This document shows, piece after piece, positions 1 through 64,000 of a DNA stretch of 64,000 bases. The position numbers were made by a program, and so were the translations under genes. The notes beneath the pieces were generated by a model. The model searched no databases, had not been told where the DNA came from, and was given only the letters and a program-made list of their open reading frames with translations. The stretch lies in assembly GCA_017548925.1 (NCBI GenBank), contig JAFYYX010000001.1, positions 828,658 through 892,657 on the forward strand, read 5' to 3'. Position 1 is the stretch's first letter, and every line of letters begins with the position of its first letter. Origin of the DNA: Bacilli bacterium. GTDB lineage: Bacteria; Bacillota_I; Bacilli_A; RF39; UBA660.

Positions 1-1727
1 ATAGGAATATAGTATGCTGTAAAATTCTTACTACCAGTACTTCCTTTTGGAATAACAGTTGTAAGTGTTGGTTTAATTAGCTTAAATAGTCTTCTATCAT
101 ATCTTGTAGATGACTGTTTTGTTACAACAGAAAATCTTATGTATGATGCATTACTTGGAGTCTTAAATGAAACTTGAGATCTGTTGTTATAGTTATCACC
201 AGTTAGATAATTACCTTCTGAATCAAAAACTGCAAAACCAGGAGTTTCAGATTGACCAGAATTTACAATTGTATAATTTGTGTTAGGATCAATAGAAACT
301 TGGAAAATGGAATATTCATCATGAGAAACTTCTGTTCCATCACTTTTTATATAATAACTACTTTTAGATGGTGTTGAAAACATATTAAATAAATTGTTAG
401 TACCATCATCCCAACCAGTAGAATCATAATTTGCTTTAGTTGGATTAATAAGTGTAATTGCATCACTTTCAGTACTATATGATGATGGATTCTGAGAATT
501 TCCAGTCATAATACCACCATTTAAGTTATAAGCAAGTTGATAACTAGCTAAGTATGTAACCTTAGCATATCCATCACCAATTTTAGCAACCTTTGCTTTA
601 GGTGTTACTGATATATTTGAAGTAGAAATAGTTCTAGATGAATTATTATAAGATTCATAACACTTATAACAATATGTATAACTATCTTTTACATTGTCAT
701 TAGCTGTATATGCAATACCTCCTGCACCAACCCAGCTAGTACCTATTCCTTTATATCCGCCTCCACCAGCAGAATTATCTTTAGCACTACCTAAAGAATA
801 TTGACCACAAGACCATTCAGAAACGCAAATACCTAATCCATGTCTATAATCGTGACCTCCAGTTGAGCTAGCTCCTCCACCACCTGATGCAACAAGAAGT
901 AACTTAGGTCCACCAAGTTTATCAACAGTTCCACTATTAAGTGCAAAGGATGTAGCGCCACCACCAGATGACCAAGAACTTGGAGAAGAACCTCCACCAT
1001 TATAGCCGCCCTTACAGCCTCCTTTACAATCAGTAACGCCTTGACCTCCAACATTAATATAAAGTACGTCGCCTTTTTTTAGATATACTTCACCATGTGC
1101 ATAAGCTCCATAGCCACCAAGATGTATAGCATAATTACCACCTTGTGCTCCCCAGCCTTCTAATCGATAATAACCATCTTTTAAAATAGTTAATCTTTGT
1201 TCATCACCAGTATATTCAAAAAGTGCAACAGTAGGAGTTCCTTTATAACTACCAATTGTATCAAAACCACAAGAATTAAAATTTTCTTCTATAGATGTAA
1301 AATCAATATCATCTTCATCTTTAATTATTGATTCACCATTTATATAAAAACCTTTTCCATTAGTAAACCATAGTCTTGTTTGATATGTACAATCATCGGC
1401 ATAACATACCTCAACACTACCACTATATTTTACTTTTTTATCTTTAACTACATATTTTCCTAATATATTATCTGTAATTGAATAACAAACTTTTCCATTA
1501 ACAGTTCCATTATATAAATCGTCTCTTAATGATTCATCCAACATTTTATCATTATAATATTTATTTATAGCACCTTTAGCAAAAACATTTGCTTCTTTGA
1601 TAAAGGCTCTCATTCTACTTCTTTCTGTTATTTTAGTAACAAGTGTAAAAGCCATTACAGAAAAAAGAACAAGTATTAATACAACAGCTAATAGCTCAGT
1701 AAGTGTAAATCCCTTTTTACTTTTCAT
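1..1727 (-). CDS. Modular type IV pilin-like protein with a Gly-rich module. Partial: the C-terminus runs off the window start.
   Basis: The ORF is not in the supplied track because it has no stop inside the window. I translated it by hand. The ATG is at 1727-1725, preceded by an AGGTGA RBS. The N-terminus reads MKSKKGFTLTELLAVVLILVLFSVMAF, a class III prepilin signal with the G|FTL cleavage motif and an E at +5. It continues RSRMRAFIKEANVFAKGA, paralogous to the proteins at 1806..3071 and 6538..7785. A downstream Gly-rich region, GGGGASSTGGHDY, is in the same frame. Confidence 0.6.
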   Translation of the reverse strand, partial: MKSKKGFTLTELLAVVLILVLFSVMAFTLVTKITERSRMRAFIKEANVFAKGAINKYYNDKMLDESLRDDLYNGTVNGKVCYSITDNILGKYVVKDKKVKYSGSVEVCYADDCTYQTRLWFTNGKGFYINGESIIKDEDDIDFTSIEENFNSCGFDTIGSYKGTPTVALFEYTGDEQRLTILKDGYYRLEGWGAQGGNYAIHLGGYGAYAHGEVYLKKGDVLYINVGGQGVTDCKGGCKGGYNGGGSSPSSWSSGGGATSFALNSGTVDKLGGPKLLLVASGGGGASSTGGHDYRHGLGICVSEWSCGQYSLGSAKDNSAGGGGYKGIGTSWVGAGGIAYTANDNVKDSYTYCYKCYESYNNSSRTISTSNISVTPKAKVAKIGDGYAKVTYLASYQLAYNLNGGIMTGNSQNPSSYSTESDAITLINPTKANYDSTGWDDGTNNLFNMFSTPSKSSYYIKSDGTEVSHDEYSIFQVSIDPNTNYTIVNSGQSETPGFAVFDSEGNYLTGDNYNNRSQVSFKTPSNASYIRFSVVTKQSSTRYDRRLFKLIKPTLTTVIPKGSTGSKNFTAYYIP

Positions 1728-1805
1728 ACAATCACCTATTATATATATAATAACATATAAATATCTTTTTAGCATAAAAAAATGTAATCAACATGATTAC
1801 ATTTT

Positions 1806-3071
1806 TTACATTGTATAATCACCTATGTATGTAATTCTTGCATAACCATTTTCAATTTTAGCATAATCAGTAATTGGTTGATCAGAATAATTAGGAACAA
1901 CAGTTGTTCTATCACTACTATTACATGAATAACATGCCATACGACCATTTTTAACTAATCTATTTGTTACATATCCAGTACCGCCAAGTACATCAAGGTA
2001 ATAAAAGTCGTTATGAGCAAACGTATGTGAACCATTATCAGCAGAAGAGAATCCTCCACCATTTCCATAATAATTCTCCGTAGTTTGTCTATACCCACCA
2101 TGAAAACCGTAAGTACCGCAACCTCTAGCATTAGGCCAGTAAGTGTTACAATAACCACCTGCATTAACTAAATTAGCACGTTCAGCATTAGTAGCTGGGT
2201 GACCACCACCTCCGCCGCCGGATGCAATAAGGACATACTCGCCTGATACGTCAAATAATTGACCAGATTTAATCGCAATGTGAGTTGCACCACCACCAGC
2301 GGCAATATAAAGTGCTCCTTTAGCTCCACCATTATAGGTTGCTTTACAAGAAGAATCATTAACAGCACATGGTCCGGCACCTTTTCCACCCACGTTAACG
2401 TACAACATATCGCCTTTATTTAGTTCAACTTCTACATATGAATAAGAACCTTTACCACCAAGTCGAGTTAAATCGTAATCTCCACCGCCAGCGCCCCATG
2501 TCTCAAGTGCATAAACACCATTTTTATTAGCAATAAACATTTGTTCTCCACCAGTGAAATCAAAATTAGATATTAAAGTATTACCGCTAGATCCACCAAT
2601 ACCAGCTGTTTCATAACCGCAAGATTCAGGATACTGAGTTGAAAACGAACTAGTAACTTGCTCAGTTTTTGATGGATCAGTTAAACCATCAATATAATGT
2701 TTTCCATCTGTAATCCATATTTTAGTTGTATATGTACAATCAAGTCCATAGCAAACTTCTACACTACCTTTATAATTATTTTTAGTCTTTTCTACAAATT
2801 TAGATAAGGATTTATTTGTAATTGAATAACATACTTTTCCATAAACAGCATTATAAAAAATATCATCTGAATACTTTTCTAATTCTCTATCAAAACCTTC
2901 TTTAGTCATAGCACCCTTAGCAAAAGTATTTGCTTCTTTAATAAAAGCATTTATTTTAGTTGTTTCCATATGTTTATTAGCCATACTAATAGCCATAACC
3001 ATAAGTAAAATTAAAACAACAATAACAGCAATTAGTTCAACCAAAGTAAAACCTTTTTTATTCTTATACAT
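1806..3071 (-). CDS. Modular type IV pilin-like protein. It has a prepilin N-terminal cleavage/methylation domain followed by Gly-rich, Cys-containing modules.
   Basis: The N-terminus is MYKNKKGFTLVELIAVIVVLILL. The signature FDFTGGEQMF...TWGAGGG...YVNVGGKGAG...IAAGGGA...ASGGGGGG is shared with the 415 aa paralog. It has 14 Cys. RBS AGGTG. Confidence 0.8.
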   Translation of the reverse strand: MYKNKKGFTLVELIAVIVVLILLMVMAISMANKHMETTKINAFIKEANTFAKGAMTKEGFDRELEKYSDDIFYNAVYGKVCYSITNKSLSKFVEKTKNNYKGSVEVCYGLDCTYTTKIWITDGKHYIDGLTDPSKTEQVTSSFSTQYPESCGYETAGIGGSSGNTLISNFDFTGGEQMFIANKNGVYALETWGAGGGDYDLTRLGGKGSYSYVEVELNKGDMLYVNVGGKGAGPCAVNDSSCKATYNGGAKGALYIAAGGGATHIAIKSGQLFDVSGEYVLIASGGGGGGHPATNAERANLVNAGGYCNTYWPNARGCGTYGFHGGYRQTTENYYGNGGGFSSADNGSHTFAHNDFYYLDVLGGTGYVTNRLVKNGRMACYSCNSSDRTTVVPNYSDQPITDYAKIENGYARITYIGDYTM

Positions 3072-3165
3072 TAATATACACCTCTATTATTACTTATATA
3101 ATAACATATATTTAATAAATTATAAAAAAAAATAGATAAGATTTGTAAAATCTTATCATATATTT

Positions 3166-3417
3166 TTAAAAAAATTTATCTATTCCTTTTGGTACATCAT
3201 CATTAGTTATTTTAGAAACAATTTTATCAGAAGTTTCTTTTGATACTTTTTTCCCTGTAATAGTGCTAAGTGTATCAATTATTTCTCTAATTGTTGATTC
3301 ATTTTTCATGTTTCCATTTTTTAGTTTCTCAGCAAGTTCATATATAGTTTTTTTATCTACATTAGTTTTCTTTTCTACTTTATCAAAAAAACTATCTTTT
3401 AAAGACATATATATCAC
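3166..3417 (-). CDS. Hypothetical small protein (83 aa, Lys/Glu-rich).
   Basis: The ORF has a plausible AGGTGAT RBS upstream. I do not recognise a family. Confidence 0.4.
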   Translation of the reverse strand: MIYMSLKDSFFDKVEKKTNVDKKTIYELAEKLKNGNMKNESTIREIIDTLSTITGKKVSKETSDKIVSKITNDDVPKGIDKFF

Positions 3418-3472
3418 CTAATAATATTTTATGAAAATAAAAATGATTATGATACAAATCATAATCATTTAC

Positions 3473-4621
3473 TTATACTAATTTTAAAATATTATCAACA
3501 TATGAATATATATCATTATTTGTAATACGGTATATATCATCAGAACTAATATTTTTAAATAATTCTCTATAATCATGTTCTCTAGTTATATATCTAAGAG
3601 CATATTCTTTATCAGAAATGCTATCCTTAGCAAAATCAGAAAGTCTTCTAGATATTTCATCTACATCATTATATTTAGAATAAGCAAATTTTATATATGA
3701 ATCAACAGTTTCTTTTATTTTAATTAAATCATATTTTTTTGATAAATATTTAGATCTATCATTATTTTCTTTTTCAAGTCCAGAATACTCAAATAGTTTA
3801 TAACATAAATCTAAACTATCATCTTCATATAAACGTGAAAACTCTTCAAAAATATATAAATAATTACTTATATATGTATTAATATCATCGTTAGATACAT
3901 TATCTAGTAACTCACTATTTATAAAATCATTATAAAATTTTAATGATTCGATATTAATTAATTCATTGTATATTTTACGTACAAAATATACAAAATCATC
4001 AGCTTTAATTGAATTAATATCATATTTATTTTCAAAATATTTATAAATTAAATATGATATTACATGTGTATAATCTAAATTAAAATCAAAGCATATACCA
4101 TTTTTATCATAGTGGATAAAAAATGGATGAGATAATCTTAAATTATCATAAATAGTATTATTACTATTTATAAACTCAATAACTTTTAAAAGATCATCTT
4201 TTCTTAAAAAACCTAGAATAATTTGATCGTTTCGTGAACACTTTGATATTTTTGAATAATGTTTGATTTCGTCATGTTCTGATAAATATCCAATTAATTT
4301 AGATAAAACAGTAAAATATTTATCAGGTGTAACATTTAAATTAAGTTTAATCAAATTATTATGATTATTAATATTACTTATAATAAAATAATTATCTTTA
4401 TCTGTTTCTTGAGAAATATTTAAGTTTTTATTATCTTTATAAAACTCTGTAAAATAAGAAAAATAATTATCATCATAAGAAATATTAAATTCATCTAAAT
4501 CAAGATCATATGAAAGTAGCATTAAATAAACATCTTTTACAGAAAATTTATTTTTATTGTATTCTTTAATTTTGTAGGCATTTTTTAAAAATAAAGTGAT
4601 TTCATTTTCTCTATGATTCAA
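3473..4621 (-). CDS. Hypothetical protein (382 aa, Asn/Tyr/Asp-rich).
   Basis: A long ORF co-directional with its neighbours. RBS AGGAAGAAAAC. No motif I can name. Confidence 0.5.
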   Translation of the reverse strand: MNHRENEITLFLKNAYKIKEYNKNKFSVKDVYLMLLSYDLDLDEFNISYDDNYFSYFTEFYKDNKNLNISQETDKDNYFIISNINNHNNLIKLNLNVTPDKYFTVLSKLIGYLSEHDEIKHYSKISKCSRNDQIILGFLRKDDLLKVIEFINSNNTIYDNLRLSHPFFIHYDKNGICFDFNLDYTHVISYLIYKYFENKYDINSIKADDFVYFVRKIYNELINIESLKFYNDFINSELLDNVSNDDINTYISNYLYIFEEFSRLYEDDSLDLCYKLFEYSGLEKENNDRSKYLSKKYDLIKIKETVDSYIKFAYSKYNDVDEISRRLSDFAKDSISDKEYALRYITREHDYRELFKNISSDDIYRITNNDIYSYVDNILKLV

Positions 4622-4712
4622 TTTGTTTTCTTCCTATCATTTATTATGTTTACTTTCATATAATCACCTACTATTAAATTATATCAAATAGAAAAATATA
4701 TGTAAAACTCTT

Positions 4713-4750
4713 CATAAAAAAAAATAAATGATTTTTATCATTTATTTTTT
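4713..4750 (-). terminator. Intrinsic terminator downstream of der and the 122 aa gene.
   Basis: An 11 bp AT-rich stem (aaataaatgat/atcatttattt, loop tttt) is flanked by an A-run on the plus strand, which gives a U-run on the minus strand. Confidence 0.45.
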
Positions 4751-4752
4751 AT

Positions 4753-5121
4753 TTATCTTTGTTTATTTATTAAATCAGTAACGTGTGCTTTTCTATTTAA
4801 AGTTCTACTTGCTGCAACAAACTGATAAAAAGGAGTTGATGCTTTATCACCTACAAATGTAAGAGCGTCTTGATCAGTAATATTACATACAAATTTTGTG
4901 ATTTGATATAAATCATTTGTATAAATTTTATATGGTTTATTTAAATCAAAACTCTTTACATAATTTTCTGGAATAACTAAAGCATCAGGATCAAGTTCTT
5001 GTATTCCAAGTGAAGAAACAATCGCAGAATCCTTTTTAATAAACTCAACATCATCTAATCTATAACCAAATTTTAATAATTCTTGTTCATATTTATCGAT
5101 ATCATCAAATATTTGTTCCAT
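4753..5121 (-). CDS. Hypothetical protein (122 aa).
   Basis: The ORF sits 2 nt downstream of der, probably in the same operon. No recognised motif. Confidence 0.5.
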   Translation of the reverse strand: MEQIFDDIDKYEQELLKFGYRLDDVEFIKKDSAIVSSLGIQELDPDALVIPENYVKSFDLNKPYKIYTNDLYQITKFVCNITDQDALTFVGDKASTPFYQFVAASRTLNRKAHVTDLINKQR

Positions 5122-5123
5122 AA

Positions 5124-6437
5124 CTATTCTCCTCTGTCATTTTTATTTTTAAATTGAAGTTGTATTGGTGTACCTGTTAAATCAAAATTACTTCTAATTA
5201 CATTTTCTAAATATCTTTCATAACTAAAATGGACTAATCCCTTATTATTTACATTAAAGGTAAATTTAGGAGGACATACACCAGTTTGTGATACAAAATA
5301 TATTTTAAGTCTTTGATTTTTATATGATGGTGCAGGATGCATCATACATGCTTCTGTAATAACATCATTAAGTAGTGATGTTGATATTTCTTTATTATTA
5401 TTTTCATATGCAGATATAACCTCAGGCATAAGTGTATGAATTCTTTTCTTTTCTTTAGCAGATAAGAAAACTAATTTAGCATATGGAATAAATTGAAATT
5501 CAACTTCAATTAAATCTTTCCATTTTTTAATTTCTTGATCAGGATTTTTAACTGTATCCCATTTATTAACTACTAAAACAATTCCTTTACCAGCTTCAAC
5601 TGCATAACTAACGATATGTTTATCATGCTCTATAATGCCTTCTTTAGCATCTATTACAATAACGCACACATCAGATCTTTCAATAGCTTTTAAACTTCTA
5701 ATTAAACTATATTTTTCAATATCTTCATAGATCTTACCTTTTTTTCTCATTCCAGCAGTATCTATTGCAATATATTCAGATCCATTATAATTAAATTTAG
5801 TATCTATTGCATCTCTTGTAGTTCCTGCAACATCACTAACAATTACTCTATCTTCATTAAGTAGTGCATTAATTAAACTACTCTTTCCAACATTAGGTCT
5901 ACCAATAATAGCAAACTTTAAAGTTGAATCAACTATTTCTTCAGTTTCTTTCATAGATTCAGTAATAAAATCCATTAATTCTTTAAAACCTATATTATGT
6001 TCTGCACTTACACCAAAGACATGTTCAAAACCAAGTTCATAGAAACTATAAACATTATCTTTTCTTTTATCATTATCAAGTTTATTAACAACTACTACTA
6101 CATCTTTATGAGATTTAATAAGCATATCTCTTATTAAATAATCGTTTGGATCTAGTTCGTTTTTACCATCAACAACAAATAGTATTAAATCAGATTCATC
6201 TATAGCTAGTTCTGCTTGAGCCTTAATATCTTCATTAAAGTCGCCATGGCCTATTTCAATACCACCTGTGTCAATTAAAAAGAAGGATTTATTATTATAA
6301 GTTACTGTATCATAAAGTCTATCTCTTGTTACACCAGGTGTATCTAAAATAATAGCTTTTTTATCTTTAACTAATCTATTAAATATAGTAGATTTTCCAA
6401 CATTAGGTTTACCAATAATACATACAGTTTTTTTCAT
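5124..6437 (-). CDS. der: Ribosome-associated GTPase Der/EngA (two tandem GTPase domains).
   Basis: Two G1 motifs, GKPNVGKSTIFNRL and GRPNVGKSSLINALL. DTGG/DTAG G3 motifs and NKxD G4 motifs. A KH-like C-terminus. Confidence 0.9.
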   Translation of the reverse strand: MKKTVCIIGKPNVGKSTIFNRLVKDKKAIILDTPGVTRDRLYDTVTYNNKSFFLIDTGGIEIGHGDFNEDIKAQAELAIDESDLILFVVDGKNELDPNDYLIRDMLIKSHKDVVVVVNKLDNDKRKDNVYSFYELGFEHVFGVSAEHNIGFKELMDFITESMKETEEIVDSTLKFAIIGRPNVGKSSLINALLNEDRVIVSDVAGTTRDAIDTKFNYNGSEYIAIDTAGMRKKGKIYEDIEKYSLIRSLKAIERSDVCVIVIDAKEGIIEHDKHIVSYAVEAGKGIVLVVNKWDTVKNPDQEIKKWKDLIEVEFQFIPYAKLVFLSAKEKKRIHTLMPEVISAYENNNKEISTSLLNDVITEACMMHPAPSYKNQRLKIYFVSQTGVCPPKFTFNVNNKGLVHFSYERYLENVIRSNFDLTGTPIQLQFKNKNDRGE

Positions 6438-6537
6438 AAATATATTCCTCCTTTCAAACTACATATAGAATACCATTTTTTTACGTATTTTACAAATTAA
6501 AAACTATATCAATAAAATTGATATAGTTATAAATTAA

Positions 6538-7785
6538 TTATAGATCATCAGGACTTACTAAAGTAATTTTAACGTGTCCGTCGCCTTTGTTTCCCTTCAT
6601 AGTAGATGTCTCATCATAAATAGGTATTTGAGTACTTGCTCCTGATAGCAATAGTGGATATAAAGCTTTATGATTTACAACAGCATATTCACTTGGAACA
6701 GTATTAGTTCCATCATAGACAAATCCTGAACCACCTGATCCACCAGAATCTTGCATACAGAACATACCATGATCACCAGCAGAGCCGCCATACCAGCCAC
6801 CACCGCCAGATCCATCTATTCCACCACAGTTAGCAGTATTTCTAGCATTTTCCCCATAACCAAAACCTGCATTTGCACTACCAGCTGCAGTTTGTGTACC
6901 TGTTGATGGTCCACTACCTGATAGTCCTCCACCAACACCAACAAACGTTCCATCATATCCACCGGCATCACCACCACGGCCACAAGATCCGCCACCACCG
7001 GCTACAACAATTCTATGGTATAAAGTATTACCTTCAACTCTAACGTCAGTTCCACCACCGCCGCCATTATAGTTTATTCCAGCTCCTCCACCATTAAATC
7101 CACCAGCAAGGCCGCCAGAATCACCAGATCCCCCGACATATACGTAAACTTCATCATCGGTTGTTAAGTGAACAACACCTTCGGCAAAACCACCTACACC
7201 ACCATATTTATATCCATTACCACAAGATCCTCCTTGAGCACCCCATGTTTGAATTTTATAATAACCATCTCTAGAAACAGTAAATATTTGCTCACTACCA
7301 GTATAATCAAATTCAGTTATCTCTTGACTATTATTACACCAGTTAGAAGTTTGATATATAGCAACAATACCACCATTATATTTTTCAACTTCACTATATG
7401 GAGCTTTAGAATTTATATATAAAATTATATTTTTATCATCAATATTTTCACCTGTTGTTGGATCAATTATATGTGTAGAACTTGCACCAGTATTAGTAAT
7501 TTCTTTTAGATAACCAGCATCTTGTAACTGTTTAACAGTAATAGAATTACATACTTTATTTATGTATTTATAATTACTATTATTTAAAAAGTTTTCATTA
7601 TCTCTTGCATATTGTTTTGCTTGTCTTAAAATAACTTTTAATTTTGCTTCATAAGCAGTTTCTTTATTATTTCTAATCATTTTTAAAACAGCAGGAACAG
7701 CTATTAAAGAAATTGTAGCCAAAATAACAATAACTGCAATAATTTCTAGTAAGGTAAATCCTTTTTTATTTTTCATACTAGTCAC
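6538..7785 (-). CDS. Modular type IV pilin-like protein. It has a prepilin N-terminal domain and a Gly-rich module.
   Basis: The N-terminus is MTSMKNKKGFTLLEIIAVIVILATISLIAV. The signature FDYTGSEQIF...TWGAQGG...YVYVGGSGDSGG...VVAGGGG is paralogous to the 421 aa protein. Confidence 0.8.
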   Translation of the reverse strand: MTSMKNKKGFTLLEIIAVIVILATISLIAVPAVLKMIRNNKETAYEAKLKVILRQAKQYARDNENFLNNSNYKYINKVCNSITVKQLQDAGYLKEITNTGASSTHIIDPTTGENIDDKNIILYINSKAPYSEVEKYNGGIVAIYQTSNWCNNSQEITEFDYTGSEQIFTVSRDGYYKIQTWGAQGGSCGNGYKYGGVGGFAEGVVHLTTDDEVYVYVGGSGDSGGLAGGFNGGGAGINYNGGGGGTDVRVEGNTLYHRIVVAGGGGSCGRGGDAGGYDGTFVGVGGGLSGSGPSTGTQTAAGSANAGFGYGENARNTANCGGIDGSGGGGWYGGSAGDHGMFCMQDSGGSGGSGFVYDGTNTVPSEYAVVNHKALYPLLLSGASTQIPIYDETSTMKGNKGDGHVKITLVSPDDL

Positions 7786-7852
7786 CTATAATAATTATAA
7801 CTAAGTTTTATTTATTAAACAATATAAAAACTAAATAGATTTACTATTTAGT

Positions 7853-8443
7853 TTATATTGATTCTTCTATTATTTTGTATACTTCATCTTTTCCTTTTTT
7901 AGTAATAGTTGAAAAAGGAATAAATGGTCTATCATCTGGAAGTTTTAATGTATCTCTTATTAATTTATCTTGTTTTACTCTTCCGTTTTTATTTACTTTA
8001 TCATATTTAGTTGCGATAACTTCAACATCAATATTATAGTACTTTAAAAAATTATACATTAAAACATCATCTTCAGTTGGTTTATGACGATAATCAACTA
8101 GTAAGAATACTTTTTTCATAGATTCTCTAGTTTTTAAATACTCTTCAATCATCATACCAAACTTTTTTTGTTTATCTTTTCCGCCCATAGCAAATCCATA
8201 ACCAGGAACATCAACTATATAAAATTTATTATTTACTTCATAAAAATTTAAAGTTGTTGTTTTACCAGGTTTACTTGATGTATGAGCATAATTTTTTCTT
8301 TCAATTAATGTATTTATAAAACTTGATTTACCAACATTACTTCTTCCAACAAGTAAAAACTCAGGAAGATTATCTTCCGGATACTGACTTGTTCTAACAG
8401 CAATGCTTTTAAGTTCTACTGTATTTATTTCCATAAATCTCAC
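7853..8443 (-). CDS. engB: Ribosome biogenesis GTP-binding protein YsxC/EngB.
   Basis: G1 motif GRSNVGKSSFINTL. DVPGYGF G3 motif. 196 aa, typical for EngB. Confidence 0.85.
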   Translation of the reverse strand: MRFMEINTVELKSIAVRTSQYPEDNLPEFLLVGRSNVGKSSFINTLIERKNYAHTSSKPGKTTTLNFYEVNNKFYIVDVPGYGFAMGGKDKQKKFGMMIEEYLKTRESMKKVFLLVDYRHKPTEDDVLMYNFLKYYNIDVEVIATKYDKVNKNGRVKQDKLIRDTLKLPDDRPFIPFSTITKKGKDEVYKIIEESI

Positions 8444-8484
8444 CTGCCAAATGATTATATCAAAAATTATTTAAAATGTAAAAA

Positions 8485-9645
8485 TTATCTTGCTTGAGTG
8501 TTAATTTCGTATTCATTATAACCAGCTATTTTATATTCAGTATCAACTGAATATGTAACCTTTATACTACCCTCACTTAAAACCTCGGCATAATCTTTAC
8601 CAAAATCTTTTTTATTAAGTATAAATTTTAAATATGTCATAAGCTTATTAAAATACTGAGGATCACCATGAGTATAAGGGTTATACTGAGCAATTAACGA
8701 ACCATCTTCAGCCGTTAAAATTTGTAGTTTTGATTCATAATTTGTTTCATTTAATATTTTTACTAAAATATTATCTACAGTTCCCATTCCTTGATTATAT
8801 GAAACTGCCATTCCATTAACATCACCATGATAACGATTACTATAATATTGAAGAAGTATTGCAATAAACTTAATTTGTTCATCGTGATTATTCATTAAAT
8901 TGTTAGTTTTAAATTTATAATCTTCAAAAGATCCAGTCCCACAGTTAAATACTCTAAAATTTTGATTTTCAAACAATTTGCAATTAACTTGACCAAGACC
9001 TAAAGCTTTAGTATTAGTTTGCGATGCTTTATCATATTTTTCTCCACCACACTCAACCATTATAAGTGATGCAATGATTGCAGGATCTATTCCATACCTA
9101 GTTCCATACTTATCAATTTCATTATAATAGTGATCCATTACATAGTTATAAGAAGCTAAATTAGGAAATGCACTACCCTTAACATTAATTTTTCGATGAT
9201 TCTCATTTTTTTCAATATCATATTCTTCATCAGATTCAATCATTTTATATGGATCTAAATCATTAGGATCAACGTACTCAAATGAAACAGTTGCACCTGG
9301 TTCTGTAAATGACTCATCATAATCATTCATTACAATTTCATTTTCATTTATTTTATTTAATGATATTTCATTATCTTTCAAACTATATTTATAGGCTCCA
9401 TATATACCCATAATACTTGTTGCGCCAAGTGCAACAATAGTAGTACCTAAAAACATAGCTCCTGATTTATTAAGTTTATATGGGAAAAATCTAAAATTAC
9501 AATTTTTTCCATTTTTAAATGTAACCTTTAAATAAAAATGACCATTCTTAAAAATAGGAACATATTCTTTAATATCTGAAGACTTTAAATGATTTTTAAC
9601 TAAATACCTTCTAACATTTTCCTTCAAATTATTAAATGGATTCAT
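8485..9645 (-). CDS. Membrane-anchored lytic transglycosylase (SLT domain).
   Basis: An N-proximal TM helix, then the SLT motifs IMVECGGE (catalytic Glu), GLGQV (for GLMQ) and SYNQGMG (for AYNAG). Confidence 0.7.
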   Translation of the reverse strand: MNPFNNLKENVRRYLVKNHLKSSDIKEYVPIFKNGHFYLKVTFKNGKNCNFRFFPYKLNKSGAMFLGTTIVALGATSIMGIYGAYKYSLKDNEISLNKINENEIVMNDYDESFTEPGATVSFEYVDPNDLDPYKMIESDEEYDIEKNENHRKINVKGSAFPNLASYNYVMDHYYNEIDKYGTRYGIDPAIIASLIMVECGGEKYDKASQTNTKALGLGQVNCKLFENQNFRVFNCGTGSFEDYKFKTNNLMNNHDEQIKFIAILLQYYSNRYHGDVNGMAVSYNQGMGTVDNILVKILNETNYESKLQILTAEDGSLIAQYNPYTHGDPQYFNKLMTYLKFILNKKDFGKDYAEVLSEGSIKVTYSVDTEYKIAGYNEYEINTQAR

Positions 9646-9690
9646 TTTTTAACCCTCCCAACTAAGAAAAATCATGACAAAAATCATGAT

Positions 9691-19240: not shown

Positions 19241-19714
19241 CTATCCAACGTAACTGATCTCACCAGTTACACGTTTATTAATTGTTATTTGTTTAATACT
19301 CCAAGCTAAAATAACAACACCAATTAAAAGCGCAATTATGTAAATTGTCATATAAAATTTCATTGAATGTTTTTTATATTCCTTAGTATATGGAGATATA
19401 ACTTTTTCTTGTCCCTTTTCATCTTTTTCTTGCTCTTGAGCAGCTTTTTTTATGTCCTTAATTGGAATTTTAGATGTATAGTTAAATAAATATTCATTAA
19501 ATGAATCAACTAACTTTTCTCCATCAAGTCCAAGATATTTTGCATAATCATTAATATATGTTTTAAGTTGAAAAACATCTTTAAAAGCACCAATTTTACC
19601 ATCTTCAATGTTTTCTAAAACTATCTGTTTAATATTTAAATCATTACTTGCTTCCTCAAGACTAACCCCAGATGATTCTCTTGTAACACGTAGCATGTTA
19701 CCCATCTCATTCAA
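19241..19714 (-). CDS. rodZ: RodZ-like HTH (Xre) membrane protein (the YmfM position upstream of pgsA).
   Basis: An N-terminal HTH, a single TM helix near the C-terminus, and the conserved ymfM-pgsA-recA synteny. Confidence 0.6.
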   Translation of the reverse strand: MNEMGNMLRVTRESSGVSLEEASNDLNIKQIVLENIEDGKIGAFKDVFQLKTYINDYAKYLGLDGEKLVDSFNEYLFNYTSKIPIKDIKKAAQEQEKDEKGQEKVISPYTKEYKKHSMKFYMTIYIIALLIGVVILAWSIKQITINKRVTGEISYVG

Positions 19715-19742
19715 GATTATCGACTCCTTTATAAAATAAAAA

Positions 19743-20100
19743 AAATAATGCTTAATAAGCCATGTTCTGTACTTTCAAATAAGAAAGTGACAAATATTTA
19801 TCTACCATTATATGGTCCTTTATTTAGTTATAATTCCTAAATAAAAGTTCCCCTACCAAAATTTGGGTTTCTCGCTCGTGGGGTTTACCTCGTTCCACTC
19901 TTTTCGTTTCCAAAAAGCATCGTCTCTATGGCACTTTTATACCTACTTTAACCATTTAAGGTTATTTGGGGGCCGTTAGCTAAAAGCTACCTTAGGTTAT
20001 TTTTTCCCTAAGCACGAACACTACAGCCATTACAGGACTGTGCGAGCATGGACTTTCCTCTACATAACAAAATATGCAGCATTTGTCTAAAGCATTATTT
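19743..20100 (-). ncRNA. rnpB: RNase P RNA, bacterial type B.
   Basis: The minus strand contains GUAGAGGAAAGUCCAUGCUCGCACAG (P4), GUAGUGUUCGUGCUUAGGG, AGUGCCAUAGAGACGA and GAGUGGAACGAGGUAAACCCCACGAGCGAGAAACCCAAAUUUUGGUAGGGGAAC. The P1 ends pair as aaauaaugcuuua with uuaagcauuauuu. This closely matches B. subtilis rnpB. Confidence 0.85.
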
Positions 20101-20434
20101 ATTCATCTTTTCCAAATACTATTTTTTCAAGTTGACTAATTCTTCGAAGCATATCAACGTTACTAACATTTTTAGGATTACCTTCACCATCAGTTTCTGC
20201 AGCTTCAATAGTCATTTTTAAGCGACGAATCTCTTGTTTTAATTTAAAATTATCATCGTTTAAATCTTTGATTTCTCTTTCTTGCCTTTTAATAGTATTT
20301 ATAAATTCAGAATAGTCACGAATTACCATATCTAAGAATTTATCAACCTCTTGAGGACGATATCCCCTTGCATCAATTTTAAATTCTTTATCTAGTATTT
20401 CCTTTGGTGTTAAAAAAATCTTTTCATTATACAT
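20099..20434 (-). CDS. gpsB: Cell-cycle protein GpsB (DivIVA domain).
   Basis: LTPKEILDKEFKxxxRGY...VDKFLDMVIRDY matches the GpsB N-terminal domain. The C-terminal LEKIVFG also matches. The gpsB-rnpB adjacency is as in Bacillus. Confidence 0.85.
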   Translation of the reverse strand: MYNEKIFLTPKEILDKEFKIDARGYRPQEVDKFLDMVIRDYSEFINTIKRQEREIKDLNDDNFKLKQEIRRLKMTIEAAETDGEGNPKNVSNVDMLRRISQLEKIVFGKDE

Positions 20435-20836
20435 AATTATTCACCTCTAACTATACTGACAATAAGAATTATACTTATTTTATCGAAAAATGTCAATATT
20501 TAGGAGCTTATTATTTTCGTGATATTTTCTTATTTATATTTGATTTTTCTAAGCTTATTTGCGCCAAAGTAACGTCTTTAATTAATTTATTAATAATATA
20601 ATCAATTCTCATAAAAACTCTCCTTTTATTATTAGTAAAATACACCATAAAAATATAAAAATAAACCCATTCGACAAAACATATCAATATATTCTATATA
20701 TATACATTGTATATTAAGTTATTCATAACTAGTATTTTAAAATTATATTTGTTATAATTGATAAAGGTGATGCTATATAAATTATCCAAACACAAACAGG
20801 ATATATCATAGAAAAATTTCTCATGCAAATCGAGGA

Positions 20837-21334
20837 ATGAGTTTGGAAGCAATTATTAATGATGCAAACAATTACTATTTAAATAATAATATTGCATGCA
20901 TTTATAAAAAATACACACCAATTGGCATAGTAAACGTTAAAAATGAAAAAGGAAATAAAATAATAACCAAGGCATACTTTAAAGAAATATCTACACTTGA
21001 TTATAACGGAGTGTATCAAGGTTATTATATTGAATTTGATGCAAAACAAACATTAAATAAAACTTCCTTTCCACTTTCTAACATATCAAGCCATCAAATT
21101 GATCATATAAAAAATGTTATTGATCAAAAAGGTATAATTTTTTTAATTATTGAAATAAACAAAGAATACTACCTTTTAAAAGGTATAGATTTAATCAATT
21201 TTATTAAGTTTGAAAAAAGAAAAAGTATACCATATAGTTATTTTAATAAAAATTGTATTAAAATTGAGTTTAATAATAACATATTAGACTACATTAAATC
21301 ACTAAATAATCTATTAGGAGGCAATTATGAATAA
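20837..21334 (+). CDS. recU: Holliday junction resolvase RecU.
   Basis: NNYYLNNNIACIYKKYTPIGIVNV...DYNGVYQGYYIEFDAKQTLNKTSFPLSNISSHQIDH matches the RecU core. It sits upstream of ponA and overlaps it. Confidence 0.8.
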   Translation: MSLEAIINDANNYYLNNNIACIYKKYTPIGIVNVKNEKGNKIITKAYFKEISTLDYNGVYQGYYIEFDAKQTLNKTSFPLSNISSHQIDHIKNVIDQKGIIFLIIEINKEYYLLKGIDLINFIKFEKRKSIPYSYFNKNCIKIEFNNNILDYIKSLNNLLGGNYE

Positions 21335-23984
21335 ATTAAAACAAATTGGTTCTAGACTTAAAAGTATTAAACTAAATAAAAAAAGTGATGCTAACAAATC
21401 AAATGAAAAAATTCAAGAAGCGAAAATAGAAGAACCAAAATCAGAAGAAATAAAAGATAAAAAAATTAAAGAGAAAAAAGAAAAAGTTAAAAAACCTAAG
21501 AAAAAATATAAAAAGACACTGATATTATCTTTTATTGCAATCATCGGTATTTTATTCTTAACAATGATTTTAGCATTTGCACTATATATCATTATTTCAT
21601 CCCCTAACTTTGATAAAAACCTACTTTATAAAAAAGAAAGTACCGTTCTTTATGACAAAGATGGAAATGAATTTGCAAGAATTGGTTCAGAAAATCGTGT
21701 ATTAGTAAAATATGAACAATTACCTCAAGTGTTAATTGATTCAATTATTGCAACTGAAGACTCTAGATTCTTTCAACATAATGGTTTTGATGCAGCTAGA
21801 TTCTTAAAAGCATCAATGGGTCAATTAATGGGTAAAAGTGATGCCGGTGGTGCATCTACCCTAACCATGCAAGTAATAAAAAATACATATACAAACTCAA
21901 CCGATCATGGTATTAAAGGTATCGTTCGTAAGTTTACTGATATTTATATGGCTGTATTTAAACTTGAAAGTTCATATACAAAAGAAGAAATAATAGAGTT
22001 TTACGTTAACTCTCAATGGCTTGGATATGATGGTGACTTAAACTATACTGGAATATTTGGTGTTGAACAAGCAAGCCAGTATTACTTTGGAAAATCAGTT
22101 ACAGATATAAATTTAGTTGAAGCCGCCCTACTAGCCGGATTATTCCAAAATCCAACATACTATAATCCATATACTCAACCAGAAAGAGCTGAAAATAGAA
22201 GAAACACAGTTTTAAATTTAATGGTAAGACATGGATATATTACTAAAGAAGAAGCTGAAGAAGCTAAGGCAATTAAAGTTGAATCAATGCTTGTTAAACG
22301 AGATGCTGATAAAGTTAATGACTATCAAGCATTCATTGATTACGTTCTAAAAGATGTTGAAGATAATACAGGCATAAATCCATATGTAACACCTGTTGAA
22401 ATTTATACAACCCTTGATAGATCAATTCAATCTACCCTAACAAAACTTGAAAAAGGTGAATTATATTCATTTGCCAATGACACAGTTCAATTTGGTATGG
22501 CAATCACATCTGTCAAAGATGGTTCAATCATTGCTATGTCAGGTGGTAGAAATTATAAAGCTAAAGGTTTAAATAGAGCATCTGACATTAAGCGTCAACC
22601 AGGATCTACCGCTAAAATATTATTTGATTATGGACCATACTTTGAATTTCTAAATGGTTCTACTTATTCAATGTGGCTTGATGAATCCTATACATACTCA
22701 TCTGGTAAAAAAATCAATAACTTTGACCGCGGATATAAAGGTTTAATAACAACAAGAAGAGCTTTAGTTGGATCACGTAATATTCCAGCATTAAAAGCAT
22801 TCCAAGCCGTTGCCAAAGATCATATTGAAGATTTACGAAACTTCGTTCATGGTCTTGGTATCGATTATGGTGCAGAAGGCCCATATGAATCAGCATCTAT
22901 TGGTTCATTTGATGGTGTAAGTCCACTGCAAATGTCTGCTGCATACGCTGCATACGGACGTGGTGGATATTACATTAAACCATATTCGTATACAAAAGTT
23001 GTTGATCCAGATACAGAAAAAGTTTATGAATACAAATACACGAAAGAAAAAGTAATGAGTGATTCAACCGCTTACATGATTACAAGCATTTTAGTAACAG
23101 CTGGTAATGAAAATGTCGGTGGTAATATTAAAATTAGTGGTACTGATGTTGCTGCTAAAGGTGGTACAACAACAGTTGATGCAAATAAAAGAAAAGAAAT
23201 TGGCCTACCTGATACTGTTACTCCAGACCACTGGAATATAACTTATACTCCATCATATAGTATTGCCCTATGGTATGGTTATGATAAATTAACTAAAGAA
23301 AGATACTTAACAAGTACAAATGGTGGTAAAGCAAGACGTGGTATTATGGCTGCTGTTGCTAAAAAAGTCTATGGTAAAAATGAAAAATTTAAAAAGCCAT
23401 CAAGTGTTGTAAGTGCAAAAGTTGAACTTCAAACCTTCCCTGCACAATCACCAAGTGCATGTACACCTAGTGAATTAGTAGGAACAGAGTTATTTAAAAA
23501 AGGAACAGAACCTTCTGAAACATCATCAAGGTTCGCGCAACTTGATAAACCTACAAATGTTTCAGCATCTGTATCGGGTCAAACAGTTACAATTAAATGG
23601 AATGCAATTAAAACACCAGATGCTATTAATACAACATATCTACAAGACCATTTTAATAAATATTATGATAATCATGCTTCTAGTTATTATGAAAAACGTA
23701 TAGCTTATAACGAAACCACATTTGGTGATTTAGGTTATGTCGTATCAATTAAAAATTCAGATGGAAGTGATACAGCTCTAGGATTTACAACATCTACATC
23801 TTATACTTACACAACAAGTGGACAACAATCAGATTATACATTTATTGTTAAGACTGCATATAATAAATTTAGATGTAACATGAGTGCTGGTGCCGAAGTA
23901 AGTGCTTCAGTAACACCACTGCAACCAGATCCTACTGAAACAACACAACCAGATCAAAATAATAATCAAAATAATACAAATTAA
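21327..23984 (+). CDS. ponA: Class A penicillin-binding protein 1A (glycosyltransferase and transpeptidase) with a C-terminal extension.
   Basis: A TM anchor. GT51 motifs EDSRFFQHNGFD and STLTMQ. TPase motifs STAK and KGGTT. A long C-terminal Thr/Ser-rich extension ending QPDQNNNQNNTN. Confidence 0.9.
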   Translation: MNKLKQIGSRLKSIKLNKKSDANKSNEKIQEAKIEEPKSEEIKDKKIKEKKEKVKKPKKKYKKTLILSFIAIIGILFLTMILAFALYIIISSPNFDKNLLYKKESTVLYDKDGNEFARIGSENRVLVKYEQLPQVLIDSIIATEDSRFFQHNGFDAARFLKASMGQLMGKSDAGGASTLTMQVIKNTYTNSTDHGIKGIVRKFTDIYMAVFKLESSYTKEEIIEFYVNSQWLGYDGDLNYTGIFGVEQASQYYFGKSVTDINLVEAALLAGLFQNPTYYNPYTQPERAENRRNTVLNLMVRHGYITKEEAEEAKAIKVESMLVKRDADKVNDYQAFIDYVLKDVEDNTGINPYVTPVEIYTTLDRSIQSTLTKLEKGELYSFANDTVQFGMAITSVKDGSIIAMSGGRNYKAKGLNRASDIKRQPGSTAKILFDYGPYFEFLNGSTYSMWLDESYTYSSGKKINNFDRGYKGLITTRRALVGSRNIPALKAFQAVAKDHIEDLRNFVHGLGIDYGAEGPYESASIGSFDGVSPLQMSAAYAAYGRGGYYIKPYSYTKVVDPDTEKVYEYKYTKEKVMSDSTAYMITSILVTAGNENVGGNIKISGTDVAAKGGTTTVDANKRKEIGLPDTVTPDHWNITYTPSYSIALWYGYDKLTKERYLTSTNGGKARRGIMAAVAKKVYGKNEKFKKPSSVVSAKVELQTFPAQSPSACTPSELVGTELFKKGTEPSETSSRFAQLDKPTNVSASVSGQTVTIKWNAIKTPDAINTTYLQDHFNKYYDNHASSYYEKRIAYNETTFGDLGYVVSIKNSDGSDTALGFTTSTSYTYTTSGQQSDYTFIVKTAYNKFRCNMSAGAEVSASVTPLQPDPTETTQPDQNNNQNNTN

Positions 23985-24017
23985 AAAACTTGGAAAATAA
24001 ATTTCCAAGTTTTTTAT
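23983..24017. terminator. Bidirectional intrinsic terminator between ponA and the dnaD-like gene.
   Basis: A 10 bp stem, aacttggaaa/tttccaagtt, flanked by an A-run and a T-run. Confidence 0.6.
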
Positions 24018-24646
24018 TTTTCATCAAGCCAATCATAATCGAAAAGTTTAACATTCTCATTATTTTTATTTGTATAAAACTTTTCTAATTCATCAGCATT
24101 TTTAATGCCTTGTTTACTCCATTCATTTAATGTTTTGTCAATATATCTAATATTACATGTGCCATTATATTTAGCTTCATTTATCGCATTGATAATCATT
24201 GATGCTTCAAATCCATTTTGTATCCAAGCGTTTATAACCTCACTTTCAATATCAGTTACTTTATTACCTGAACACTCTTCAAAACACTTTAATATTTCAT
24301 TAGAAGATAAAAATTTTTTTTCAGATTTTATTGATTGATCTAATTTATCATAAAAATCATCAAGTGATATTGATTCAAAAATAATGCCATTTTTTGTTGT
24401 TGTTTTAATTTTGACAATTTTTTTATTAATTAATCCATTATAGGCTTCTAAAACTTTTTCATCAGATAAAGATAAATGTTTAGATGCTTCATCAATTGAA
24501 AATTCGGAAACATTATAATTAATAAAGTAATTTAATAATAAAAATTCAGGTAACGATAAATCGTACTCAGAGATTTTATTAATAAATATGTTATTGTATG
24601 TAAAATTTGTACTTTTTAAAATATCACTACTCTTCATCACTACCAC
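24014..24646 (-). CDS. dnaD: DnaD-domain protein (replication initiation and helicase loading).
   Basis: A C-terminal DnaD/DDBH2-like region (VINAWIQNGF...INAINEA...LNEWSKQGI). It follows recU-ponA as in Bacillus. Confidence 0.55.
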   Translation of the reverse strand: MVVMKSSDILKSTNFTYNNIFINKISEYDLSLPEFLLLNYFINYNVSEFSIDEASKHLSLSDEKVLEAYNGLINKKIVKIKTTTKNGIIFESISLDDFYDKLDQSIKSEKKFLSSNEILKCFEECSGNKVTDIESEVINAWIQNGFEASMIINAINEAKYNGTCNIRYIDKTLNEWSKQGIKNADELEKFYTNKNNENVKLFDYDWLDEK

Positions 24647-24701
24647 TCCATACGTATATATATTTTAAATACAAAACCAGTTTAAGTCAATTATAGAAAA
24701 C

Positions 24702-25448
24702 TTAATTATTATTGATTATAGAATCAATATAAACATATCCAAATTGATGCAAAAAATCAATAGGTTTTAAATAATAATTGTTACTATTTTTTGTAAATAT
24801 ATAATTATAAATATTTAATTTATTTAATAAATTAACGAATTCTTCATTTTTATTTAATTTTAATATTTTGTAAATACATTTATTTAGTGCATTAACATCA
24901 CAATTTTTAAATTGATCCAAAGTTATATTTATACTAATTAAATCATCATAACTCTTAATACCATACTTAAGAATAAAATAAATAGCTCTAAGAATTCTTG
25001 TTGGATCTTCAATACATTTAGCATTTGGATCAGAAATAAATTTTAGTTTAAGGCTATTTAAGTCATTAACACAGTGATCAAAATCATAAATTTTGGAATC
25101 TTGATCCATATAAATAGCATTAAACGTAAAATCTCTTCTAAGATAATCTTCTTGCAAATTATTAGTGTAATTAATAATTACTTTTCCATTTTTAAAAGTC
25201 TCAGATCTAATCTGTGCAATATCAACGTCATATTCGTTATATTTAAACTTTATAGTATTATATTTTAGTTTTACTGGATTATACTTAATAAAAATATCAA
25301 GGATTATATCGACTGGGGCATTTGTAACAATATCTAGATCATAATTATCAAACCCCAATAATAAATCACGAACATATCCGCCGACAATATATGATTTAAA
25401 ACCTTTTGAACTAAGTTCAAATAATAATTCATGTACACTTTTATTCAA
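24702..25448 (-). CDS. Nucleotidyltransferase of the poly(A) polymerase/CCA-adding head-domain family. It is short.
   Basis: N-terminal SYIVGGYVRDLLLGFDNYDLDIVTNA (GG..RD...D.D motif). At 248 aa it lacks an HD domain. Confidence 0.6.
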   Translation of the reverse strand: MNKSVHELLFELSSKGFKSYIVGGYVRDLLLGFDNYDLDIVTNAPVDIILDIFIKYNPVKLKYNTIKFKYNEYDVDIAQIRSETFKNGKVIINYTNNLQEDYLRRDFTFNAIYMDQDSKIYDFDHCVNDLNSLKLKFISDPNAKCIEDPTRILRAIYFILKYGIKSYDDLISINITLDQFKNCDVNALNKCIYKILKLNKNEEFVNLLNKLNIYNYIFTKNSNNYYLKPIDFLHQFGYVYIDSIINNN

Positions 25449-25536
25449 AATACATCACCAAAAAAAATATAACATATTTAAAAAAAAAAGGAAATTGGAA
25501 AAATTTCGGATAAATATATTAGTGAAAGGAGATAAC

Positions 25537-26271
25537 ATGAACAGTTTCGAAATATTAAAATCAAAATATCAAGAAATAAATAAAAAGGGGTTCATTAAAT
25601 CAATAAACAATTATAAAAATGGTGCTGGTTTAACGATAGAACACGAACTAAAATCAACTGGAGGTGATTTTAACATTCCAGACTTTATGGACATTGAAAT
25701 TAAAACTGTATATAAATATAGAGATGCAGATATAGAATTATTTAATAGTGCTCCAGATGGAAGTCACTTTCCTGCTGCATTATGGGTTTCTAATAATTAT
25801 GGATATCCTGATAATAAATATAAAAATATTAAAGTTTTTAAAGGAAATATTTATGGAAATAAAAAAAATTATATAGGTAATAAATATGAATTTCAACTAA
25901 GAATCAATAGAACATCAAAAAGAATAGAACTATTTGTATACAAAAATAACATGTTAATTAATAATGATATTTATTGGGATTTTGATACTTTAAAAGAAAA
26001 ACTTGAAAGAAAAGATAATAAAGTTGGAGTTTTCAAATTTATAAGAAAATGCATAAATAATGAATGGTATTATAAATATGAAAAGCTTTATTTATATAAA
26101 CTTAAAAGTTTTAAAACGTTTTTAGATTTAATTGAAAAAGGCATAATATTTGTTACATTTAAAGTTGATGTTCATAAAAGTGGAAAATATATCGGAAAAA
26201 TATCAGATCATGGCACATCATTTAGAATATATTTTGGAAATATGCACAAATTGTTCTATAAATATTATTAA
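25537..26271 (+). CDS. PD-(D/E)XK nuclease, MutH/restriction-endonuclease-like. There is no adjacent methyltransferase.
   Basis: I chose the start at the internal ATG, which has an AAAGGAG RBS 7 nt upstream. The track start was 25495. The motif PDFMDIEIK gives PD...ExK, and an upstream acidic TIEHE is present. About 245 aa. Confidence 0.45.
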   Translation: MNSFEILKSKYQEINKKGFIKSINNYKNGAGLTIEHELKSTGGDFNIPDFMDIEIKTVYKYRDADIELFNSAPDGSHFPAALWVSNNYGYPDNKYKNIKVFKGNIYGNKKNYIGNKYEFQLRINRTSKRIELFVYKNNMLINNDIYWDFDTLKEKLERKDNKVGVFKFIRKCINNEWYYKYEKLYLYKLKSFKTFLDLIEKGIIFVTFKVDVHKSGKYIGKISDHGTSFRIYFGNMHKLFYKYY

Positions 26272-26322
26272 TAATTGGTTTGGGGCAAAAAAAAGAAACC
26301 AATCTGGTTTCAAATTATCAAA

Positions 26323-26399
26323 TGGTCGAGAAGACAGGATTCGAACCTGCGACCCCTTGGTCCCAAACCAAGTGCACTACCAAGCTGTGCTACTTCTCG
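26323..26399 (-). tRNA. tRNA-Pro (TGG).
   Basis: Cloverleaf CGAGAAGUAGC...anticodon loop UUUGGGA...GGUUCGAAUCC...CUCGACCA. Near-identical to B. subtilis tRNA-Pro. Encoded CCA. Confidence 0.9.
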
Positions 26400-26407
26400 A
26401 TTAATTA

Positions 26408-26484
26408 TGGTGCGCCCTAAGGGAGTCGAACCCCTAACCTTTAGATCCGTAGTCTAACGCTCTATCCAATTGAGCTAAGAGCGC
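26408..26484 (-). tRNA. tRNA-Arg (ACG).
   Basis: GCGCUCUUAGCUCAAUUGGAUAGAGC...anticodon loop CUACGGA...GGUUCGACUCC...GGGCGCACCA. Confidence 0.9.
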
Positions 26485-26580
26485 GAATTACGTTTTTCAC
26501 GCATATTCATTATATTATAATCGATCTAAAATTGCAATATTATATTAAAAAAAAGCTTTACAGCTTTTTAAAACTTAAAA

Positions 26581-26656
26581 TGGTGTCCCGCCCGAGATTC
26601 GAACTCGGGACCCTTTGATTAAAAGTCAAATGCTCTACCAGCTGAGCTAACGGGAC
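26581..26656 (-). tRNA. tRNA-Lys (TTT).
   Basis: GUCCCGUUAGCUCAGCUGGUAGAGC...anticodon loop CUUUUAA...GGUUCGAAUCU...GGGACACCA. Confidence 0.9.
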
Positions 26657-26662
26657 ATATAT

Positions 26663-26738
26663 TGGTTGCCTCGGAAGGACTCGAACCTTCGGAATGTCAG
26701 AGTCAAAGTCTGATGCCTTACCACTTGGCTACGAGGCA
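26663..26738 (-). tRNA. tRNA-Gln (TTG).
   Basis: UGCCUCGUAGCCAAGUGGUAAGGC...anticodon loop CUUUGAC...GGUUCGAGUCC...GAGGCAACCA. Confidence 0.85.
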
Positions 26739-26746
26739 TTAAAAAG

Positions 26747-26830
26747 TGGTGGAGGGTCATGGATTTGAACCATGGAACCCGAAGGAACAGATTTACAGTC
26801 TGCCGCGTTTGACCACTTCGCTAACCCTCC
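26747..26830 (-). tRNA. tRNA-Tyr (GTA).
   Basis: GGAGGGUUAGCGAAGUGGUCAAACGC...anticodon loop CUGUAAA...long variable arm...GGUUCAAAUCC...CCUCCACCA. Confidence 0.85.
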
Positions 26831-26835
26831 AAAAG

Positions 26836-26911
26836 TGGTGCCGACTGAGGGAATCGAACCCCCAACCTACTGATTACAAGTCAGTTGCGCTACCAATTAC
26901 GCTAAGTCGGC
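26836..26911 (-). tRNA. tRNA-Thr (TGT).
   Basis: GCCGACUUAGCGUAAUUGGUAGCGC...anticodon loop CUUGUAA...GGUUCGAUUCC...GUCGGCACCA. Close to B. subtilis tRNA-Thr(UGU). Confidence 0.9.
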
Positions 26912-26914
26912 AAA

Positions 26915-26991
26915 TGGTGGGCGTTATAGGACTCGAACCTATGACCCCTTGCTTGTAAGGCAAGTGCTCTAACCAACTGAGCTAAACGCCC
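26915..26991 (-). tRNA. tRNA-Val (TAC).
   Basis: GGGCGUUUAGCUCAGUUGGUUAGAGC...anticodon loop CUUACAA...GGUUCGAGUCC...ACGCCCACCA. Confidence 0.9.
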
Positions 26992-27078
26992 GACTAAGCC
27001 CGGTATTCCGGACGTAATTAAATATATCATTTATAGTACAATAAGTCAATAGAAGAAATCAAAAAAAATCAAATTTTA

Positions 27079-28287
27079 CTACCAATCGTAGTTTTTATAG
27101 GAATTTCTATAATTTTTATCTCTCCTCATGTATAAATACATACGATACAAGGAAAAGTCTTTTGAATACTTTAATGGATTAACAGACTTTTTATAAAGTT
27201 GTAAAGCCTCTTTCTTATAATCATAGTTCTTTATATATTTTTTAATAATGGATTTTTTAACAAATGTTAACATTGATTTCTTATTTAAATATTTAAAATC
27301 CATCTTTTTATTATAAACTAAATCATCAACAAGGATTTTTACTAAATTAAATCCTAGAGGGCAAATATAATAACTACATCTTCCCTGTCTTGCATTAATT
27401 TCTAATACTTTAAACTTGCCATCTCTTTCATCATATTTCAAATCAAATTCTGCAAAACCAGAATACGATATAGAATTCATAAAATTTTTTATGTCCTCAA
27501 CAATACTTGTTGTATCAATTTTAAACGAATTATAACCATTAATTACGACAGCAGCATTACCTACCATACTTGGATTATGTTCCTGTAAACCAATTTGAGC
27601 AAATGACACTAACTTAACTTCACAATTTTTATTAGAATATACAACTGAGTCAAATAAGTAAGAATCATCCCCAGGAATATATTCCTGAATAATTAAGGTA
27701 TCATTATATGTACTATTTTGTATGTTTTTAATTGATTCAAGTAACTCACTTTCATCATTAACTTTATAAATCTTCTTTTTACCATGAAATTCTATGTGAT
27801 TAAAGGCTATCACATTAGCTGGTTTAATAATAATTGGGTAACTAAAATCAATAAGCTTTATATTAAATTCGCTAGGCTTAATATATAAAGTCTTTGGAAA
27901 TGAAAGAACAGAGTTTGAATAAGTTTTATAAAATAACTCCTTGTTAATTAAAGAGTTAGTTATATCTAAATTAGGATAATTAAATAAGATATTATTATCA
28001 AACTTGTCTTTATTTTTTACTAAAAACTGAGCATATGTTTCATTAGATGAAATAACAACTATTTTTTTATCTTTATGCTCACTTGAAAAATTTCTAATTG
28101 CTTCAACAAAAGAGTTCTCATCCCATAGTTTATTATTATATATATGATTAATAATTCTAGAATGAGTTGTAAATTGCAGTTTGCTATTTATTAACATATA
28201 AGGTTTTATATTATAAGCTTCATGCGTACATCGAGCCATATAATAAGCATTAACATCACTACCTAGAATAAGTACCTCAAACTCCAT
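27079..28287 (-). CDS. ATP-grasp carboxylate-amine ligase family protein.
   Basis: The ATP-grasp core is LIIQEYIPGDDSYLFDSVVY and FAEFDLKYDERDGKFKVLEINARQGR (the EINAR motif). 402 aa, with a basic Tyr/Lys-rich C-terminal tail. Confidence 0.6.
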   Translation of the reverse strand: MEFEVLILGSDVNAYYMARCTHEAYNIKPYMLINSKLQFTTHSRIINHIYNNKLWDENSFVEAIRNFSSEHKDKKIVVISSNETYAQFLVKNKDKFDNNILFNYPNLDITNSLINKELFYKTYSNSVLSFPKTLYIKPSEFNIKLIDFSYPIIIKPANVIAFNHIEFHGKKKIYKVNDESELLESIKNIQNSTYNDTLIIQEYIPGDDSYLFDSVVYSNKNCEVKLVSFAQIGLQEHNPSMVGNAAVVINGYNSFKIDTTSIVEDIKNFMNSISYSGFAEFDLKYDERDGKFKVLEINARQGRCSYYICPLGFNLVKILVDDLVYNKKMDFKYLNKKSMLTFVKKSIIKKYIKNYDYKKEALQLYKKSVNPLKYSKDFSLYRMYLYMRRDKNYRNSYKNYDW

Positions 28288-28295
28288 AATACCTC

Positions 28296-29480
28296 CTAAT
28301 ATTTAATCTCAATTTCTTCATCATCATATGTATAAACAATGGGAACTCTAGTTGAAAATAAGTTTAAAAACTTGTAACCTGATAACTTGGCTTTTAGTCC
28401 AACATCTTTTACGCTTTGATGTTTACCAATAATCTCAACTTCATCACCTACATTTACTGAATTGTTAACTTTAACCATAATCATATCCATACATTCAGCA
28501 ACAATTTCGCATGGATTATTATTTATATAAACACACTTAAAATCCTTAATAACTCCATCAGCATAACCTGCAGGAATAGTAGCAATATATGATTCATCTT
28601 TTACCTTATATAATGCACCATAACCAACAAAATCACCTGGAAGTACTCGTCTTACTTGAATAACTTTACTATACATAGAAAGAGGAAATTCAAGATCTAA
28701 ATTATTGGTTAAATGAACACCTTTTATTGAATTGGTCTTCCATAAATGATTTCTTTTTAATTTAGTAATGAAATTTCCAGTATTAATTCTTGGTTTGTAA
28801 CCATACATAGCAATTCCCATACGAAATCCATTAGCAAAATCAAGCTTATCATGAGTAACCAAAGTAAGTGATCTATCAACATGTATTATCGGAATAGATT
28901 TTAAATCAACATTTCTTGTAATCTTAAGAAAGTTGTTTATTTGATCTCTATAATGTAGATCATTAACGCCAGATGTTGCAAGGTGGGTATAAATACCTTC
29001 AATTAAAACTTTTTTATTGTCAGACAGTAGTTTATAAGCTTTATCAAAATCGCTTTGACTTCTAAAACCTAATCTGCTCATGCCTGAATCTATTTTTAAG
29101 TGAACCTTAACTTGATCTGTTAACTTTAAATCGCATAAATCTTCGGCTTCGGTTAATGAACCAATGGTAATAGTAATATTATTATTAATTGCATCATAAA
29201 TATACTCGCTCATAATTGGCTCAAGAATCAAAACAGGAATATCTATAAAATATTTTCTCAAGGAAATAGCTTCTTCTAAAGAAGAAACTGCTAAATAATT
29301 AGCTCCACCATTAATCATATATTTTGCAGCATAAATACCATGGTGATATGCATTATTTTTTACAACCGCAAAATAATATTTGTAATCACTATAATTAGAA
29401 ATAATATTTTTAATATTGTTTTCTAATTTATTACCATCAACTTTAATATATGTAGGTCTATACATTATTAAACACCTCAT
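28296..29480 (-). CDS. Alanine-racemase-fold PLP enzyme (amino-acid racemase-like).
   Basis: N-terminal YFAVVKNNAYHHG matches the alanine racemase PLP-Lys motif A(V)VKANAYGHG. TIM-barrel and C-terminal beta-domain lengths are typical (394 aa). Confidence 0.6.
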   Translation of the reverse strand: MRCLIMYRPTYIKVDGNKLENNIKNIISNYSDYKYYFAVVKNNAYHHGIYAAKYMINGGANYLAVSSLEEAISLRKYFIDIPVLILEPIMSEYIYDAINNNITITIGSLTEAEDLCDLKLTDQVKVHLKIDSGMSRLGFRSQSDFDKAYKLLSDNKKVLIEGIYTHLATSGVNDLHYRDQINNFLKITRNVDLKSIPIIHVDRSLTLVTHDKLDFANGFRMGIAMYGYKPRINTGNFITKLKRNHLWKTNSIKGVHLTNNLDLEFPLSMYSKVIQVRRVLPGDFVGYGALYKVKDESYIATIPAGYADGVIKDFKCVYINNNPCEIVAECMDMIMVKVNNSVNVGDEVEIIGKHQSVKDVGLKAKLSGYKFLNLFSTRVPIVYTYDDEEIEIKY

Positions 29481-29538
29481 TATAATTATATCACGTGTAC
29501 ATATAATCTAGAAATAAAAATAGACAGAAAGGAAGAAA

Positions 29539-30936
29539 ATGATAGCAGATAAAGAACAAGAAATAGCATCAAAATACATAGAAAATGACTCACTTATTAT
29601 TGCGGGGGCTGGTAGTGGTAAAACTACTACTCTACTATTAAAAATAGATTATTTAATAAAACAAGGAATAAAAGAAAATGAAATATTAGTAATTTCATTT
29701 ACAAATGAAACAGTTAATAATTTTATAAATAAATGCAAATATAATATTGATGTTATGACATTCCACAAATTAGCAAATAAAATTATCAAAAACGATAAAG
29801 AAATCGTTGACGATGAATTTTTAAAAGATTGTATTATAAAGTATTTTAAAAATATACCTACTAAGTTAAAGAAAAAATTATATATTTCATTTGTAGGAGT
29901 ATTATATACAGATGTAAAGTATAACAAAAATATTGAAGCGGTAACATCATCATCAATAACAAGTTACTTTTATTCAACTATAAAACAATTAATAGCAAAT
30001 ATGATTGATATAAACAAGTGTGATATTACTAGATTTAAAAATAATGAAAAAATATTACTTTACTGTACAAAAAAAATAATAGACTACTATAACGAAGAGC
30101 TAGTTGAAAATAACTTTATTGATTTTGATAGCTTAATTATAGAGGCAACAAGAATATTAAATGATCAAAAAATACACCACAACTACAAACATATTCTTGT
30201 AGATGAGTATCAAGATATATCAATGATTAGGTTAAATTTTTTAAAATCGTTAATAAAAGTTAATAATTCAATCTTAACAGCTGTTGGAGATGATTTTCAA
30301 TCAATCTACGGGTTTAGCGGTTCCAATATTAATTTGTTCTACAATTTTCAAAAACACTTTAAGAATAGTAAAATATTTTATATTCATACATCATATAGAT
30401 GTCCAAGATTAATTGTTAAAAAAGCTGGGAGGTTTATTATGAAAAATCCTTGTCAAATAAAGAAAAATATCATATCAAATAGCAAAGTGCGAGGAAAAAT
30501 TATAAAAATTCGTGCAAGATCATTCTATGCTGAATTAATAAAAATTATTAGAAAATATCGACACAAAAATAAAAGTATTTTAATTATTGGAAGAAACAAT
30601 TTTGACATAAACTTTTATATTAACAAAAAAAATAGAGTCGAAAATAGCTATATAGTTTACAATAATAAAACTTATAAAAATATAAGATATTTAACAGTAC
30701 ATAAATCAAAAGGACTAGAAGCAGATATCACCATTATAATTAATCTATCTAACTCAAGGCTTGGATTTCCATGCCGTGATAACAATACTCTAATACCAAA
30801 ATTAATAAAAAATGAAGAAACATATCTATATGCGGAAGAAAGAAGATTGTTTTACGTTGCTCTAACTAGATGTAAACTTAAAACATATCTAATAATTAAC
30901 AGAAAAGCTCCATCAGAATTCATATCTGAAATATAA
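29539..30936 (+). CDS. UvrD/Rep-family (superfamily 1) DNA helicase. It is short.
   Basis: Walker A AGAGSGKTTTLL. Motif II LVDEYQDIS. Motifs V-VI TVHKSKGLEADITI and FYVALTRCK. 465 aa. Confidence 0.7.
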   Translation: MIADKEQEIASKYIENDSLIIAGAGSGKTTTLLLKIDYLIKQGIKENEILVISFTNETVNNFINKCKYNIDVMTFHKLANKIIKNDKEIVDDEFLKDCIIKYFKNIPTKLKKKLYISFVGVLYTDVKYNKNIEAVTSSSITSYFYSTIKQLIANMIDINKCDITRFKNNEKILLYCTKKIIDYYNEELVENNFIDFDSLIIEATRILNDQKIHHNYKHILVDEYQDISMIRLNFLKSLIKVNNSILTAVGDDFQSIYGFSGSNINLFYNFQKHFKNSKIFYIHTSYRCPRLIVKKAGRFIMKNPCQIKKNIISNSKVRGKIIKIRARSFYAELIKIIRKYRHKNKSILIIGRNNFDINFYINKKNRVENSYIVYNNKTYKNIRYLTVHKSKGLEADITIIINLSNSRLGFPCRDNNTLIPKLIKNEETYLYAEERRLFYVALTRCKLKTYLIINRKAPSEFISEI

Positions 30937-30977
30937 AAAAACCAAATAGATATACTATTTGGCAATTATCAATAAAA

Positions 30978-31053
<76 letters not shown>

Positions 31054-31056
31054 AAA

Positions 31057-31132
31057 TGGCGGTTCCGACGAGAATCGAACTCGCGATCTTCTGCGTGACA
31101 GGCAGACGTGATAACCGCTACACCACGGAACC
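31057..31132 (-). tRNA. tRNA-Asp (GTC).
   Basis: GGUUCCGUGGUGUAGCGGUUAUCACG...anticodon loop CUGUCAC...GAGUUCGAUUCUC...GGAACCGCCA. Confidence 0.9.
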
Positions 31133-31134
31133 AT

Positions 31135-31211
<77 letters not shown>

Positions 31212-31220
31212 ATAAATAAG

Positions 31221-31313
31221 TGGCGGAGGAAAAGGGATTCGAACCCCTGCGCCGATTACTCGACCTCCTGGTTTTCAAGACCAGTCCCTTCAACCGGACT
31301 TGGGTATTCCTCC
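31221..31313 (-). tRNA. tRNA-Ser (TGA).
   Basis: GGAGGAAUACCCAAGUCCGGUUGAAGGG...anticodon loop CUUGAAA...long variable arm...GGUUCGAAUCCC...CCUCCGCCA. Confidence 0.85.
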
Positions 31314-31419
31314 AGACACAAAAAGATTATAACATATCTATTAAAAGCATGTCAATTACATTTTATGCATAAAATCGGTATTTTATACGATATTTTAAGC
31401 ATAAAATATGAAAAAAGTA

Positions 31420-31448
31420 TTGAAAAAAAATAAAATACATATTATACT
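31420..31448 (+). promoter_or_regulatory. Sigma-A-type promoter for tRNA-Leu.
   Basis: TTGAAA at 31420-31425, a 17 nt spacer, then TATACT at 31443-31448, about 30 nt upstream of the tRNA 5' end. Confidence 0.4.
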
Positions 31449-31477
31449 TAAATAGTCTTATTAATTAAGACAGTGCC

Positions 31478-31567
31478 TGCCCAAGTGGCGGAATAGGTAG
31501 ACGCACAGGACTTAAAATCCTGCGGGTGTTAAAGCTCGTGCCGGTTCAAGTCCGGCCTTGGGCACCA
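31478..31567 (+). tRNA. tRNA-Leu (TAA).
   Basis: UGCCCAAGUGGCGGAAUAGGUAGACGCACAGGACUUAAAAUCCUGCGG...long variable arm...GGUUCAAGUCCGGCCUUGGGCACCA. Confidence 0.9.
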
Positions 31568-31575
31568 ACTTGTAA

Positions 31576-31607
31576 ATAAAAACTTCCTTATAGGAAGTTT
31601 TTTTATT
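31576..31607. terminator. Bidirectional intrinsic terminator. It serves tRNA-Leu on the plus strand and the S1-domain gene on the minus strand.
   Basis: An 11 bp stem, aaaacttcct/aggaagtttt, with a 3 nt loop, flanked by an A-run and a T-run. Confidence 0.7.
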
Positions 31608-31968
31608 GTTTATCTATTTCTGACTTTTTCTCTTCTATCCATTTTGGTAGTTTCTCTTGAAGTGTATCAAATCCATGATCTAAATGAGACATTTCTTCGC
31701 GAGAATAACCATCTTTAAAATTTAAATATTTAATAGTTAATTTTAATTGTTTTAAATCATCGTCAACTTCAAGAATTTGACATTTAATTTTCTCCCCTAC
31801 TTTTGCATAATCAGAAACATTTCTAACAAAGTCACTAGAAATTTCAGAAATATGAATTAAACCAGTATAATTATCATCAGTACGAATAAAAATACCATAA
31901 TTTTCTACACCACAAACAGTGCAATTTATAACATCTCCAACCTTATACATTATTAAAACCTTCTCCAA
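31603..31968 (-). CDS. S1 RNA-binding domain protein (YugI/general stress protein 13-like).
   Basis: S1 fold signature GDVINCTVCGVENYGIFIRTDDNYTGLIHISEIS...GEKIKCQILEVD. 121 aa. Confidence 0.7.
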   Translation of the reverse strand: MEKVLIMYKVGDVINCTVCGVENYGIFIRTDDNYTGLIHISEISSDFVRNVSDYAKVGEKIKCQILEVDDDLKQLKLTIKYLNFKDGYSREEMSHLDHGFDTLQEKLPKWIEEKKSEIDKQ

Positions 31969-32028
31969 AAATAATATAGCATAATTAGTTTACATAAACA
32001 AGTTGTAGATATATAATACATTTAGGCG

Positions 32029-32259
32029 ATGACAATGGAAGAAAAAATTATCGATATAATAAACAATATAAAGCCATACCTTAACATGGAAGGCGGAGAC
32101 ATTGATTTTATTAAATTTGAAGATGGTTACGTATATATAAAACTATCAGGAGCATGTCAAAACTGCGAATATCAAGATCTTACTTTATACGATGGAATAG
32201 AAAAAATGATTAAAGAAGAAATTCCTGAAATTAAAGGTGTAATTAACGTATCAATTTAA
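32029..32259 (+). CDS. NifU-like (Nfu-type) Fe-S cluster carrier domain protein.
   Basis: KPYLNMEGGDIDFIKFEDGYVYIKLSGACQNCEYQDLTL shows the NifU C-terminal-domain CxxC motif. 76 aa, YutI-like. Confidence 0.75.
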   Translation: MTMEEKIIDIINNIKPYLNMEGGDIDFIKFEDGYVYIKLSGACQNCEYQDLTLYDGIEKMIKEEIPEIKGVINVSI

Positions 32260-33137
32260 AAATTTATTTTATCAATAGGAATATATGATGATATCAAATC
32301 ATATATTTTTTTTATAAATTTTTCATATGAAATAAAATCAACAAATTTATTTATATCTATATTTTTACTCTCATAATCATCAAAAAAACAGCTTGGATAA
32401 ATAATTCTTGCGTAAAGTAAAGAAGCAAGATACATATCTAAATGATGGGTTTTTAAATAATAATCCAATTCAGTCTCATAATCATCATTTTTATAATATA
32501 AAATTTTAATATATTCACTTATATCTCTTATTTCTAAATCTATTATAAAATTTAATGGATTAAAAAAATCTAGTTTTATATTTGGTATCTTTATTCTTCG
32601 GTGTACAAATGAAGCAATATTATTAGGTTTATATTTTTTCTTAGAAAATAATAAATACTCAAGTGAAATCTCTGCGATAGAAATATAGTAATTAAATACT
32701 AATTCATAATTCTTATTTAACAATTTATTATTATTAAAGTGATTAGTTAAATAGTTAATTTTATTTTCCCATAATAAATCCCAATTATTATTATAATTAA
32801 TCCTATTAAATAAAATTTTTTGAGAATCAACATAAAGCGATAACATGTCATCAAGATCTATAGTTTCTTTATAATCATTTTTAATGTCAATTATCACAAA
32901 AGTAATATCATTGTATTTTGATATAACTTCATTAAAAATATTTCTTTCAAATTTATAACAAAAGAACTTATATGAATTTACTGATTGAATTAAATTATAT
33001 ATATACAAGACTTTTTTAGGTTCAGTTATTTCTTGATATAAATAATTAGTGTTTCTTGTTTTTAATATTAGCTGCTTATTAAAATAAAACTCTTTATAAA
33101 CATTAATATTATATAAATATGATATTATTTCTTTCAT
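32256..33137 (-). CDS. Hypothetical protein. Possibly a CotS/YutH-family kinase-like protein.
   Basis: A 293 aa ORF adjacent to the nfu-like gene, as yutH is to yutI in Bacillus. I cannot confirm kinase motifs by eye. Confidence 0.4.
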   Translation of the reverse strand: MKEIISYLYNINVYKEFYFNKQLILKTRNTNYLYQEITEPKKVLYIYNLIQSVNSYKFFCYKFERNIFNEVISKYNDITFVIIDIKNDYKETIDLDDMLSLYVDSQKILFNRINYNNNWDLLWENKINYLTNHFNNNKLLNKNYELVFNYYISIAEISLEYLLFSKKKYKPNNIASFVHRRIKIPNIKLDFFNPLNFIIDLEIRDISEYIKILYYKNDDYETELDYYLKTHHLDMYLASLLYARIIYPSCFFDDYESKNIDINKFVDFISYEKFIKKIYDLISSYIPIDKINF

Positions 33138-33168
33138 ATAATCACTTATTTAATTATATAAAAAAAAC

Positions 33169-33876
33169 TTAATCTTCATGATTAAGTTTATTATAAATAC
33201 TATCAAATAATTCTTCAGCCTTAGATAAGAATTCTTTTTTAAGTTCATCATATTGATTTGTTTGTGGACCACTACTTGCATCAGTAGTTACTGCACTAAT
33301 CTCCGGAGTAGACACTTGGCTAGGTTGAACAATTGCTACATCGCTTGTAAAAGGATTAAATGTATCATTTGATTCTGAAACACCAGGAACAATTTCAGCA
33401 GTTTCACTAAAAGTTGATGGTGCTACCGGTTCAATATTAGGAACTGTACCCCCAGTAATATCTTCGGGAGTTATTTGTTCAAAAATAGGAGTTTGATCAG
33501 CAGAAACTTCATTAGGAGTCTCTTCAGCAGGAACTTCATAAGAAGTTTTCAATATATCAAAAGAAGCAATTGGTAAAGTTAATTGGCGATAATAAACATC
33601 ATCGGCATTAATCTCACTATTTACACGTGCAAACTCAACTTTCTCACCAGAAATAATCTTCTTTAAATTTTCTTTAGTATCTTTCCACTCTTCAGCATCT
33701 GTTATTCCAACAATTTTATTATTTGATTCTTTACTCACTAAAACAATAGGAAGACCCATTGATCCAGTACTTTCTCCATCGAAAATAACATATTTAATAT
33801 TATTAAAATTAAAAGCTGTAACAACTTCTCTTTCTTGAACAGAACCTGAAGCTAAGTTTAATTTAACTCTAGTCAT
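33169..33876 (-). CDS. Hypothetical protein. It has an N-terminal DUF1292-like domain and a Pro/Ser/Thr-rich C-terminal region.
   Basis: N-terminal EREVVTAFNFNNIKYVIFDGES...IVLVSKE...GITDAEEWKDTKENLKKII resembles DUF1292/UPF0473 (the ...EEW... motif). The C-terminal half is low complexity (VPAEETPNEVSADQTP...). Confidence 0.45.
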   Translation of the reverse strand: MTRVKLNLASGSVQEREVVTAFNFNNIKYVIFDGESTGSMGLPIVLVSKESNNKIVGITDAEEWKDTKENLKKIISGEKVEFARVNSEINADDVYYRQLTLPIASFDILKTSYEVPAEETPNEVSADQTPIFEQITPEDITGGTVPNIEPVAPSTFSETAEIVPGVSESNDTFNPFTSDVAIVQPSQVSTPEISAVTTDASSGPQTNQYDELKKEFLSKAEELFDSIYNKLNHED

Positions 33877-33927
33877 ATAAATCCCTCTCTATTCTACATG
33901 TAATTATAACAAACGATTCTACTTATT

Positions 33928-34227
33928 TCAATCTTTATTAACTATTTTCTTAATACAAAACCACTTACAACCATAAGCACATGACTTATTAATATATTCA
34001 TCTAAATTTTTAATATCATTAATAGGTTTAAAGTATTTATTAGTCTTATCATTAAAACCTTTTAGTCTAACTTTTCCATATGCATAATCACCAACAATAT
34101 AGTCAAACCCATCATAATAGTCAGTAATTTTATCAGTAAGTAGTTCAACATCTATAGCATCTTTTTCATCTTTTATTACTTCATATTCTATATTATTTAT
34201 TACTATTTTTTTCATATAATTCACCAA
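33928..34227 (-). CDS. Small conserved protein, YutD/DUF1027-like.
   Basis: 99 aa. YEVIKDEKDAIDVELLTDKITDYYDGFDYIVGDYAYGKVRLKGF and its yut-like neighbourhood support the call. Confidence 0.4.
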   Translation of the reverse strand: MVNYMKKIVINNIEYEVIKDEKDAIDVELLTDKITDYYDGFDYIVGDYAYGKVRLKGFNDKTNKYFKPINDIKNLDEYINKSCAYGCKWFCIKKIVNKD

Positions 34228-34247
34228 AATTATTATAACATATTATT

Positions 34248-34928
34248 TTAATTACTTACAGCACCACTTTCGACATTTAAACTGGTTCCCAAATAAGTTG
34301 ATACCCTTCCATTAATTATTTTTGAAGATATTAAAAACCCATAATCATATGATGATATTCTTGATAATACAGGTTTAACCAAACTTTGATCAATATGTAC
34401 TAATAAATATACATCAACAATAGCATTATTTAATCCATAATTTCTTACTTTAACATCTATTTTTACAACTGGAATACTTAATAAATCATAATATAAAATA
34501 ACTTTAGGACCTAAATTATATATAAATGGATTGTTAGAAATCATGCCAAGAGGCAATAGAAAATATAAATTATTATTAGTTTTTAAAGTATTATAATAAC
34601 TACTTAAATAGCTATAATTAATCTCATCAATTTTATTATTAATTTCTTTTAAATAGCGACTTAAATACCCATTGGTTTTGTTAATATCAAGTGTAACATC
34701 GATAATTTCTTTTTGATCATTATAAACAACATTATATAAATCATTTGGTATATTAATAAAGCTATTTTTAAAAATATTATTAATTTCTTTTTTTAAGAAT
34801 ATAGAATTATTTTCTTTAATAAATATATTAAATTTATTTAAATATAGTTTTCCAATATAATTACGTAAAATAATATTTATTAAAAAAACTATACTAAGAT
34901 TAAAAATAAGAAGTTTTTTCTTTTTCAT
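34248..34928 (-). CDS. YunB-like membrane-anchored protein.
   Basis: An N-terminal TM helix with a ~200 aa extracytoplasmic domain. The size and yut/yun neighbourhood resemble sporulation protein YunB. Confidence 0.35.
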   Translation of the reverse strand: MKKKKLLIFNLSIVFLINIILRNYIGKLYLNKFNIFIKENNSIFLKKEINNIFKNSFINIPNDLYNVVYNDQKEIIDVTLDINKTNGYLSRYLKEINNKIDEINYSYLSSYYNTLKTNNNLYFLLPLGMISNNPFIYNLGPKVILYYDLLSIPVVKIDVKVRNYGLNNAIVDVYLLVHIDQSLVKPVLSRISSYDYGFLISSKIINGRVSTYLGTSLNVESGAVSN

Positions 34929-34963
34929 ATCAATATATATGAAAAAAAGGTTAATATTATTTA

Positions 34964-35803
34964 TTAACCTTTAAATAAATTTAATGATAAGAAATGATCA
35001 AGTAATAGATAAATACAAAATAGTATTGCTAAAACAATAATAATAGTAACAATAGTTAAAAGAATTTTATGACTTTTAACTTCTTTCTTTAAGTCATCAA
35101 AGTCATCAAAATCACTTTGTGTAAATACAGTAGATGTTGTATAAAAAGAATTCTCTAATTCTTTTTCTTTAACTTCTTCATTTTCTATAACTTCATCACT
35201 TTCAAGAGTCTTTTCAATTTCATCTTTCATCCCATCAAGAACAACAGTATTCTCATCGCCTTTTAAATCTGGGAAAAGATCAAGCGGATCATCTTCTTTT
35301 TTCCTGTTTTCCAATTCTTTTTGAGTTATGGTATTAATTAATTTCATAAGTTCATCTTTATCTTGCTCTACTTCTTTAGTTGATATTTCATCAGGATTTA
35401 GGTTTAAGTCTTTTAATATATCATACTGTGTATCTCTTAATTTCTTAAATCTATTTTTATCATAATCATTACTCTCATTTTCTTTTGCTTTTTCGAGTAT
35501 TAAATTAATGTCATATTCTTTAGTTTCAACAACTGAAGGAATTTCTTCGGTTTTGTCTTCTGGAATAACAATAGATTTTCTTTTTGGAGCATTATTATAT
35601 CTAGTTTCTAAAATTCTTTTAATATGTTCAACATCAATATTTGTACCATTATCATCAAGAACTGTTGCGTTAGTTTTAACAGTATATTTATCAAGTTCTT
35701 GATCAGATATCTTTTTATACAAATCTTCGTTCTTTTTAAATCTCTGACCTACTTCTTCATGAACATCGGTATACTTTTCCATACGAGTTTGCATAAGAAA
35801 CAC
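34964..35803 (-). CDS. Hypothetical acidic coiled-coil protein with a C-terminal TM anchor.
   Basis: 279 aa, Glu/Asp/Lys-rich. A single C-terminal hydrophobic helix, ILLTIVTIIIVLAILFCIYLLL. Confidence 0.5.
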   Translation of the reverse strand: MFLMQTRMEKYTDVHEEVGQRFKKNEDLYKKISDQELDKYTVKTNATVLDDNGTNIDVEHIKRILETRYNNAPKRKSIVIPEDKTEEIPSVVETKEYDINLILEKAKENESNDYDKNRFKKLRDTQYDILKDLNLNPDEISTKEVEQDKDELMKLINTITQKELENRKKEDDPLDLFPDLKGDENTVVLDGMKDEIEKTLESDEVIENEEVKEKELENSFYTTSTVFTQSDFDDFDDLKKEVKSHKILLTIVTIIIVLAILFCIYLLLDHFLSLNLFKG

Positions 35804-35901
35804 TCCAATCCTAACAAAATGATACCATATATTTAATTATTTTTAAATAATATAATTGATTTTTAAGTTCTTTTTTTTTATAATTTAAATGGTGATTAAA
35901 A

Positions 35902-36183
35902 ATGGTTAAATTAAATGTAGACGAAGAAAAATGTATTGGTTGTGGCGCTTGCGTTGCAATAGATCCTGAACATTTTGATTTTAATGATAATGGATTATCA
36001 AGCGTTATTAAAAATGATAATTTAGAATCAGCTAATCTTAAAAATGCTCAAGAATCATGCCCAACTGGAGCAATATCAATTGGCGATGAAATAGTTACTG
36101 ATCAAAAATGTAGTTGCTGTGAAAATTGCACAAGTGATGAAAATTGCGAGTGTGGATGCGACAACTGTGAATGTGGTAAATAA
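35902..36183 (+). CDS. 4Fe-4S ferredoxin with a Cys-rich C-terminal tail.
   Basis: CIGCGACVAIDPEHFDF is an Fd-type cluster motif. The tail is CSCCENCTSDENCECGCDNCECGK. RBS GGTGAT. Confidence 0.7.
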   Translation: MVKLNVDEEKCIGCGACVAIDPEHFDFNDNGLSSVIKNDNLESANLKNAQESCPTGAISIGDEIVTDQKCSCCENCTSDENCECGCDNCECGK

Positions 36184-36213
36184 AAAAATATTTCGTAAGA
36201 AATATTTTTTTTA
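36182..36213. terminator. Bidirectional intrinsic terminator between the ferredoxin gene and rluB.
   Basis: A 9-10 bp stem, aaatatttc/gaaatattt, with loop gtaa, followed by a T-run. Confidence 0.55.
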
Positions 36214-36930
36214 TTCACTAAACAGTTTTTTAACTTCTTTTATAGAAAGTTCTCTATACTCTCCACTTTTTAAGTCTTTAACATCTAAAAATGAATAATT
36301 AGTTCTAGTTAACTTAATTACATCATGCTTTAAAGATGAAAAAATATTTTTAATAATATGGTTACGTCCTTCAATAATAGTTATTTCAACTAGTGAATTA
36401 TTCTTTTCTAAATCTTTTTTCTTTATCTTAAAATTTGATGTATCAACTTTTCTATCATCAATTACAATACCTTGTTTAAGTTTAACAATATCTTCTTTAG
36501 ATAATATGCCTTCGATTTTAGCTAGATATGTTTTTTTAATATTATTTTTAGGATGCATTAAGTGATTAGCAAAATCTCCATCATTTGTTAGAAGTATTAT
36601 ACCTGTTGTATTATAATCAAGTCTTCCAATTGGATAGATTCTTAAATCAGTATCAATTAAATCAACAACAGTCTTTCTCCCTTTTTCATCTTTTACACTT
36701 GATATATAACCTCTAGGTTTATTAAGTAAATAATAAACCTTTTTTTCATTTTTATTTAATTCTACTCCATCAATTAAAATTACATCACTTGAATTTACTT
36801 TAACGCCTTGTTCGCAAATAATTTCCCCATTAACAGATACTCTTCCTTCACTAATAAGTTTTTCAGCATTTCTTCTCGATGTATATCCACTATTAGCAAT
36901 TACTTTTTGTAAACGCTCCATATATATCAC
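36211..36930 (-). CDS. rluB: rRNA pseudouridine synthase (RsuA/RluB family) with an S4 domain.
   Basis: An N-terminal S4 domain. Catalytic motif GRLDYNTTGIILLTNDG. KKTYLAKIEG. Confidence 0.85.
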   Translation of the reverse strand: MIYMERLQKVIANSGYTSRRNAEKLISEGRVSVNGEIICEQGVKVNSSDVILIDGVELNKNEKKVYYLLNKPRGYISSVKDEKGRKTVVDLIDTDLRIYPIGRLDYNTTGIILLTNDGDFANHLMHPKNNIKKTYLAKIEGILSKEDIVKLKQGIVIDDRKVDTSNFKIKKKDLEKNNSLVEITIIEGRNHIIKNIFSSLKHDVIKLTRTNYSFLDVKDLKSGEYRELSIKEVKKLFSE

Positions 36931-37008
36931 CTAGAAATGATTATATCACAAATAATACTTATAGAAAAATAACATATAAAAAATAGTAATTCAAGTTTTA
37001 AATATTTA

Positions 37009-38019
37009 TTAAAGAACAATTACGTATATTGGAGCATTATATATTTCTCTATTTTTATTAAAAACTCTTACTCTACCAACAATATCACCGCTATTTATAT
37101 TTTTATATTTGTATAATTCATAAGTTATAAATATATTTTTTAAATCTTTTTTAGTTAAAATAAGATGATAATTGTCTTTTAAATAAAATCTTACACTTTT
37201 ATAATACTTGTCTTTAATGTTTAACTTATTTTTATTAAGTATTAAATAGTTACTATATTTAGAATATATACTATTATAAAAATTGATATGAAAATTAAAA
37301 TCATCACTTATTCCAAGTGATACAATAACTAAATTCATATTATCTTTAGATGACGTTGTTATTAAAGTTCTTTTAGCTTTTTTAGTATATCCAGTTTTAC
37401 CACCGGTTATATTTTTATCAATAAATAAGGCTTTGTTTTTATTTTGCCAAACGTGTACATTTAAATTAGTTTTCACACTATATTTTTTAGTTGAAAATAT
37501 TTTTTTAAAAGTCATATTTTTCATTGCTTTAGATGTAATATATGCCATGTCATATGCACTTGATATATTTTTAGTTTCTTCATCATCTAATCCAGTAGGA
37601 TTTTGAAATATTGTATCCTTTAATCCCATTTTATTTACTTCTTCATTCATTAATTTAACAAATTTATCTAGTGAACCAGCTGTATGTATAGCTAAAACAG
37701 TAGCTGCATCATTACCACTTCTAAGCATCATTCCATAAAGTAAATCAATTACTTTAATTTCCTCTCCTTTTTTTAAATAAATACTACTTCCATGAGATAA
37801 GTTAACTTCATCACCAACTACTATAGTTTCATCAAGTTTAGCATTATTTATAACTATATATGCTGTCATTACTTTAGTAATAGATGCTATTAATCTTTTT
37901 TCGTGGATATTATCACCGTATAAGATTTTATTGTTATCTTGATCCATAACTATGTAAGATGCACTTACTTTATTTATACATAAAAAAAATAAAGTAATAA
38001 TGAAAATTATTTTCTTCAT
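37009..38019 (-). CDS. dacA: D-alanyl-D-alanine carboxypeptidase (low-molecular-weight PBP, S11).
   Basis: A signal peptide, then SITK (SxxK), SGN and KTG motifs (LIASITKVMT, RSGNDAA, GGKTGYT). Confidence 0.8.
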   Translation of the reverse strand: MKKIIFIITLFFLCINKVSASYIVMDQDNNKILYGDNIHEKRLIASITKVMTAYIVINNAKLDETIVVGDEVNLSHGSSIYLKKGEEIKVIDLLYGMMLRSGNDAATVLAIHTAGSLDKFVKLMNEEVNKMGLKDTIFQNPTGLDDEETKNISSAYDMAYITSKAMKNMTFKKIFSTKKYSVKTNLNVHVWQNKNKALFIDKNITGGKTGYTKKAKRTLITTSSKDNMNLVIVSLGISDDFNFHINFYNSIYSKYSNYLILNKNKLNIKDKYYKSVRFYLKDNYHLILTKKDLKNIFITYELYKYKNINSGDIVGRVRVFNKNREIYNAPIYVIVL

Positions 38020-38051
38020 ATCTAATCATATGAAATTATATTAAAATAATT

Positions 38052-38603
38052 CTAATTATTACTTTTATAAATACCATGAATTTTTTCAAGGTCACTATCA
38101 GTAGGTTGTTCTAAAACCCATTTATTTTTCTTTTTGTTTAAAAAAAATACAATATTGTAATCCACCCTATCTTTAGATTCATACATTAAATTTAGTTTAT
38201 AATTAATGTATTTATCGTTGTTAAATTTATCATCATTATCATAAAATTCTTTTAGATTTGTAGATAAATAATTTGTTGCTGCTTCATCAGCTTTATTTAA
38301 ATCATAAACATTTATATTAACAGTAATTAAGGCTTTATCACGATCATACTCTTCAGTTAATATGGTATATTTTAAATCTTTATATTGTCTTAATAATATC
38401 TTCTTATACATTTTTTTATTTAAATCACTAAACTCATTATTTTCACTAATAGTTTTATTTAAACTTTCTTTTACATCACTAGTTAAATTAACATAATTAT
38501 TTAAGTAAGCTTTAACAACATCACTTGCAAGATCTTTTTTAATGCAACCAGATACTAAAAAAAGTGTTAGTATAATAACTATAATCTTTTTCATATTCAC
38601 CAT
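38052..38603 (-). CDS. Lipoprotein of unknown function.
   Basis: Lipobox LFLVSGC after a basic n-region. 183 aa. Confidence 0.55.
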   Translation of the reverse strand: MVNMKKIIVIILTLFLVSGCIKKDLASDVVKAYLNNYVNLTSDVKESLNKTISENNEFSDLNKKMYKKILLRQYKDLKYTILTEEYDRDKALITVNINVYDLNKADEAATNYLSTNLKEFYDNDDKFNNDKYINYKLNLMYESKDRVDYNIVFFLNKKKNKWVLEQPTDSDLEKIHGIYKSNN

Positions 38604-38881
38604 TACCTTTCAGTTATTATACTCAAATATATTATTTAATATTCTTATTATTATCTTTAAATAAATATTTATAATAAATAAAAATGTATATAAAATAAAA
38701 TATAAAATAGATTAAATTTACTTTAATAGAATAATAAATTCTTAAGATTAATGATTCTTTAAATCTAAGAAAATTAAAGTTTATTGAAAAAATAAAGAAG
38801 ATGAATATAGTAAAGATTATACCTACTATTTTATAAAAAAATTTAATCATAAATCCTCCTTAAATAATTATATTTAATTAG

Positions 38882-39481
38882 GTGATAAAATTGCTTTTTT
38901 ATACGTTATATATATTTATTTTTGCATCACTTATAAAGTTACTTAATATAAATATTATCATTGAAATTATTAATATTATATTTTATTATTCTAGTAATTC
39001 TGTATATTTTATTGGAATAATACTCGGTATTATCTTAAAAATATTAAAAACGAATAAGTTGAAAAATATCAATAAATATTTATTTTTAATATTTATTGAT
39101 ATTACCAAAATTATTTTAATTAAATATAACTTATTATTTATTCTTATTAGTTTAATAATTACTATTTTTATTATTAGTATTAAGAATATTAATAAAGTTA
39201 TTTTATATATTTTATATTTAATTTTTCCAATTAGTTCCTATATTTTTATATATAAACTTAAAAATATAAAAAATTATTATCTTATAATATTTCCATGTTT
39301 AGTTTATGTAATATTCAAGTATTATAAGATAATTATTAACTGTAGCTATAAAAATATCATAGGTTTTATAATATTATTTATGTTAAGTTATTTCCTATTT
39401 AATAATAATACTAAAAAAAGAAATATCATTATAATATTTCTTTTATTTATATATCTATTATATTTTTTTATTCTTGTGTAG
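38882..39481 (+). CDS. Putative polytopic membrane protein (Ile/Leu/Tyr-rich).
   Basis: A 199 aa ORF in a region of extreme AT content. Five to six hydrophobic segments. It could be a spurious ORF in AT-rich DNA. Confidence 0.3.
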   Translation: MIKLLFYTLYIFIFASLIKLLNINIIIEIINIIFYYSSNSVYFIGIILGIILKILKTNKLKNINKYLFLIFIDITKIILIKYNLLFILISLIITIFIISIKNINKVILYILYLIFPISSYIFIYKLKNIKNYYLIIFPCLVYVIFKYYKIIINCSYKNIIGFIILFMLSYFLFNNNTKKRNIIIIFLLFIYLLYFFILV

Positions 39482-40583
39482 TATCTTCAAGTTCTAAGAT
39501 ATCTTCTTCTTCAATAACATTTGATGTAATAGATGCAACATCTGCTCTATTAATATTATCAAACCTTTTAGATATTTTTTCACTCGTTGTATGAAGTTCT
39601 TTAACACTTTTAGATACGGTATCAATATTTCTTGATAGTTTATCCCATCTATCTTTATATCTAGAAAAATCAATTGATAATTTGTTAAGTTCATCATGAA
39701 TAACTTTAGCATACTTATCTCTTTCCATATTTTTTAGAATCATAGATATAATAGATAAAGTACTCATAAGTGTTGTTGGAGATGTAATCCAAACCTTTTT
39801 ATTATAAGCTTCTTTTAAAAGATCCTGATGATATGCATTTACTTCAGCAAATATCGCCTCAGCTGGTAAAAACATAATAGCTTCAGATGCTGTTTCACCA
39901 GGTAAAATATATTTACTAGAAATAGCTTCAATATGTTTTTTAAAATCAGATTTAAATAATTTTTCAGCAACTTTTCTTTCTTCAGAACTTAACTCTTTAT
40001 TAGTCATTCTTTCATAGTTTTCTAAAGGAAATTTACTATCAATTGCAATAGTACCTAGTGGTGCTGGAGCATAAAGAATAGCATCAGCAATAAACCCATT
40101 AGATAGTTTATGCTGCATTTCATATATACCACTATTATTATCACCAAATACATTAGATAAAATATATTGTAGATTTACCTCACCAAAAGTACCACGAGTT
40201 TTTTTGTCTGTTAAGACACTTTGAAGTGAAACGATATCAGTTGAAAGTGAATCAATTTTCTTTTGTGCTTCATCAATTTTTGTAAGTCTTTCTAATACAT
40301 TATTAAATGTTTTATTTGTTTTTTCAAAATTTTGATCTAATCTTTCATTAACCCTATCATTAATGCGATTAAGTTTAATTTCAATTCTTTCATTTAGTTT
40401 TTCAAAATCTTCTCTTAAATCCCTTGAAAAATCATTATTAAAATCAGCTATATCTTTAGCAATATTAGTTTCAAGCCTTCCCATTCTTTCAGTTATATCA
40501 TTAGATCCATTATTTCTAAGAAGAATAATTAAAACAAGTATAATAGCTAAAATAAGTAAACCAATTATTACATAATCAATCAT
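39468..40583 (-). CDS. rmuC: DNA recombination protein RmuC family.
   Basis: An N-terminal TM helix, a long coiled coil, and a C-terminal RmuC-type region (ADAILYAPAPLGTIAIDSKFPLENYERM). Confidence 0.6.
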   Translation of the reverse strand: MIDYVIIGLLILAIILVLIILLRNNGSNDITERMGRLETNIAKDIADFNNDFSRDLREDFEKLNERIEIKLNRINDRVNERLDQNFEKTNKTFNNVLERLTKIDEAQKKIDSLSTDIVSLQSVLTDKKTRGTFGEVNLQYILSNVFGDNNSGIYEMQHKLSNGFIADAILYAPAPLGTIAIDSKFPLENYERMTNKELSSEERKVAEKLFKSDFKKHIEAISSKYILPGETASEAIMFLPAEAIFAEVNAYHQDLLKEAYNKKVWITSPTTLMSTLSIISMILKNMERDKYAKVIHDELNKLSIDFSRYKDRWDKLSRNIDTVSKSVKELHTTSEKISKRFDNINRADVASITSNVIEEEDILELEDTTQE

Positions 40584-40595
40584 TATTACTCACCC

Positions 40596-41198
40596 CTAGT
40601 CATTTAATTTATATTTTTTATTTACTATCTTACTAATTAAATATCCACCAACAAGCATTAGACCAATTATAATTAAATATTTTGGGCTTTCAAAACATTT
40701 AATTAAACTAACGCCAATAAAGCCCCAGAATACTGTAATAAAAATCTTAGCAATTGCCTCAGCTGCCATATATTTTTTAAGTGGCATATTTGATAGTGCG
40801 GCAAATAGATTTATCATTACTCCAGGAGTAAATGGAAGAGATATTATGGTTGTAAGTGTTTCAAATTTAATATTTTTATATCTAGTCATTATAGAATTAA
40901 GTTTTTTTCTATCTTTATAAAATTTTTGGGCTTTATTTTTAAATAGTTTACTTATAACAACATAAAAAAGTAAACATCCTAAAACAGAACATATATAAGA
41001 TAAAATAAATCCAATTACATAACCAAATATAAGTAAATTAATAGTAACAAAAACAAACATTGGTAAAAATGGAAGTAGTGGTTCTATTATAATAAGAGCG
41101 CAACAAACTAAACCACCCCATAGGCCAGCTGTTTGTAACCAATCATTCAAATTGTTAATTAAATTATTAAAAAATCCCATAACAATATTATAATACAT
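40596..41198 (-). CDS. DedA/TVP38-family membrane protein.
   Basis: 200 aa polytopic, with the motif FVFVTINLLIFGYVIGFILSYICSVLG typical of DedA/SNARE-associated proteins. Confidence 0.5.
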   Translation of the reverse strand: MYYNIVMGFFNNLINNLNDWLQTAGLWGGLVCCALIIIEPLLPFLPMFVFVTINLLIFGYVIGFILSYICSVLGCLLFYVVISKLFKNKAQKFYKDRKKLNSIMTRYKNIKFETLTTIISLPFTPGVMINLFAALSNMPLKKYMAAEAIAKIFITVFWGFIGVSLIKCFESPKYLIIIGLMLVGGYLISKIVNKKYKLND

Positions 41199-41239
41199 TT
41201 TATTAAATAAATAATTAATAAATGGTTAATTAATGTAAA

Positions 41240-41494
41240 TTATCTATTTATATTTGTTACATCATATCCATAAATTGATAATATATTTGTTGCTTTCTTA
41301 CTTTTAACCCCATTTTGACAAATTAAATAATATTTATTATTTTTGTTTAAATATTTATTATGATTAAATATTAATTCATTATATGGAATATTTATACTTC
41401 CATTAATATGTTTTTTTAAATACTCTTCTTTACTTCTTACATCAATTAATATTCCCATAGATAAATTAAAATTATTTATATTAATATTTTTCAT
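41240..41494 (-). CDS. Rhodanese-domain protein.
   Basis: LIDVRSKEEYLKKHINGSINIPYNEL...YLICQNGVKSKKA, with the active-site Cys. 84 aa. Confidence 0.7.
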   Translation of the reverse strand: MKNININNFNLSMGILIDVRSKEEYLKKHINGSINIPYNELIFNHNKYLNKNNKYYLICQNGVKSKKATNILSIYGYDVTNINR

Positions 41495-41582
41495 ATAATC
41501 ACCTGTTTTACACTATGAAAAATATTTATTAATAGTAATAATAAAAACACAAAAAAATATGAATTGATATCAATTCATATTT

Positions 41583-43961
41583 TTATTGTTCATCAAAGAA
41601 ATCATCAAAGAATTCATCATCAGATATAATATTATTATCATTAACGATAATGCTATCATTATCAACATTTATCTTAGGTTTATCAACTGCCACCTCAGGT
41701 TCATCATCAAATAATAATTCATCAGGATTAAATTCTTCACGAATAGTTTCAGGTTTTACATTATTAGTTTCTGAAACTTTTTCTTTAAACATAGGTTTAT
41801 CATTTTCAACCTTAGGTTTAATAGTTTCTCTTGGTTGATTATACGCACTAAGTGGTGCATCTAAAATATCATCTTCATCATCAAATAAGAAATCATCAAC
41901 CTTTATATTATTGTTTGAAATACTTGGTTTTTCTTCTTTAACTTCACTAATTTCTTCTTTAATAATATCTTTAGGTGTAGATGAATGTTGTTTTTGTTTT
42001 TCTTTTTCCTTTTGTTCTTCTTCATCAAGTTCTTTTAATTTTTGATCAATATCTTTCATCATTGCATCAATATCAATTGGTTTAGATTGATTAAAAGGAT
42101 TACTTGATTGAGGTCTTGGAGCAAAAGGATTAGAACCTCCAAAAGGACTTCCTCCAAATGGAGAACCACCCATAAAAGGATTTCCTCCCATAAATGGATT
42201 CATAGGAGCTCCACTGTTTCCAGCTTCTTCCATTTGTTTTTTCTTCATTTCTGTAACAAATTCTTTAACATCAAATAATTCAACATTATTTCTTCCTCTA
42301 GTTGGATATTCTGATTCAGGATAAACTTTACCCCAGTCCATTTCAAAATCCGGTACTAACTTAGATTTATAAGGATTACCTCTTTGTCTTATAAGAAGTG
42401 TTTCAAACATTTTCATTTTTTGTAAATCAGTAACTGAAATAAGTGGTCTAGTTGCACTTTTATCTTTTTCTTTAGCTTTAACTTCACCACATAGTTTACT
42501 AATTTCTTCAAGTGCAGTAATTTCAGTACTCATTAAGTATACTAAATTACCACAGTTACCTTTAATTGTATCTCCAACTTCTTTAGTATATACACTATTA
42601 AGTTGTGAGAAGTTTTGAATAATAAATGTAAATCTTATTCTTCTTGAACGAGCAGCTGATACCATTGAATCAACATCTTTAAGTGGTGGCATATTTGCAA
42701 ACTCATCAAGAATAAAGTTTGTTCTATAATTAAGTTTTCCACCATTTTCTTGAGCAACATCAATTAATGTTTCATAACACTGTTTTAAGAAGATAGTAAG
42801 TAGTCCATGATATGTTTTCTTTTCATCATGAATTGTCATGAATACTGCAGTTTTTTCACGACCAATACTTTTCATGTCAAAGTCACTATGAGAAAGCATT
42901 TCTGCTAAACTATCACGTGATGAGAAAATTCTAATTTTTTGTCTAAATGTAGATAAAATAGAACCTTTAGTATCTGTTGGAGCATTGATTGTATTACTTG
43001 CTAAAATATAAGCATTAGAATCTTCACCCTTAGAAGTAAAATAGTCTTGTAAGTATGTTTTAGGTCCAAATCTTTCTTCACCAACTGCACTCATGTAGTT
43101 AACTGAAGAAATATTTACTTCTTTTGGTTTAGCATCCATAAATAAACCGAGTGTTAAACCAGAAAAATAGTCAGCTGCTGAATCTTCCCAGAATGGATCA
43201 GCTTTACTATTTGGATCTTTTAAAATATTAAGTGCAACGTCATCTAGAAGTTCTAGTGCTTTATCTTTATTACCATTATGGAAATAATTATAAGGCATTT
43301 CTAGAGGGTTCCAACAATTACCATGTTCAGGTTCACGGAAGTTAAGTAAAATAATGTTATATCCTTTTTCTTTTAACATTGAACATGTTTGTTTATATAT
43401 TTCACCTTTAGGGTCAGTAATAATCATTGACTCACTATTTCTTGCAAGAAGTCTTACCATAGGTTTAACGATAGTTTCAGTTTTACCAGAACCAGTAGAA
43501 CCAATAATTAAGTTATGGGTTTCACCATTATCAACGTATACTTCTTTACCATTATTAATTAAAGTAATACCAGCTGCGTTAATAGAATCAGCTTTAGGAT
43601 TTACTTTTTCTACATCTTTACCGGTAATAATTTCTTTTTTATCAGCCCATTTAGCATAACCATCTGATTCTTTTTTAGCAAAATTTATTACTTTATCACC
43701 TTTTTTATCTTTACTAAAAATATATGATGATACAGATGTAAATACTAAAACTTCTCCTCCAATAAATAATATTATTGTTACAGGTAGATATGGAGGAATA
43801 AAAGCTTTAAAAGGCATTAAACCATAAAAAGATCCATTACTACCTAATGAAGCAAAATTTAAAACAGCTACACAACATAAATACAAAAGTAATATTGAGT
43901 AGATGACGAATATAATAAAATCTTTTTTCTCTACTTTAAATTTCAAGTTAAACTCCTCCAT
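41583..43961 (-). CDS. Type IV secretion coupling protein (VirD4/TraG/TraD family) with a low-complexity C-terminal tail.
   Basis: Two N-terminal TM helices. Walker A LIIGSTGSGKTE. Walker B NFILDEFANM. The C-terminus has NPFMGGNPFMGGSPFGGSPFGGSNPF repeats and an acidic end. Confidence 0.8.
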   Translation of the reverse strand: MEEFNLKFKVEKKDFIIFVIYSILLLYLCCVAVLNFASLGSNGSFYGLMPFKAFIPPYLPVTIILFIGGEVLVFTSVSSYIFSKDKKGDKVINFAKKESDGYAKWADKKEIITGKDVEKVNPKADSINAAGITLINNGKEVYVDNGETHNLIIGSTGSGKTETIVKPMVRLLARNSESMIITDPKGEIYKQTCSMLKEKGYNIILLNFREPEHGNCWNPLEMPYNYFHNGNKDKALELLDDVALNILKDPNSKADPFWEDSAADYFSGLTLGLFMDAKPKEVNISSVNYMSAVGEERFGPKTYLQDYFTSKGEDSNAYILASNTINAPTDTKGSILSTFRQKIRIFSSRDSLAEMLSHSDFDMKSIGREKTAVFMTIHDEKKTYHGLLTIFLKQCYETLIDVAQENGGKLNYRTNFILDEFANMPPLKDVDSMVSAARSRRIRFTFIIQNFSQLNSVYTKEVGDTIKGNCGNLVYLMSTEITALEEISKLCGEVKAKEKDKSATRPLISVTDLQKMKMFETLLIRQRGNPYKSKLVPDFEMDWGKVYPESEYPTRGRNNVELFDVKEFVTEMKKKQMEEAGNSGAPMNPFMGGNPFMGGSPFGGSPFGGSNPFAPRPQSSNPFNQSKPIDIDAMMKDIDQKLKELDEEEQKEKEKQKQHSSTPKDIIKEEISEVKEEKPSISNNNIKVDDFLFDDEDDILDAPLSAYNQPRETIKPKVENDKPMFKEKVSETNNVKPETIREEFNPDELLFDDEPEVAVDKPKINVDNDSIIVNDNNIISDDEFFDDFFDEQ

Positions 43962-43987
43962 TTATATTTTTAAATATCATATAAAGA

Positions 43988-44833
43988 TTATTTTTTAATC
44001 TTTATATTGTTTTTAAATGTCCTAAAAATAATTATACCAAATATTAAACCAAAAAACAAAGCATATAGTACATAAAGTACTACTTTAGATTGTTTCTCAG
44101 TTAAACCTTTATCACTAGTATTTTTATTCTTGTTTTTTTCACTACCATTATCTGGAACGCTCGATTTACCATTATCTGGATCTGTGTTAGAATTTGGATC
44201 ATTATTATCAGGAACAATAACATCATCAGGTTGTTGAATAATATTTTCATCAGGATTAAAGTATCTTTCATCAGCAAATGAAATACTAATTTCTCGGTTC
44301 TGATTCTTTCTTGTTATAATCCATGTATAAATATTACCACTATTTGAATCCGCATTTGAATTCAATACTTTTTTTGAAACTTTAACATTGATGGTTAATT
44401 TTGTAAGCCCTGGATATTCGTTAAAAACATTAGAAAAATCGTTTGCGTAAATTTTTGAATATGCATTTTCATCTTTAGCATCGATAACAACAAATTCATT
44501 AACAGATCTATAAGCAATATTACTATCTTGATAATCTTCTCCAAATCTATATGAATAAATTAATTTATCAGTTAAAAGTGTATTATACTTTTTATAAACA
44601 ATATTGTCATTTTCAATTTCAGTTCCAACATCACCTGTAATATCCTCAAAAGTGTCGTCATTATAATATGCTTTGTATGGATAACTACCCATTTGAATTT
44701 CAGAAAATTCATCACTATCAGTAGTAGTAATAACTGTACTCTCGAAAAAATCATTATCAACATCAATAGTATATGTGGCTTCACAACCAGATATAATAAA
44801 AATAGCAATTAACAAAAATAATATTCTTTTCAC
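43988..44833 (-). CDS. Lipoprotein with a C-terminal TM anchor. Conjugation/T4SS accessory candidate.
   Basis: Lipobox IISGCEA. Asp/Asn-rich ectodomain. A C-terminal helix VVLYVLYALFFGLIFGIIIF followed by basic residues. Confidence 0.5.
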   Translation of the reverse strand: MKRILFLLIAIFIISGCEATYTIDVDNDFFESTVITTTDSDEFSEIQMGSYPYKAYYNDDTFEDITGDVGTEIENDNIVYKKYNTLLTDKLIYSYRFGEDYQDSNIAYRSVNEFVVIDAKDENAYSKIYANDFSNVFNEYPGLTKLTINVKVSKKVLNSNADSNSGNIYTWIITRKNQNREISISFADERYFNPDENIIQQPDDVIVPDNNDPNSNTDPDNGKSSVPDNGSEKNKNKNTSDKGLTEKQSKVVLYVLYALFFGLIFGIIIFRTFKNNIKIKK

Positions 44834-44838
44834 TTTTA

Positions 44839-46941
44839 TTAACCCTTTCTTCCACTATTAAATGCTGAAATATACTTCTTTTTGCTGATACCTTTATGTT
44901 TATAATAATAACTCATATCAACAACATAATAGTTTTCTTTTTTAAGACTGGATAATTTAGAAAATTTTATTTGAGCATCTGCAGCACGTCCACTAAACTC
45001 AGCAACATAATATCCTTCATTTCCACCTTTTTTAGCATGTTTAAGAATTAACATAACATGTCCTGAATGCCATAAAACGTCACCTGGTTTTCCTATATGA
45101 GGATTAGATGCTTTAACAGAATACTTTTTAACATTCATATATTTAACTTGAGTTTGTGTCATGTTTACTCCACCATTTTTAAATACCCATGGTAAGAAGG
45201 TACCACAATCAAGTCCTTTATGATAATAACAACCATAACCATTTACACATTTCTTATAAGGAGTACCCCAATCTGGATGAGCCCCGTATGTATACATGCC
45301 TGTGGTCCCACCATACATATATGGAATTCTAACCCCATATGAACCGATTTTTTCAATGGTATACATAGCAGCAGTTACTACACCACACCTTGTTCCAGGG
45401 CCGGCTTTTGCAACAGCATCTCTAAGTCCATTATTAAACTCTTTAATTGAAGTTCCTTTTGAATTTAAAAGAGATTTTAATGATTTAGTAAACTCTTTTG
45501 CACTACTTGGAGTTACTTTTGGATTTATAGTACAACCACCACTATCTGGAGTTGAAGGTTCATCAGTTGCATAATTATTAGGATATAAAGAAATAATAGT
45601 ATTACTACTATAAAAATATTTAAGTAATTTCTCAGCATCATATTCTTTTTCAATAGCTAAATAGTATGCACCCCACTGACTCATTCCTCTACCATGAGCA
45701 GATTGTTTTCTCCAGTGGTCAATACTATAAGCTGAATACTTTTTTAAAAAGTCGAATGAAACTTCTACACTCTTTTGACATACAACAAAAGAATCATCCG
45801 TTTCCTTTCCACCACACGAAGATTTATGGGTAATATTATCCCATTCTATCCCTGCAAATTTTGGATTCGATGTTGAACCATTAACAAGGATAATTCCTGA
45901 CGTTTCATCAGCAGCTTGTTGATAAACACTATTTTTACTAACAGATGAACTAAATCCTAAATTATTATCGCTTGTATAATATCCATCTTTTTTATAATTT
46001 GATTGACTTACTGCCCAAAGAATTCTTGATCTAGAAGCAACAGCTCTTGCTTTTAGATACTCCATTGACTTAGTTAAATCTTTATCTTCGTGGTATAATA
46101 CAGCAGCTGTTGCTTCATCCAAAGTCCACTCATGAATAATTCCATCTTTAGTTTTAACCTTAACATTTTCACTAAAATCCATTTTCACATATGGGAATCG
46201 ATCTTGAAATCCAACATTAGATTTTGAAGAATTAATTAAAAGAACTACAAAAATAACTAGAATAATAACTAAAGTTACAATACCAACAACCATCCAAAAA
46301 TATGGGTTTTTAATTAGTGTTAATAACCATGATTTAGCAGCTTTTTCAGATCCAGCCTTAACTGCTGCTGTTTCAGCAGTTTTTTTAGCGCCTTCTGATG
46401 CAGCTTTTTTTGCGCCTTCAGAAGCAATTTTTTTACCGGCAGTTTCTTCAGTTTTTTTTGCAATCTCTGTCTTAGCACTATCTTCTAAAGATTTTTCCGC
46501 ATTTAACTTTTTATTTGGATTATTATATTGATTTTTTTTAAGATTATTAGGTTGAATAGATTCATTATTAAAGTTAGATTGTTCTTTTTTTAATCTATTA
46601 TTAATATTATCATATTCATTAGAACCAACTGAACTCGTACTTGAATCATGTTGATCATATTGATTAATTGGTGTAATAGAGTTGTCATCTTCAGATTCAT
46701 CAATTGAATCATCATTAAAATATTCAGGATTATTATCCATTTGGTTTCGAATAGATACTAATTTATCATATAAATCACTGTTACCTGATGGTGAATAAGA
46801 ATAATTACTTAATCCTACTTGTGATGCAATCGAAGCTAAAACTTCATATTCCAAATCTGAATTAGGAATTTCAATTCCTAGTTCACTTGCAAGAGATATA
46901 ATTTCATTAGTAAGTTTCATACCATCACCACTATTCAACAT
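44839..46941 (-). CDS. Bifunctional cell-wall hydrolase with a SpoIID/LytB-like domain and an NlpC/P60 peptidase domain (VirB1/CwlT analog).
   Basis: An N-terminal acidic/Lys-rich region, then the TM helix FWMVVGIVTLVIILVIFVVLLI. The SpoIID-like motif HGRGMSQWGAYYLA. C-terminal NlpC/P60 Cys and His contexts (GLDCGTF, WHSGHVMLI). The true start may be Met8 at 46920, which has a GGTGA RBS. Confidence 0.7.
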   Translation of the reverse strand: MLNSGDGMKLTNEIISLASELGIEIPNSDLEYEVLASIASQVGLSNYSYSPSGNSDLYDKLVSIRNQMDNNPEYFNDDSIDESEDDNSITPINQYDQHDSSTSSVGSNEYDNINNRLKKEQSNFNNESIQPNNLKKNQYNNPNKKLNAEKSLEDSAKTEIAKKTEETAGKKIASEGAKKAASEGAKKTAETAAVKAGSEKAAKSWLLTLIKNPYFWMVVGIVTLVIILVIFVVLLINSSKSNVGFQDRFPYVKMDFSENVKVKTKDGIIHEWTLDEATAAVLYHEDKDLTKSMEYLKARAVASRSRILWAVSQSNYKKDGYYTSDNNLGFSSSVSKNSVYQQAADETSGIILVNGSTSNPKFAGIEWDNITHKSSCGGKETDDSFVVCQKSVEVSFDFLKKYSAYSIDHWRKQSAHGRGMSQWGAYYLAIEKEYDAEKLLKYFYSSNTIISLYPNNYATDEPSTPDSGGCTINPKVTPSSAKEFTKSLKSLLNSKGTSIKEFNNGLRDAVAKAGPGTRCGVVTAAMYTIEKIGSYGVRIPYMYGGTTGMYTYGAHPDWGTPYKKCVNGYGCYYHKGLDCGTFLPWVFKNGGVNMTQTQVKYMNVKKYSVKASNPHIGKPGDVLWHSGHVMLILKHAKKGGNEGYYVAEFSGRAADAQIKFSKLSSLKKENYYVVDMSYYYKHKGISKKKYISAFNSGRKG

Positions 46942-46984
46942 ATATACATAATTATACTATATTTTATAATACAACTAAAGTTTT

Positions 46985-47018
46985 TTTAATATAAAAAAGG
47001 AGGATTATAATCCTCCTC
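46985..47018 (-). terminator. Intrinsic terminator overlapping the virB4 stop codon.
   Basis: A GC-rich 7 bp stem, aggagga/tcctcct, with loop ttataa, followed on the minus strand by UUUUU(A)UAUUAAAAAAA. Confidence 0.5.
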
Positions 47019-48789
47019 CAGAACCAAATGAATCAAGTTCTTCAGCAGTAGCTACAACATTTATTCTTAAACGTTTAGAACCACATACAAATAAACCTTC
47101 ACCTTGGTTATAGAACTTAATACCTTCTTTTTCGCTTTCATTTAAATCTATTAATAAAGCAAGATCATCAACAGCTTGTTTTTTAAGTCCCATAATTAAA
47201 TAATATGAGGCATTATCAAATATTGCTTTACCATGCATAATCATGTTAGGTGCAGCAAAGTCTGTTGGTTGTTGTGTAATAATAATTGTACCAGTATTAT
47301 ATTTTCTAGATCTTCTTTGAATTTGCGCTAAGAATTCAGCACCAAGTTCATTATGACTAGAAAGTAGTACATGAGCTTCATCAACATATAGAATTGTATT
47401 AATTGATTTATCAAGTGTTAATCCCCAAGCGTACTTAAGTACGTTGAAGAATAATGCATTTTTGATATTTTCATCACTATTAATAATTTCTTTAATATTA
47501 AATACAATAAAATCTGATTGAATATTAAGTGATGTATGACCTGTAAAGTAATATCTAAGTTCTTTAACAAGTGGTCTAATTCTTAGTTCAAGTCTTTCCA
47601 TAACATCTCTTTCATGAGTTTGATCAGTCATTGAAAGAAGTCTACCTTTAATAGTTGCATAAACATCATCAAATGTAGGATAATCTTCTGACTTAAATTG
47701 TGTAAAATCAGAATCAAAATCTATTTTATAACGTTTATAAGTATCTTGAACTACTTCACTAAACATTGCAAGAACATCTTCTTCAATGTTTGGTACATAG
47801 TATTTCATAAATGCTTTTAACTCTTGAAGAGTTCTAGTTAAGATTGTGTAACCTAAACCATCAGCAATATCTTCTTCATCAGCATCAACAACAACTTCAA
47901 GTGGGTTAATCATACCAAATTGTCCACCCTTACCTAAACTTACGAAGTCTCCACCAAAATTTTTGGCCATTTCTTCAAGTTCACCTTCAGGATCGATACA
48001 AACAACTTTACAACCATTTCTTAAATGAGTTCTAACTAATAATTTAGCAGAAGTTGATTTTCCTGAACCTGATGTACCAAGCATAATCATGTTAGCATTA
48101 TTTCTATTATGTTCTTTTTTAATTTGATATAAAAACTGATTAAATAATATAACTCCACCTGAGAAATCAGCTCCAAATAAGCATGAATCTCCAGGATCTT
48201 TAACACTATCGAATACAAATGGATACATTGCTGCAATTGTTGGAGAAGGAATTGGAATACCAACCCTTTCCTCGATATCTTGTTTAGGGAAAATAGGAAT
48301 TATTGATTTTAACACTTTTTCTTGTTCAAACATTAGAGAAACCGCTCTCATGCCCATAGCATCAAGATAGCCTCTTACTTGCATTTTTTTCATTTCCAAA
48401 TCTTCTTTACTATCAGCAGTTATCATTAGATGAAGTTGAAAATCAAAGTTTCTTGATTGAGTAGATGCAAGCATTGATACAAAATCTTGTAACGATTCAA
48501 TGTCTAGACGATATCTTTCACGAAGAGTATTATCCCTTTCATTTTGATATCTCAACTTTAAATCTGCAATTTCTTTATTAATCATTTTTTGCATTACGGA
48601 AAATTGAATAGGAATATGTTTAATAACGGCTTTAACGCCATTAACAGAGGTAATGTCTGATAAAAAACCTACACCAATAATATTAGGGTATGATACAACT
48701 GTCATTATTGTACAGAACTTATTTCCAATTGAAAACTCAGTTGGTCTAAAATTTAAACCTTTAGGTGCAATTTCATTTTTCAATTTCAT
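47005..48789 (-). CDS. VirB4/TrbE/CagE-family conjugative ATPase.
   Basis: Walker A MIMLGTSGSGKST. Walker B ILYVDEAHVLL. Overall DUF87/AAA_10 architecture. 594 aa. Confidence 0.85.
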   Translation of the reverse strand: MKLKNEIAPKGLNFRPTEFSIGNKFCTIMTVVSYPNIIGVGFLSDITSVNGVKAVIKHIPIQFSVMQKMINKEIADLKLRYQNERDNTLRERYRLDIESLQDFVSMLASTQSRNFDFQLHLMITADSKEDLEMKKMQVRGYLDAMGMRAVSLMFEQEKVLKSIIPIFPKQDIEERVGIPIPSPTIAAMYPFVFDSVKDPGDSCLFGADFSGGVILFNQFLYQIKKEHNRNNANMIMLGTSGSGKSTSAKLLVRTHLRNGCKVVCIDPEGELEEMAKNFGGDFVSLGKGGQFGMINPLEVVVDADEEDIADGLGYTILTRTLQELKAFMKYYVPNIEEDVLAMFSEVVQDTYKRYKIDFDSDFTQFKSEDYPTFDDVYATIKGRLLSMTDQTHERDVMERLELRIRPLVKELRYYFTGHTSLNIQSDFIVFNIKEIINSDENIKNALFFNVLKYAWGLTLDKSINTILYVDEAHVLLSSHNELGAEFLAQIQRRSRKYNTGTIIITQQPTDFAAPNMIMHGKAIFDNASYYLIMGLKKQAVDDLALLIDLNESEKEGIKFYNQGEGLFVCGSKRLRINVVATAEELDSFGSGGGL

Positions 48790-49394
48790 TATGCCATCAC
48801 CGTCCCAAAAGTTGTAGTTACTCCCCCATTTAGGAAGTTATCTAAAATCATTCTTAAATCATCGTTTGTTACTTGTGAGGAATTAAGAGAAGAACTTGCT
48901 AAACCGCTTATTATATTATGAAGTTTCTTTTGAAGAATCTCCATTTTCTTTTCTTTAAACAAAATAAAATACTCTGTATCAACAACATTATATTCTACAC
49001 CCATAAATTGATTAGCTTTACTTATATCTTGCATAATCATTTTTCTTGTATATTGATCATGGGATTTATTATACATAATTTGTAAATTAGCTAAATAAGC
49101 GTTTATATCAACGGGTCTATCAGCAACTATAAGCCAAAATTCAAAATCAACAGAATTATAAAAATTTCTTAAGTTATAAACGATAGAATCCTGCTGACCT
49201 TTTTCCAACATAAATATATTTTTTGGGTACACTTTTACACCTGTAACAAAATAACCATCATCTGTAGTAATAATACCATTAGCAATTTGCTTAACAGGTA
49301 ACCAATCATTAGTAAATTGAATATTAATTTTCTTCTTCACTAGTAGCACACCAACCTTTCCAACAATACATTCTACTTTTTGTATAATAATCAT
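48789..49394 (-). CDS. Hypothetical protein translationally coupled to virB4.
   Basis: 201 aa. Its stop overlaps the virB4 start as TAATG. It may supply the N-terminal module that the short VirB4 lacks. Its own start is uncertain because it overlaps the upstream ORF by 71 nt. Confidence 0.5.
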   Translation of the reverse strand: MIIIQKVECIVGKVGVLLVKKKINIQFTNDWLPVKQIANGIITTDDGYFVTGVKVYPKNIFMLEKGQQDSIVYNLRNFYNSVDFEFWLIVADRPVDINAYLANLQIMYNKSHDQYTRKMIMQDISKANQFMGVEYNVVDTEYFILFKEKKMEILQKKLHNIISGLASSSLNSSQVTNDDLRMILDNFLNGGVTTTFGTVMA

Positions 49395-49641
49395 AAAAAT
49401 TTGTTAATAACTGCATTACATTATGATAGTGAGGAACTGGTAATACTAGTAGGGCTGAAATAAGTCCAGGCAGTATTACCAATATTAAAAGTTTAATAGT
49501 AGATGTCTGTACTAAAAACAAAAGTATTAATGTAAATGCAACGCCCATTAAGAATACTACTAAATCAACAGCTGTAAAATATCCAAGTATTAACATTGAT
49601 TTTTTAGAGTTTGCAGGTATTAAATATTGATTTTCTTCCAC
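49324..49641 (-). CDS. VirB3-like small membrane protein.
   Basis: 105 aa with two adjacent TM helices (LILGYFTAVDLVVFLMGVAFTLILLFL and LLILVILPGLISALLVL). It sits immediately upstream of virB4, as ConD/Orf17-type proteins do. Confidence 0.55.
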   Translation of the reverse strand: MEENQYLIPANSKKSMLILGYFTAVDLVVFLMGVAFTLILLFLVQTSTIKLLILVILPGLISALLVLPVPHYHNVMQLLTNFYDYYTKSRMYCWKGWCATSEEEN

Positions 49642-49659
49642 TTTTTATTCCTCCTTATA

Positions 49660-51945
49660 CTACTTTTTACCATCATTTCTAGAAGCCAAATGCTTTTTAG
49701 AAGCAGCATCAAGTTTACTCATGCCATCTAAAGCTCTATTTCTAGAAGCTTGTAATTCATTTAGTTCTTTTTGATCTTTTAAAAATTTATCCATTTCTTT
49801 TTGAATATCAAATAATGTTCCTCTACAACCTACACCATTTTCGTCATCATATGGAATTTCTTTTTGTAATGATCTATTCTTTTCACCCTGTGCATTTGCT
49901 GCTTTTATTGCATCTCCTAAATCTTTAATAGCAGAAAATTTTGCACTAGAATCAATAGGAGTATACCCTGAAGTTCCATCAAATTTTTCGCCAAGTTTCT
50001 TATACTGTTCTTTTACAAGATCAAAGTTAGCTTTTGCATTTTTGAGTTCAACATCATCACCGGAATAATCAACTGTTCTACCATATTGGTCAACATTATC
50101 ATAATAATAACCAGCTAATTTTTTCTGTAATTTAGTATTCTCTGTAATAATTTTCTGCATCATTTCTTCAGGAAGACCTTGTTGTAAAAGTTTATTAGTT
50201 TCAGCGTTAATTGCATCAATAGATGCAGAGTTTAATGCAGCTTTTGAAGCAGAATAAGTCCATGTTTTTAAAGCTTCATTATATTTTGCAGAAAGGACAC
50301 CAGTAGTAGTTACTTTAGAATCAACTTTACCTACTTTTTCCTTACAAATATCCATTATTGTCTTTTGAGCATCAGCATAAGCTTTATCCCTTTCAATGAC
50401 AGGATCATGATCATCATTAATTTGTTTTAGATAATTATCGGCTGCTTTTTTACGAGCTTGAATCTTTCTTTCAAGTGCTTCGTTCTTATAATAGAAATCA
50501 AGTTCGTTTCCTTGTTTCATTTCTTCATATAATGAAGGCGCACCCATATTGTTACGTAATCTATTAAAAGTACCCTTACTTAATTTACCAAATACAGAAG
50601 AGTTTTTATAATCACTTGTAGAATACCATTGTTGATTAGCCATTTCATAGTCAAATGCGTATCCAGAACGTTTAAAACCACCTCTAAAGCCATTTACAAC
50701 ACCACCAGCACTCGTCATGAAGTTTCTAAATGGACTACCATGGTCACCGCGAACTCTTTCACCAATTTTTCTCGCACGATTAGCATAATGATATCCAGCA
50801 GCAGCACCAGCGATTTTGTCAATTGGTTTAATAACAGGAGCAAGAGATTCTTTAAATTCATTAAGGCGTTTGGATAAACTAAACCCATTTTCACCAAAAT
50901 CAATTCCAAATATATCAGATATTAGTTTTGGCGCTTTCTTAATAAACATACAAATACCCATAAATATAAATAATTTAGCAAAAGCTACAACAGATGTTGA
51001 TGAACCTTTAAATATAACAGCAGAAGAATCATCAAAATAATGCTTTATTAATTGAATTAAGTAAACGCCAAACACAATTATGAATATTTTAATAAAGACT
51101 TCAAGAAATGTTTTTATTGTTTCTTTAAACCAAGCCTTAAAAGCTTTATCCTGTCCTGGAATCATTAAAAGAAGTGATGGTAACGGAGCAATAATTTGTA
51201 GGAAACACAACTTAATAGTTCTAAGCCCCATATCAATACAATATACTAATAAAACATAAATTATAAATAATCCAGCTATTCCAGATAAACCAAAATTATA
51301 TTGTATCTTATTTCCTCCACCCTTTTCATTCTTAACATTTTCAGCTAATAACGGTTGAAACATTTTTATATCATTATAGGCATATACACCTTTTTCAGCC
51401 TCAATATAAGAATCTTGCAACTCTTTATTAGTTACAGGATCTTTAACATAAAACATAGTTTCAAAAATTGTAATGGAAAATTCTGATAAGTTAGTTTCCG
51501 AATTATTCATTGGTGCAGTACTAGTGCTGAACAAAATCTTAGGAATTACATTATTATTGACAACAGATTTTTGAACAGCAAAAGCAAAATTAAAAATTGT
51601 AGGAACAAAAACAACAGCAAGAATTGATAGAATAAAGTTTTGAATAAGTTTATATGCAGACATATTTCCTTTAGATAAGTTATCAGGATTTATTATTATT
51701 GTTATAAATGTATAAGCAGCAATGAATAGTGCGACGATACCAACAATAAGGTACATTCTTTGAACAAATTCAGCAACTTTATCTGCAGTTAAAATTCTTG
51801 CCTTAGCAATTGTTATAAAAACAGAATATAGCCATGAAATTATGCCATATATAATGGAATCTATAGCTAAACACAGCTTCATGAATGAAGATACTACATC
51901 TTCTCTAATCAAATCAAAGGCTGCATCCAAAATTTGAATATTCAT
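49660..51945 (-). CDS. VirB6/TrbL-like polytopic membrane protein with a large C-terminal soluble domain.
   Basis: About 370 aa with 6-8 TM helices (FLQIIAPLPSLLLMIP and others). The next ~390 aa are hydrophilic and coiled-coil. 761 aa, comparable to ConG/TcpH. Confidence 0.65.
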   Translation of the reverse strand: MNIQILDAAFDLIREDVVSSFMKLCLAIDSIIYGIISWLYSVFITIAKARILTADKVAEFVQRMYLIVGIVALFIAAYTFITIIINPDNLSKGNMSAYKLIQNFILSILAVVFVPTIFNFAFAVQKSVVNNNVIPKILFSTSTAPMNNSETNLSEFSITIFETMFYVKDPVTNKELQDSYIEAEKGVYAYNDIKMFQPLLAENVKNEKGGGNKIQYNFGLSGIAGLFIIYVLLVYCIDMGLRTIKLCFLQIIAPLPSLLLMIPGQDKAFKAWFKETIKTFLEVFIKIFIIVFGVYLIQLIKHYFDDSSAVIFKGSSTSVVAFAKLFIFMGICMFIKKAPKLISDIFGIDFGENGFSLSKRLNEFKESLAPVIKPIDKIAGAAAGYHYANRARKIGERVRGDHGSPFRNFMTSAGGVVNGFRGGFKRSGYAFDYEMANQQWYSTSDYKNSSVFGKLSKGTFNRLRNNMGAPSLYEEMKQGNELDFYYKNEALERKIQARKKAADNYLKQINDDHDPVIERDKAYADAQKTIMDICKEKVGKVDSKVTTTGVLSAKYNEALKTWTYSASKAALNSASIDAINAETNKLLQQGLPEEMMQKIITENTKLQKKLAGYYYDNVDQYGRTVDYSGDDVELKNAKANFDLVKEQYKKLGEKFDGTSGYTPIDSSAKFSAIKDLGDAIKAANAQGEKNRSLQKEIPYDDENGVGCRGTLFDIQKEMDKFLKDQKELNELQASRNRALDGMSKLDAASKKHLASRNDGKK

Positions 51946-51974
51946 AAAAACCTTCTCCTTTCTTTTTTTGCTTA

Positions 51975-53171
51975 TTAAAGGCCAGGAATACTTGGAAATT
52001 CACATTTGCCTTGTGCTCCTAATAAAGTTAACAAATAACTTATTATTATCGGAAGCATAAATAATAGTAACGCAAATATAAGTCTAATTATAGTTTTTTT
52101 GTTAGTTTTGCTTATTAAATCTGCATCAGAAGAAGCAATAACTTTAACATAATCAATAATAGAAACGACAATTAGAATAAGTGGCGCTAAAAATTTTATA
52201 AATTTAAAAGTCTTATCCAAATAATAAGCAAAATCACCTGCTTTACTTGGATCACCAAGAATCTTTTGACATTGATTTTTTGCATTTGAAGAATCACTAG
52301 AAGTATCGGTTGAATCAATTATTTTAAGAGCTTTACTAGCTAAGCTAGTTAAATTTTTGAAAAATGTTCGCTTTTCAGTATCAGTATTTGCTTCATAGCA
52401 AGTTCCACCCTCACTATATCTATCAATAATTAATTGTGTAGGAGTCTTGTAATCAGCATTTTTAAACTTTTTAATGTAATTACTATGTTTAGAATAATTA
52501 TTAACTATATTATCAAAAGTATAATAAAATTCATTAAGTATACTTTCTTCCATGCATTCAGACGAAATTAAAGATGATGCATTGTTTTTTACAGCAGAAT
52601 GTTTTAAAACTCCAATAACAGCAAAGCAATCAGTACCAACGCAAGTGAAAATATTTGAAGTAATAGATTTCTCAATATCATGAGCTCTGCTAACTAAATT
52701 ATTCATAGATATCTGAGTAGCATACATTTGTAATTTAAGAAGCGTTTTTTGTTTTTCTAATCCAGAAGTTAATATAGCTATTTGAGGTGGACATGTACCA
52801 TAACTATCTAAATATGACAAAAGATTTTCAGTTTCAGATTGTGTAATGGTTTTAGGAGATTTCCATCCGGTTTCGGTGTAATATAAAAATCCATCTTTAA
52901 TTGTACCAGATGAGCCAACAGTTACTTGCGCACCTCCTGTAAAAGTTTGTTTAAATTGTGAAATAAATTTATATCCTGTTGTAGTATTAGGTTTGATATA
53001 TATAATAGCATTTTCATCAGAATTTTTAGAGTTACCAATTTGCCAAGAAATTCCTTCATAATAACACAAAGTTTTATTAATATCTAAACCACCACCACGG
53101 CCAGCATATACATTTTTTATTCCTAAAACTAAGGCACAAATTGTAATAGTAATTAAAACCTTAATTTTCAT
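51975..53171 (-). CDS. Secreted Cys-containing protein with a C-terminal VirB2-like double-TM module.
   Basis: Signal peptide MKIKVLITITICALVLGIKNVYA. The C-terminal ~85 aa, FLAPLILIVVSIIDYVKVIASSDADLISKTNKKTIIRLIFALLLFMLPIIISYLL, is paralogous to the 127 aa protein. Confidence 0.6.
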   Translation of the reverse strand: MKIKVLITITICALVLGIKNVYAGRGGGLDINKTLCYYEGISWQIGNSKNSDENAIIYIKPNTTTGYKFISQFKQTFTGGAQVTVGSSGTIKDGFLYYTETGWKSPKTITQSETENLLSYLDSYGTCPPQIAILTSGLEKQKTLLKLQMYATQISMNNLVSRAHDIEKSITSNIFTCVGTDCFAVIGVLKHSAVKNNASSLISSECMEESILNEFYYTFDNIVNNYSKHSNYIKKFKNADYKTPTQLIIDRYSEGGTCYEANTDTEKRTFFKNLTSLASKALKIIDSTDTSSDSSNAKNQCQKILGDPSKAGDFAYYLDKTFKFIKFLAPLILIVVSIIDYVKVIASSDADLISKTNKKTIIRLIFALLLFMLPIIISYLLTLLGAQGKCEFPSIPGL

Positions 53172-53192
53172 AATTACACCTCATTTCATTTA

Positions 53193-54557
53193 TTATTTTG
53201 AATTTTTAATATAATAGTCGCAAGCATCATCACCTGCAAAGCATAATGCACATTTTTTAAAATCACCATTACTCGCAGTTCTATCTTTATCACTTTGTGC
53301 AAATGATATAATTGAATTAATAATAGTTGGAATTAAGAATATTACCAATCCGATAATAATCTTCTTAATAAATAATTGTGTTGTTTTTTCAATCGCATCT
53401 TGGTTATCAGCAAATGCTGCTTTTCCATAATCAATAGAACCATAAATTATTAAAAGTATAGGAACCAATATTTTTGCTATTGTAATAATAATATGAATTA
53501 TTTTAAGTGTTTTTAAAACTGCTGAATCGTCACAAAATGTAAATGGTTTATCAGCCGCTTCATTATACTTTTGCTTACATAAAGCAGAATTTGGATTTAG
53601 CTTACAATATCCATATGTTCCAGGGATATTAGGGTTTCCAGAAGACCCTGAATTAGTTTCTTTATCATACAAGGAAACAGCTGAAAAATATATGTTACCA
53701 TCAATATGATAAGCTCTATAAAGAGGAATTGATCTAGTTTCAAACGCTGTATGGACCTCATATGTTATAGGCATAACAGTATCTTTAACATCATTATAAG
53801 TATAATATGTCTTTGAGGTACAACAATAGCCTCCATTTTTGCATTTAAAATCTTGAATTCTTATATTACTATTAACTTGTTCTGAATTAATATATGGTAC
53901 AACTTCAAACGCAGTAGCAATCATCTTATATAGTCCCATTGTTCCACTTTTAGCAATAACCTCATAATTAATCGCTAGTTTATCCCCATGATAATTATTT
54001 TCTTCATCACCATAATAACACATAAGTTTACCAGTTTTATAACAAGAATTTGCACTAACAGTATATGACTTTGAAACTAAGGAATCAATATTAGATCCAG
54101 CAGTATTTAATGTAATATTTGTGATTTTATATTTATCACTAGAAGTTTCATTATATAAAATACCTAGTTGAGGACATTCTTTTAGCTTTTCAATTGCACT
54201 TTTCTTGCTTCCATTAACAGTGTAATTATAAATATCAAAAGGACCAGTAACATTATATCCACCAGTAACTTTATCTATAGAAAATTTGCTTCCTTCAATA
54301 GAAAATGTGACATTCGTAGTAAGAGAATTTACTTCATTTACCGGATCTGTAATTGTCATAACCAAATTTTGATCTTTAGTATCAGTCAATTGAGACGAGC
54401 CGGAAGCAAAAGATGCCTTGCCATAATCATCAAAAGAAACAACATTCCTCATAACATTACTCAAAGAATACTTACATGTCTTTGTTTCAGCAAATACATT
54501 GTTTTTCATAAAAAAGAATGAAAATATCATTATTAATAAAAGGCTTTTTTTCTTCAT
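53193..54557 (-). CDS. Secreted Cys-rich protein with a C-terminal VirB2-like double-TM module.
   Basis: Signal peptide MKKKSLLLIMIFSFFFMKNNVFA. 16 Cys. The C-terminal part, IIITIAKILVPILLIIYGSIDYGKAAFADNQDAIEKTTQLFIKKIIIGLVIFLIPTIINSII, has the same motif as the 127 aa protein. Confidence 0.6.
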   Translation of the reverse strand: MKKKSLLLIMIFSFFFMKNNVFAETKTCKYSLSNVMRNVVSFDDYGKASFASGSSQLTDTKDQNLVMTITDPVNEVNSLTTNVTFSIEGSKFSIDKVTGGYNVTGPFDIYNYTVNGSKKSAIEKLKECPQLGILYNETSSDKYKITNITLNTAGSNIDSLVSKSYTVSANSCYKTGKLMCYYGDEENNYHGDKLAINYEVIAKSGTMGLYKMIATAFEVVPYINSEQVNSNIRIQDFKCKNGGYCCTSKTYYTYNDVKDTVMPITYEVHTAFETRSIPLYRAYHIDGNIYFSAVSLYDKETNSGSSGNPNIPGTYGYCKLNPNSALCKQKYNEAADKPFTFCDDSAVLKTLKIIHIIITIAKILVPILLIIYGSIDYGKAAFADNQDAIEKTTQLFIKKIIIGLVIFLIPTIINSIISFAQSDKDRTASNGDFKKCALCFAGDDACDYYIKNSK

Positions 54558-54611
54558 AAAACTTACACCTACACTTATTACATAATTATACCAAAAAAAA
54601 TATTGAAAATA

Positions 54612-54644
54612 AATAAAAAAACAACCTGTTTGGTTGTTTTTTAA
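54612..54644 (-). terminator. Intrinsic terminator or attenuator downstream of the VirB2-like gene.
   Basis: A 10 bp stem, aaaaacaacc/ggttgttttt, with loop tgttt, flanked by an A-run and a T-run. Confidence 0.55.
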
Positions 54645-54650
54645 ATCTAA

Positions 54651-55034
54651 TTATTTATTTGCTTCTTGAACAGCACTGCTACAACTTGATCCATTTGGAG
54701 ATGTAACACATTTTTGGCAAACATTATATCGATATTTTTTTCCATTTTCAGAACTACCATCTAAGTCTTTGAAACTATCAATTAAATTGAAAATAGCTCC
54801 TACTAAGAATGGAATGAAGAAAATAACAACACCAGCAATTAATCTTTTAATTAATGTTTGAGTTGCTTTTTCAACAGCATCATCTTTTGACGCAATAACT
54901 GCCTTTCCTAAATCAATCATACCAAAAACAATTAATAAAATTGGAATAACAATTTTAAAAACCATTAAAATTCTACCAACTAATTGCCAAATTGGTGAAG
55001 ATTGAACACAAAATGCTAAATCACCTAATAACAT
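54651..55034 (-). CDS. VirB2-like candidate conjugative pilin (small two-TM protein).
   Basis: 127 aa. TM1 is ILMVFKIVIPILLIVFGMIDLGKAV. It is followed by DDAVEKATQTLIKRLIAG, then TM2 VVIFFIPFLVGAIFNLI, then a Cys-containing tail. Confidence 0.55.
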   Translation of the reverse strand: MLLGDLAFCVQSSPIWQLVGRILMVFKIVIPILLIVFGMIDLGKAVIASKDDAVEKATQTLIKRLIAGVVIFFIPFLVGAIFNLIDSFKDLDGSSENGKKYRYNVCQKCVTSPNGSSCSSAVQEANK

Positions 55035-55126
55035 ATAAAATCTCTCCTTCTTACTAGTTATATATTACATTATTTTTATAATTTCGTCAAGTTTTCTTAT
55101 CATATTTGTTAAATAGATGTATATTG

Positions 55127-55366
55127 CTAAAAAGTGCTTTGCATATGTTGAATTAATGCATCAATTACCTTTTCATTTTTTTCATACTCAATAAGTTCAA
55201 GAGTATCAATTCCATCATCAGTATTTATTACTTTAAAAAAATATAATGTATCGTCAGTATCATCATCTGATGAAGCTGCGAAATATTTTACACCTTCATA
55301 AGTAACAGAATCAACAAGATTAAAACTTAATCCATTTTCTAAAGTTACATTTTGACCTTTTTTCAT
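55127..55366 (-). CDS. DUF1292 (UPF0473)-family small acidic protein.
   Basis: 79 aa. NVTLENGLSFNLVDSVTYEGVKYFAA...DDTLYFFKV...DDGIDTLELIEYEKNEKVIDAL fits the DUF1292 pattern. Confidence 0.55.
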   Translation of the reverse strand: MKKGQNVTLENGLSFNLVDSVTYEGVKYFAASSDDDTDDTLYFFKVINTDDGIDTLELIEYEKNEKVIDALIQHMQSTF

Positions 55367-57384
55367 TATAAGTTTCTACCTCCATGATTCCTATTGTATT
55401 CATTAATAATATTTTTCTTTATCTCTTCTAACTTAGCTTGAGCTCTTATAAATATATTTTCATGCATAAAATGATGCTTTATTTTTTCATATTTTTTTTG
55501 ATCATTTATATAAATATCTCTAAATTTTGTAAATATCTTTTCTTTAGAATCAATTAGTGCGTTTTTAATTTTAGTTTTTTGCTGTGATATTTTATCAATA
55601 GTATTATCTTTAATATCAATTACCTTAAGTTCTATTGCATCACCAGTATTATTACAAAATGCTATTAAAACGTCTCTTAGAGTATAATTTTCCAAATCGT
55701 TTTGTTGCCCCATATCTTCAAAAGTTTGTTTCTCTGAATTGGTTTCATCGCTAGGTACAAAAGGTATGCCTGGCATAGTAGGATCATTTTGAACAATATT
55801 AAATTGTTCCTTTAAAGCATCATCATTCTTAGTTTCATCAGGTCCAAAATCATCTTCCTTTGAATTAGTTTCTTTTGGAACATAATCAGGAATAGTTGAC
55901 ATTCCAAGAATTGTAGCATCATTTTGATTATCAGTTGAATTATTTCTAGATTGTTCAGCTTCTATCTGAGATGCAAAACTTTGTGATAGATTAATAGTTG
56001 ATTGTTCTAAACTAGATTTACTATTTTCTGATTCAGGAACAGCTGGTTCTTCTACTACCTGCTCAGATTGTTCATTATTTAATTCATGCTCAGATTGATC
56101 CTTAATTGTTTCTTCATCATTTGCTTCTTCAATAGACTCAGAAGTACTATCTTTACCTAATGGTGTAACATCATTACTTATAACATTTTCGTTATTTAAA
56201 GAATCATTTGTTATTTCTTTATTATCATTATCTAAATAATTTACTTCTTCAGAACTAGATTTGCTATTTTCTTCAGAAGTATTTACACTTGAATTTTCAT
56301 TAGTAAAACTAACAGTTCTATTATTTACTAAGTTAAAGAATTTTGATGTTCTTTCTCTACTATCATTTTCTAAAACTATTTCGTTTTCTTCTAAATAATT
56401 TCTAAATTCAAATTCTTTTTCAATAATCTCATAAAAGAAACTATGAAATGCTCTTGAACATTTATCAATTTCTTTTCCATTACTATCAATATCAATAAAA
56501 TCAGTTTTATTTAAGATTCCATTTTCAAAAGCTTCTTTACAATTAGAAGTAATATTAAGCATTGATTTTAAAAATTCATTTCTCATATTAACAAAATTTA
56601 TTTCGATATTACCTTTATTATAAACATCTAAAATATTTTGTTTTTGGATTTTAATATCTTCTTTTAATTCATGTTTCTTTTCATTTTCTTGTTTTAATAA
56701 ATTAGTTAGTTCCATAACTTCATTATAATCAGAAGATCTAACTATTTTATCTTGATATTCTTTAATTTTTTTATTACATTCATTTAGTTCATCTTCGTAA
56801 TCACCTAATAAAGTAGCAGGATATGATAATTCATCTATCCAACTATGAATATCTTTTAAATTATTACTTAACACTTTAAAATTATCTCTTAAATATCTAT
56901 ATTTATTTAAATTATCTAAATTATGTTCAGTTGTTATAGCACTTTCTAATTTAGAAATTTTGTCATTAATAAAATATTCAAAAGTATTCTTATAGTTTTT
57001 TGTGTATGCATTTGCATACTCATTAGATGTATTTCTTAAATCATTTATTTTTAAAGTGATTGCTTTTTCAACCTCATTTAATAATAAAACTTTATCAAGT
57101 TTAAGCTTAGGATCTTTTTTGATTTTATATTTACTTCCAAGTTTTCTAAGTTCATTATATGACATACCTTCCAAATTTTTTAGAAGTTCTTCAGCACTGG
57201 TTATCTCGTTTTGAATACTTAAAATATTGTTTGTAAAAGTATTAAATCTAAAATCACCATAAAAAGTGTGACTAGACTCATTAACTAAACTAGTTAAAAT
57301 ATCGATTAACTTATCATCGGCTTTTTGTTTAACCACTTCAACTTCTCTGTCAGTTAATAATGTATTTTCTATATTATATTCCAT
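55366..57384 (-). CDS. Large acidic hypothetical protein (672 aa) with no TM segment.
   Basis: Coiled-coil N-terminal half. A central Ser/Glu/Asn/Asp-rich low-complexity region. A helical C-terminus. Its stop overlaps the DUF1292 gene start. Confidence 0.55.
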   Translation of the reverse strand: MEYNIENTLLTDREVEVVKQKADDKLIDILTSLVNESSHTFYGDFRFNTFTNNILSIQNEITSAEELLKNLEGMSYNELRKLGSKYKIKKDPKLKLDKVLLLNEVEKAITLKINDLRNTSNEYANAYTKNYKNTFEYFINDKISKLESAITTEHNLDNLNKYRYLRDNFKVLSNNLKDIHSWIDELSYPATLLGDYEDELNECNKKIKEYQDKIVRSSDYNEVMELTNLLKQENEKKHELKEDIKIQKQNILDVYNKGNIEINFVNMRNEFLKSMLNITSNCKEAFENGILNKTDFIDIDSNGKEIDKCSRAFHSFFYEIIEKEFEFRNYLEENEIVLENDSRERTSKFFNLVNNRTVSFTNENSSVNTSEENSKSSSEEVNYLDNDNKEITNDSLNNENVISNDVTPLGKDSTSESIEEANDEETIKDQSEHELNNEQSEQVVEEPAVPESENSKSSLEQSTINLSQSFASQIEAEQSRNNSTDNQNDATILGMSTIPDYVPKETNSKEDDFGPDETKNDDALKEQFNIVQNDPTMPGIPFVPSDETNSEKQTFEDMGQQNDLENYTLRDVLIAFCNNTGDAIELKVIDIKDNTIDKISQQKTKIKNALIDSKEKIFTKFRDIYINDQKKYEKIKHHFMHENIFIRAQAKLEEIKKNIINEYNRNHGGRNL

Positions 57385-57483
57385 AAGTAATCACAATCCC
57401 TTACTATGTATTAATTATATAAATAAAAATAAATAATGTAAAGATTAAGAGTGTAAAATTTTAAATAAAAAAATGATTAAATT

Positions 57484-57801
57484 CTATTTAATCATTCTTT
57501 CTCTTTCATTAATAGTTTCTTTGGGTAAAGATTTAACTTGATTAACTAATTCTTCAGATAATTCTTTCATATTAGTATCATCTCTTTTAATTAATCTTTC
57601 AATAATATCCAATTCTTTTTTTAAAGCATTATATTTGTCATCTAGTGTAAATATGTATTTTCTATACGGAAAAGAAGATGGAACGCTATTTGAAGATATA
57701 TTAGAAATCCTAATTAAATATGAAATAGTATTAGTTGCAAGATCTAAATTAGATTTATTTGGTAAATATAATCCATCTGCAGGATATTTAAATTTTGTCA
57801 T
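57484..57801 (-). CDS. Small helical protein (105 aa). T7SS-associated candidate.
   Basis: I re-called the start at the internal Met, which has a perfect AGGAGG RBS 9 nt upstream. The track ORF began at 57867 and overlapped the upstream gene by 80 nt. The C-terminal half is helical and Lys/Glu-rich. Confidence 0.5.
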   Translation of the reverse strand: MTKFKYPADGLYLPNKSNLDLATNTISYLIRISNISSNSVPSSFPYRKYIFTLDDKYNALKKELDIIERLIKRDDTNMKELSEELVNQVKSLPKETINERERMIK

Positions 57802-58105
57802 TATAAGTAGCCTCCTGCTCTTTTTTTGCTTGTTTAAGTAAATGATTAGATATTTCAGCAGAATCATTCGTTAATTTTATTGGTATATTTCTTAGTAGAT
57901 TACCAAATTTAATATATTTTTTCTTTTCAAGCGCAACATGATTAAAATAGTAATTAGCTTGGTTACCTATCCACTCTTTAGTTATATTAGGTACTTGATC
58001 TAATCTTTTAAAAAATGCATTTATTAAATCAGTATATTCATCTGCATATTTTATTAAATCTTTACTGATTTCTTCAACTCTAACAGTATCAAAATTAGAT
58101 ATCAT
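57788..58105 (-). CDS. WXG100-like small protein (105 aa).
   Basis: The central motif is TKEWIGNQANYYF (W-x-G at residues about 44-46). The size and helical character match WXG100/Esx-like proteins. Confidence 0.5.
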   Translation of the reverse strand: MISNFDTVRVEEISKDLIKYADEYTDLINAFFKRLDQVPNITKEWIGNQANYYFNHVALEKKKYIKFGNLLRNIPIKLTNDSAEISNHLLKQAKKEQEATYNDKI

Positions 58106-58514
58106 AATCGTTCACCTCTGAATACACACTAAATTGATCGCCACTATTTTTAGTTACAATAGTTTTTGTGGCGTTTTTAGCTTTAGTAACAGTCTTCTTA
58201 GCTGACGCTGCAGCGGTTTCTTCAGCTGCCTTAATTTTATTAATTTGATCATTACAGTATTTAATTTCCTTATCAATGGCAGGTATAATAGTCTTAAACA
58301 AATAACTTCTAATATTATTAATATTAAGTGAAATAGTATATAAACGCTTTGATAATGCAGTTTCATCATTATTAACAAGGTAATTTGAAGAAACATTATT
58401 TTTTATTTTACCAGTATATCCTTTAAAGTCAGCCAACTTACTTACCATACTCACAATTTTACTTCTTAGAGCTTGATAATTCTTTTTCTCTTCTTGAAGA
58501 TCATAAATTGTCAC
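58095..58514 (-). CDS. Small helical protein (139 aa). T7SS-associated candidate.
   Basis: Its ORF overlaps both neighbours by 14-20 nt, suggesting a translationally coupled series. Predicted coiled coil. Lys/Ala-rich C-terminus. Confidence 0.5.
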   Translation of the reverse strand: MTIYDLQEEKKNYQALRSKIVSMVSKLADFKGYTGKIKNNVSSNYLVNNDETALSKRLYTISLNINNIRSYLFKTIIPAIDKEIKYCNDQINKIKAAEETAAASAKKTVTKAKNATKTIVTKNSGDQFSVYSEVNDYDI

Positions 58515-58872
58515 TATGATTCAACTCCTCTACATAATCATTTAACTTTTTAGTAATTAAATTGAAATCATCACTTTTTTGTGCAAAAACATTAGCCATA
58601 GTTGTGGCGCCTTCATGCATTTTTCGATTTAATGCAGTTAAATCGTTAGCATAACTAATAACATTATTCTTTACTGTATAAAACTTAGGCCTTAAATAAG
58701 TATTATAATAAGCATTAATCTCATCATATGGTTTACCTTGATAAACAGATTTTAACTCCGAAAATCTATCATCATATTTATTTAGAATAATATTTACCTT
58801 ATCTGCCATATTAATTATTTCTACGATTAAATGGGCTAAATCTTTTTCGTTAATACCACCTACAACGTCCAT
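58501..58872 (-). CDS. Small helical protein (123 aa). T7SS-associated candidate.
   Basis: ORF with an AGGTGAT RBS. Helical, with no TM segment. Confidence 0.5.
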   Translation of the reverse strand: MDVVGGINEKDLAHLIVEIINMADKVNIILNKYDDRFSELKSVYQGKPYDEINAYYNTYLRPKFYTVKNNVISYANDLTALNRKMHEGATTMANVFAQKSDDFNLITKKLNDYVEELNHSDNL

Positions 58873-58998
58873 ATATAATCACCTCAAAACACATCTACTA
58901 TAAACATATTGTACCTTATTTAAAATAATAAAAAGATGATTAAAATAATATTTGTCAAAAAATTTACAAAAAAAATACTGCAAAAAGCAGCATTTTTA

Positions 58999-59502
58999 TT
59001 AATGTTGACCTGAATCAATAGATACAGGGCCAGAATTATCATCAATTCGAATTTGTTTAGCAGCATCTCTTAATGATTTAGCATCATCTTGAACAAGCCC
59101 TGAAATATCTGATGAAGCCGCACGATATTTTTCTTTAATAGCGGCAAGTTCTTTCTTTTCATCAATCAAAACAGAAACGTAAGCAGTCATTATATCTTTT
59201 ACTGCTTTTAAGAATATTTGTGCAGCCTCAAGTGCTGGACCTTTTAATCCCTTTTCAAGAATAATATCAGCATTAAAACCATTAATAGTATCCTGAGCTT
59301 TTGTTATGTATGTATTTATACTAGAAATAAGGCTATCAACGCCTGGTTCACTTATACCAGTAAAACTTGTTTCAGGAGCTTTCGCAAACTCATCAAAATA
59401 AGACGTAGCTAAGTTTTCAAGTGTCATTTTAGCGCCACGTAAATTAGCACCAATAGTAACGCCCCACTTGTCTTCCGAATAATTTTCAAAAGAAATTCCC
59501 AT
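58999..59502 (-). CDS. Hypothetical helical protein (167 aa), translationally coupled to the WXG100 gene.
   Basis: Its start overlaps the upstream gene's stop. It contains KWGVTIGAN and alpha-helical Ala/Lys-rich segments. Confidence 0.5.
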   Translation of the reverse strand: MGISFENYSEDKWGVTIGANLRGAKMTLENLATSYFDEFAKAPETSFTGISEPGVDSLISSINTYITKAQDTINGFNADIILEKGLKGPALEAAQIFLKAVKDIMTAYVSVLIDEKKELAAIKEKYRAASSDISGLVQDDAKSLRDAAKQIRIDDNSGPVSIDSGQH

Positions 59503-59831
59503 TATAAATCATCTCCACTTCTATCACTAACGATTGTTGCATCAACGGTATCCATATCCTCAATAATTTGATTAACACAGTCTTTAAAAACCATAAAAGC
59601 TTGATCTAATCCATAACTAACTTTACGTCTATCGTCTTGAATATTTTTAACAAATTGATCAGCAGAAGCACCAACCCAAACATCTTTGATAGATCTTTCT
59701 ATTCCATCAGCACCCTCAAGTAAAACTTGTTGTGCTGCACCTATAACTTCAGAATTAATTTGGCCTATAGCATTCTTCATACCCTCAACATCATATCCTA
59801 TTGTTGAATTATCAATAGATAACATATACAT
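59502..59831 (-). CDS. WXG100-family (EsxA-like) protein.
   Basis: 109 aa. The central motif DVWVGASADQF is W-x-G followed by an A..F helix turn, as in EsxA (WEGQAFSRF). RBS AAAAGGAGGAT. First gene after the intergenic gap downstream of the YukD-like gene. Confidence 0.6.
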   Translation of the reverse strand: MYMLSIDNSTIGYDVEGMKNAIGQINSEVIGAAQQVLLEGADGIERSIKDVWVGASADQFVKNIQDDRRKVSYGLDQAFMVFKDCVNQIIEDMDTVDATIVSDRSGDDL

Positions 59832-59952
59832 CCTCCTTTTTGTGTACCAGCAAGTACGCTTTTACTTTACAATCATTGTAATTCAAATAAATCTATAAAT
59901 AAACCAGAATTCCAAAAATTAACACTAATTTTACACAAAAAAGAGCCTATAT

Positions 59953-60204
59953 TTATATATATATAAGCTCAGTTCCGTTTTTAATATCAGTATTTCTAAG
60001 AAGAGTTCTTGGATCATAAGAAACTCCGGTATCAGCGTTAAATAAAATTCCATTATTTTTAATTGGATACACTTTAGATAAATCATTTATAATTTTAGAA
60101 AGTTTATAACATATATCGCCTACATATTTATTTATAGGTAAATATATTTCATATTTTTCTTCAATTTCAGGAACAAGTAATGTTACTAATACTTTATATT
60201 CCAT
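59953..60204 (-). CDS. esaB: YukD/EsaB-like ubiquitin-fold T7SS protein.
   Basis: 83 aa. MEYKVLVTLLVPEIEEKYEIYLPINKYVGDICYKLSKI...GTELIYI gives a beta-grasp pattern like YukD. Its start overlaps the essC stop. Confidence 0.7.
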   Translation of the reverse strand: MEYKVLVTLLVPEIEEKYEIYLPINKYVGDICYKLSKIINDLSKVYPIKNNGILFNADTGVSYDPRTLLRNTDIKNGTELIYI

Positions 60205-63200
60205 TACTCATCACCATCCCTTACAACTTTAATAACATTATAAACCCCATCATTAATCTCATATCCAATTCCATCAAATCTTAGTTTTTTATCCTCTTGA
60301 GACATAATATTAGTAGATAAGATGCTTTGTGAATCTAAACCATTTCCAACCCAAATACCATTAGATAAATCAATTTGATCAAACCATGTTTCAGGTTTTA
60401 GATTCTTAATATCATTATAGTCATCAGCTAATATATATATTGTTTTATGACTGTTAATAATATTATTAAACATATTATTGAATATTAATTGTCCTGCTTC
60501 AGATAAAACTTTCTTATATGAGCCAGCCCCTACAACAATGTTAACGGCCCAGTCTTGAGCTTCATTTCTTGTTAAAACATCATTTTCTAACGCAGCAACC
60601 ATTACATTCAAGTTTTCATTAAACATTCTAACATCAATAATCAATTTATTAAATATTTTATTAAAATCAATAACTCTAGTTTTAACATTTGGTATATTGG
60701 AAAGAATTGATGTTAATCCATAAATGAATTCCATATTTTCTTTCAGATCATTACAAGTAATAACATGTATTTTTTGCGATAGTAAATTGTATTTAGCAAC
60801 ATCCTTTTTATAATAATTAAATCCAATTGGAATATCTTCAAGTCCTTGACAGTATTTTATTAAATCAGAACTTGTAATCTCTTCAGGTAATTTTACGAGT
60901 TGCTTTACTTTATATTTATAAAAATCTACACATTTATCAGCATAAGACCTTAATAAATCAAGTTCTTTATCTTGCCTATAAATAAATGCAGTTTGAAATT
61001 CACAATAAGAATCATTATCAAGCGAATTTGTCTTACAAATACCCCTACCTAATGTCTTCTTAGGAATAAGCTCTCTTCTACAATTTGTTATAGCTCTATA
61101 CTGTGAATCGTCAGACATGTTAAGTAAAATAAGATGATTAAAGAATTGTAATTGTCTTTGCCTAATAGCACTTTGTGAACCAGTAATAATAAATATAATT
61201 CCATATTTTGCAGAATCTCTAAATAAATTATTCATAAGATCAGTTATTCTAGAAAAAGACTCCATAAATACATCATAATTATTAATAACAATTGAAATTA
61301 AAGGCAGTTTGGTTTCATTGACTCTATTATAATATTCATATGAACCATTAAAATCAGATAATAGATTCTTCCTATCTTCTAGCTCGTTAATAATCATTTC
61401 TAAAATACCAGTTACAGTGTCAGTATCTTCTTGAAAAGCGACTTCACCAACATGAGGAAATTTACTAAATTTTTTCATAGTTTCAGCGCCAAAGTCGATT
61501 ATATAGAATGCTATTTCCCTTGGATTATGTTCAGATATTGACGAAAAAATTATAGTTGATAAAAGTTCATCTATTCCAGAATTATTTTGGCCCATTATAA
61601 CTATATTACCATCTTTAAGGTTTAAATATAACGGACCTTGTTCTTGTTTTCTAGGTTCATCATATTCACCAACAATTATATTAAAATCATACGGTTTTGC
61701 CTTTTGATGGTTATACTTTTGAATAAGATCACTTAATAACATATAATCTTGAATATTTTCAAGCCATAGTGGTCTATTCTTAAGAGCCAATTGCTTTGAA
61801 GAATTAGATACATAAGAAACAACGTTAATTAATTCTTCCCCAAATTCTCCGCTTATATTTTCGACCTTTTCTTTATAAGAACCAATTACCCTACCAATAT
61901 TATCAATATATTCAATTGAATCATCAATATCATGCTTAATAATATTTGAAGGATGATATTTAGCGCCAGACCATGCTGACTGCCCAAGAGTAAATAAATC
62001 ATCAGTACCAACTTGAAGATAATAAGAACCTATCTGTTTTAAATATGCAGCATCTGGTTTTCGAATAACTTCATTAGAATCACTTTTTTCTTGTACTTTA
62101 AAACACACTTTAAATCTTGAATTTGACCATATTTGATCATTAACTACTCCAGATGGTTTTTGTGTTGCAAGAATTAAATGAATACCTAAACTACGTCCTA
62201 TACGTGATGTAGATATTAGCTGATCCATAAACTCAGGTTGTTGAGATTTTAATTCAGCAAACTCATCGCATATAATTAATAAATGACTTAAAGGTTCATC
62301 AAGCATACCTTTTCTATAGTATTCCTGATACTTATAGATATTCATTGAACCTTCTTTTAGTTTTTCACGAGCCTCATTAAACATTTGTTGACGTCTCTTT
62401 AATTCAGACTCGATTGCAGCAATTGATCTATATATTTCTGACTTATCTAAGTTTGTTATCTTACCTGCTATATGAGGAAGTTTGACACCGAGTTCGCTGT
62501 TTTCAAAACTCATTGCAAGTCCTCCACCTTTGTAGTCAATAATTACAAATTGAACTTCTTCAGGGCTAAAGTTAACAGCTAAAGATAATATTAAAGTTAC
62601 AAGCCACTCAGATTTTCCTGATCCAGTAGTACCAGCAACTAGACCATGTGGCCCATATGCTTTTTCGTGAATATTCATTTTAAAAATTTCACCATTTTGA
62701 TCAATACCTACGGGTACTGCTAGGGATAAAACCGGATTATTATTTTGCCATCTTGATAAACAATTTAATTGTTCTACCCTACCAACATTATATGTTTCTA
62801 GAAAAGTTAAAGATGACGGTAAATCATACTTCGCTTTTTCCACTTGAACTGGAATATTAGAAATATTACGGCAGGATTCGTAAATATTAAAATTACTATT
62901 ATCCAAATCTGCTTTAAATATTTGTTGATTATCATTAATATTACTAGTTAGTATAGCAGAATCAGTATCACCTATACTAATAAAATTAGAAGCTTCACTT
63001 GGAAGAAGAGATATACTCTCAGATGTCAAAATTATTGAGAATCCCATGTTCTTCTTATATCTTAAGATTTTATTTATTAAAGATACATTTCTAACTGATG
63101 ACATATCATCAATAAATAATACATAATAAGGTTTAAAATCCTGATATCTTTTTCTATTATTTCGATCAGAACCATTATCTTCTAAAATTTCTTGTTCGTC

Positions 63201-64000
63201 ATTAGCAACTCTAGCATCAAATATTTTTTCTAAATCTAATGAGATTGTTGATAAGTCTTCTATTGTGTTCGCGTAATATCTTATTGTTTTATGATTATCC
63301 CAGCAATGAGGAATCATCTTTAAATAACTCCATTTTTCTGGCTCTTTCGTGAAAACAACAAACTTTAGATCTGTATATGAATGAAAAGTAATCATTTGAA
63401 GGAAAACATTATCCATAAATTTTTTTACTAAATCATCACTTCCAACAATCGCACTTATATTACTATCTGTAAAGTTATAAGAAATTGGGACATTCTCTAA
63501 AACAAGAGAGGATTTAACTATTTCCTTCATCTTAGTTAAAAGACTATCTTCTTCATCAATAGAAAACTTATCTACAGGAACGTTTATTTGAAGCAAAGTT
63601 TTACGATTACCAAGACCAACTCTGATTGATAAAAAATCATCATGATCAATATTTCTTTGCCACAATTCTTTCTTTTTATTTAAAATAATATTTGAACAAT
63701 CGGCAGCAGACGGATAGTTTTCGCATATAGTATCTTTTTGTCTATTTTTTAAATCATTTATTTCATTTGATTTTTTATCAAGATATGCACTATATTTTTC
63801 TACACGCTTATTTTCGCGAAGTCTTAATCTTTTTTTGTTTAATTTTCTTGTAATGGTTGGCCATAAAATAGCTCCTAATATCATCGAAACTGACATAGAA
63901 ATAGATACTAATAATCTCAGAAAACTACCTTGTCCAGACATATACATAGATACATAGCTTAAGAAGGAAAGCAATGACGTAGCAACCATGGTAACTTGTG
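60204..64000 (-). CDS. essC: EssC/YukB-like T7SS FtsK/SpoIIIE ATPase. Partial: the reading frame stays open to the window edge.
   Basis: The D1 block [36 protein letters not shown]...[10 protein letters not shown], Walker B [11 protein letters not shown] and an ILATQKP motif match the EssC D1 signature. Two further degenerate P-loop regions follow ([13 protein letters not shown] and others). N-terminal TM helices. There is no in-frame stop between 63989 and 64000. Confidence 0.8.
   Translation of the reverse strand, partial: [1264 protein letters not shown]

What the first reader, a model, noticed from the sequence alone, without database searches (positions are those of the whole stretch)
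41583..64000. Single co-directional 22-gene array fusing a T7SSb core (EssC, YukD, WXG100-like) with a conjugative T4SS set (VirB2/3/4/6-like, hydrolase, VirD4)
From 64000 down to 41583 every gene is on the minus strand. The genes overlap or are separated by short gaps, with only two visible intrinsic terminators. The upstream third encodes unmistakable T7SSb components: an EssC-type multi-FtsK ATPase with a canonical D1 signature, a YukD/EsaB ubiquitin-like protein, and WXG100-like and other small helical proteins. The downstream two thirds encode a Firmicutes-type (MPF-FA-like) conjugation apparatus. It comprises a VirB2-like two-TM protein, VirB6-like, VirB3-like and VirB4 proteins, a SpoIID-like plus NlpC/P60 wall hydrolase, and a VirD4 coupling protein. 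I know of no described system in which an EssC/WXG100 module and a VirB4/VirD4 mating-pair-formation module form one locus. No relaxase is visible. One speculative explanation is that an EssC-type FtsK ATPase, like Streptomyces TraB, or a T7SS export step substitutes for part of the canonical relaxosome or export machinery. Alternatively the module may deliver effector proteins through the conjugative channel. Either would be new biology.
Basis: partly seen in the sequence, partly recalled or inferred. Interest (0 to 1): 0.9.

Follow-up and report, generated by a model that had tools for sequence, protein, structure and literature searches.

The report
Adjacent but separable T7SS and T4SS
A small-genome, uncultured gut Bacilli bacterium carries a stripped-down type VII secretion module directly upstream of a chromosomally fixed, relaxase-less type IV secretion system with pilin-like genes. 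The two are separate transcription units that also occur apart in relatives, so this is not one fused machine.

Summary
The component calls are largely right. EssC passes the NCBIfam EssC equivalog cutoff, but the window edge cuts it (true length 1528 aa). The 83-aa protein models confidently as a ubiquitin-like fold whose best PDB match is the EccD Ubl domain. Six small helical genes form a conserved WXG100-clan cassette. Downstream lie three VirB2-like pilin paralogs, VirB6, a VirB3-like gene, a split VirB4, a hydrolase and VirD4.

The "single fused conjugative array" reading is not supported, for these reasons:
- The locus is chromosomal and sits between housekeeping genes. No relaxase or integrase was found.
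- The closest syntenic relative (VirB4 94%, RmuC 93% identical) has the whole T4SS at the same site but no EssC module.
- The same EssC module occurs alone among housekeeping genes elsewhere.
- A hairpin plus T-run terminator, kept by compensatory changes, ends the T7 module.
- A promoter-like stretch conserved even in the EssC-less relative starts the T4SS module.

The T4SS most resembles the relaxase-less, pilin-bearing chromosomal T4SS of Patescibacteria, but here it is in a Bacillota lineage. The T7 module lacks EssA, EssB and EsaA.

Adjacency nevertheless recurs with a second EssC type, and beside pilin genes in a Saccharibacteria-labelled genome, so cooperation remains possible.

The parts
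60204..64000 (-). EssC-type triple FtsK/SpoIIIE ATPase. Only the C-terminal 1264 codons are in the window; the full protein is 1528 aa.
   Evidence: TIGR03928 876.9 bits for the fragment and 895.7 bits for full-length P0001, covering residues 224-1522. P0001 is 100% identical and 1528 aa long. Walker A GTTGSGKS at residue 720 and a TM region at about 270-310.
59953..60204 (-). YukD/EsaB-like ubiquitin-fold protein (83 aa). Its start overlaps the essC stop.
   Evidence: AF2 model from a 41-sequence alignment has pLDDT 95.5. The best Foldseek PDB hit is 7npt_D8, an ESX-5 complex chain that I take to be the EccD ubiquitin-like domain (TM 0.77); ubiquitin folds follow. No Pfam YukD hit. Always found directly after EssC in relatives.
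59943..59970 (-). Terminator-like hairpin plus T-run just after the YukD-like gene.
59502..59831 (-). WXG100-like protein (109 aa), cassette family B.
   Evidence: W52-x-G54 and F60 are invariant in the alignment of homologues. The family profile weakly hits EsxA structures 3zbh, 2vs0 and 2vrz in register (E 0.02-0.06). Pfam WXG100 hits 13 of 44 small proteins from these cassettes, best E 8e-5.
58999..59502 (-). Cassette family C helical protein (167 aa).
   Evidence: Conserved in L013, L016, L018, L019 and L020. No Pfam hit.
58501..58872 (-). Cassette family A helical protein (123 aa).
   Evidence: Weak NCBIfam hit to a 'type VII secretion system-associated protein'. Conserved in all EssC-module loci.
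58095..58514 (-). Cassette family D helical protein (139 aa).
   Evidence: Homologues in L012, L016, L018 and L019.
57788..58105 (-). Cassette family E (105 aa), a second WXG-type protein with the motif 'EWIGNQA..YF'.
   Evidence: Sequence. Homologues in L012, L013, L016, L018, L019 and L020.
57484..57801 (-). Cassette family F (105 aa), the last gene of the T7 module.
   Evidence: Called as 105 aa in the source contig. Homologues in L012, L013, L016, L019 and L020; a family-F-like gene is also visible by eye in the L018 translations.
57466..57496 (-). AT-rich hairpin (AATGATTAAAT-AGA-ATTTAATCATT) plus T-run, overlapping the stop codon of the last T7 gene. Read as an intrinsic terminator.
   Evidence: Folds in both the window and L016, where the stem is kept by compensatory changes (AATGATTATTT / AAATAATCATT). 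An equivalent hairpin plus T-run follows the cassette in L013.
57414..57442 (-). Promoter-like site TTTACA-17-TATAAT for the T4SS module.
   Evidence: Joint top score in the 20-kb scan, 11 of 12. The surrounding ~60 nt down to the RBS are conserved in L016 and in the EssC-less L010, where they follow Peptidase_S11 directly.
55366..57384 (-). 672-aa acidic soluble protein of unknown function, the first gene of the T4SS module.
   Evidence: A homologue (32% identity) is retained with the T4SS in the EssC-less L010. No family hit.
55127..55366 (-). DUF1292 protein (79 aa).
   Evidence: Pfam 24.1 bits against a cutoff of 24. 57-61% identical in L010, L016 and L019.
54651..55034 (-). VirB2-like two-TM pilin (127 aa).
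   Evidence: PF18895 T4SS_pilin 28.1 bits against a cutoff of 26.6. Two TM segments.
54616..54642 (-). Terminator-like hairpin after the pilin gene.
53193..54557 (-). 454-aa protein: N-terminal signal/TM, a large external domain, and a C-terminal pilin-like two-TM domain.
   Evidence: The C-terminus aligns to the pilin genes of relatives. TM map.
51975..53171 (-). 398-aa protein with the same architecture, a third pilin-domain paralogue.
49660..51945 (-). VirB6/TrbL-like polytopic membrane protein (761 aa).
   Evidence: About 7 TM segments. Homologues carry PF19597 or PF04610. NCBIfam MMCAP2_0566 conjugal transfer family 5.6e-10, below cutoff.
49324..49641 (-). VirB3-like small membrane protein (105 aa).
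   Evidence: Weak TcpE (E 0.028) and PrgI (E 0.055) hits. Its position before VirB4 is conserved.
48789..49394 (-). 201-aa TraC-like protein that corresponds to the N-terminal domain of VirB4 (split VirB4).
   Evidence: Aligns to positions 100-276 of the VirB4_plasma model. Homologues hit PF26593 TraC-like.
47005..48789 (-). VirB4 ATPase (594 aa).
   Evidence: AAA_10 and P-loop_TraG. VirB4_plasma 8e-101, 338 bits, below the 590 cutoff. 94% identical in L010, 88% in L008 and 67-79% in L005, L007 and L017.
46996..47019 (-). Terminator-like hairpin at the end of VirB4.
44839..46941 (-). 700-aa membrane-anchored cell-wall hydrolase (SpoIID-like plus NlpC/P60-like).
   Evidence: Weak Pfam hits. SpoIID_LytB 1.4e-8. 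Homologues have SpoIID hits on record.
43988..44833 (-). 281-aa bitopic protein or possible lipoprotein of unknown role. VirB8-like by position only, which is an inference.
   Evidence: TM map. Weak lipobox hit. Conserved position in relatives.
41583..43961 (-). VirD4-type coupling protein (792 aa).
   Evidence: T4SS-DNA_transf 1.3e-53. conju_CD1115 303.8 bits against a cutoff of 250. 85% identical in L010 and 74% in L008.

Best explanation
Two autonomous envelope-secretion modules lie side by side at a fixed chromosomal site in a reduced-genome, walled, uncultured Bacilli lineage from animal guts.

Module 1 (about 57484 to beyond 64000) is a minimal T7SS variant. It comprises a full-length EssC, a YukD-like ubiquitin-fold protein and a conserved six-gene cassette of small helical WXG100-clan proteins. 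It has its own promoter region and terminator. I infer that EssC exports the small helical proteins.

Module 2 (41583-57442) is a domesticated, relaxase-less T4SS of the monoderm (MPF-FATA-like) kind. It has its own conserved promoter, three VirB2-like pilin-domain paralogues, VirB6, a VirB3-like protein, a split VirB4, a wall hydrolase and VirD4. Its ATPases evolve as slowly as housekeeping genes, while its exposed parts diverge fast. I infer a vertically inherited cell-contact apparatus for protein or DNA delivery or uptake, used on neighbouring cells, rather than a self-transmissible element.

Shown: module boundaries, separability, synteny and component identities. Inferred: substrates, direction of transport, and whether the two modules cooperate.
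For: Chromosomal and fixed:
- The flanks are housekeeping genes on both sides.
- The same flanks (Peptidase_S11 upstream; rhodanese, VTT and RmuC downstream) surround the T4SS in L008, L010 and L021. Rhodanese also follows it in L017.
- RNase P class B and peptidoglycan genes point to a walled Bacillota organism.
- There is no DNA match to plasmids or phages.

Separability:
- L010/L011 carry the T4SS including the g09 and DUF1292 homologues, with no EssC, YukD or cassette genes. VirB4 is 94%, VirD4 85% and RmuC 93% identical.
- L017 and L005 have the T4SS without EssC.
- L020 and L018 have EssC, YukD and the cassette with no T4SS nearby. L013 shows the same, but only about 3.8 kb downstream of EssC is available.

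Transcription units:
- A hairpin plus T-run with compensatory changes ends the T7 module.
- A joint top-scoring promoter-like site with conserved flanks follows, and is also present in the EssC-less L010.

No co-evolution visible: L008 keeps VirB4 at 88% identity, but the available C-terminal part of its EssC is only 27% identical and its downstream genes differ.

Selection pattern against L010: VirB4 94%, VirD4 85% and pilin 77%, against VirB6 43%, hydrolase 35% and g19 34%.

Component identities.
Against: Adjacency is not random.
- The EssC module sits immediately upstream of the T4SS in the window, L016 and L019.
- A different EssC type occupies the same place in L008, L004 and L021.
- In the GC-43% genome labelled Saccharibacteria (L012), the same EssC module sits between four T4SS_pilin genes and a polytopic protein with a weak VirB6-like match.
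- The window's module lacks the single-pass membrane protein that precedes EssC in L013, L018, L019 and L020. It may therefore depend on something else.
- Terminators can be leaky, so read-through co-transcription is not excluded.
- The sample is small: about a dozen loci, many on short contigs.
Confidence: 0.62

Rival explanations
1. Functionally coupled T7/T4 hybrid. The EssC module and the T4SS form one apparatus. EssC might feed WXG-like proteins or DNA into the T4SS channel or pilus, or the T7 substrates might build or prime the contact structure.
For: - Adjacency recurs with two EssC types and in a second phylum-level background.
- The window's module lacks the membrane partner seen in L013, L018, L019 and L020, and lacks EssA, EssB and EsaA.
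- Precedent: mycobacterial plasmids need both T7SS and T4SS for conjugation, and the two gene sets co-evolve there (PMC5381665; PMC12857230).
- The pIP501 T4SS protein TraF has an EssB-like fold (title of PMC13037476).
Against: - Each module exists without the other in close relatives.
- There is a terminator and a separate conserved promoter at the junction.
- EssC and VirB4 divergence is incongruent in L008.
- In L007 housekeeping genes (a HerA-like ATPase, and proteins I read from their sequences as Dus- and MurC-like) separate EssC from the T4SS.
Confidence: 0.15
2. An integrated conjugative element, for example a Mycoplasma-ICE-like element that does not need a relaxase, carrying a T7SS as cargo.
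For: - The best NCBIfam matches of the pilin, VirB6 and VirB4 are to Mycoplasma ICE families.
- VirD4 passes the CD1115 conjugal-transfer model.
- A full VirB4 plus VirD4 set is present.
Against: - No relaxase, integrase or DDE transposase was found among the array ORFs or the flanking ORFs scanned.
- The chromosomal site is identical across relatives whose exposed T4SS proteins have diverged to 30-45% identity.
- The VirB4_plasma score is below its cutoff, 338 against 590.
- GC content is about the same as the surroundings.
- There are no plasmid or phage DNA matches.
Confidence: 0.08
3. Chance juxtaposition in a gene-dense 1-Mb genome, with one or both modules decaying.
For: - The window's T7 module lacks the upstream membrane protein found in relatives.
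- The T7 module is absent in the nearest relative.
Against: - All ORFs are intact.
- EssC is 73-77% conserved over its full length in L016 and L019.
- VirB4 and VirD4 are under strong constraint.
- Adjacency recurs in different backgrounds.
Confidence: 0.1

Closest known systems
Chromosomal T4SS of Patescibacteria/Saccharibacteria (Southlakia epibionticum SEML1_0006-0019; Wang 2023, PMC10633639; Quinonero-Coronel 2025, PMC12102498)
   Same: - Monoderm-type (MPF-FATA-like) component set.
- Chromosomal, with no relaxase.
- Several divergent VirB2-like pilin genes inside the cluster.
- Host has a small genome.
- The ATPases are conserved.
   Different: - The host here is a Bacillota/Bacilli lineage (RNase P class B), not Patescibacteria.
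- A VirD4 coupling protein is present here, whereas it was reported as not recognizable in Southlakia.
- Two of the three pilin domains here are fused to large external domains.
- Placement of this VirB4 in the Patescibacteria VirB4 clade was not tested.
- No EssC is mentioned in either paper.
T7SSb (Ess/Yuk) and the variants T7SSc-j (Garrett, Higginson and Palmer 2024, PMC11217815)
   Same: - An EssC/TsxC ATPase with an N-terminal extension, a YukD-like TsxB and WXG100-type TsxA proteins.
- Some variants are equally simple (T7SSg).
- T7SSg and T7SSh lie next to another envelope machine, the Tad pilus, and those authors leave the relation open.
   Different: - No EssA, EssB or EsaA, and no kinase, phosphatase or EspG-like component at the locus.
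- A fixed six-gene small-protein cassette is present. In relatives there is also a 414-498 aa single-pass membrane protein that matches no described component by Pfam or NCBIfam.
- The neighbour here is a T4SS, not a Tad pilus.
Mycobacterial pRAW-type conjugative plasmids with ESX (T7SSa) plus T4SS genes (Ummels 2014, as cited in PMC12857230; Mortimer 2017, PMC5381665)
   Same: A T7SS ATPase with WXG100 genes and VirB4 / VirD4-like genes sit on one replicon. The two are functionally linked in conjugation and have congruent trees.
   Different: - Those are in Actinobacteria, use T7SSa, are plasmid-borne and are truly conjugative.
- Here the locus is chromosomal, the host is a Bacillota lineage, the EssC is T7SSb-like, no mobility genes were found, and the divergence of the two modules is incongruent.
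Mycoplasma integrative conjugative elements (Mbov_0396, Mbov_0397 and MMCAP2_0566 families)
   Same: These are the best NCBIfam matches for the pilin-like TM protein, VirB6 and VirB4, and they come from a relaxase-less system.
   Different: - The scores are below the family cutoffs.
- No DDE transposase was found.
- The chromosomal site is fixed.
- VirB4 is split into two genes.

Membership tests
T7SSb (Ess/Yuk type) | EssC: membrane ATPase with three FtsK/SpoIIIE domains | tested here: met
   TIGR03928 equivalog scores 895.7 bits against a cutoff of 778.4 on full-length P0001, and 876.9 bits on the window fragment.
T7SSb (Ess/Yuk type) | EsaB/YukD ubiquitin-like protein | tested here: met
   The model has pLDDT 95.5. 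The best Foldseek hit is an ESX-5 complex chain that I take to be the EccD ubiquitin-like domain; ubiquitin folds follow. The match is in fold only, with no Pfam YukD hit.
T7SSb (Ess/Yuk type) | EsxA-type WXG100 protein | tested here: met
   W-x-G and F are invariant. Pfam WXG100 hits 13 of 44 cassette proteins. There are weak in-register hits to EsxA structures. The window's own copy gave no Pfam hit at E 0.01.
T7SSb (Ess/Yuk type) | EssB/YukC pseudokinase membrane protein | tested here: not met
   No Pfam or NCBIfam hit in any ORF of the array, and none among the called genes within about 10 kb upstream of EssC. A copy elsewhere in the genome cannot be excluded.
T7SSb (Ess/Yuk type) | EsaA/YueB polytopic protein and EssA | tested here: not met
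   No such hit or topology in the T7 half, where none of the small proteins has a TM segment. A copy elsewhere in the genome was not testable.
Conjugative T4SS of monoderms (ICE or plasmid, MPF-FATA) | VirB4 ATPase | tested here: met
   AAA_10 and P-loop_TraG; VirB4_plasma 8e-101 and conju_CD1110 7.6e-53.
Conjugative T4SS of monoderms (ICE or plasmid, MPF-FATA) | Type IV coupling protein | tested here: met
   conju_CD1115 scores 303.8 bits against a cutoff of 250.
Conjugative T4SS of monoderms (ICE or plasmid, MPF-FATA) | Relaxase next to or within the element | tested here: not met
   No relaxase family appears in the Pfam scans of the array, of 30 further ORFs across the window, or among the called genes within about 10 kb upstream of EssC. 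Small ORFs were not all scanned.
Conjugative T4SS of monoderms (ICE or plasmid, MPF-FATA) | Integrase or recombinase and evidence of mobility | tested here: not met
   No recombinase was found. The flanks are the same in diverged relatives. There are no plasmid or phage DNA matches.
Patescibacteria-type chromosomal T4SS | Chromosomal, relaxase-less, monoderm-type components | tested here: met
Patescibacteria-type chromosomal T4SS | Array of divergent VirB2-like pilins in the cluster | tested here: met
   There are three pilin-domain genes, g11 to g13. Relatives have two to four.
Patescibacteria-type chromosomal T4SS | VirB4 falls in the Patescibacteria VirB4 clade and the host is a Patescibacteria member | tested here: not met
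   The host marker RNase P class B indicates Bacillota, and related MAGs are titled Erysipelotrichaceae, Tenericutes, Bacilli or Mycoplasma. A VirB4 phylogeny was not run.
Patescibacteria-type chromosomal T4SS | Required for growth on a host cell | not testable with these tools
   Needs cultivation and genetics.
Mycoplasma ICE | Mbov_0397-type VirB4 at equivalog level, plus a DDE transposase | tested here: not met
   The score is 338 bits against a cutoff of 590. No transposase was found in the array.

The most novel reading that the evidence does not exclude
A reduced-genome Bacilli lineage (and, by transfer, some rumen Saccharibacteria) uses a minimal EssC-YukD-WXG module together with a pilin-bearing, relaxase-less T4SS as one contact-dependent apparatus for living on other cells. 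On this reading the EssC module relies on T4SS membrane or pilus parts in genomes, like this one, that lack its usual membrane partner. That would be a functional T7/T4 partnership in Bacillota, and a second, independent case of a T4SS domesticated for an epibiont-like lifestyle.
Probability: 0.15. Interest if true: 0.85.

Novelty: new variant of a known kind. Interest (0 to 1): 0.5.

Why it matters
A 2025 review states that VirB2-type pilins are not found among T4SSs of Gram-positive bacteria, with the Patescibacteria T4SS as the one recently identified exception (PMC12857230).

This locus shows the same design in a Bacillota lineage: chromosomal, no relaxase, several divergent pilin-domain genes, and ATPases conserved like housekeeping genes. 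The organism has a genome of roughly 1 Mb and also carries large type IV pilin-like proteins. That hints that domesticating a conjugation machine for cell-to-cell dependence may have happened more than once, or may have spread between phyla.

The T7 module adds another minimal arrangement to the growing list of T7SS variants: EssC, YukD and a fixed six-gene cassette, without EssA, EssB or EsaA. Its repeated placement beside T4SS or pilin genes is a concrete, testable lead on whether the two secretion systems cooperate.

It does not, as it stands, show a hybrid machine or a new conjugation mechanism.

Tried and rejected
- Megablast of the 22-kb region against plasmids and phages found nothing. 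An exact look-up of the 1261-aa ORF also failed, because the ORF is truncated by the window.
- Scans of genome contigs and metagenome contigs with a VirB6 alignment returned only 4 and 2 loci, so no large statistical survey was possible. The first alignment was too divergent to be searched.
- The single-sequence AF2 model of the YukD-like protein was useless, with pLDDT 49.
- A profile of the YukD-like family did not find YukD in the PDB by sequence. Only the fold comparison worked.
- I first suspected that the small genes after EssC might be the VirB2-like pilin array described for Patescibacteria. I rejected this because they have no TM segments and carry W-x-G motifs.
- I looked for EssB- or EsaA-like proteins among the neighbours of stand-alone EssC loci and found no family hits. 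This did reveal a conserved single-pass membrane protein.
- I considered that L005 might hide a divergent EssC upstream. It does not: those ORFs are a tRNA synthetase, a sigma factor and DNA polymerase I.
- GC content does not separate the two halves. Only the g09 region dips, to about 23-25%.

Full report
**What is in the sequence**

The window has about 27% G+C. It carries a class B RNase P RNA, tRNA clusters, PBP1, alanine racemase, DnaD, RNase Y and Der. It is therefore a chromosomal segment of a walled Bacillota organism.

The ATPase ORF at 60204-63989 is 100% identical to a 1528-aa protein named 'type VII secretion protein EssC [Bacilli bacterium]'. That protein is found on contigs of up to 1.04 Mb, so the window edge cuts the gene. 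Related MAG contigs are titled uncultured Erysipelotrichaceae, Tenericutes, Bacilli and Mycoplasma sp..

From EssC to VirD4 there are 20 minus-strand genes. The same strand continues into rhodanese, a VTT/DedA protein and RmuC. About nine tenths of all genes in the window are on that strand. Co-directionality by itself therefore says little.

**Component check, T7 half**

- The full-length EssC scores 895.7 bits on the NCBIfam EssC equivalog against a cutoff of 778.4, covering residues 224-1522. An extra 223-residue N-terminus sits where T7SSb EssC proteins carry FHA domains, but its fold was not tested.
- The 83-aa gene that overlaps the essC stop has no Pfam hit. With an alignment of 41 homologues it models at pLDDT 95.5. 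Its best PDB match is an ESX-5 complex chain that I take to be the EccD ubiquitin-like domain, followed by ubiquitin-like folds.
- The next six genes have no TM segments. They recur as a fixed set of six families (A to F) in every related EssC locus.
- Family B has an invariant W-x-G followed by F, and its profile weakly hits EsxA structures in register. Family E carries a second W-x-G-type motif.
- Across 44 such proteins, Pfam WXG100 is the commonest hit (13 members, best E 8e-5). YwqH-like, DUF5344 and LXG hits also occur.
- No EssA, EssB or EsaA is present in the array or upstream of it, where the source contig shows Peptidase_S11, DAP_DH_C, an AAA protein and RNase J.

**Component check, T4 half**

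- T4SS_pilin passes Pfam's cutoff for the 127-aa two-TM protein.
- The C-termini of the 454-aa and 398-aa proteins are homologous to that pilin. This gives three pilin-domain genes.
- The 761-aa polytopic protein is VirB6/TrbL-like.
- The 105-aa protein has weak TcpE and PrgI hits.
- The 201-aa 'TraC-like' protein aligns to the N-terminal part of a VirB4 model, and the 594-aa ATPase aligns to the rest. VirB4 is therefore split, as it is in all relatives.
- The hydrolase calls are weak but consistent.
- VirD4 passes the CD1115-family cutoff.
- The best plasmid matches to VirB4 are only about 28% identical.

**Context and mobility**

No DNA match exists in the plasmid or phage collections. Pfam scans of the array and of 30 further ORFs across the window found no relaxase, integrase or transposase, and the called genes within about 10 kb upstream of EssC show none either. 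'Conjugative' is therefore not supported.

**Comparative evidence**

- L016 (EssC 77% identical) and L019 (73%) repeat the window's architecture.
- L010/L011 is the nearest relative by flanking genes (RmuC 93%, VTT 88%, VirB4 94%, VirD4 85%). It has the whole T4SS at the same site between Peptidase_S11 and rhodanese, starting with the homologue of the 672-aa gene and DUF1292. It has no EssC, YukD or cassette.
- L017 and L005 also have the T4SS without EssC.
- Conversely, L020 has EssC, YukD and six small genes among LexA, HrcA, GrpE and DnaK. L018 has two convergent EssC-YukD pairs around two cassettes. Neither has a T4SS nearby. L013 has the module followed by an amidase, though its contig ends about 3.8 kb after EssC.
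- In L013, L018, L019 and L020, a conserved single-pass membrane protein of 414-498 aa (43-55% identity, no family hit) precedes EssC. The window has no copy.

**Junction**

- The stop codon of the last cassette gene lies in an 11-bp AT-rich hairpin followed by a T-run. In L016 the stem is kept by compensatory changes, and L013 ends its cassette the same way.
- Thirty bases further on lies a joint top-scoring promoter-like site of the 20-kb scan, TTTACA-17-TATAAT.
- About 60 nt around that site, down to the ribosome-binding site, are conserved in L016 and in the EssC-less L010, where they directly follow Peptidase_S11.
- More terminator-like hairpins follow YukD, the pilin gene and VirB4.
- The array is therefore several transcription units, and the T7 module is a clean insertion or deletion upstream of the T4SS promoter.

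**Evolutionary pattern**

Against L010, VirB4 (94%), VirD4 (85%), the VirB4 N-terminal protein (81%) and the pilin (77%) are as conserved as the housekeeping flanks. VirB6 (43%), the hydrolase (35%), g19 (34%), g13 (36%) and g09 (32%) are not. This fits a long-resident, functional apparatus with fast-evolving exposed parts.

In L008/L021 the T4SS is still close (VirB4 88%). The EssC upstream of it, however, is only 27% identical over the available C-terminal part, and it is followed by different genes (218 aa, about 800 aa, and two glycosyltransferases). The two modules therefore do not co-diverge. One caveat applies: only the C-terminus of that EssC could be read.

**What argues for a link**

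Adjacency occurs with two EssC types at the same site. In L012, a 43% G+C contig labelled Candidatus Saccharibacteria, the same EssC-YukD-cassette module (56% identical EssC) lies between four T4SS_pilin genes and a polytopic protein with a weak VirB6-like match. In L007 the EssC is near the T4SS but separated from it by housekeeping genes. With only about a dozen loci I cannot quantify this. Cooperation is possible but unproven.

**Comparison with known systems**

- The T4SS half works like, and is built like, the relaxase-less, pilin-bearing chromosomal T4SS of Patescibacteria. That system is essential for epibiotic growth in Southlakia (PMC10633639, PMC12102498) and is described as the single monoderm exception in having VirB2-like pilins (PMC12857230).
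- This locus is not in that phylum, and it retains a VirD4.
- Its best family matches are Mycoplasma ICE proteins, all below cutoff.
- The T7 half shares EssC, YukD and WXG100 with T7SSb and with the recently described variants T7SSc-j. Some of those are equally simple, and some sit next to Tad pilus loci with an unresolved relation (PMC11217815).
- The six-gene cassette and the single-pass partner are not among the components listed in that paper.
- A T7SS plus T4SS partnership is already known from mycobacterial conjugative plasmids (PMC5381665; Ummels 2014, as cited in PMC12857230). The combination as such is therefore not unprecedented.

**Verdict**

The interpretation as a single fused, conjugative T7/T4 locus is not supported.

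What is there is two separable modules. One is a minimal T7SS variant. The other is a domesticated, pilin-bearing T4SS in a reduced-genome Bacilli lineage.

Each is a new variant of a known kind, and their recurrent neighbourhood is worth a proper survey. Interest is moderate (0.5).

Noticed in passing
window 1806-3071, 6538-7785, 9691-11250 (all minus strand); SLT 8485-9645: Three large proteins (421, 415 and 519 aa) carry a type IV pilin N-terminal methylation motif. Two of them also have an ALK/LTK glycine-rich domain. An SLT transglycosylase lies nearby. Together with the T4SS, this gives the organism a surface toolkit reminiscent of epibiotic Patescibacteria.
   Followed up: no
window 48789-49394 and 47005-48789: VirB4 is split into a 201-aa TraC-like protein (model positions 100-276) and a 594-aa ATPase (positions 294-889). 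The split is conserved in all relatives seen.
   Followed up: partly
window 53193-54557 and 51975-53171: Two proteins join a large N-terminal external domain with no family hit to a C-terminal VirB2-like two-TM pilin domain. Relatives have the same kind of genes, with very divergent external parts.
   Followed up: partly
L012 6434-9783 and 10001-22293 (GCA_017515105.1, labelled Candidatus Saccharibacteria): On a 43% G+C contig, an EssC (56% identical), a YukD-like gene and five recognisable genes of the six-gene cassette (an inverted block of six small genes) sit between four T4SS_pilin genes and a 1151-aa polytopic protein with a weak VirB6-like match. This suggests transfer of the T7 module between Bacilli and Saccharibacteria, and a second T7/T4 neighbourhood.
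   Followed up: partly
L013 8501-9997, L018 1952-3361 (minus), L019 8150-9580, L020 290-1534: A conserved single-pass membrane protein (414-498 aa, TM at about residue 74-92, 43-55% identity, no Pfam or NCBIfam hit) lies next to the 5' end of EssC in relatives. It is absent from the window.
   Followed up: partly
L018 3486-17641: Two convergent EssC genes (39% and 56% identical to the window's EssC), each with a YukD-like gene, enclose twelve small genes, which amounts to two cassettes.
   Followed up: no
window 14014-15774 (minus); L007 2655-4598: A HerA/DUF87 ATPase (586 aa) lies beside RNase Y. Its 39%-identical homologue in L007 lies between the EssC gene and the T4SS.
   Followed up: no
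window 37009-38019 (minus) and upstream of EssC outside the window (L002 8716-9852): Two Peptidase_S11 (D-Ala-D-Ala carboxypeptidase) genes bracket the secretion region at some distance. Whether they are recent paralogues was not checked.
   Followed up: no
window 25495-26271 (plus): An MvaI/BcnI-family restriction endonuclease lies next to a cluster of tRNA genes.
   Followed up: no
L005 and L007, downstream of VirB4: In these more distant relatives, tblastn found no VirD4 or hydrolase homologue after VirB4. In L007 one ORF scanned there is an ABC transporter. The coupling protein therefore seems not to be a constant part of this T4SS family.
   Followed up: no

Follow-up and report, generated by a model that had tools for sequence, protein, structure and literature searches.

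Three adjacent genes on the minus strand of the window (the whole 64,000-nt stretch of DNA analysed here) encode proteins of 127, 454 and 398 aa which have one two-helix membrane module in common. On balance we think it probable that these genes are an array of VirB2-like pilins in which the minor pilins are modular, belonging to a type IV secretion system (T4SS) of the monoderm type. The 127-aa protein (54651..55034) is a leaderless stand-alone pilin-type hairpin (S type), while the 454-aa protein (53193..54557) and the 398-aa protein of the divergent Z type (51975..53171) each have a signal peptide and an ectodomain ahead of a pilin-type hairpin at the C-terminus. If this reading is true, the array fills the VirB2-like pilin and VirB5-like adhesin or tip roles that are said to be lacking in Gram-positive T4SSs. 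Ectodomain-bearing pilin arrays, though widespread, seem to be undescribed for walled Gram-positive bacteria.

The shared membrane hairpin

The sequence-only reading of this DNA had quoted peptides of three ORFs, and all three were found on the minus strand where it had placed them. Its proposal of a shared C-terminal double-TM module was confirmed by three methods. In BLASTP with compositional adjustment, the 127-aa protein was 47% identical to the 454-aa protein over 72 aa (E 1e-19) and 26% identical to the 398-aa protein over 82 aa (E 1e-8), and the two large proteins were 34% identical over 58 aa (E 6e-9). A module family HMM, built on 120 stand-alone homologues, gave 84.9 bits for the C-terminus of the 454-aa protein and 37.9 bits for that of the 398-aa protein, against maxima of 13.0 and 11.1 bits in 1000 residue shuffles and 14.7 and 8.2 bits for the reversed sequences. 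The families of the two large proteins were aligned by hhalign with a probability of 98.1% (E 1e-13), and the alignment was confined to the module. Among the ORFs of the 64-kb window, the family HMM detected no module copies beyond these three.

Hydropathy analysis showed two hydrophobic cores in each of the three proteins. In the 127-aa protein, which has no leader and only about 15 residues ahead of helix 1, the cores lie at residues 22-40 and 65-83 with a positively charged loop between them; Cys9 precedes helix 1, and Cys106, Cys109 and Cys118 come after helix 2. This protein also gave weak, spurious Pfam matches to 7TM receptor families, so its composition is TM-biased.

Both large proteins begin with Sec-type signal peptides (MKKKSLLLIMIFSFFFMKNNVFA followed by E and MKIKVLITITICALVLGIKNVYA followed by G), as the sequence-only reading had said. 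In the 454-aa protein the signal peptide (residues 1-23) is followed by a beta-rich, Cys-containing ectodomain (24-335, nt 53553-54488) and by a complete pilin module including a Cys tail (336-454, nt 53196-53552); its AF2 model (pLDDT 75.8) has helices at 345-382 and 386-419. In the 398-aa protein, signal peptide 1-23 is followed by ectodomain 24-297, a beta N-domain and then a helical domain, and by hairpin module 298-398 (nt 51978-52280) with the single flanking residues Cys301 and Cys390. Its AF2 model also ends in a C-terminal helical hairpin. Fold comparison gave no match of the ectodomains to a known fold, and the hairpin module had no similarity to any solved structure. Two details of the earlier description had to be corrected: the number of Cys in the 454-aa protein is 13 rather than 16 (there are nine in the 398-aa protein, one of them in the signal peptide, and four in the 127-aa protein), and the hairpin stretches quoted as the ends of the 454- and 398-aa proteins are followed by tails of 36 and 16 aa, each with a conserved Cys.

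Over 31 diverse modules, Cys, Pro and Phe positions were invariant, and the Cys pair flanking the hairpin was invariant in all architectures. The connecting loop has a net charge of +2.4 and both flanks of the hairpin are net negative. According to the positive-inside rule and the flanking Cys, the predicted topology is N-out and C-out, with the ectodomain outside the cell.

Relation to T4SS pilins

The 127-aa protein matched PF18895 (T4SS_pilin) with 28.1 bits, above the gathering threshold of 26.6 (E 2.1e-6, 69 of 71 profile positions), and all 48 aligned stand-alone homologues (48/48) matched it as well. PF18895 describes a two-helix hairpin in a T4SS cluster, and VirB6-, VirB3- and VirB4-like genes are directly downstream. 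The 454- and 398-aa proteins showed no match to PF18895, either at full length or as isolated C-termini, and the model picks up only 15 of 74 fused relatives; their modules are therefore tied to this family only via the lineage-specific HMM (85 and 38 bits) and hhalign.

There was no similarity to canonical VirB2/TrbC profiles: hhalign against eight annotated VirB2/TrbC proteins gave probabilities of at most 4%, with a small VirB2 alignment, from Alphaproteobacteria alone, which remote homology could escape. None of the 48 members matched PF04956, and one weakly matched T4SS_CagC (E 0.006). We use the label "VirB2-like" because of PF18895 membership, gene position and topology, not because of VirB2 profile similarity. 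The claim of a VirB2-like pilin held for the pilin family and not for the canonical VirB2/TrbC profiles. The claimed fusion of a hairpin to extracellular domains is in line with the signal peptides, ectodomains, C-terminal hairpins and fast evolution, and the outside location is the predicted one. The T4SS context was borne out, since VirB6-, VirB3-, VirB4- and VirD4-like genes follow in the same operon. The sequence-only reading had also named two outcomes that would speak against it, mere hydrophobic composition and a holin family; both were tested and neither occurred. As to a holin or other phage membrane protein, the 127- and 398-aa proteins had no PHROG match at E <=0.01, and no phage family was matched. 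The 454-aa protein gave one meaningless 14-residue PHROG match.

Organization of the T4SS locus

The operon is read on the minus strand in the order 672-aa gene, 79-aa gene, 127-aa pilin, terminator-like hairpin, 454-aa gene, 398-aa gene, VirB6, VirB3, split VirB4, hydrolase, lipoprotein and VirD4. A candidate operon promoter (57414..57442) is the best sigma-70-like site upstream of the 672-aa gene, with an 11/12 consensus match; promoter-like sites in the region are as many as expected from shuffles, and this one is a consensus match alone. The conserved block is opened by a fast-evolving acidic protein of 672 aa (55366..57384), which has no match in Pfam, NCBIfam or PHROG and has an orthologue of 41% identity in the equivalent position of the related locus L001. 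It is followed by a 79-aa DUF1292-like protein (55127..55366; PF06949, 24.1 bits against a cutoff of 24), 64% identical to its L001 orthologue; the gene is directly upstream of the pilin gene and equally placed in L001, L002 and L085. In the 93-nt gap after the 127-aa gene there is a terminator-like hairpin (54616..54642) with an 11-bp stem and then a T-run. Five terminator-like sites were found in the region versus 0.7 expected.

The stop codon of the 398-aa gene is 29 nt ahead of the gene for a polytopic VirB6-like protein of 761 aa (49660..51945), which matches the NCBIfam conjugal transfer family MMCAP2_0566 (39 bits, E 5.6e-10, below the family cutoff). Its C-terminal half is large and hydrophilic, and the protein is fast-evolving (41.5% identity to the L001 orthologue). 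In locus L095 the gene at this position has a weak PF04610 TrbL annotation. The 105-aa VirB3/PrgI/TcpE-like small membrane protein (49324..49641) has weak PrgI and TcpE matches of about 15 bits, below cutoff; it is 81% identical to the L001 orthologue and its position is kept in all T4SS loci. The VirB4 ATPase (47005..49394; AAA_10, P-loop_TraG and CagE_TrbE_VirB matches) is split into a 201-aa TraC-like N-terminal piece (48789-49394) and a 594-aa ATPase (47005-48789). The N-terminal piece overlaps the VirB3 gene, has a VirB4_plasma N-terminal match and is annotated as TraC-like in related loci. VirB4 genes were also matched on 1725 plasmid records, foremost those of Enterococcus, Bacillus and Staphylococcus, at an identity of about 28%. 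The distal block (41583..46941) encodes a 700-aa cell-wall hydrolase-like protein (44839-46941; NlpC/P60 and SpoIID at about 20 bits, both below cutoff), a 281-aa lipoprotein with a lipobox-like N-terminus (43988-44833) and a 792-aa VirD4-type coupling protein (41583-43961; T4SS-DNA_transf, 183 bits).

Upstream of the operon (57484..64000), also on the minus strand, are six small ORFs, one with a W-x-G motif, and a giant FtsK/SpoIIIE ATPase gene which is cut by the window end. In L085 its full length is 1528 aa and housekeeping genes precede it; a similar FtsK gene is upstream of the T4SS also in L086 and L097.

The locus is best explained as a chromosomal T4SS of the monoderm type (MPF_FATA-like), its host being an uncultured gut Bacilli bacterium with a cell wall and low GC content. 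The VirB4 ATPase and VirD4 coupling protein expected of the MPF_FATA type were both found by profile matches. For the VirB6-, VirB3- and hydrolase-like components, all matches are below curated cutoffs, and gene order and membrane topology fit. A conjugative element has a relaxase and an integrase or replication module beside its T4SS; in the ORFs scanned here between housekeeping genes on both sides (from window position 41.5 kb to L085), no known relaxase or integrase family was matched, though a novel relaxase might be encoded, for instance, by one of the unannotated ORFs. The GC content of the cluster is similar to that of its flanks.

Distribution and gene order

The 127-aa pilin had 1170 homologues, and no fewer than 397 species genomes encode a relative; almost every one of the best 80 loci bears the label of an uncultured Bacilli or Tenericutes-like MAG. 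Where at least 8 kb of downstream sequence was available, 38 of 49 loci carried two or more module genes, and 11 of 49 were orphan pilins with no T4SS gene within 10 kb. All 35 loci with VirB6 or VirB4 carried arrays of 2-8 module genes. The gene order follows a simple rule. An S-type pilin opened the array in 41/41 loci, and a Z-type gene closed it, directly abutting VirB6, in 40/41. Between them were 0-6 more module genes, mostly with signal peptide and ectodomain; 123 of 140 extended array proteins had signal-peptide-like N-termini, and many array members had an ectodomain of 100-450 aa ahead of the hairpin. Of 55 first pilin genes, 32 were followed by a terminator-like hairpin, as against 16 of 104 later array genes (Fisher p = 5e-8).

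The module family comprised 10,825 protein clusters, and 69 of the best 150 had N-terminal extensions of at least 100 aa. Among the loci examined, C-terminal module fusions were found solely inside arrays. N-terminal copies were fused to M23 peptidase, GDSL/SGNH hydrolases, alpha/beta-hydrolases and a C39-like peptidase, and the two such fusions looked up were both among cell-division or other housekeeping genes. It means that the hairpin can also serve as a plain membrane anchor.

Sequence variation of the array proteins

Within families, identity is 61-68% in the module and 23-43% in the ectodomain, and the module is the most conserved stretch relative to its surroundings. In a comparison of the window genome with L001, identity was 82-94% for housekeeping proteins and 77-81% for VirB3, the VirB4 N-terminal piece and the pilin, while it was 41-46% for the 454-aa, 398-aa, VirB6-like and 672-aa proteins. 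In a pair of near-identical strains, housekeeping proteins are 99% and pilin, VirB3 and VirB4 100% identical, while the Z-type protein is 65% and VirB6 78% identical; in the fused pilin of this pair an identity of 54% is confined to the C-terminal part, and a different domain stands at the N-terminus. Such very fast evolution of ectodomains is as expected for exposed recognition or adhesion modules.

Proposed function and alternative explanations

We propose that Sec would export the ectodomains, and that the hairpin would stay in the membrane with both termini outside and the Lys/Arg-rich loop inside. The Cys before helix 1 and the Cys after helix 2 might form a putative extracytoplasmic disulfide clamping the hairpin, where disulfide formation in an anaerobic gut Firmicute is our assumption. 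The terminator-like hairpin is a candidate attenuator, which might keep the first pilin in excess over the downstream genes. The VirB4/VirB6 machinery would then pull the abundant 127-aa subunit out of the membrane, and it might polymerise into a wall-spanning stalk or short pilus. The 454- and 398-aa proteins would use the same hairpin to join in low stoichiometry, either at the tip or at the base, and the 398 type may dock on VirB6. The hypervariable ectodomains would thus be displayed and recognise or bind target cells. A helical fibre of the VirB2 type would have no room for ectodomains of 270-310 aa on all of its subunits, so incorporation should be sparse or terminal. All steps after membrane insertion, namely the fibre and the entry of the large proteins, we infer by analogy with VirB2 systems. 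Counting against a pilin array are the missing similarity to canonical VirB2/TrbC profiles and to solved structures, the failure of PF18895 on the 454 and 398 modules, and the existence of hydrolase anchors and orphan pilins.

The hairpin might instead be a T4SS membrane anchor or docking module, so that the proteins stay round VirB6 as channel or scaffold without a fibre, and the ectodomains reach into or through the wall like VirB8-, PrgL-like or wall-spanning accessory proteins. We consider this a real but rather doubtful possibility. It agrees with the strict adjacency to and co-variation with VirB6 and with the absent VirB2 similarity; according to the literature, the T4SSs of Gram-positive bacteria function without pili, and VirB2 homologues are required for transfer in many Gram-negative systems even without a pilus (PMC12857230). 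However, arrays of up to eight genes are hard to square with a channel part of fixed stoichiometry, and PF18895 membership, the tandem small leaderless subunit and the attenuator-like hairpin suggest a highly expressed structural monomer. It is unlikely, in our opinion, that the ectodomain proteins are self/non-self determinants for entry exclusion or mating-pair specificity, merely placed by the pilin-like hairpin beside VirB6 as partners of its variable extracellular domain. Exclusion factors paired with a VirB6-type partner are known from ICEBs1 (YddJ-ConG) and SXT (Eex-TraG). Hypervariability between strains is limited to the fused pilin, the Z-type protein and VirB6, the rest of the machinery being 99-100% conserved, the pattern between species (window genome and L001) is equivalent, and the Z-type gene abuts VirB6 almost always. 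But the known exclusion proteins are small lipoproteins or inner-membrane proteins that occur singly, whereas up to eight paralogues with a pilin module stand in an array here, and conjugation by a system in which no relaxase was found is doubtful. This explanation overlaps with the pilin array, because both make the ectodomains surface recognition determinants.

Another explanation, which we regard as very improbable, takes the module for a general-purpose two-TM membrane anchor of small-genome Bacilli that is mechanistically unconnected with the T4SS, and its three copies here for the product of local duplication. The N-terminal fusions to peptidases and hydrolases, with two examples amid housekeeping genes, and the orphan stand-alone copies would fit it, whereas the array in 35/35 T4SS loci with fixed order and position, the membership of the stand-alone protein in a curated T4SS pilin family, the conservation of the module above all its surroundings and the restriction of C-terminal fusions to arrays speak against it. 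The chance of a mere likeness of hydrophobic segments, or of a holin-like or unrelated family, is practically nil. The TM-biased composition of the 127-aa protein could suggest it, but it is refuted by the shuffle and reversal controls, BLASTP (E 1e-19 to 1e-8), hhalign (E 1e-13), the invariant residues over 31 modules and the absence of PHROG or holin matches.

Comparison with known systems

The nearest counterpart of the pilin array proposed here is in Patescibacteria (CPR), for example Ca. Southlakia epibionticum and TM7x. Searches with PF18895 and PF04956 revealed 2-11 VirB2-like genes in tandem in their MPF_FATA-like T4SSs, and such arrays are essential in one species (PMC12102498; PMC12857230). 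The T4SSs of both groups have MPF_FATA-related VirB4, VirB3/PrgI, VirB6 and VirD4, are chromosomal and mostly without relaxase, and carry tandem divergent small pilin genes of PF18895 near virB4 in small-genome monoderm hosts. Unlike them, the host here is of a walled Bacilli lineage, where reviews state that VirB2 homologues are absent, and the Bacilli arrays have many Sec-exported ectodomains (100-450 aa) ahead of the hairpin, a leaderless core pilin, an invariant flanking Cys pair and a fixed grammar with S first and Z beside VirB6. The texts consulted on CPR arrays gave no description of ectodomain-bearing pilins.

Canonical pilins of diderms, VirB2/TrbC (PF04956), TraA and TrhA, are likewise small two-helix hairpins encoded beside virB3, virB4 and virB6, and they have the termini outside and a basic loop inside, as is predicted for the proteins here. 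Bartonella Trw and Anaplasma have also multiplied variant copies of their pilins. The subunit would be covalently closed in both cases, by head-to-tail cyclisation in VirB2, TrbC and TrhA and by the putative disulfide here. The present proteins differ by having no detectable sequence or profile similarity, helices with much Ile, Leu, Phe and Pro in place of Gly/Ala, a connecting segment of about 20 charged residues where the canonical pilins turn tightly, and a core subunit without long leader peptide beside Sec signal peptides in the 454- and 398-aa proteins. We know of no natural ectodomain fusions in the canonical families.

The 398-type gene is immediately upstream of virB6, as is virB5 in MPF_T systems, and if its product, as proposed, docks on the VirB6 platform and makes contact with the target, the role would resemble that of the VirB5/TraC minor pilin or tip adhesin. 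VirB5 is a soluble periplasmic helical protein without pilin hairpin, and no similarity to it was detected. In type IV pili, such as PilB and PilC of Streptococcus sanguinis, a pilin polymerisation module carries a bulky domain and the minor subunit displays an adhesin. These pilins have an unrelated fold and machinery (class III signal peptide, T2SS-like), with an N-terminal pilin module and the grafted domain C-terminal. The design principle is common, and the order of module and domain is reversed here.

The 127-aa protein also weakly resembles the N-terminal hairpin region of the Mycoplasma ICE family Mbov_0396 (NCBIfam NF045889, 306 positions; E 1.2e-4, 21.7 bits against a family cutoff of 70), in which the module is N-terminal. 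The name of this family adjoins that of the ICE VirB4 family Mbov_0397, and the VirB4 N-terminal piece and VirB6-like protein of the window also match Mollicutes ICE families.

Organization of the gene cluster

The three genes were co-directional on the minus strand, beginning with the 127-aa ORF (54651-55034), followed by the 454-aa ORF (53193-54557) in the middle and the 398-aa ORF (51975-53171) as the last. Counted from the 127-aa ORF, the gaps were only 93, 21 and 29 nt, and the last one precedes a 761-aa polytopic protein. This protein was VirB6-like, matching the Mollicutes "MMCAP2_0566 conjugal transfer" family with a score below the cutoff. The other genes downstream of the trio encoded a VirB3/PrgI/TcpE-like protein (105 aa), a split VirB4 (201 aa and 594 aa), an NlpC/P60- and SpoIID-like hydrolase, a lipoprotein and the VirD4 coupling protein, after which housekeeping genes began. 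On the upstream side there were a DUF1292-like gene (79 aa), a 672-aa gene with unassigned function, six small ORFs and a 1528-aa FtsK/SpoIIIE ATPase, and beyond it again housekeeping genes (RNase J, AAA protein, DAP dehydrogenase and S11 peptidase). Within the ~27 kb of this bounded cluster, there were no matches to relaxase or integrase families. The GC content was ~27% across the window, and the composition had no break at the T4SS locus.

The VirB3-like gene and the split VirB4 together occupied 47005-49641. The TraC-like N-terminal piece of VirB4 (201 aa, 48789-49394) had a 71-nt overlap with the end of the VirB3-like gene and abutted the 594-aa ATPase gene, and the same split was kept in all related loci.

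Genes for a class A PBP, D-Ala carboxypeptidase, alanine racemase and YunB show that the host has a cell wall. Its VirB4 gene was ~28% identical to genes on 1725 plasmid records, with Enterococcus, Bacillus and Staphylococcus leading, but the locus, the 454-aa protein and the pilin were without relatives in DNA and protein searches of 72,556 plasmids. The chromosomal position of the T4SS was shared with the close relative L001 alone and was not conserved across the 80 species loci, and therefore long-term vertical inheritance of the T4SS is not established.

The shared pilin-type module

The sequence-only reading proposed that the C-termini of the three proteins are paralogous, and this was borne out by all tests applied. 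In composition-adjusted BLASTP, the 127-aa protein matched the 454-aa protein with E 1e-19 (47% over 72 aa) and the 398-aa protein with E 1e-8 (26% over 82 aa), and the two larger proteins matched each other with E 6e-9 (34% over 58 aa). A module HMM built from 120 stand-alone homologues scored 84.9 bits on the C-terminus of the 454-aa protein and 37.9 bits on that of the 398-aa protein, while the maxima from 1000 shuffles of the same segments were 13.0 and 11.1 bits, and the reversed segments gave 14.7 and 8.2 bits, respectively. When the profiles of the 454 family (13 sequences) and the 398 family (14 sequences) were aligned, the match had 98.1% probability and E 1e-13 and was restricted to the module. 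Nearly all of the 127-aa protein, with its Cys-containing tail, is found within the 454-aa protein (HMM positions 7-116), and the 398-aa protein holds the hairpin core alone (positions 24-86). No further ORF in the window carried the module. The same reading counted 16 Cys in the 454-aa protein; the correct numbers are 13 in this protein, nine in the 398-aa protein and four in the 127-aa protein.

The 127-aa protein belonged to PF18895 (T4SS_pilin), with 28.1 bits against a gathering threshold of 26.6 bits, and all 48 aligned homologues of the stand-alone pilin also matched PF18895, with no match to PF04956 (TrbC/VirB2 pilins) among them. Classical VirB2/TrbC membership was not supported: the comparison with VirB2/TrbC pilins that the first reading had called for, run with hhalign against eight annotated plasmid VirB2/TrbC proteins, found no similarity (probability ≤4%). 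The profile of the stand-alone pilin gave only chance matches to the PDB sequences.

Each protein had two hydrophobic cores, modelled by AF2 as two helices of ~35 residues each with a short turn between them. In 31 modules covering all architectures, the stretch connecting the two cores was positively charged (net +2.4, with a mean of 5.1 Lys/Arg) and both flanks were net negative. Sec signal peptides were predicted on the 454-aa and 398-aa proteins, and conserved Cys residues were located on both sides of the hairpin, before helix 1 and after helix 2. Because of this charge asymmetry, the signal peptides and the positions of the flanking Cys, the predicted topology is indicated to be N-terminus out, loop in and C-terminus out, which is also the membrane topology of VirB2-type pilins.

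Only three columns were invariant in the alignment of the 31 modules. Two of them were Cys residues closely flanking the hairpin, namely C9, C342 and C301 of the 127-aa, 454-aa and 398-aa proteins just ahead of helix 1, and C106, C436 and C390, respectively, just behind helix 2. The third was a Phe within helix 2. The Cys pair may form a disulfide clamp, and such a putative clamp would have a function similar to that of head-to-tail cyclisation in VirB2, TrbC and TrhA.

Pilin arrays in related genomes

The stand-alone pilin had 1170 homologues at E ≤1e-3 in the word-indexed database, and relatives were present in at least 397 species-representative genomes. The best 80 loci were nearly all from MAGs labelled as Bacilli, Tenericutes, Mycoplasma sp., Anaeroplasma, Coprovivens, Ventrenecus or Erysipelotrichaceae. 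Among the 49 loci with at least 8 kb downstream, 38 had two or more module genes and 11 were orphan pilin loci, and arrays of 2-8 genes were found in all 35 loci with VirB6 or VirB4. There were 239 module ORFs, 99 of them stand-alone and 140 with an N-terminal extension (30-100 aa in 39, 100-250 aa in 35 and ≥250 aa in 66); a signal-peptide-like start was found in 123 of the 140 extended ORFs. An exhaustive profile search of 1.84 billion cluster representatives gave 10,825 module clusters at E ≤1e-3 and 7,903 at E ≤1e-10. The best 150 of the 10,825 clusters comprised 49 stand-alone modules, 23 with extensions of 45-99 aa, 69 with extensions of ≥100 aa, six with internal or multiple modules and three with N-terminal modules.

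Typing of the modules with three HMMs revealed a strict order of genes. The first array gene was the leaderless stand-alone S type in 41 of 41 loci. In 40 of 41 loci, the module on the gene abutting VirB6 was of the divergent 398 type (Z), at a median distance of 4 nt, and the smallest array was S then Z. Following this grammar, the trio in the window is S (127 aa), S-like with ectodomain (454 aa) and Z (398 aa).

In the gap 3' of the 127-aa gene there was an attenuator-like (terminator-like) hairpin at 54642-54616 on the minus strand. Among related loci, 32 of 55 first pilin genes were followed by such a hairpin, compared with 16 of 104 later array genes (Fisher p = 5e-8). This bias fits a major subunit that would be made in excess over the minor ones.

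Orphan stand-alone pilin genes, whose surroundings of 10 kb in both directions contained no T4SS gene, were present in L016, L018, L028, L038, L042, L064, L070, L075 and L083, at about 10001-10390 in each locus. In L018, the upstream genes had no family matches and the downstream genes encoded an aminotransferase, thioredoxin and an HD-domain protein. The hairpin was also found at the N-terminus of proteins with a C-terminal M23 peptidase, GDSL/SGNH hydrolase, alpha/beta-hydrolase or C39-like peptidase (L003 10001-11227; L004 8769-10571; proteins P0015-P0017, P0019-P0021, P0201 and P0214). The genes in L003 and L004 were among cell-division and housekeeping genes, outside T4SS loci.

Ectodomains and their variation

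The AF2 models of the 454-aa and 398-aa proteins had pLDDT of 75.8 and 70.8. The ectodomain was beta-rich in the former, and in the latter a beta N-domain was followed by a helical domain. Neither ectodomain matched a known fold or a family in Pfam, NCBIfam or PHROG. Recognisable domains were found in only a few of 74 fused relatives, and all of them were hydrolases. Homology between the two ectodomains of the window was not supported (hhalign probability 1.4%).

Both ectodomains had a "C-x-Y" soon after the signal peptide and a "C-P" ~90-100 residues on. They were at residues 28-30 (window 54473-54476) and 128-129 (54173-54178) in the 454-aa protein, and at residues 36-38 (53061-53066) and 127-128 (52788-52793) in the 398-aa protein. 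The motif "C-x-aromatic ... C-P" occurred in 35 of the 74 fused relatives against 3.2 expected from shuffles. This suggests that a small domain with disulfide bonds recurs in these proteins, but profile comparison gave no confirmation of it. Some proteins (P0018 and the 507-aa protein of L096) had the motif twice.

The pairwise identity within the 454 family was 43% for the ectodomain versus 68% for the module, and within the 398 family 23% versus 61%. Compared with L001, the related genome whose T4SS occupies the corresponding chromosomal position, housekeeping proteins of the window were 82-94% identical and VirB3, the VirB4 N-terminal piece and the pilin 77-81%, while the 454-aa, 398-aa, VirB6-like and 672-aa proteins were only 41-46% identical. 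In two strains with ~99% identical housekeeping proteins (L095 and L096), the pilin, VirB3 and VirB4 were 100% identical, the fused pilins (387 versus 507 aa) could be aligned only over the C-terminal 245 aa with 54% identity, the Z-type protein was 65% identical and VirB6 78% over part of its length. Therefore the variation is concentrated in the predicted extracellular parts, which are hypervariable. The T4SS genes compared were at 10471-14722 in both strains, and the N-terminal domain of the fused pilin was replaced. The alleles of the two strains look like the result of cassette-like replacement of exposed parts.

Possible function of the pilin array

The best-supported explanation is that the three genes encode pilins of the PF18895 type, arrayed within a monoderm T4SS, in which the leaderless protein would be the major subunit and the modular proteins the minor ones. 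Through the common hairpin, the minor pilins would enter the assembly of the major subunit or attach to the VirB6 platform, and their hypervariable ectodomains would be exposed for target recognition. We infer that the subunits may be closed by the disulfide, extracted from the membrane and polymerised, that the minor pilins may be placed at the tip or the base, and that they may act as adhesins.

The main rival is that the proteins stay in the membrane as channel parts associated with VirB6, and the second is that they are exclusion or specificity determinants paired with VirB6. That the hairpin is just a generic membrane anchor would agree with the orphan pilins and with the N-terminal hairpin fusions to hydrolases in housekeeping neighbourhoods, but the association with T4SS loci is invariant, so this explanation is weakened.

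A 2025 review stated that VirB2 and VirB5 are absent from Gram-positive T4SSs, with the exception of Patescibacteria, in which a 6-gene VirB2-like array is essential (PMC12857230). A survey of Patescibacteria found arrays of 2-11 pilins with PF04956 and PF18895, and it leaves the origin of these pilins open because of their "absence in MPF_FATA", the monoderm-type T4SS class (PMC12102498). Full-text literature searches turned up neither such arrays nor T4SS pilins with fused ectodomains described for Bacilli, whether RF39-like or other. The pilin family itself is already known and present in Pfam, and the system is not categorically new. The new features are the host group, the modular architecture, the putative Cys clamp and the S-to-Z grammar.

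It means that the same pilin family as in Patescibacteria is now found in walled Bacilli, in ordered arrays adjoining VirB6, and about half of the best-scoring family members have the hairpin fused to large ectodomains with an unmatched fold. These are a candidate for how a monoderm T4SS contacts target cells, and they offer, in abundant gut bacteria, a large and still unexploited collection of likely recognition domains. The ratio of major to minor subunits, the disulfide clamp, the contact of the Z-type protein with VirB6 and allele-specific partner recognition are testable predictions.

We further speculate, quite tentatively and with more doubt than confidence, that in walled small-genome gut Bacilli (RF39-/"Tenericutes"-like MAGs) a relaxase-less chromosomal MPF_FATA-type T4SS builds a true VirB2-type filament from disulfide-closed subunits, with modular minor pilins carrying hypervariable and structurally novel ectodomains. 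If it is true, this would be the first conjugative-type pilus in Firmicutes, and the essential pilin arrays of Patescibacteria would likely have come from these Bacilli or their ancestors. It would also point to a common way of life in two unrelated groups with reduced genomes, in which the T4SS serves cell-to-cell interaction and not classical conjugation.

Other genes near the arrays

Two glycosyltransferase family 2 genes were located just upstream of the pilin array in L086 (8072-9917) and in L097, and might be involved in pilin or surface glycosylation. In L097 they were preceded by seven tandem paralogues of 216-239 aa with no family matches, the whole region being 1807-9123.

The FtsK/SpoIIIE ATPase region upstream of the T4SS operon (window 57484-64000, minus strand) was cut by the window end. 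After the gene came several small ORFs in a row (83-167 aa), none with a family match, and one of them (57788-58105) had a central W-x-G motif ("EWIGNQ"). This combination is reminiscent of EssC with WXG100 substrates in type VII secretion. A similar FtsK gene with an ORF of ~86 aa was upstream of the T4SS in two more distant genomes (L086, 1-4769; L097, 1-1686) and absent from L001; the region with the full-length gene was at 4713-12019 in L085. The housekeeping part of the window also had two tRNA clusters unrelated to the T4SS locus, with seven genes (26323-26991) and five genes (30978-31567).

Follow-up and report, generated by a model that had tools for sequence, protein, structure and literature searches.

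A conserved set of six small proteins, four of them WXG100-like, behind essC in uncultured Bacilli: a putative variant T7SS locus

What do six small genes in a row behind essC encode, and do their products belong to a T7SS? Knowledge of these systems comes from a few cultured models, in which EssC is accompanied by EssB, EsaA and EssA (or by EccB, EccD and EccE), and the exported proteins are variable toxins and one or two of the WXG100 family. The locus described here has been compared with related loci from gut and rumen metagenomes, every source of which is an uncultured MAG of low-GC, small-genome Bacilli.

An essC locus with six small genes

On the minus strand of the window (the whole 64,000-nucleotide stretch of DNA that was analysed), six small ORFs at positions 57484–59831 all lie 3′ of essC and a small YukD-sized gene. 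The original prediction had placed six ORFs here and quoted a motif from each of two of them; all six are present on the minus strand at these coordinates, and both WVGASADQF (109-aa protein) and EWIGNQANYYF (105-aa protein) were found as written. The features of the locus are:

60204–64000, minus strand: essC (TsxC) ATPase; the window holds approximately residues 265–1528 and the gene runs past the window end
59953–60204, minus strand: 83-aa YukD/EsaB-sized protein, candidate TsxB; 1-nt overlap with the essC stop
59943–59970, minus strand: terminator-like hairpin and T-run where the 83-aa gene ends, from a consensus scan
59502–59831, minus strand: family A, putative WXG100 protein (WVG); 109-aa ORF, probably 107 aa from 59825
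58999–59502, minus strand: family B, WXG100-like protein with L-K-G at the turn; 167 aa
58963–58997, minus strand: hairpin and U-run after the A–B pair; stem 58971–58997, U-run to about 58963
58501–58872, minus strand: family C, WXG100-like protein with Y-x-G at the turn; 123 aa
58095–58514, minus strand: family D, predicted two-helix antiparallel hairpin with a low-complexity tail; 139 aa, GTG start
57788–58105, minus strand: family E, WXG100-like protein (WIG); 105 aa
57484–57801, minus strand: family F, predicted helical protein; 105 aa, with a longer 127-aa ORF starting at 57867

The identity of essC, on which the original prediction built, is borne out: the ATPase scores 895.7 bits against NCBIfam TIGR03928 (cutoff 778.4), which makes it a genuine EssC, and also matches Pfam FtsK_SpoIIIE. 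The complete length of 1,528 aa was read from locus L001 (identical to the window over 14.5 kb). Its N-terminal approximately 230 aa show weak FHA matches in profile searches, to YukB (9qks), EssC (5fwh) and other FHA domains (E 0.015–0.07). The 83-aa protein is kept behind essC in all related loci with a mean column identity of 67%. No Pfam, NCBIfam or PDB sequence match to it was found, and YukD/EsaB sequences gave a weak C-terminal alignment only. Only its size, its position and this weak C-terminal motif speak for the label “esaB” given to it earlier.

Strong ribosome-binding sites precede each of the six starts. The true start of family A is probably the second ATG, giving 107 aa, because the first ATG directly adjoins a GGAGG and the protein is annotated with 107 aa in public gene calls. 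The 105-aa form of family F begins at an internal start (MTKF, 57801) with AGGAGG 9 nt upstream. Overlaps of 14–20 nt had been claimed for the run; this holds for C/D and E/F (14 nt each) but not for A/B (1 nt, TAATG), D/E (11 nt) or B/C, which are separated by a 126-nt gap containing a hairpin and U-run. No transmembrane segment is predicted in any of the six proteins, of which D, E and F have a neutral to basic pI (7.9–9.4) and A, B and C an acidic one. The six ORFs are real genes and not chance ORFs, because each represents a family conserved behind essC–yukD in about 25 independent loci.

The hairpin after the A–B pair, which the original prediction had located at about 58975–59000, is real and terminator-like. 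It folds at −12.9 kcal/mol (z = −3.1 versus shuffles) and is likely to be an intrinsic terminator or attenuator. A hairpin of different sequence occupies the same place in the closest relative (L002); the full 69 nt there, with a second hairpin further downstream, fold at −18.4 kcal/mol. The other hairpin, that of the 83-aa gene, has a similar counterpart with a U-run after yukD in L005, L012, L015 and L023. Flanked on both sides by such elements, A–B would probably be expressed at a level different from that of C–D–E–F.

Kinship of the six protein families

In a word-indexed search for homologues, the 109-aa protein retrieved itself alone. Family alignments were built from the neighbouring loci, and 11 members per family were tested against Pfam. 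All 11 members of family A match WXG100 (best 2.8e-7); the window copy alone reaches 13.4–13.5 bits (E about 0.09), under the WXG100 gathering score of 27.3. The family A profile finds S. aureus EsxA in the PDB (2vs0, E = 1.9e-4) as well as 3zbh, 3gvm, 3o9o, 4lws and 4i0x, and W50 and G52 are invariant in 11 sequences. The N-terminus of family A also resembles the CW_7 repeats of Cpl-7 lysozyme, a match whose score is inflated by three weak repeats and which is therefore probably fortuitous. In family E, WXG100 is matched by five of the 11 members (best 6.3e-3), the window copy giving no Pfam match. The top PDB match of its profile is the ESAT-6-like 12fa (E = 0.01, with the WXG aligned), followed by EsxA 3zbh; G47 is invariant and W45 is present in at least 90% of members. 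Families A and E have lengths of 93–114 aa with W-x-G near the centre.

The strict W-x-G motif is absent from B and C. Nevertheless, seven of the 11 family B members match WXG100 (best 5.2e-5), and its full chain is matched, if weakly, by structures of B. anthracis EsxB. Family B further has an N-terminal extension of approximately 45 aa and a GGFxGIS motif, and its C-terminal tail, I-x-L-D, is conserved. For family C, five of 11 members match WXG100 (best 2.5e-5), EsxA and EsxB structures are among the weak PDB matches, and there is a weak match to NF033533 (“T7SS-associated”). The families are also connected to each other: hhalign probabilities are 94.7% for B–C, 72.6% for C–E and 53% for A–B, with the LKG, YxG and WxG turn motifs in register, and the family E HMM matches the C (5e-5) and A (2.5e-4) proteins of the window. 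By these profile comparisons, A, B, C and E are divergent paralogues of the WXG100 superfamily. The original prediction had named two WXG100-like proteins, of 109 and 105 aa; both are, but the number is four, since the 167-aa and 123-aa proteins match too.

The run contains no LXG toxin, as had been anticipated: no protein exceeds 167 aa, and LXG matches are confined to sub-threshold hits in two of 11 members of B and one of 11 each of A and C. The suggested likeness to Lap, DUF3130 or DUF3958 proteins, by contrast, found no backing. There were no DUF3130 or DUF3958 matches, and only stray sub-threshold matches to YwqH-like and DUF5344 (at most two members per family), both of Lap type.

Families D and F stand outside known families. 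Neither the 11 plus 149 members of D nor the 11 members of F contain a WXG100 match, and hhalign of D and F to A, B, C and E gives at most 9%. Family D, which comprises at least 327 clusters at 50% identity, is confidently predicted by AlphaFold2 (149 sequences, pLDDT 92.9) to be a two-helix hairpin with helices at 3–44 and 53–124; it has a conserved Y-x-V-N-D turn, an IPAID motif and a variable low-complexity tail. Profile searches gave it no Pfam family and no PDB sequence match (coiled-coil noise only), and Foldseek of the model returned only generic antiparallel hairpins, some of them Esx and Lap chains, none of them significant. A 601-aa protein on a 5.3-Mb contig (P0214), considered as a D member, was rejected as a spurious coiled-coil match. 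A search with the concatenated D+F profile returned four D-family proteins and nothing else; a distant member of family D, too, is encoded within the essC–yukD module. Two elements are conserved in family F, the motif P-x-x-F-x-Y and, at the C-terminus, the tail [KR]ERDR[ML]I. It has no Pfam, PDB or fold match; its single-sequence AlphaFold2 model is of low confidence (pLDDT 68; helices 16–33, 47–90 and 94–104), and Foldseek on this model gave nothing usable. The earlier description as T7SS-linked small helical proteins is supported, the structure check (D and F were the two modelled) giving a confident hairpin for D and a low-confidence helical model for F.

Conservation of the cassette and its neighbours

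All six families recur behind essC–yukD in about 25 other loci of uncultured Bacilli from different assemblies. The canonical order of the related loci, C-A-B-D-E-F, is nearly fixed; that of the window, 5′ to 3′ on the minus strand, is A-B-C-D-E-F. A spacer of approximately 130 nt follows yukD in the related loci, and within the cassettes the median gaps are −1 nt (E>F), 2 nt (C>A), 3 nt (D>E), 10 nt (A>B) and 23 nt (B>D). Family F is found in all complete cassettes, always directly 3′ of E, and the extreme C-termini of B and F are conserved. T7SSb loci carry variable substrate/chaperone islands downstream of essC, and the original prediction had interpreted the six genes as a substrate/chaperone set. 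This does not agree with what the related loci hold: with content fixed and order nearly fixed across diverged genomes, unlike the variable T7SSb islands, the cassette behaves like a core module.

Nor is the rest of the locus the canonical T7SSb locus that had been implied. No essA, essB or esaA lies upstream of essC or in the related neighbourhoods examined, where Pfam found none of them among the called genes within 10 kb of essC (L001–L005, L012–L014 and L039). LXG toxins, Lap families and cognate immunity genes were likewise not found nearby. A single-pass membrane protein of approximately 470 aa with an HExxH motif is present in 20 related loci and was searched for in the window, where it was not found; the window copy of the module could be impaired, because this membrane partner is missing next to essC. 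One locus encodes a LysM–WXG100 fusion, and more distant relatives have large proteins after WXG-like genes (for example 1,115 aa in L011).

Role of the small proteins and comparison with known systems

We consider it probable, from sequence comparison, that the six genes make up the small-protein part of a variant T7SS locus and encode Esx-like, EssC-exported, core co-secreted proteins. The arrangement, which is widespread among uncultured gut and rumen Bacilli, looks like an undescribed, stripped-down T7SS variant. Its conserved parts are an FHA-bearing EssC, the 83-aa YukD-sized protein and the six small proteins, joined in most genomes by the HExxH protein. Heterodimers or larger helical bundles would form from the six proteins in the cytoplasm. 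To judge from gene order and conservation only, A most likely pairs with B and E with F, and C may pair with D. One partner of each pair would give the [W/Y]-x-G turn and the other a C-terminal tail, which is sequence-conserved in B (I-x-L-D) and F (ERDRMI) and variable and of low complexity in D. Turn and tail could together form a bipartite signal, like that of EsxA/EsxB in T7SSa, and we infer that the tails would be read by EssC, which would then export the bundles. The ATPase is known to be contacted by sequences at the C-termini of EsxA/EsxAB (PMC11217815). Since the lineages all keep one content and nearly one order, the six proteins would be core co-secreted components (EsxA-like) and not strain-variable toxins.

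Rather than being the main cargo, the small proteins might be Lap-like targeting factors or chaperones, which would attach to the helical targeting domain of a large effector and escort it to EssC; this effector could be encoded elsewhere or be the 672-aa protein immediately downstream. Small WXG100-related genes are indeed reported beside putative substrates in nearly every new T7SS variant (PMC11217815), and the few sub-threshold YwqH-like and DUF5344 matches, the large protein of L011 and the LysM–WXG100 fusion point the same way. However, unrelated housekeeping genes, and no large protein with a helical N-terminus, come after the cassette in about 25 loci, and the 672-aa protein, which shows no LXG or WXG100 signal, occurs only where a T4SS cluster is present (the window and L002). 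Lap sets usually vary and go with particular toxins; the set here is fixed and devoid of DUF3130/DUF3958 matches, and we regard such an escort role as unlikely. The fixed content would also suit a structural module, and with the canonical T7SSb membrane partners missing from all neighbourhoods examined, the six could be cytoplasmic, non-secreted machine parts: adaptors or regulators that replace EssB, EsaA and EssA or gate EssC, the neutral to basic D, E and F forming stable complexes with the acidic A, B and C. Yet proteins without a membrane segment cannot replace membrane subunits, four of the six resemble WXG100 proteins, whose characterised representatives are, to our knowledge, exported, and the conserved tails at the C-termini have the look of export signals, which together leave this reading very improbable.

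A T4SS cluster (pilin, VirB6-like, VirB4, hydrolase and VirD4) follows the cassette directly on the same strand in the window, and the same juxtaposition is found in L002, so that the small proteins might be thought to belong to this conjugation-like cluster, for example as pilus or transfer factors, with the proximity of essC accidental. T4SS genes adjoin the cassette only in the window/L001 and L002, however, and all other loci keep essC–yukD and the six genes with no T4SS genes nearby. On these comparative grounds membership in the T4SS was rejected; it is largely refuted and scarcely credible.

If the six proteins are indeed exported by EssC, they would define a minimal T7SS, add two families without a Pfam model (D and F) to the T7SS repertoire, and offer a natural system in which to see which feature of a hairpin pair EssC reads, the turn motif or the C-terminal tail. 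A lineage known only from gut and rumen metagenomes keeps EssC with no known membrane partner nearby and has a fixed six-protein set instead, over a divergence that spans hundreds of sequence clusters or more. So constant a make-up speaks for a role in housekeeping or in interaction with the host, and not in warfare between bacteria, in these commensals with reduced genomes. More tentatively, and with considerable doubt, the locus may represent an eleventh T7SS arrangement confined to uncultured small-genome Bacilli, consisting of an FHA-EssC, a tiny TsxB-like protein, a metallopeptidase-like HExxH membrane protein and a fixed cargo of six hairpin proteins that would build one extracellular hetero-oligomer (a surface fibre, pore or wall-associated complex) and not act as toxins. 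The LysM–WXG100 fusion hints at a cell-wall destination, and under this eleventh-arrangement reading the module may have been joined to the T4SS cluster in this genome and its closest relative.

Compared with the WXG100/ESAT-6 family (PF06013; EsxA/EsxB of S. aureus, B. anthracis and M. tuberculosis), the locus shares proteins of approximately 100 aa with a W-x-G turn beside an EssC/EccC ATPase. Unlike there, the window copies are very divergent and under the Pfam threshold, and four paralogues per locus stand in place of one or two, together with D and F, which have no WXG100 signal. With Lap1/Lap2 (DUF3130/DUF3958), LapA3/LapA4 (DUF5082/DUF5344) and the LXG-toxin partners EsxB, EsxC and EsxD of S. 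aureus it has in common several small, coupled proteins per T7SS operon, helical hairpins there and probably so here, but there is no significant sequence match to these and no cognate LXG toxin or immunity gene here, and the set is conserved, not polymorphic. As in T7SSb (EsxA, EsaA, EssA, EsaB/YukD, EssB/YukC and EssC/YukB), EssC passes the T7SSb equivalog model and has an FHA-like N-terminus, a YukD-sized gene comes after essC, and WXG100 genes are adjacent. In contrast to T7SSb, essC comes first and the small genes after it, essA, essB and esaA are absent from the neighbourhoods examined, the HExxH protein is the only other conserved neighbour (in most related genomes), and there is no variable toxin/immunity island.

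The T7SSc–T7SSj variants were described from RefSeq (Garrett, Higginson and Palmer, 2024; PMC11217815), whereas the lineage studied here is known only from MAGs. TsxA (WXG100), TsxB and TsxC are near-universal T7SS parts, and some subtypes, T7SSe and T7SSg, carry non-identical WXG100 pairs (PMC11217815). None of the further partners of these variants, namely the kinase TsxD, the PPM phosphatase TsxF, the DUF6382-FHA protein TsxJ, the EspG-like TsxG, the DUF5050 propeller TsgL, the Ig-rich TsxI and the AAA+ protein TsfV, appears in the Pfam lists of the neighbourhoods, and the T7SSg ATPase is without FHA domains (PMC11217815), unlike the EssC here. Like T7SSc–T7SSj, and especially the simple T7SSg and the two-WXG100 T7SSe, the locus is built around TsxA, TsxC and a candidate TsxB, and like T7SSg and T7SSh it is sometimes found beside another surface machine, Tad pili there (PMC11217815) and a T4SS here.

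The gene cassette behind essC and its conservation

Six small genes, here called A to F, lie behind essC on the minus strand of the window, with both WXG motifs (WVGASADQF and EWIGNQANYYF) as quoted in the original prediction. The source is an uncultured "Bacilli bacterium" metagenome-assembled genome (MAG) with a GC content of about 27%. The window is chromosomal, as two tRNA gene clusters show (26323-26991, seven genes; 30978-31567, five genes); the tRNA-Leu at 31479-31567 is on the strand opposite to the neighbouring tRNAs.

Genes of the cassette in the window
60204 to beyond the window end, minus strand: essC (its end at 60204)
59953-60204, minus strand: 83-aa ORF, overlapping the essC stop by one base
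59502-59831, minus strand: A, ORF of 109 aa
58999-59502, minus strand: B, 167 aa
58501-58872, minus strand: C, 123 aa
58095-58514, minus strand: D, 139 aa, GTG start
57788-58105, minus strand: E, 105 aa
57484-57801, minus strand: F, 105 aa from an internal start (MTKF) with an AGGAGG site; maximal ORF 127 aa

The full length of essC, 1,528 aa, was read from locus L001, which is identical to the window across 14.5 kb. Gene A more likely starts at its second ATG, giving 107 aa, because this codon is properly spaced from an AGGAGG and public gene calls agree. The 83-aa ORF is followed by a 121-nt spacer with a terminator-like hairpin. A and B overlap by 1 nt (TAATG), a gap of 126 nt separates B from C, and the C/D, D/E and E/F overlaps measure 14, 11 and 14 nt; apart from such minor points of overlap length, the original observation is correct. 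The hairpin and U-run noted after the first pair were confirmed in the B/C gap (11-bp hairpin, stem 58971-58997; -12.9 kcal/mol, z = -3.1 versus shuffles). Hydrophobic segments are absent from all six proteins; the pI is acidic for A, B and C (4.1-5.3) and neutral to basic for D, E and F (7.9-9.4).

Homologues of the window EssC number in the dozens (50-74% identity), every one metagenome- or MAG-derived. The comparison drew on the gene neighbourhoods of several homologues, on species-representative genomes and on metagenome loci detected through the 83-aa protein family. Searched with profile HMMs built from the window's six proteins, about 25 independent loci proved to carry one member of each family directly behind essC and the 83-aa gene, and the gene order hardly varied. 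C-A-B-D-E-F is the canonical order; the window and L002, its closest relative (EssC 74% identical), have A-B-C-D-E-F instead. The genes are closely spaced, with median gaps of -1 (E>F), 2 (C>A), 3 (D>E), 10 (A>B) and 23 nt (B>D), and a spacer of about 130 nt lies behind the 83-aa gene across loci. A to F are real genes; the ORFs are kept throughout, with pairwise identities to the window proteins of 20-59%. In L002, a hairpin and U-run of different sequence recur at the same position after B, which favours a genuine terminator or attenuator within this sub-lineage. Hairpins flanking A-B on both sides suggest a separate dosage of this pair, like that of esxA in other systems.

Some genomes contain two complete modules of essC, the 83-aa gene (yukD) and cassette. 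Two essC genes are convergent in L005 and in tandem in L006; L005 has a second, far more divergent C-A-(B?)-D-E-F set, and in three loci (L016, L017, L019) family B has one further copy, placed between yukD and C. Where EssC is more distantly related (36-40% identity), the gene sets behind essC are different, namely 205-208-aa proteins with an N-terminal H-W-K-G motif plus a 1115-aa protein (L011:14774-20394) and a run of six or seven other WXG-like small proteins (L034:10267-12538). Multiplied hairpin sets behind essC are thus a common feature of these uncultured lineages.

Relationship of the six proteins to WXG100

Whereas two WXG100-like members had been predicted, we find four. All 11 aligned members of family A match Pfam WXG100 (best 2.8e-7), with W and G of the motif invariant, although window A alone scores 13.4-13.5 bits, under the gathering score of 27.3. 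The best PDB matches of the family A profile include Staphylococcus aureus EsxA (2vs0, E=1.9e-4), EsxA of Geobacillus (3zbh), a pair of WXG100 proteins from S. agalactiae and two Esx proteins from actinobacteria. Family E matches WXG100 in five of 11 members (best 6.3e-3), and its best PDB match is an ESAT-6-like protein (E=0.01) with the WXG aligned. Families B (WXG100 in 7/11, best 5.2e-5; LXG in 2/11) and C (WXG100 in 5/11, best 2.5e-5) are, unexpectedly, WXG100-like as well; EsxA and EsxB structures also match them weakly over the full length. Profile-profile comparison of enlarged family alignments links B-C, C-E and A-B with probabilities of 94.7, 72.6 and 53%, placing W-V-G (A), L-K-G (B), Y-x-G (C) and W-V-G (E) in the same register and revealing a common motif, G-[IY]-[DSN], where helix 1 begins; the family E HMM recognises window C and A too. 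Most members of B end in a conserved C-terminal I-x-L-D.

A 261-aa protein (L012:17961-18746) joins a LysM-like N-terminal region through a Ser/Gly-rich linker to a C-terminal family A WXG100 domain (E=2e-35 against the family A HMM), a reverse fusion that may point to the cell wall as the destination of family A. The CW_7 repeats of Cpl-7 lysozyme bind peptidoglycan. The N-terminal 'atiGYDaegvqealnnL' of family A (residues ~8-25; window 59760-59810) matches each of the three repeats (5i8l) at about 10.7 bits, with a summed E-value of 7e-6. This match is probably due to chance and inflated by the repeats; it sits oddly beside the LysM fusion.

Family D yielded no related Pfam family, with 11 and then 149 members searched, and no sequence relationship to PDB chains. 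A four-sequence profile collected 327 cluster representatives (50% identity, E <= 0.001) from a library of 1.84 billion proteins; one distant representative is located in the same nine-gene module and another directly behind an essC/83-aa pair. The AlphaFold2 model from the 149-member alignment is an antiparallel two-helix hairpin (helices 3-44 and 53-124; pLDDT 92.9, pTM 0.75), for which Foldseek returned non-significant generic hairpins only, Esx proteins and LapA3/LapA4 among them. Family F matched nothing in Pfam or PDB sequence searches; its single-sequence model is helical and of low confidence (pLDDT 68), and a fold search with it was empty. The most conserved feature of F is [KR]ERDR[ML]I at the extreme C-terminus.

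The adjoining type IV secretion genes

Immediately downstream of the cassette is a conjugation-like set of type IV secretion (T4SS) genes (41583-57384, minus strand). It looks complete and of the Gram-positive type, with best matches to the Mycoplasma ICE families Mbov_0396, Mbov_0397 and MMCAP2_0566; no relaxase or integrase was detected in window 32-64 kb.

Genes of the T4SS cluster
within the cluster, minus strand: 672-aa acidic protein
within the cluster, minus strand: DUF1292 protein
54651-55034, minus strand: T4SS pilin, 127 aa
51975-54557, minus strand: 454-aa and 398-aa proteins with a C-terminal pilin-like module
49660-51945, minus strand: VirB6-like protein
47005-49641, minus strand: VirB4, Mycoplasma-ICE type, split into three ORFs
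44839-46941, minus strand: cell-wall hydrolase, NlpC/P60+SpoIID
within the cluster, minus strand: 281-aa protein
41583-43961, minus strand: VirD4 coupling protein

The three consecutive VirB4 ORFs (105, 201 and 594 aa) jointly span positions 2-889 of the 894-position Mbov_0397 profile, with one junction a frameshift with a 71-nt overlap and the other an ATGA stop/start; the split could reflect a pseudogene, natural splitting of the gene or an assembly error. The N-termini of the 454-aa and 398-aa proteins resemble signal peptides, and their terminal membrane modules are homologous to the 127-aa pilin (47% identity over 72 aa, E=3e-19; 26% over 82 aa, E=2e-8), giving the cluster three pilin-like paralogues, two with large extracellular domains.

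The juxtaposition with the T4SS genes recurs in L002 only, and in every other locus unrelated genes lie behind the cassette. Membership of the small proteins in the T4SS cluster was rejected for this reason; they belong with essC.

Type of secretion locus and proposed export

The ATPase is a genuine EssC, scoring above the trusted cutoff of TIGR03928. The profile of its first ~230 residues has a weak but coherent match to the FHA regions of Bacillus subtilis YukB and Geobacillus EssC and to other FHA domains. In size and position the 83-aa protein corresponds to EsaB/YukD; kinship was looked for by sequence and not found. Upstream of essC in this genome lie housekeeping genes (RNase J, an AAA protein, a DAP dehydrogenase-like protein and a D-Ala-D-Ala carboxypeptidase). 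The locus is not the canonical T7SSb locus originally proposed, as no EssB/YukC, EsaA or EssA domains occur within 10 kb of essC in any related locus examined. In 20 related loci (e.g. L002:6037-7446, L005:1952-3361, L009:8483-9883) essC is adjoined by a protein of about 470 aa that has a short cytoplasmic N-terminus, crosses the membrane once and carries a conserved HExxH (e.g. VIFHELTHC) in its extracellular domain. It matches no Pfam family and could be an additional part of this T7SS variant. Neither the window nor L001 has it, the carboxypeptidase gene lying right next to essC there; compared with L002, two glycosyltransferase genes are likewise missing upstream of essC.

The comparisons show that EssC is linked to a conserved operon with tight spacing, whose products are soluble hairpin proteins, four of them of WXG100 ancestry; the prediction of T7SS-linked Esx-like proteins was right in kind. 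T7SSs export WXG100 proteins as dimers, one partner's C-terminal tail touching the EssC/EccC ATPase, and the bipartite signal of T7SSa combines the WXG turn of one partner with the tail of the other (PMC11217815). We infer that A pairs with B and E with F, because these pairs are always adjacent and combine one partner with a WXG turn and one with a conserved tail. C, adjacent to and overlapping D in the window, may pair with it, and EssC would export the bundles.

The main rival reading is that A to F may be Lap-like escorts for effectors encoded elsewhere, close to the substrate/chaperone set first envisaged. The proposed kinship with Lap families was not borne out, and across lineages the genes form a conserved core instead of a variable set. 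Whereas T7SSb toxin/immunity islands are polymorphic, the cassette content is fixed and no toxin-sized gene accompanies it; we therefore consider the six proteins core co-secreted components rather than an LXG-toxin chaperone set.

A survey defined T7SSc-T7SSj, with TsxA, TsxB and TsxC common to all variants, by partners such as kinases, PPM phosphatases, DUF6382-FHA proteins, EspG-like chaperones, a DUF5050 propeller, Ig-rich envelope proteins and an AAA+ ATPase (PMC11217815). None of these defining partners was seen in the neighbourhoods of the present locus. Since that survey was RefSeq-based, whereas the present lineage is known from MAGs only, the arrangement is most simply regarded as a further T7SS variant.
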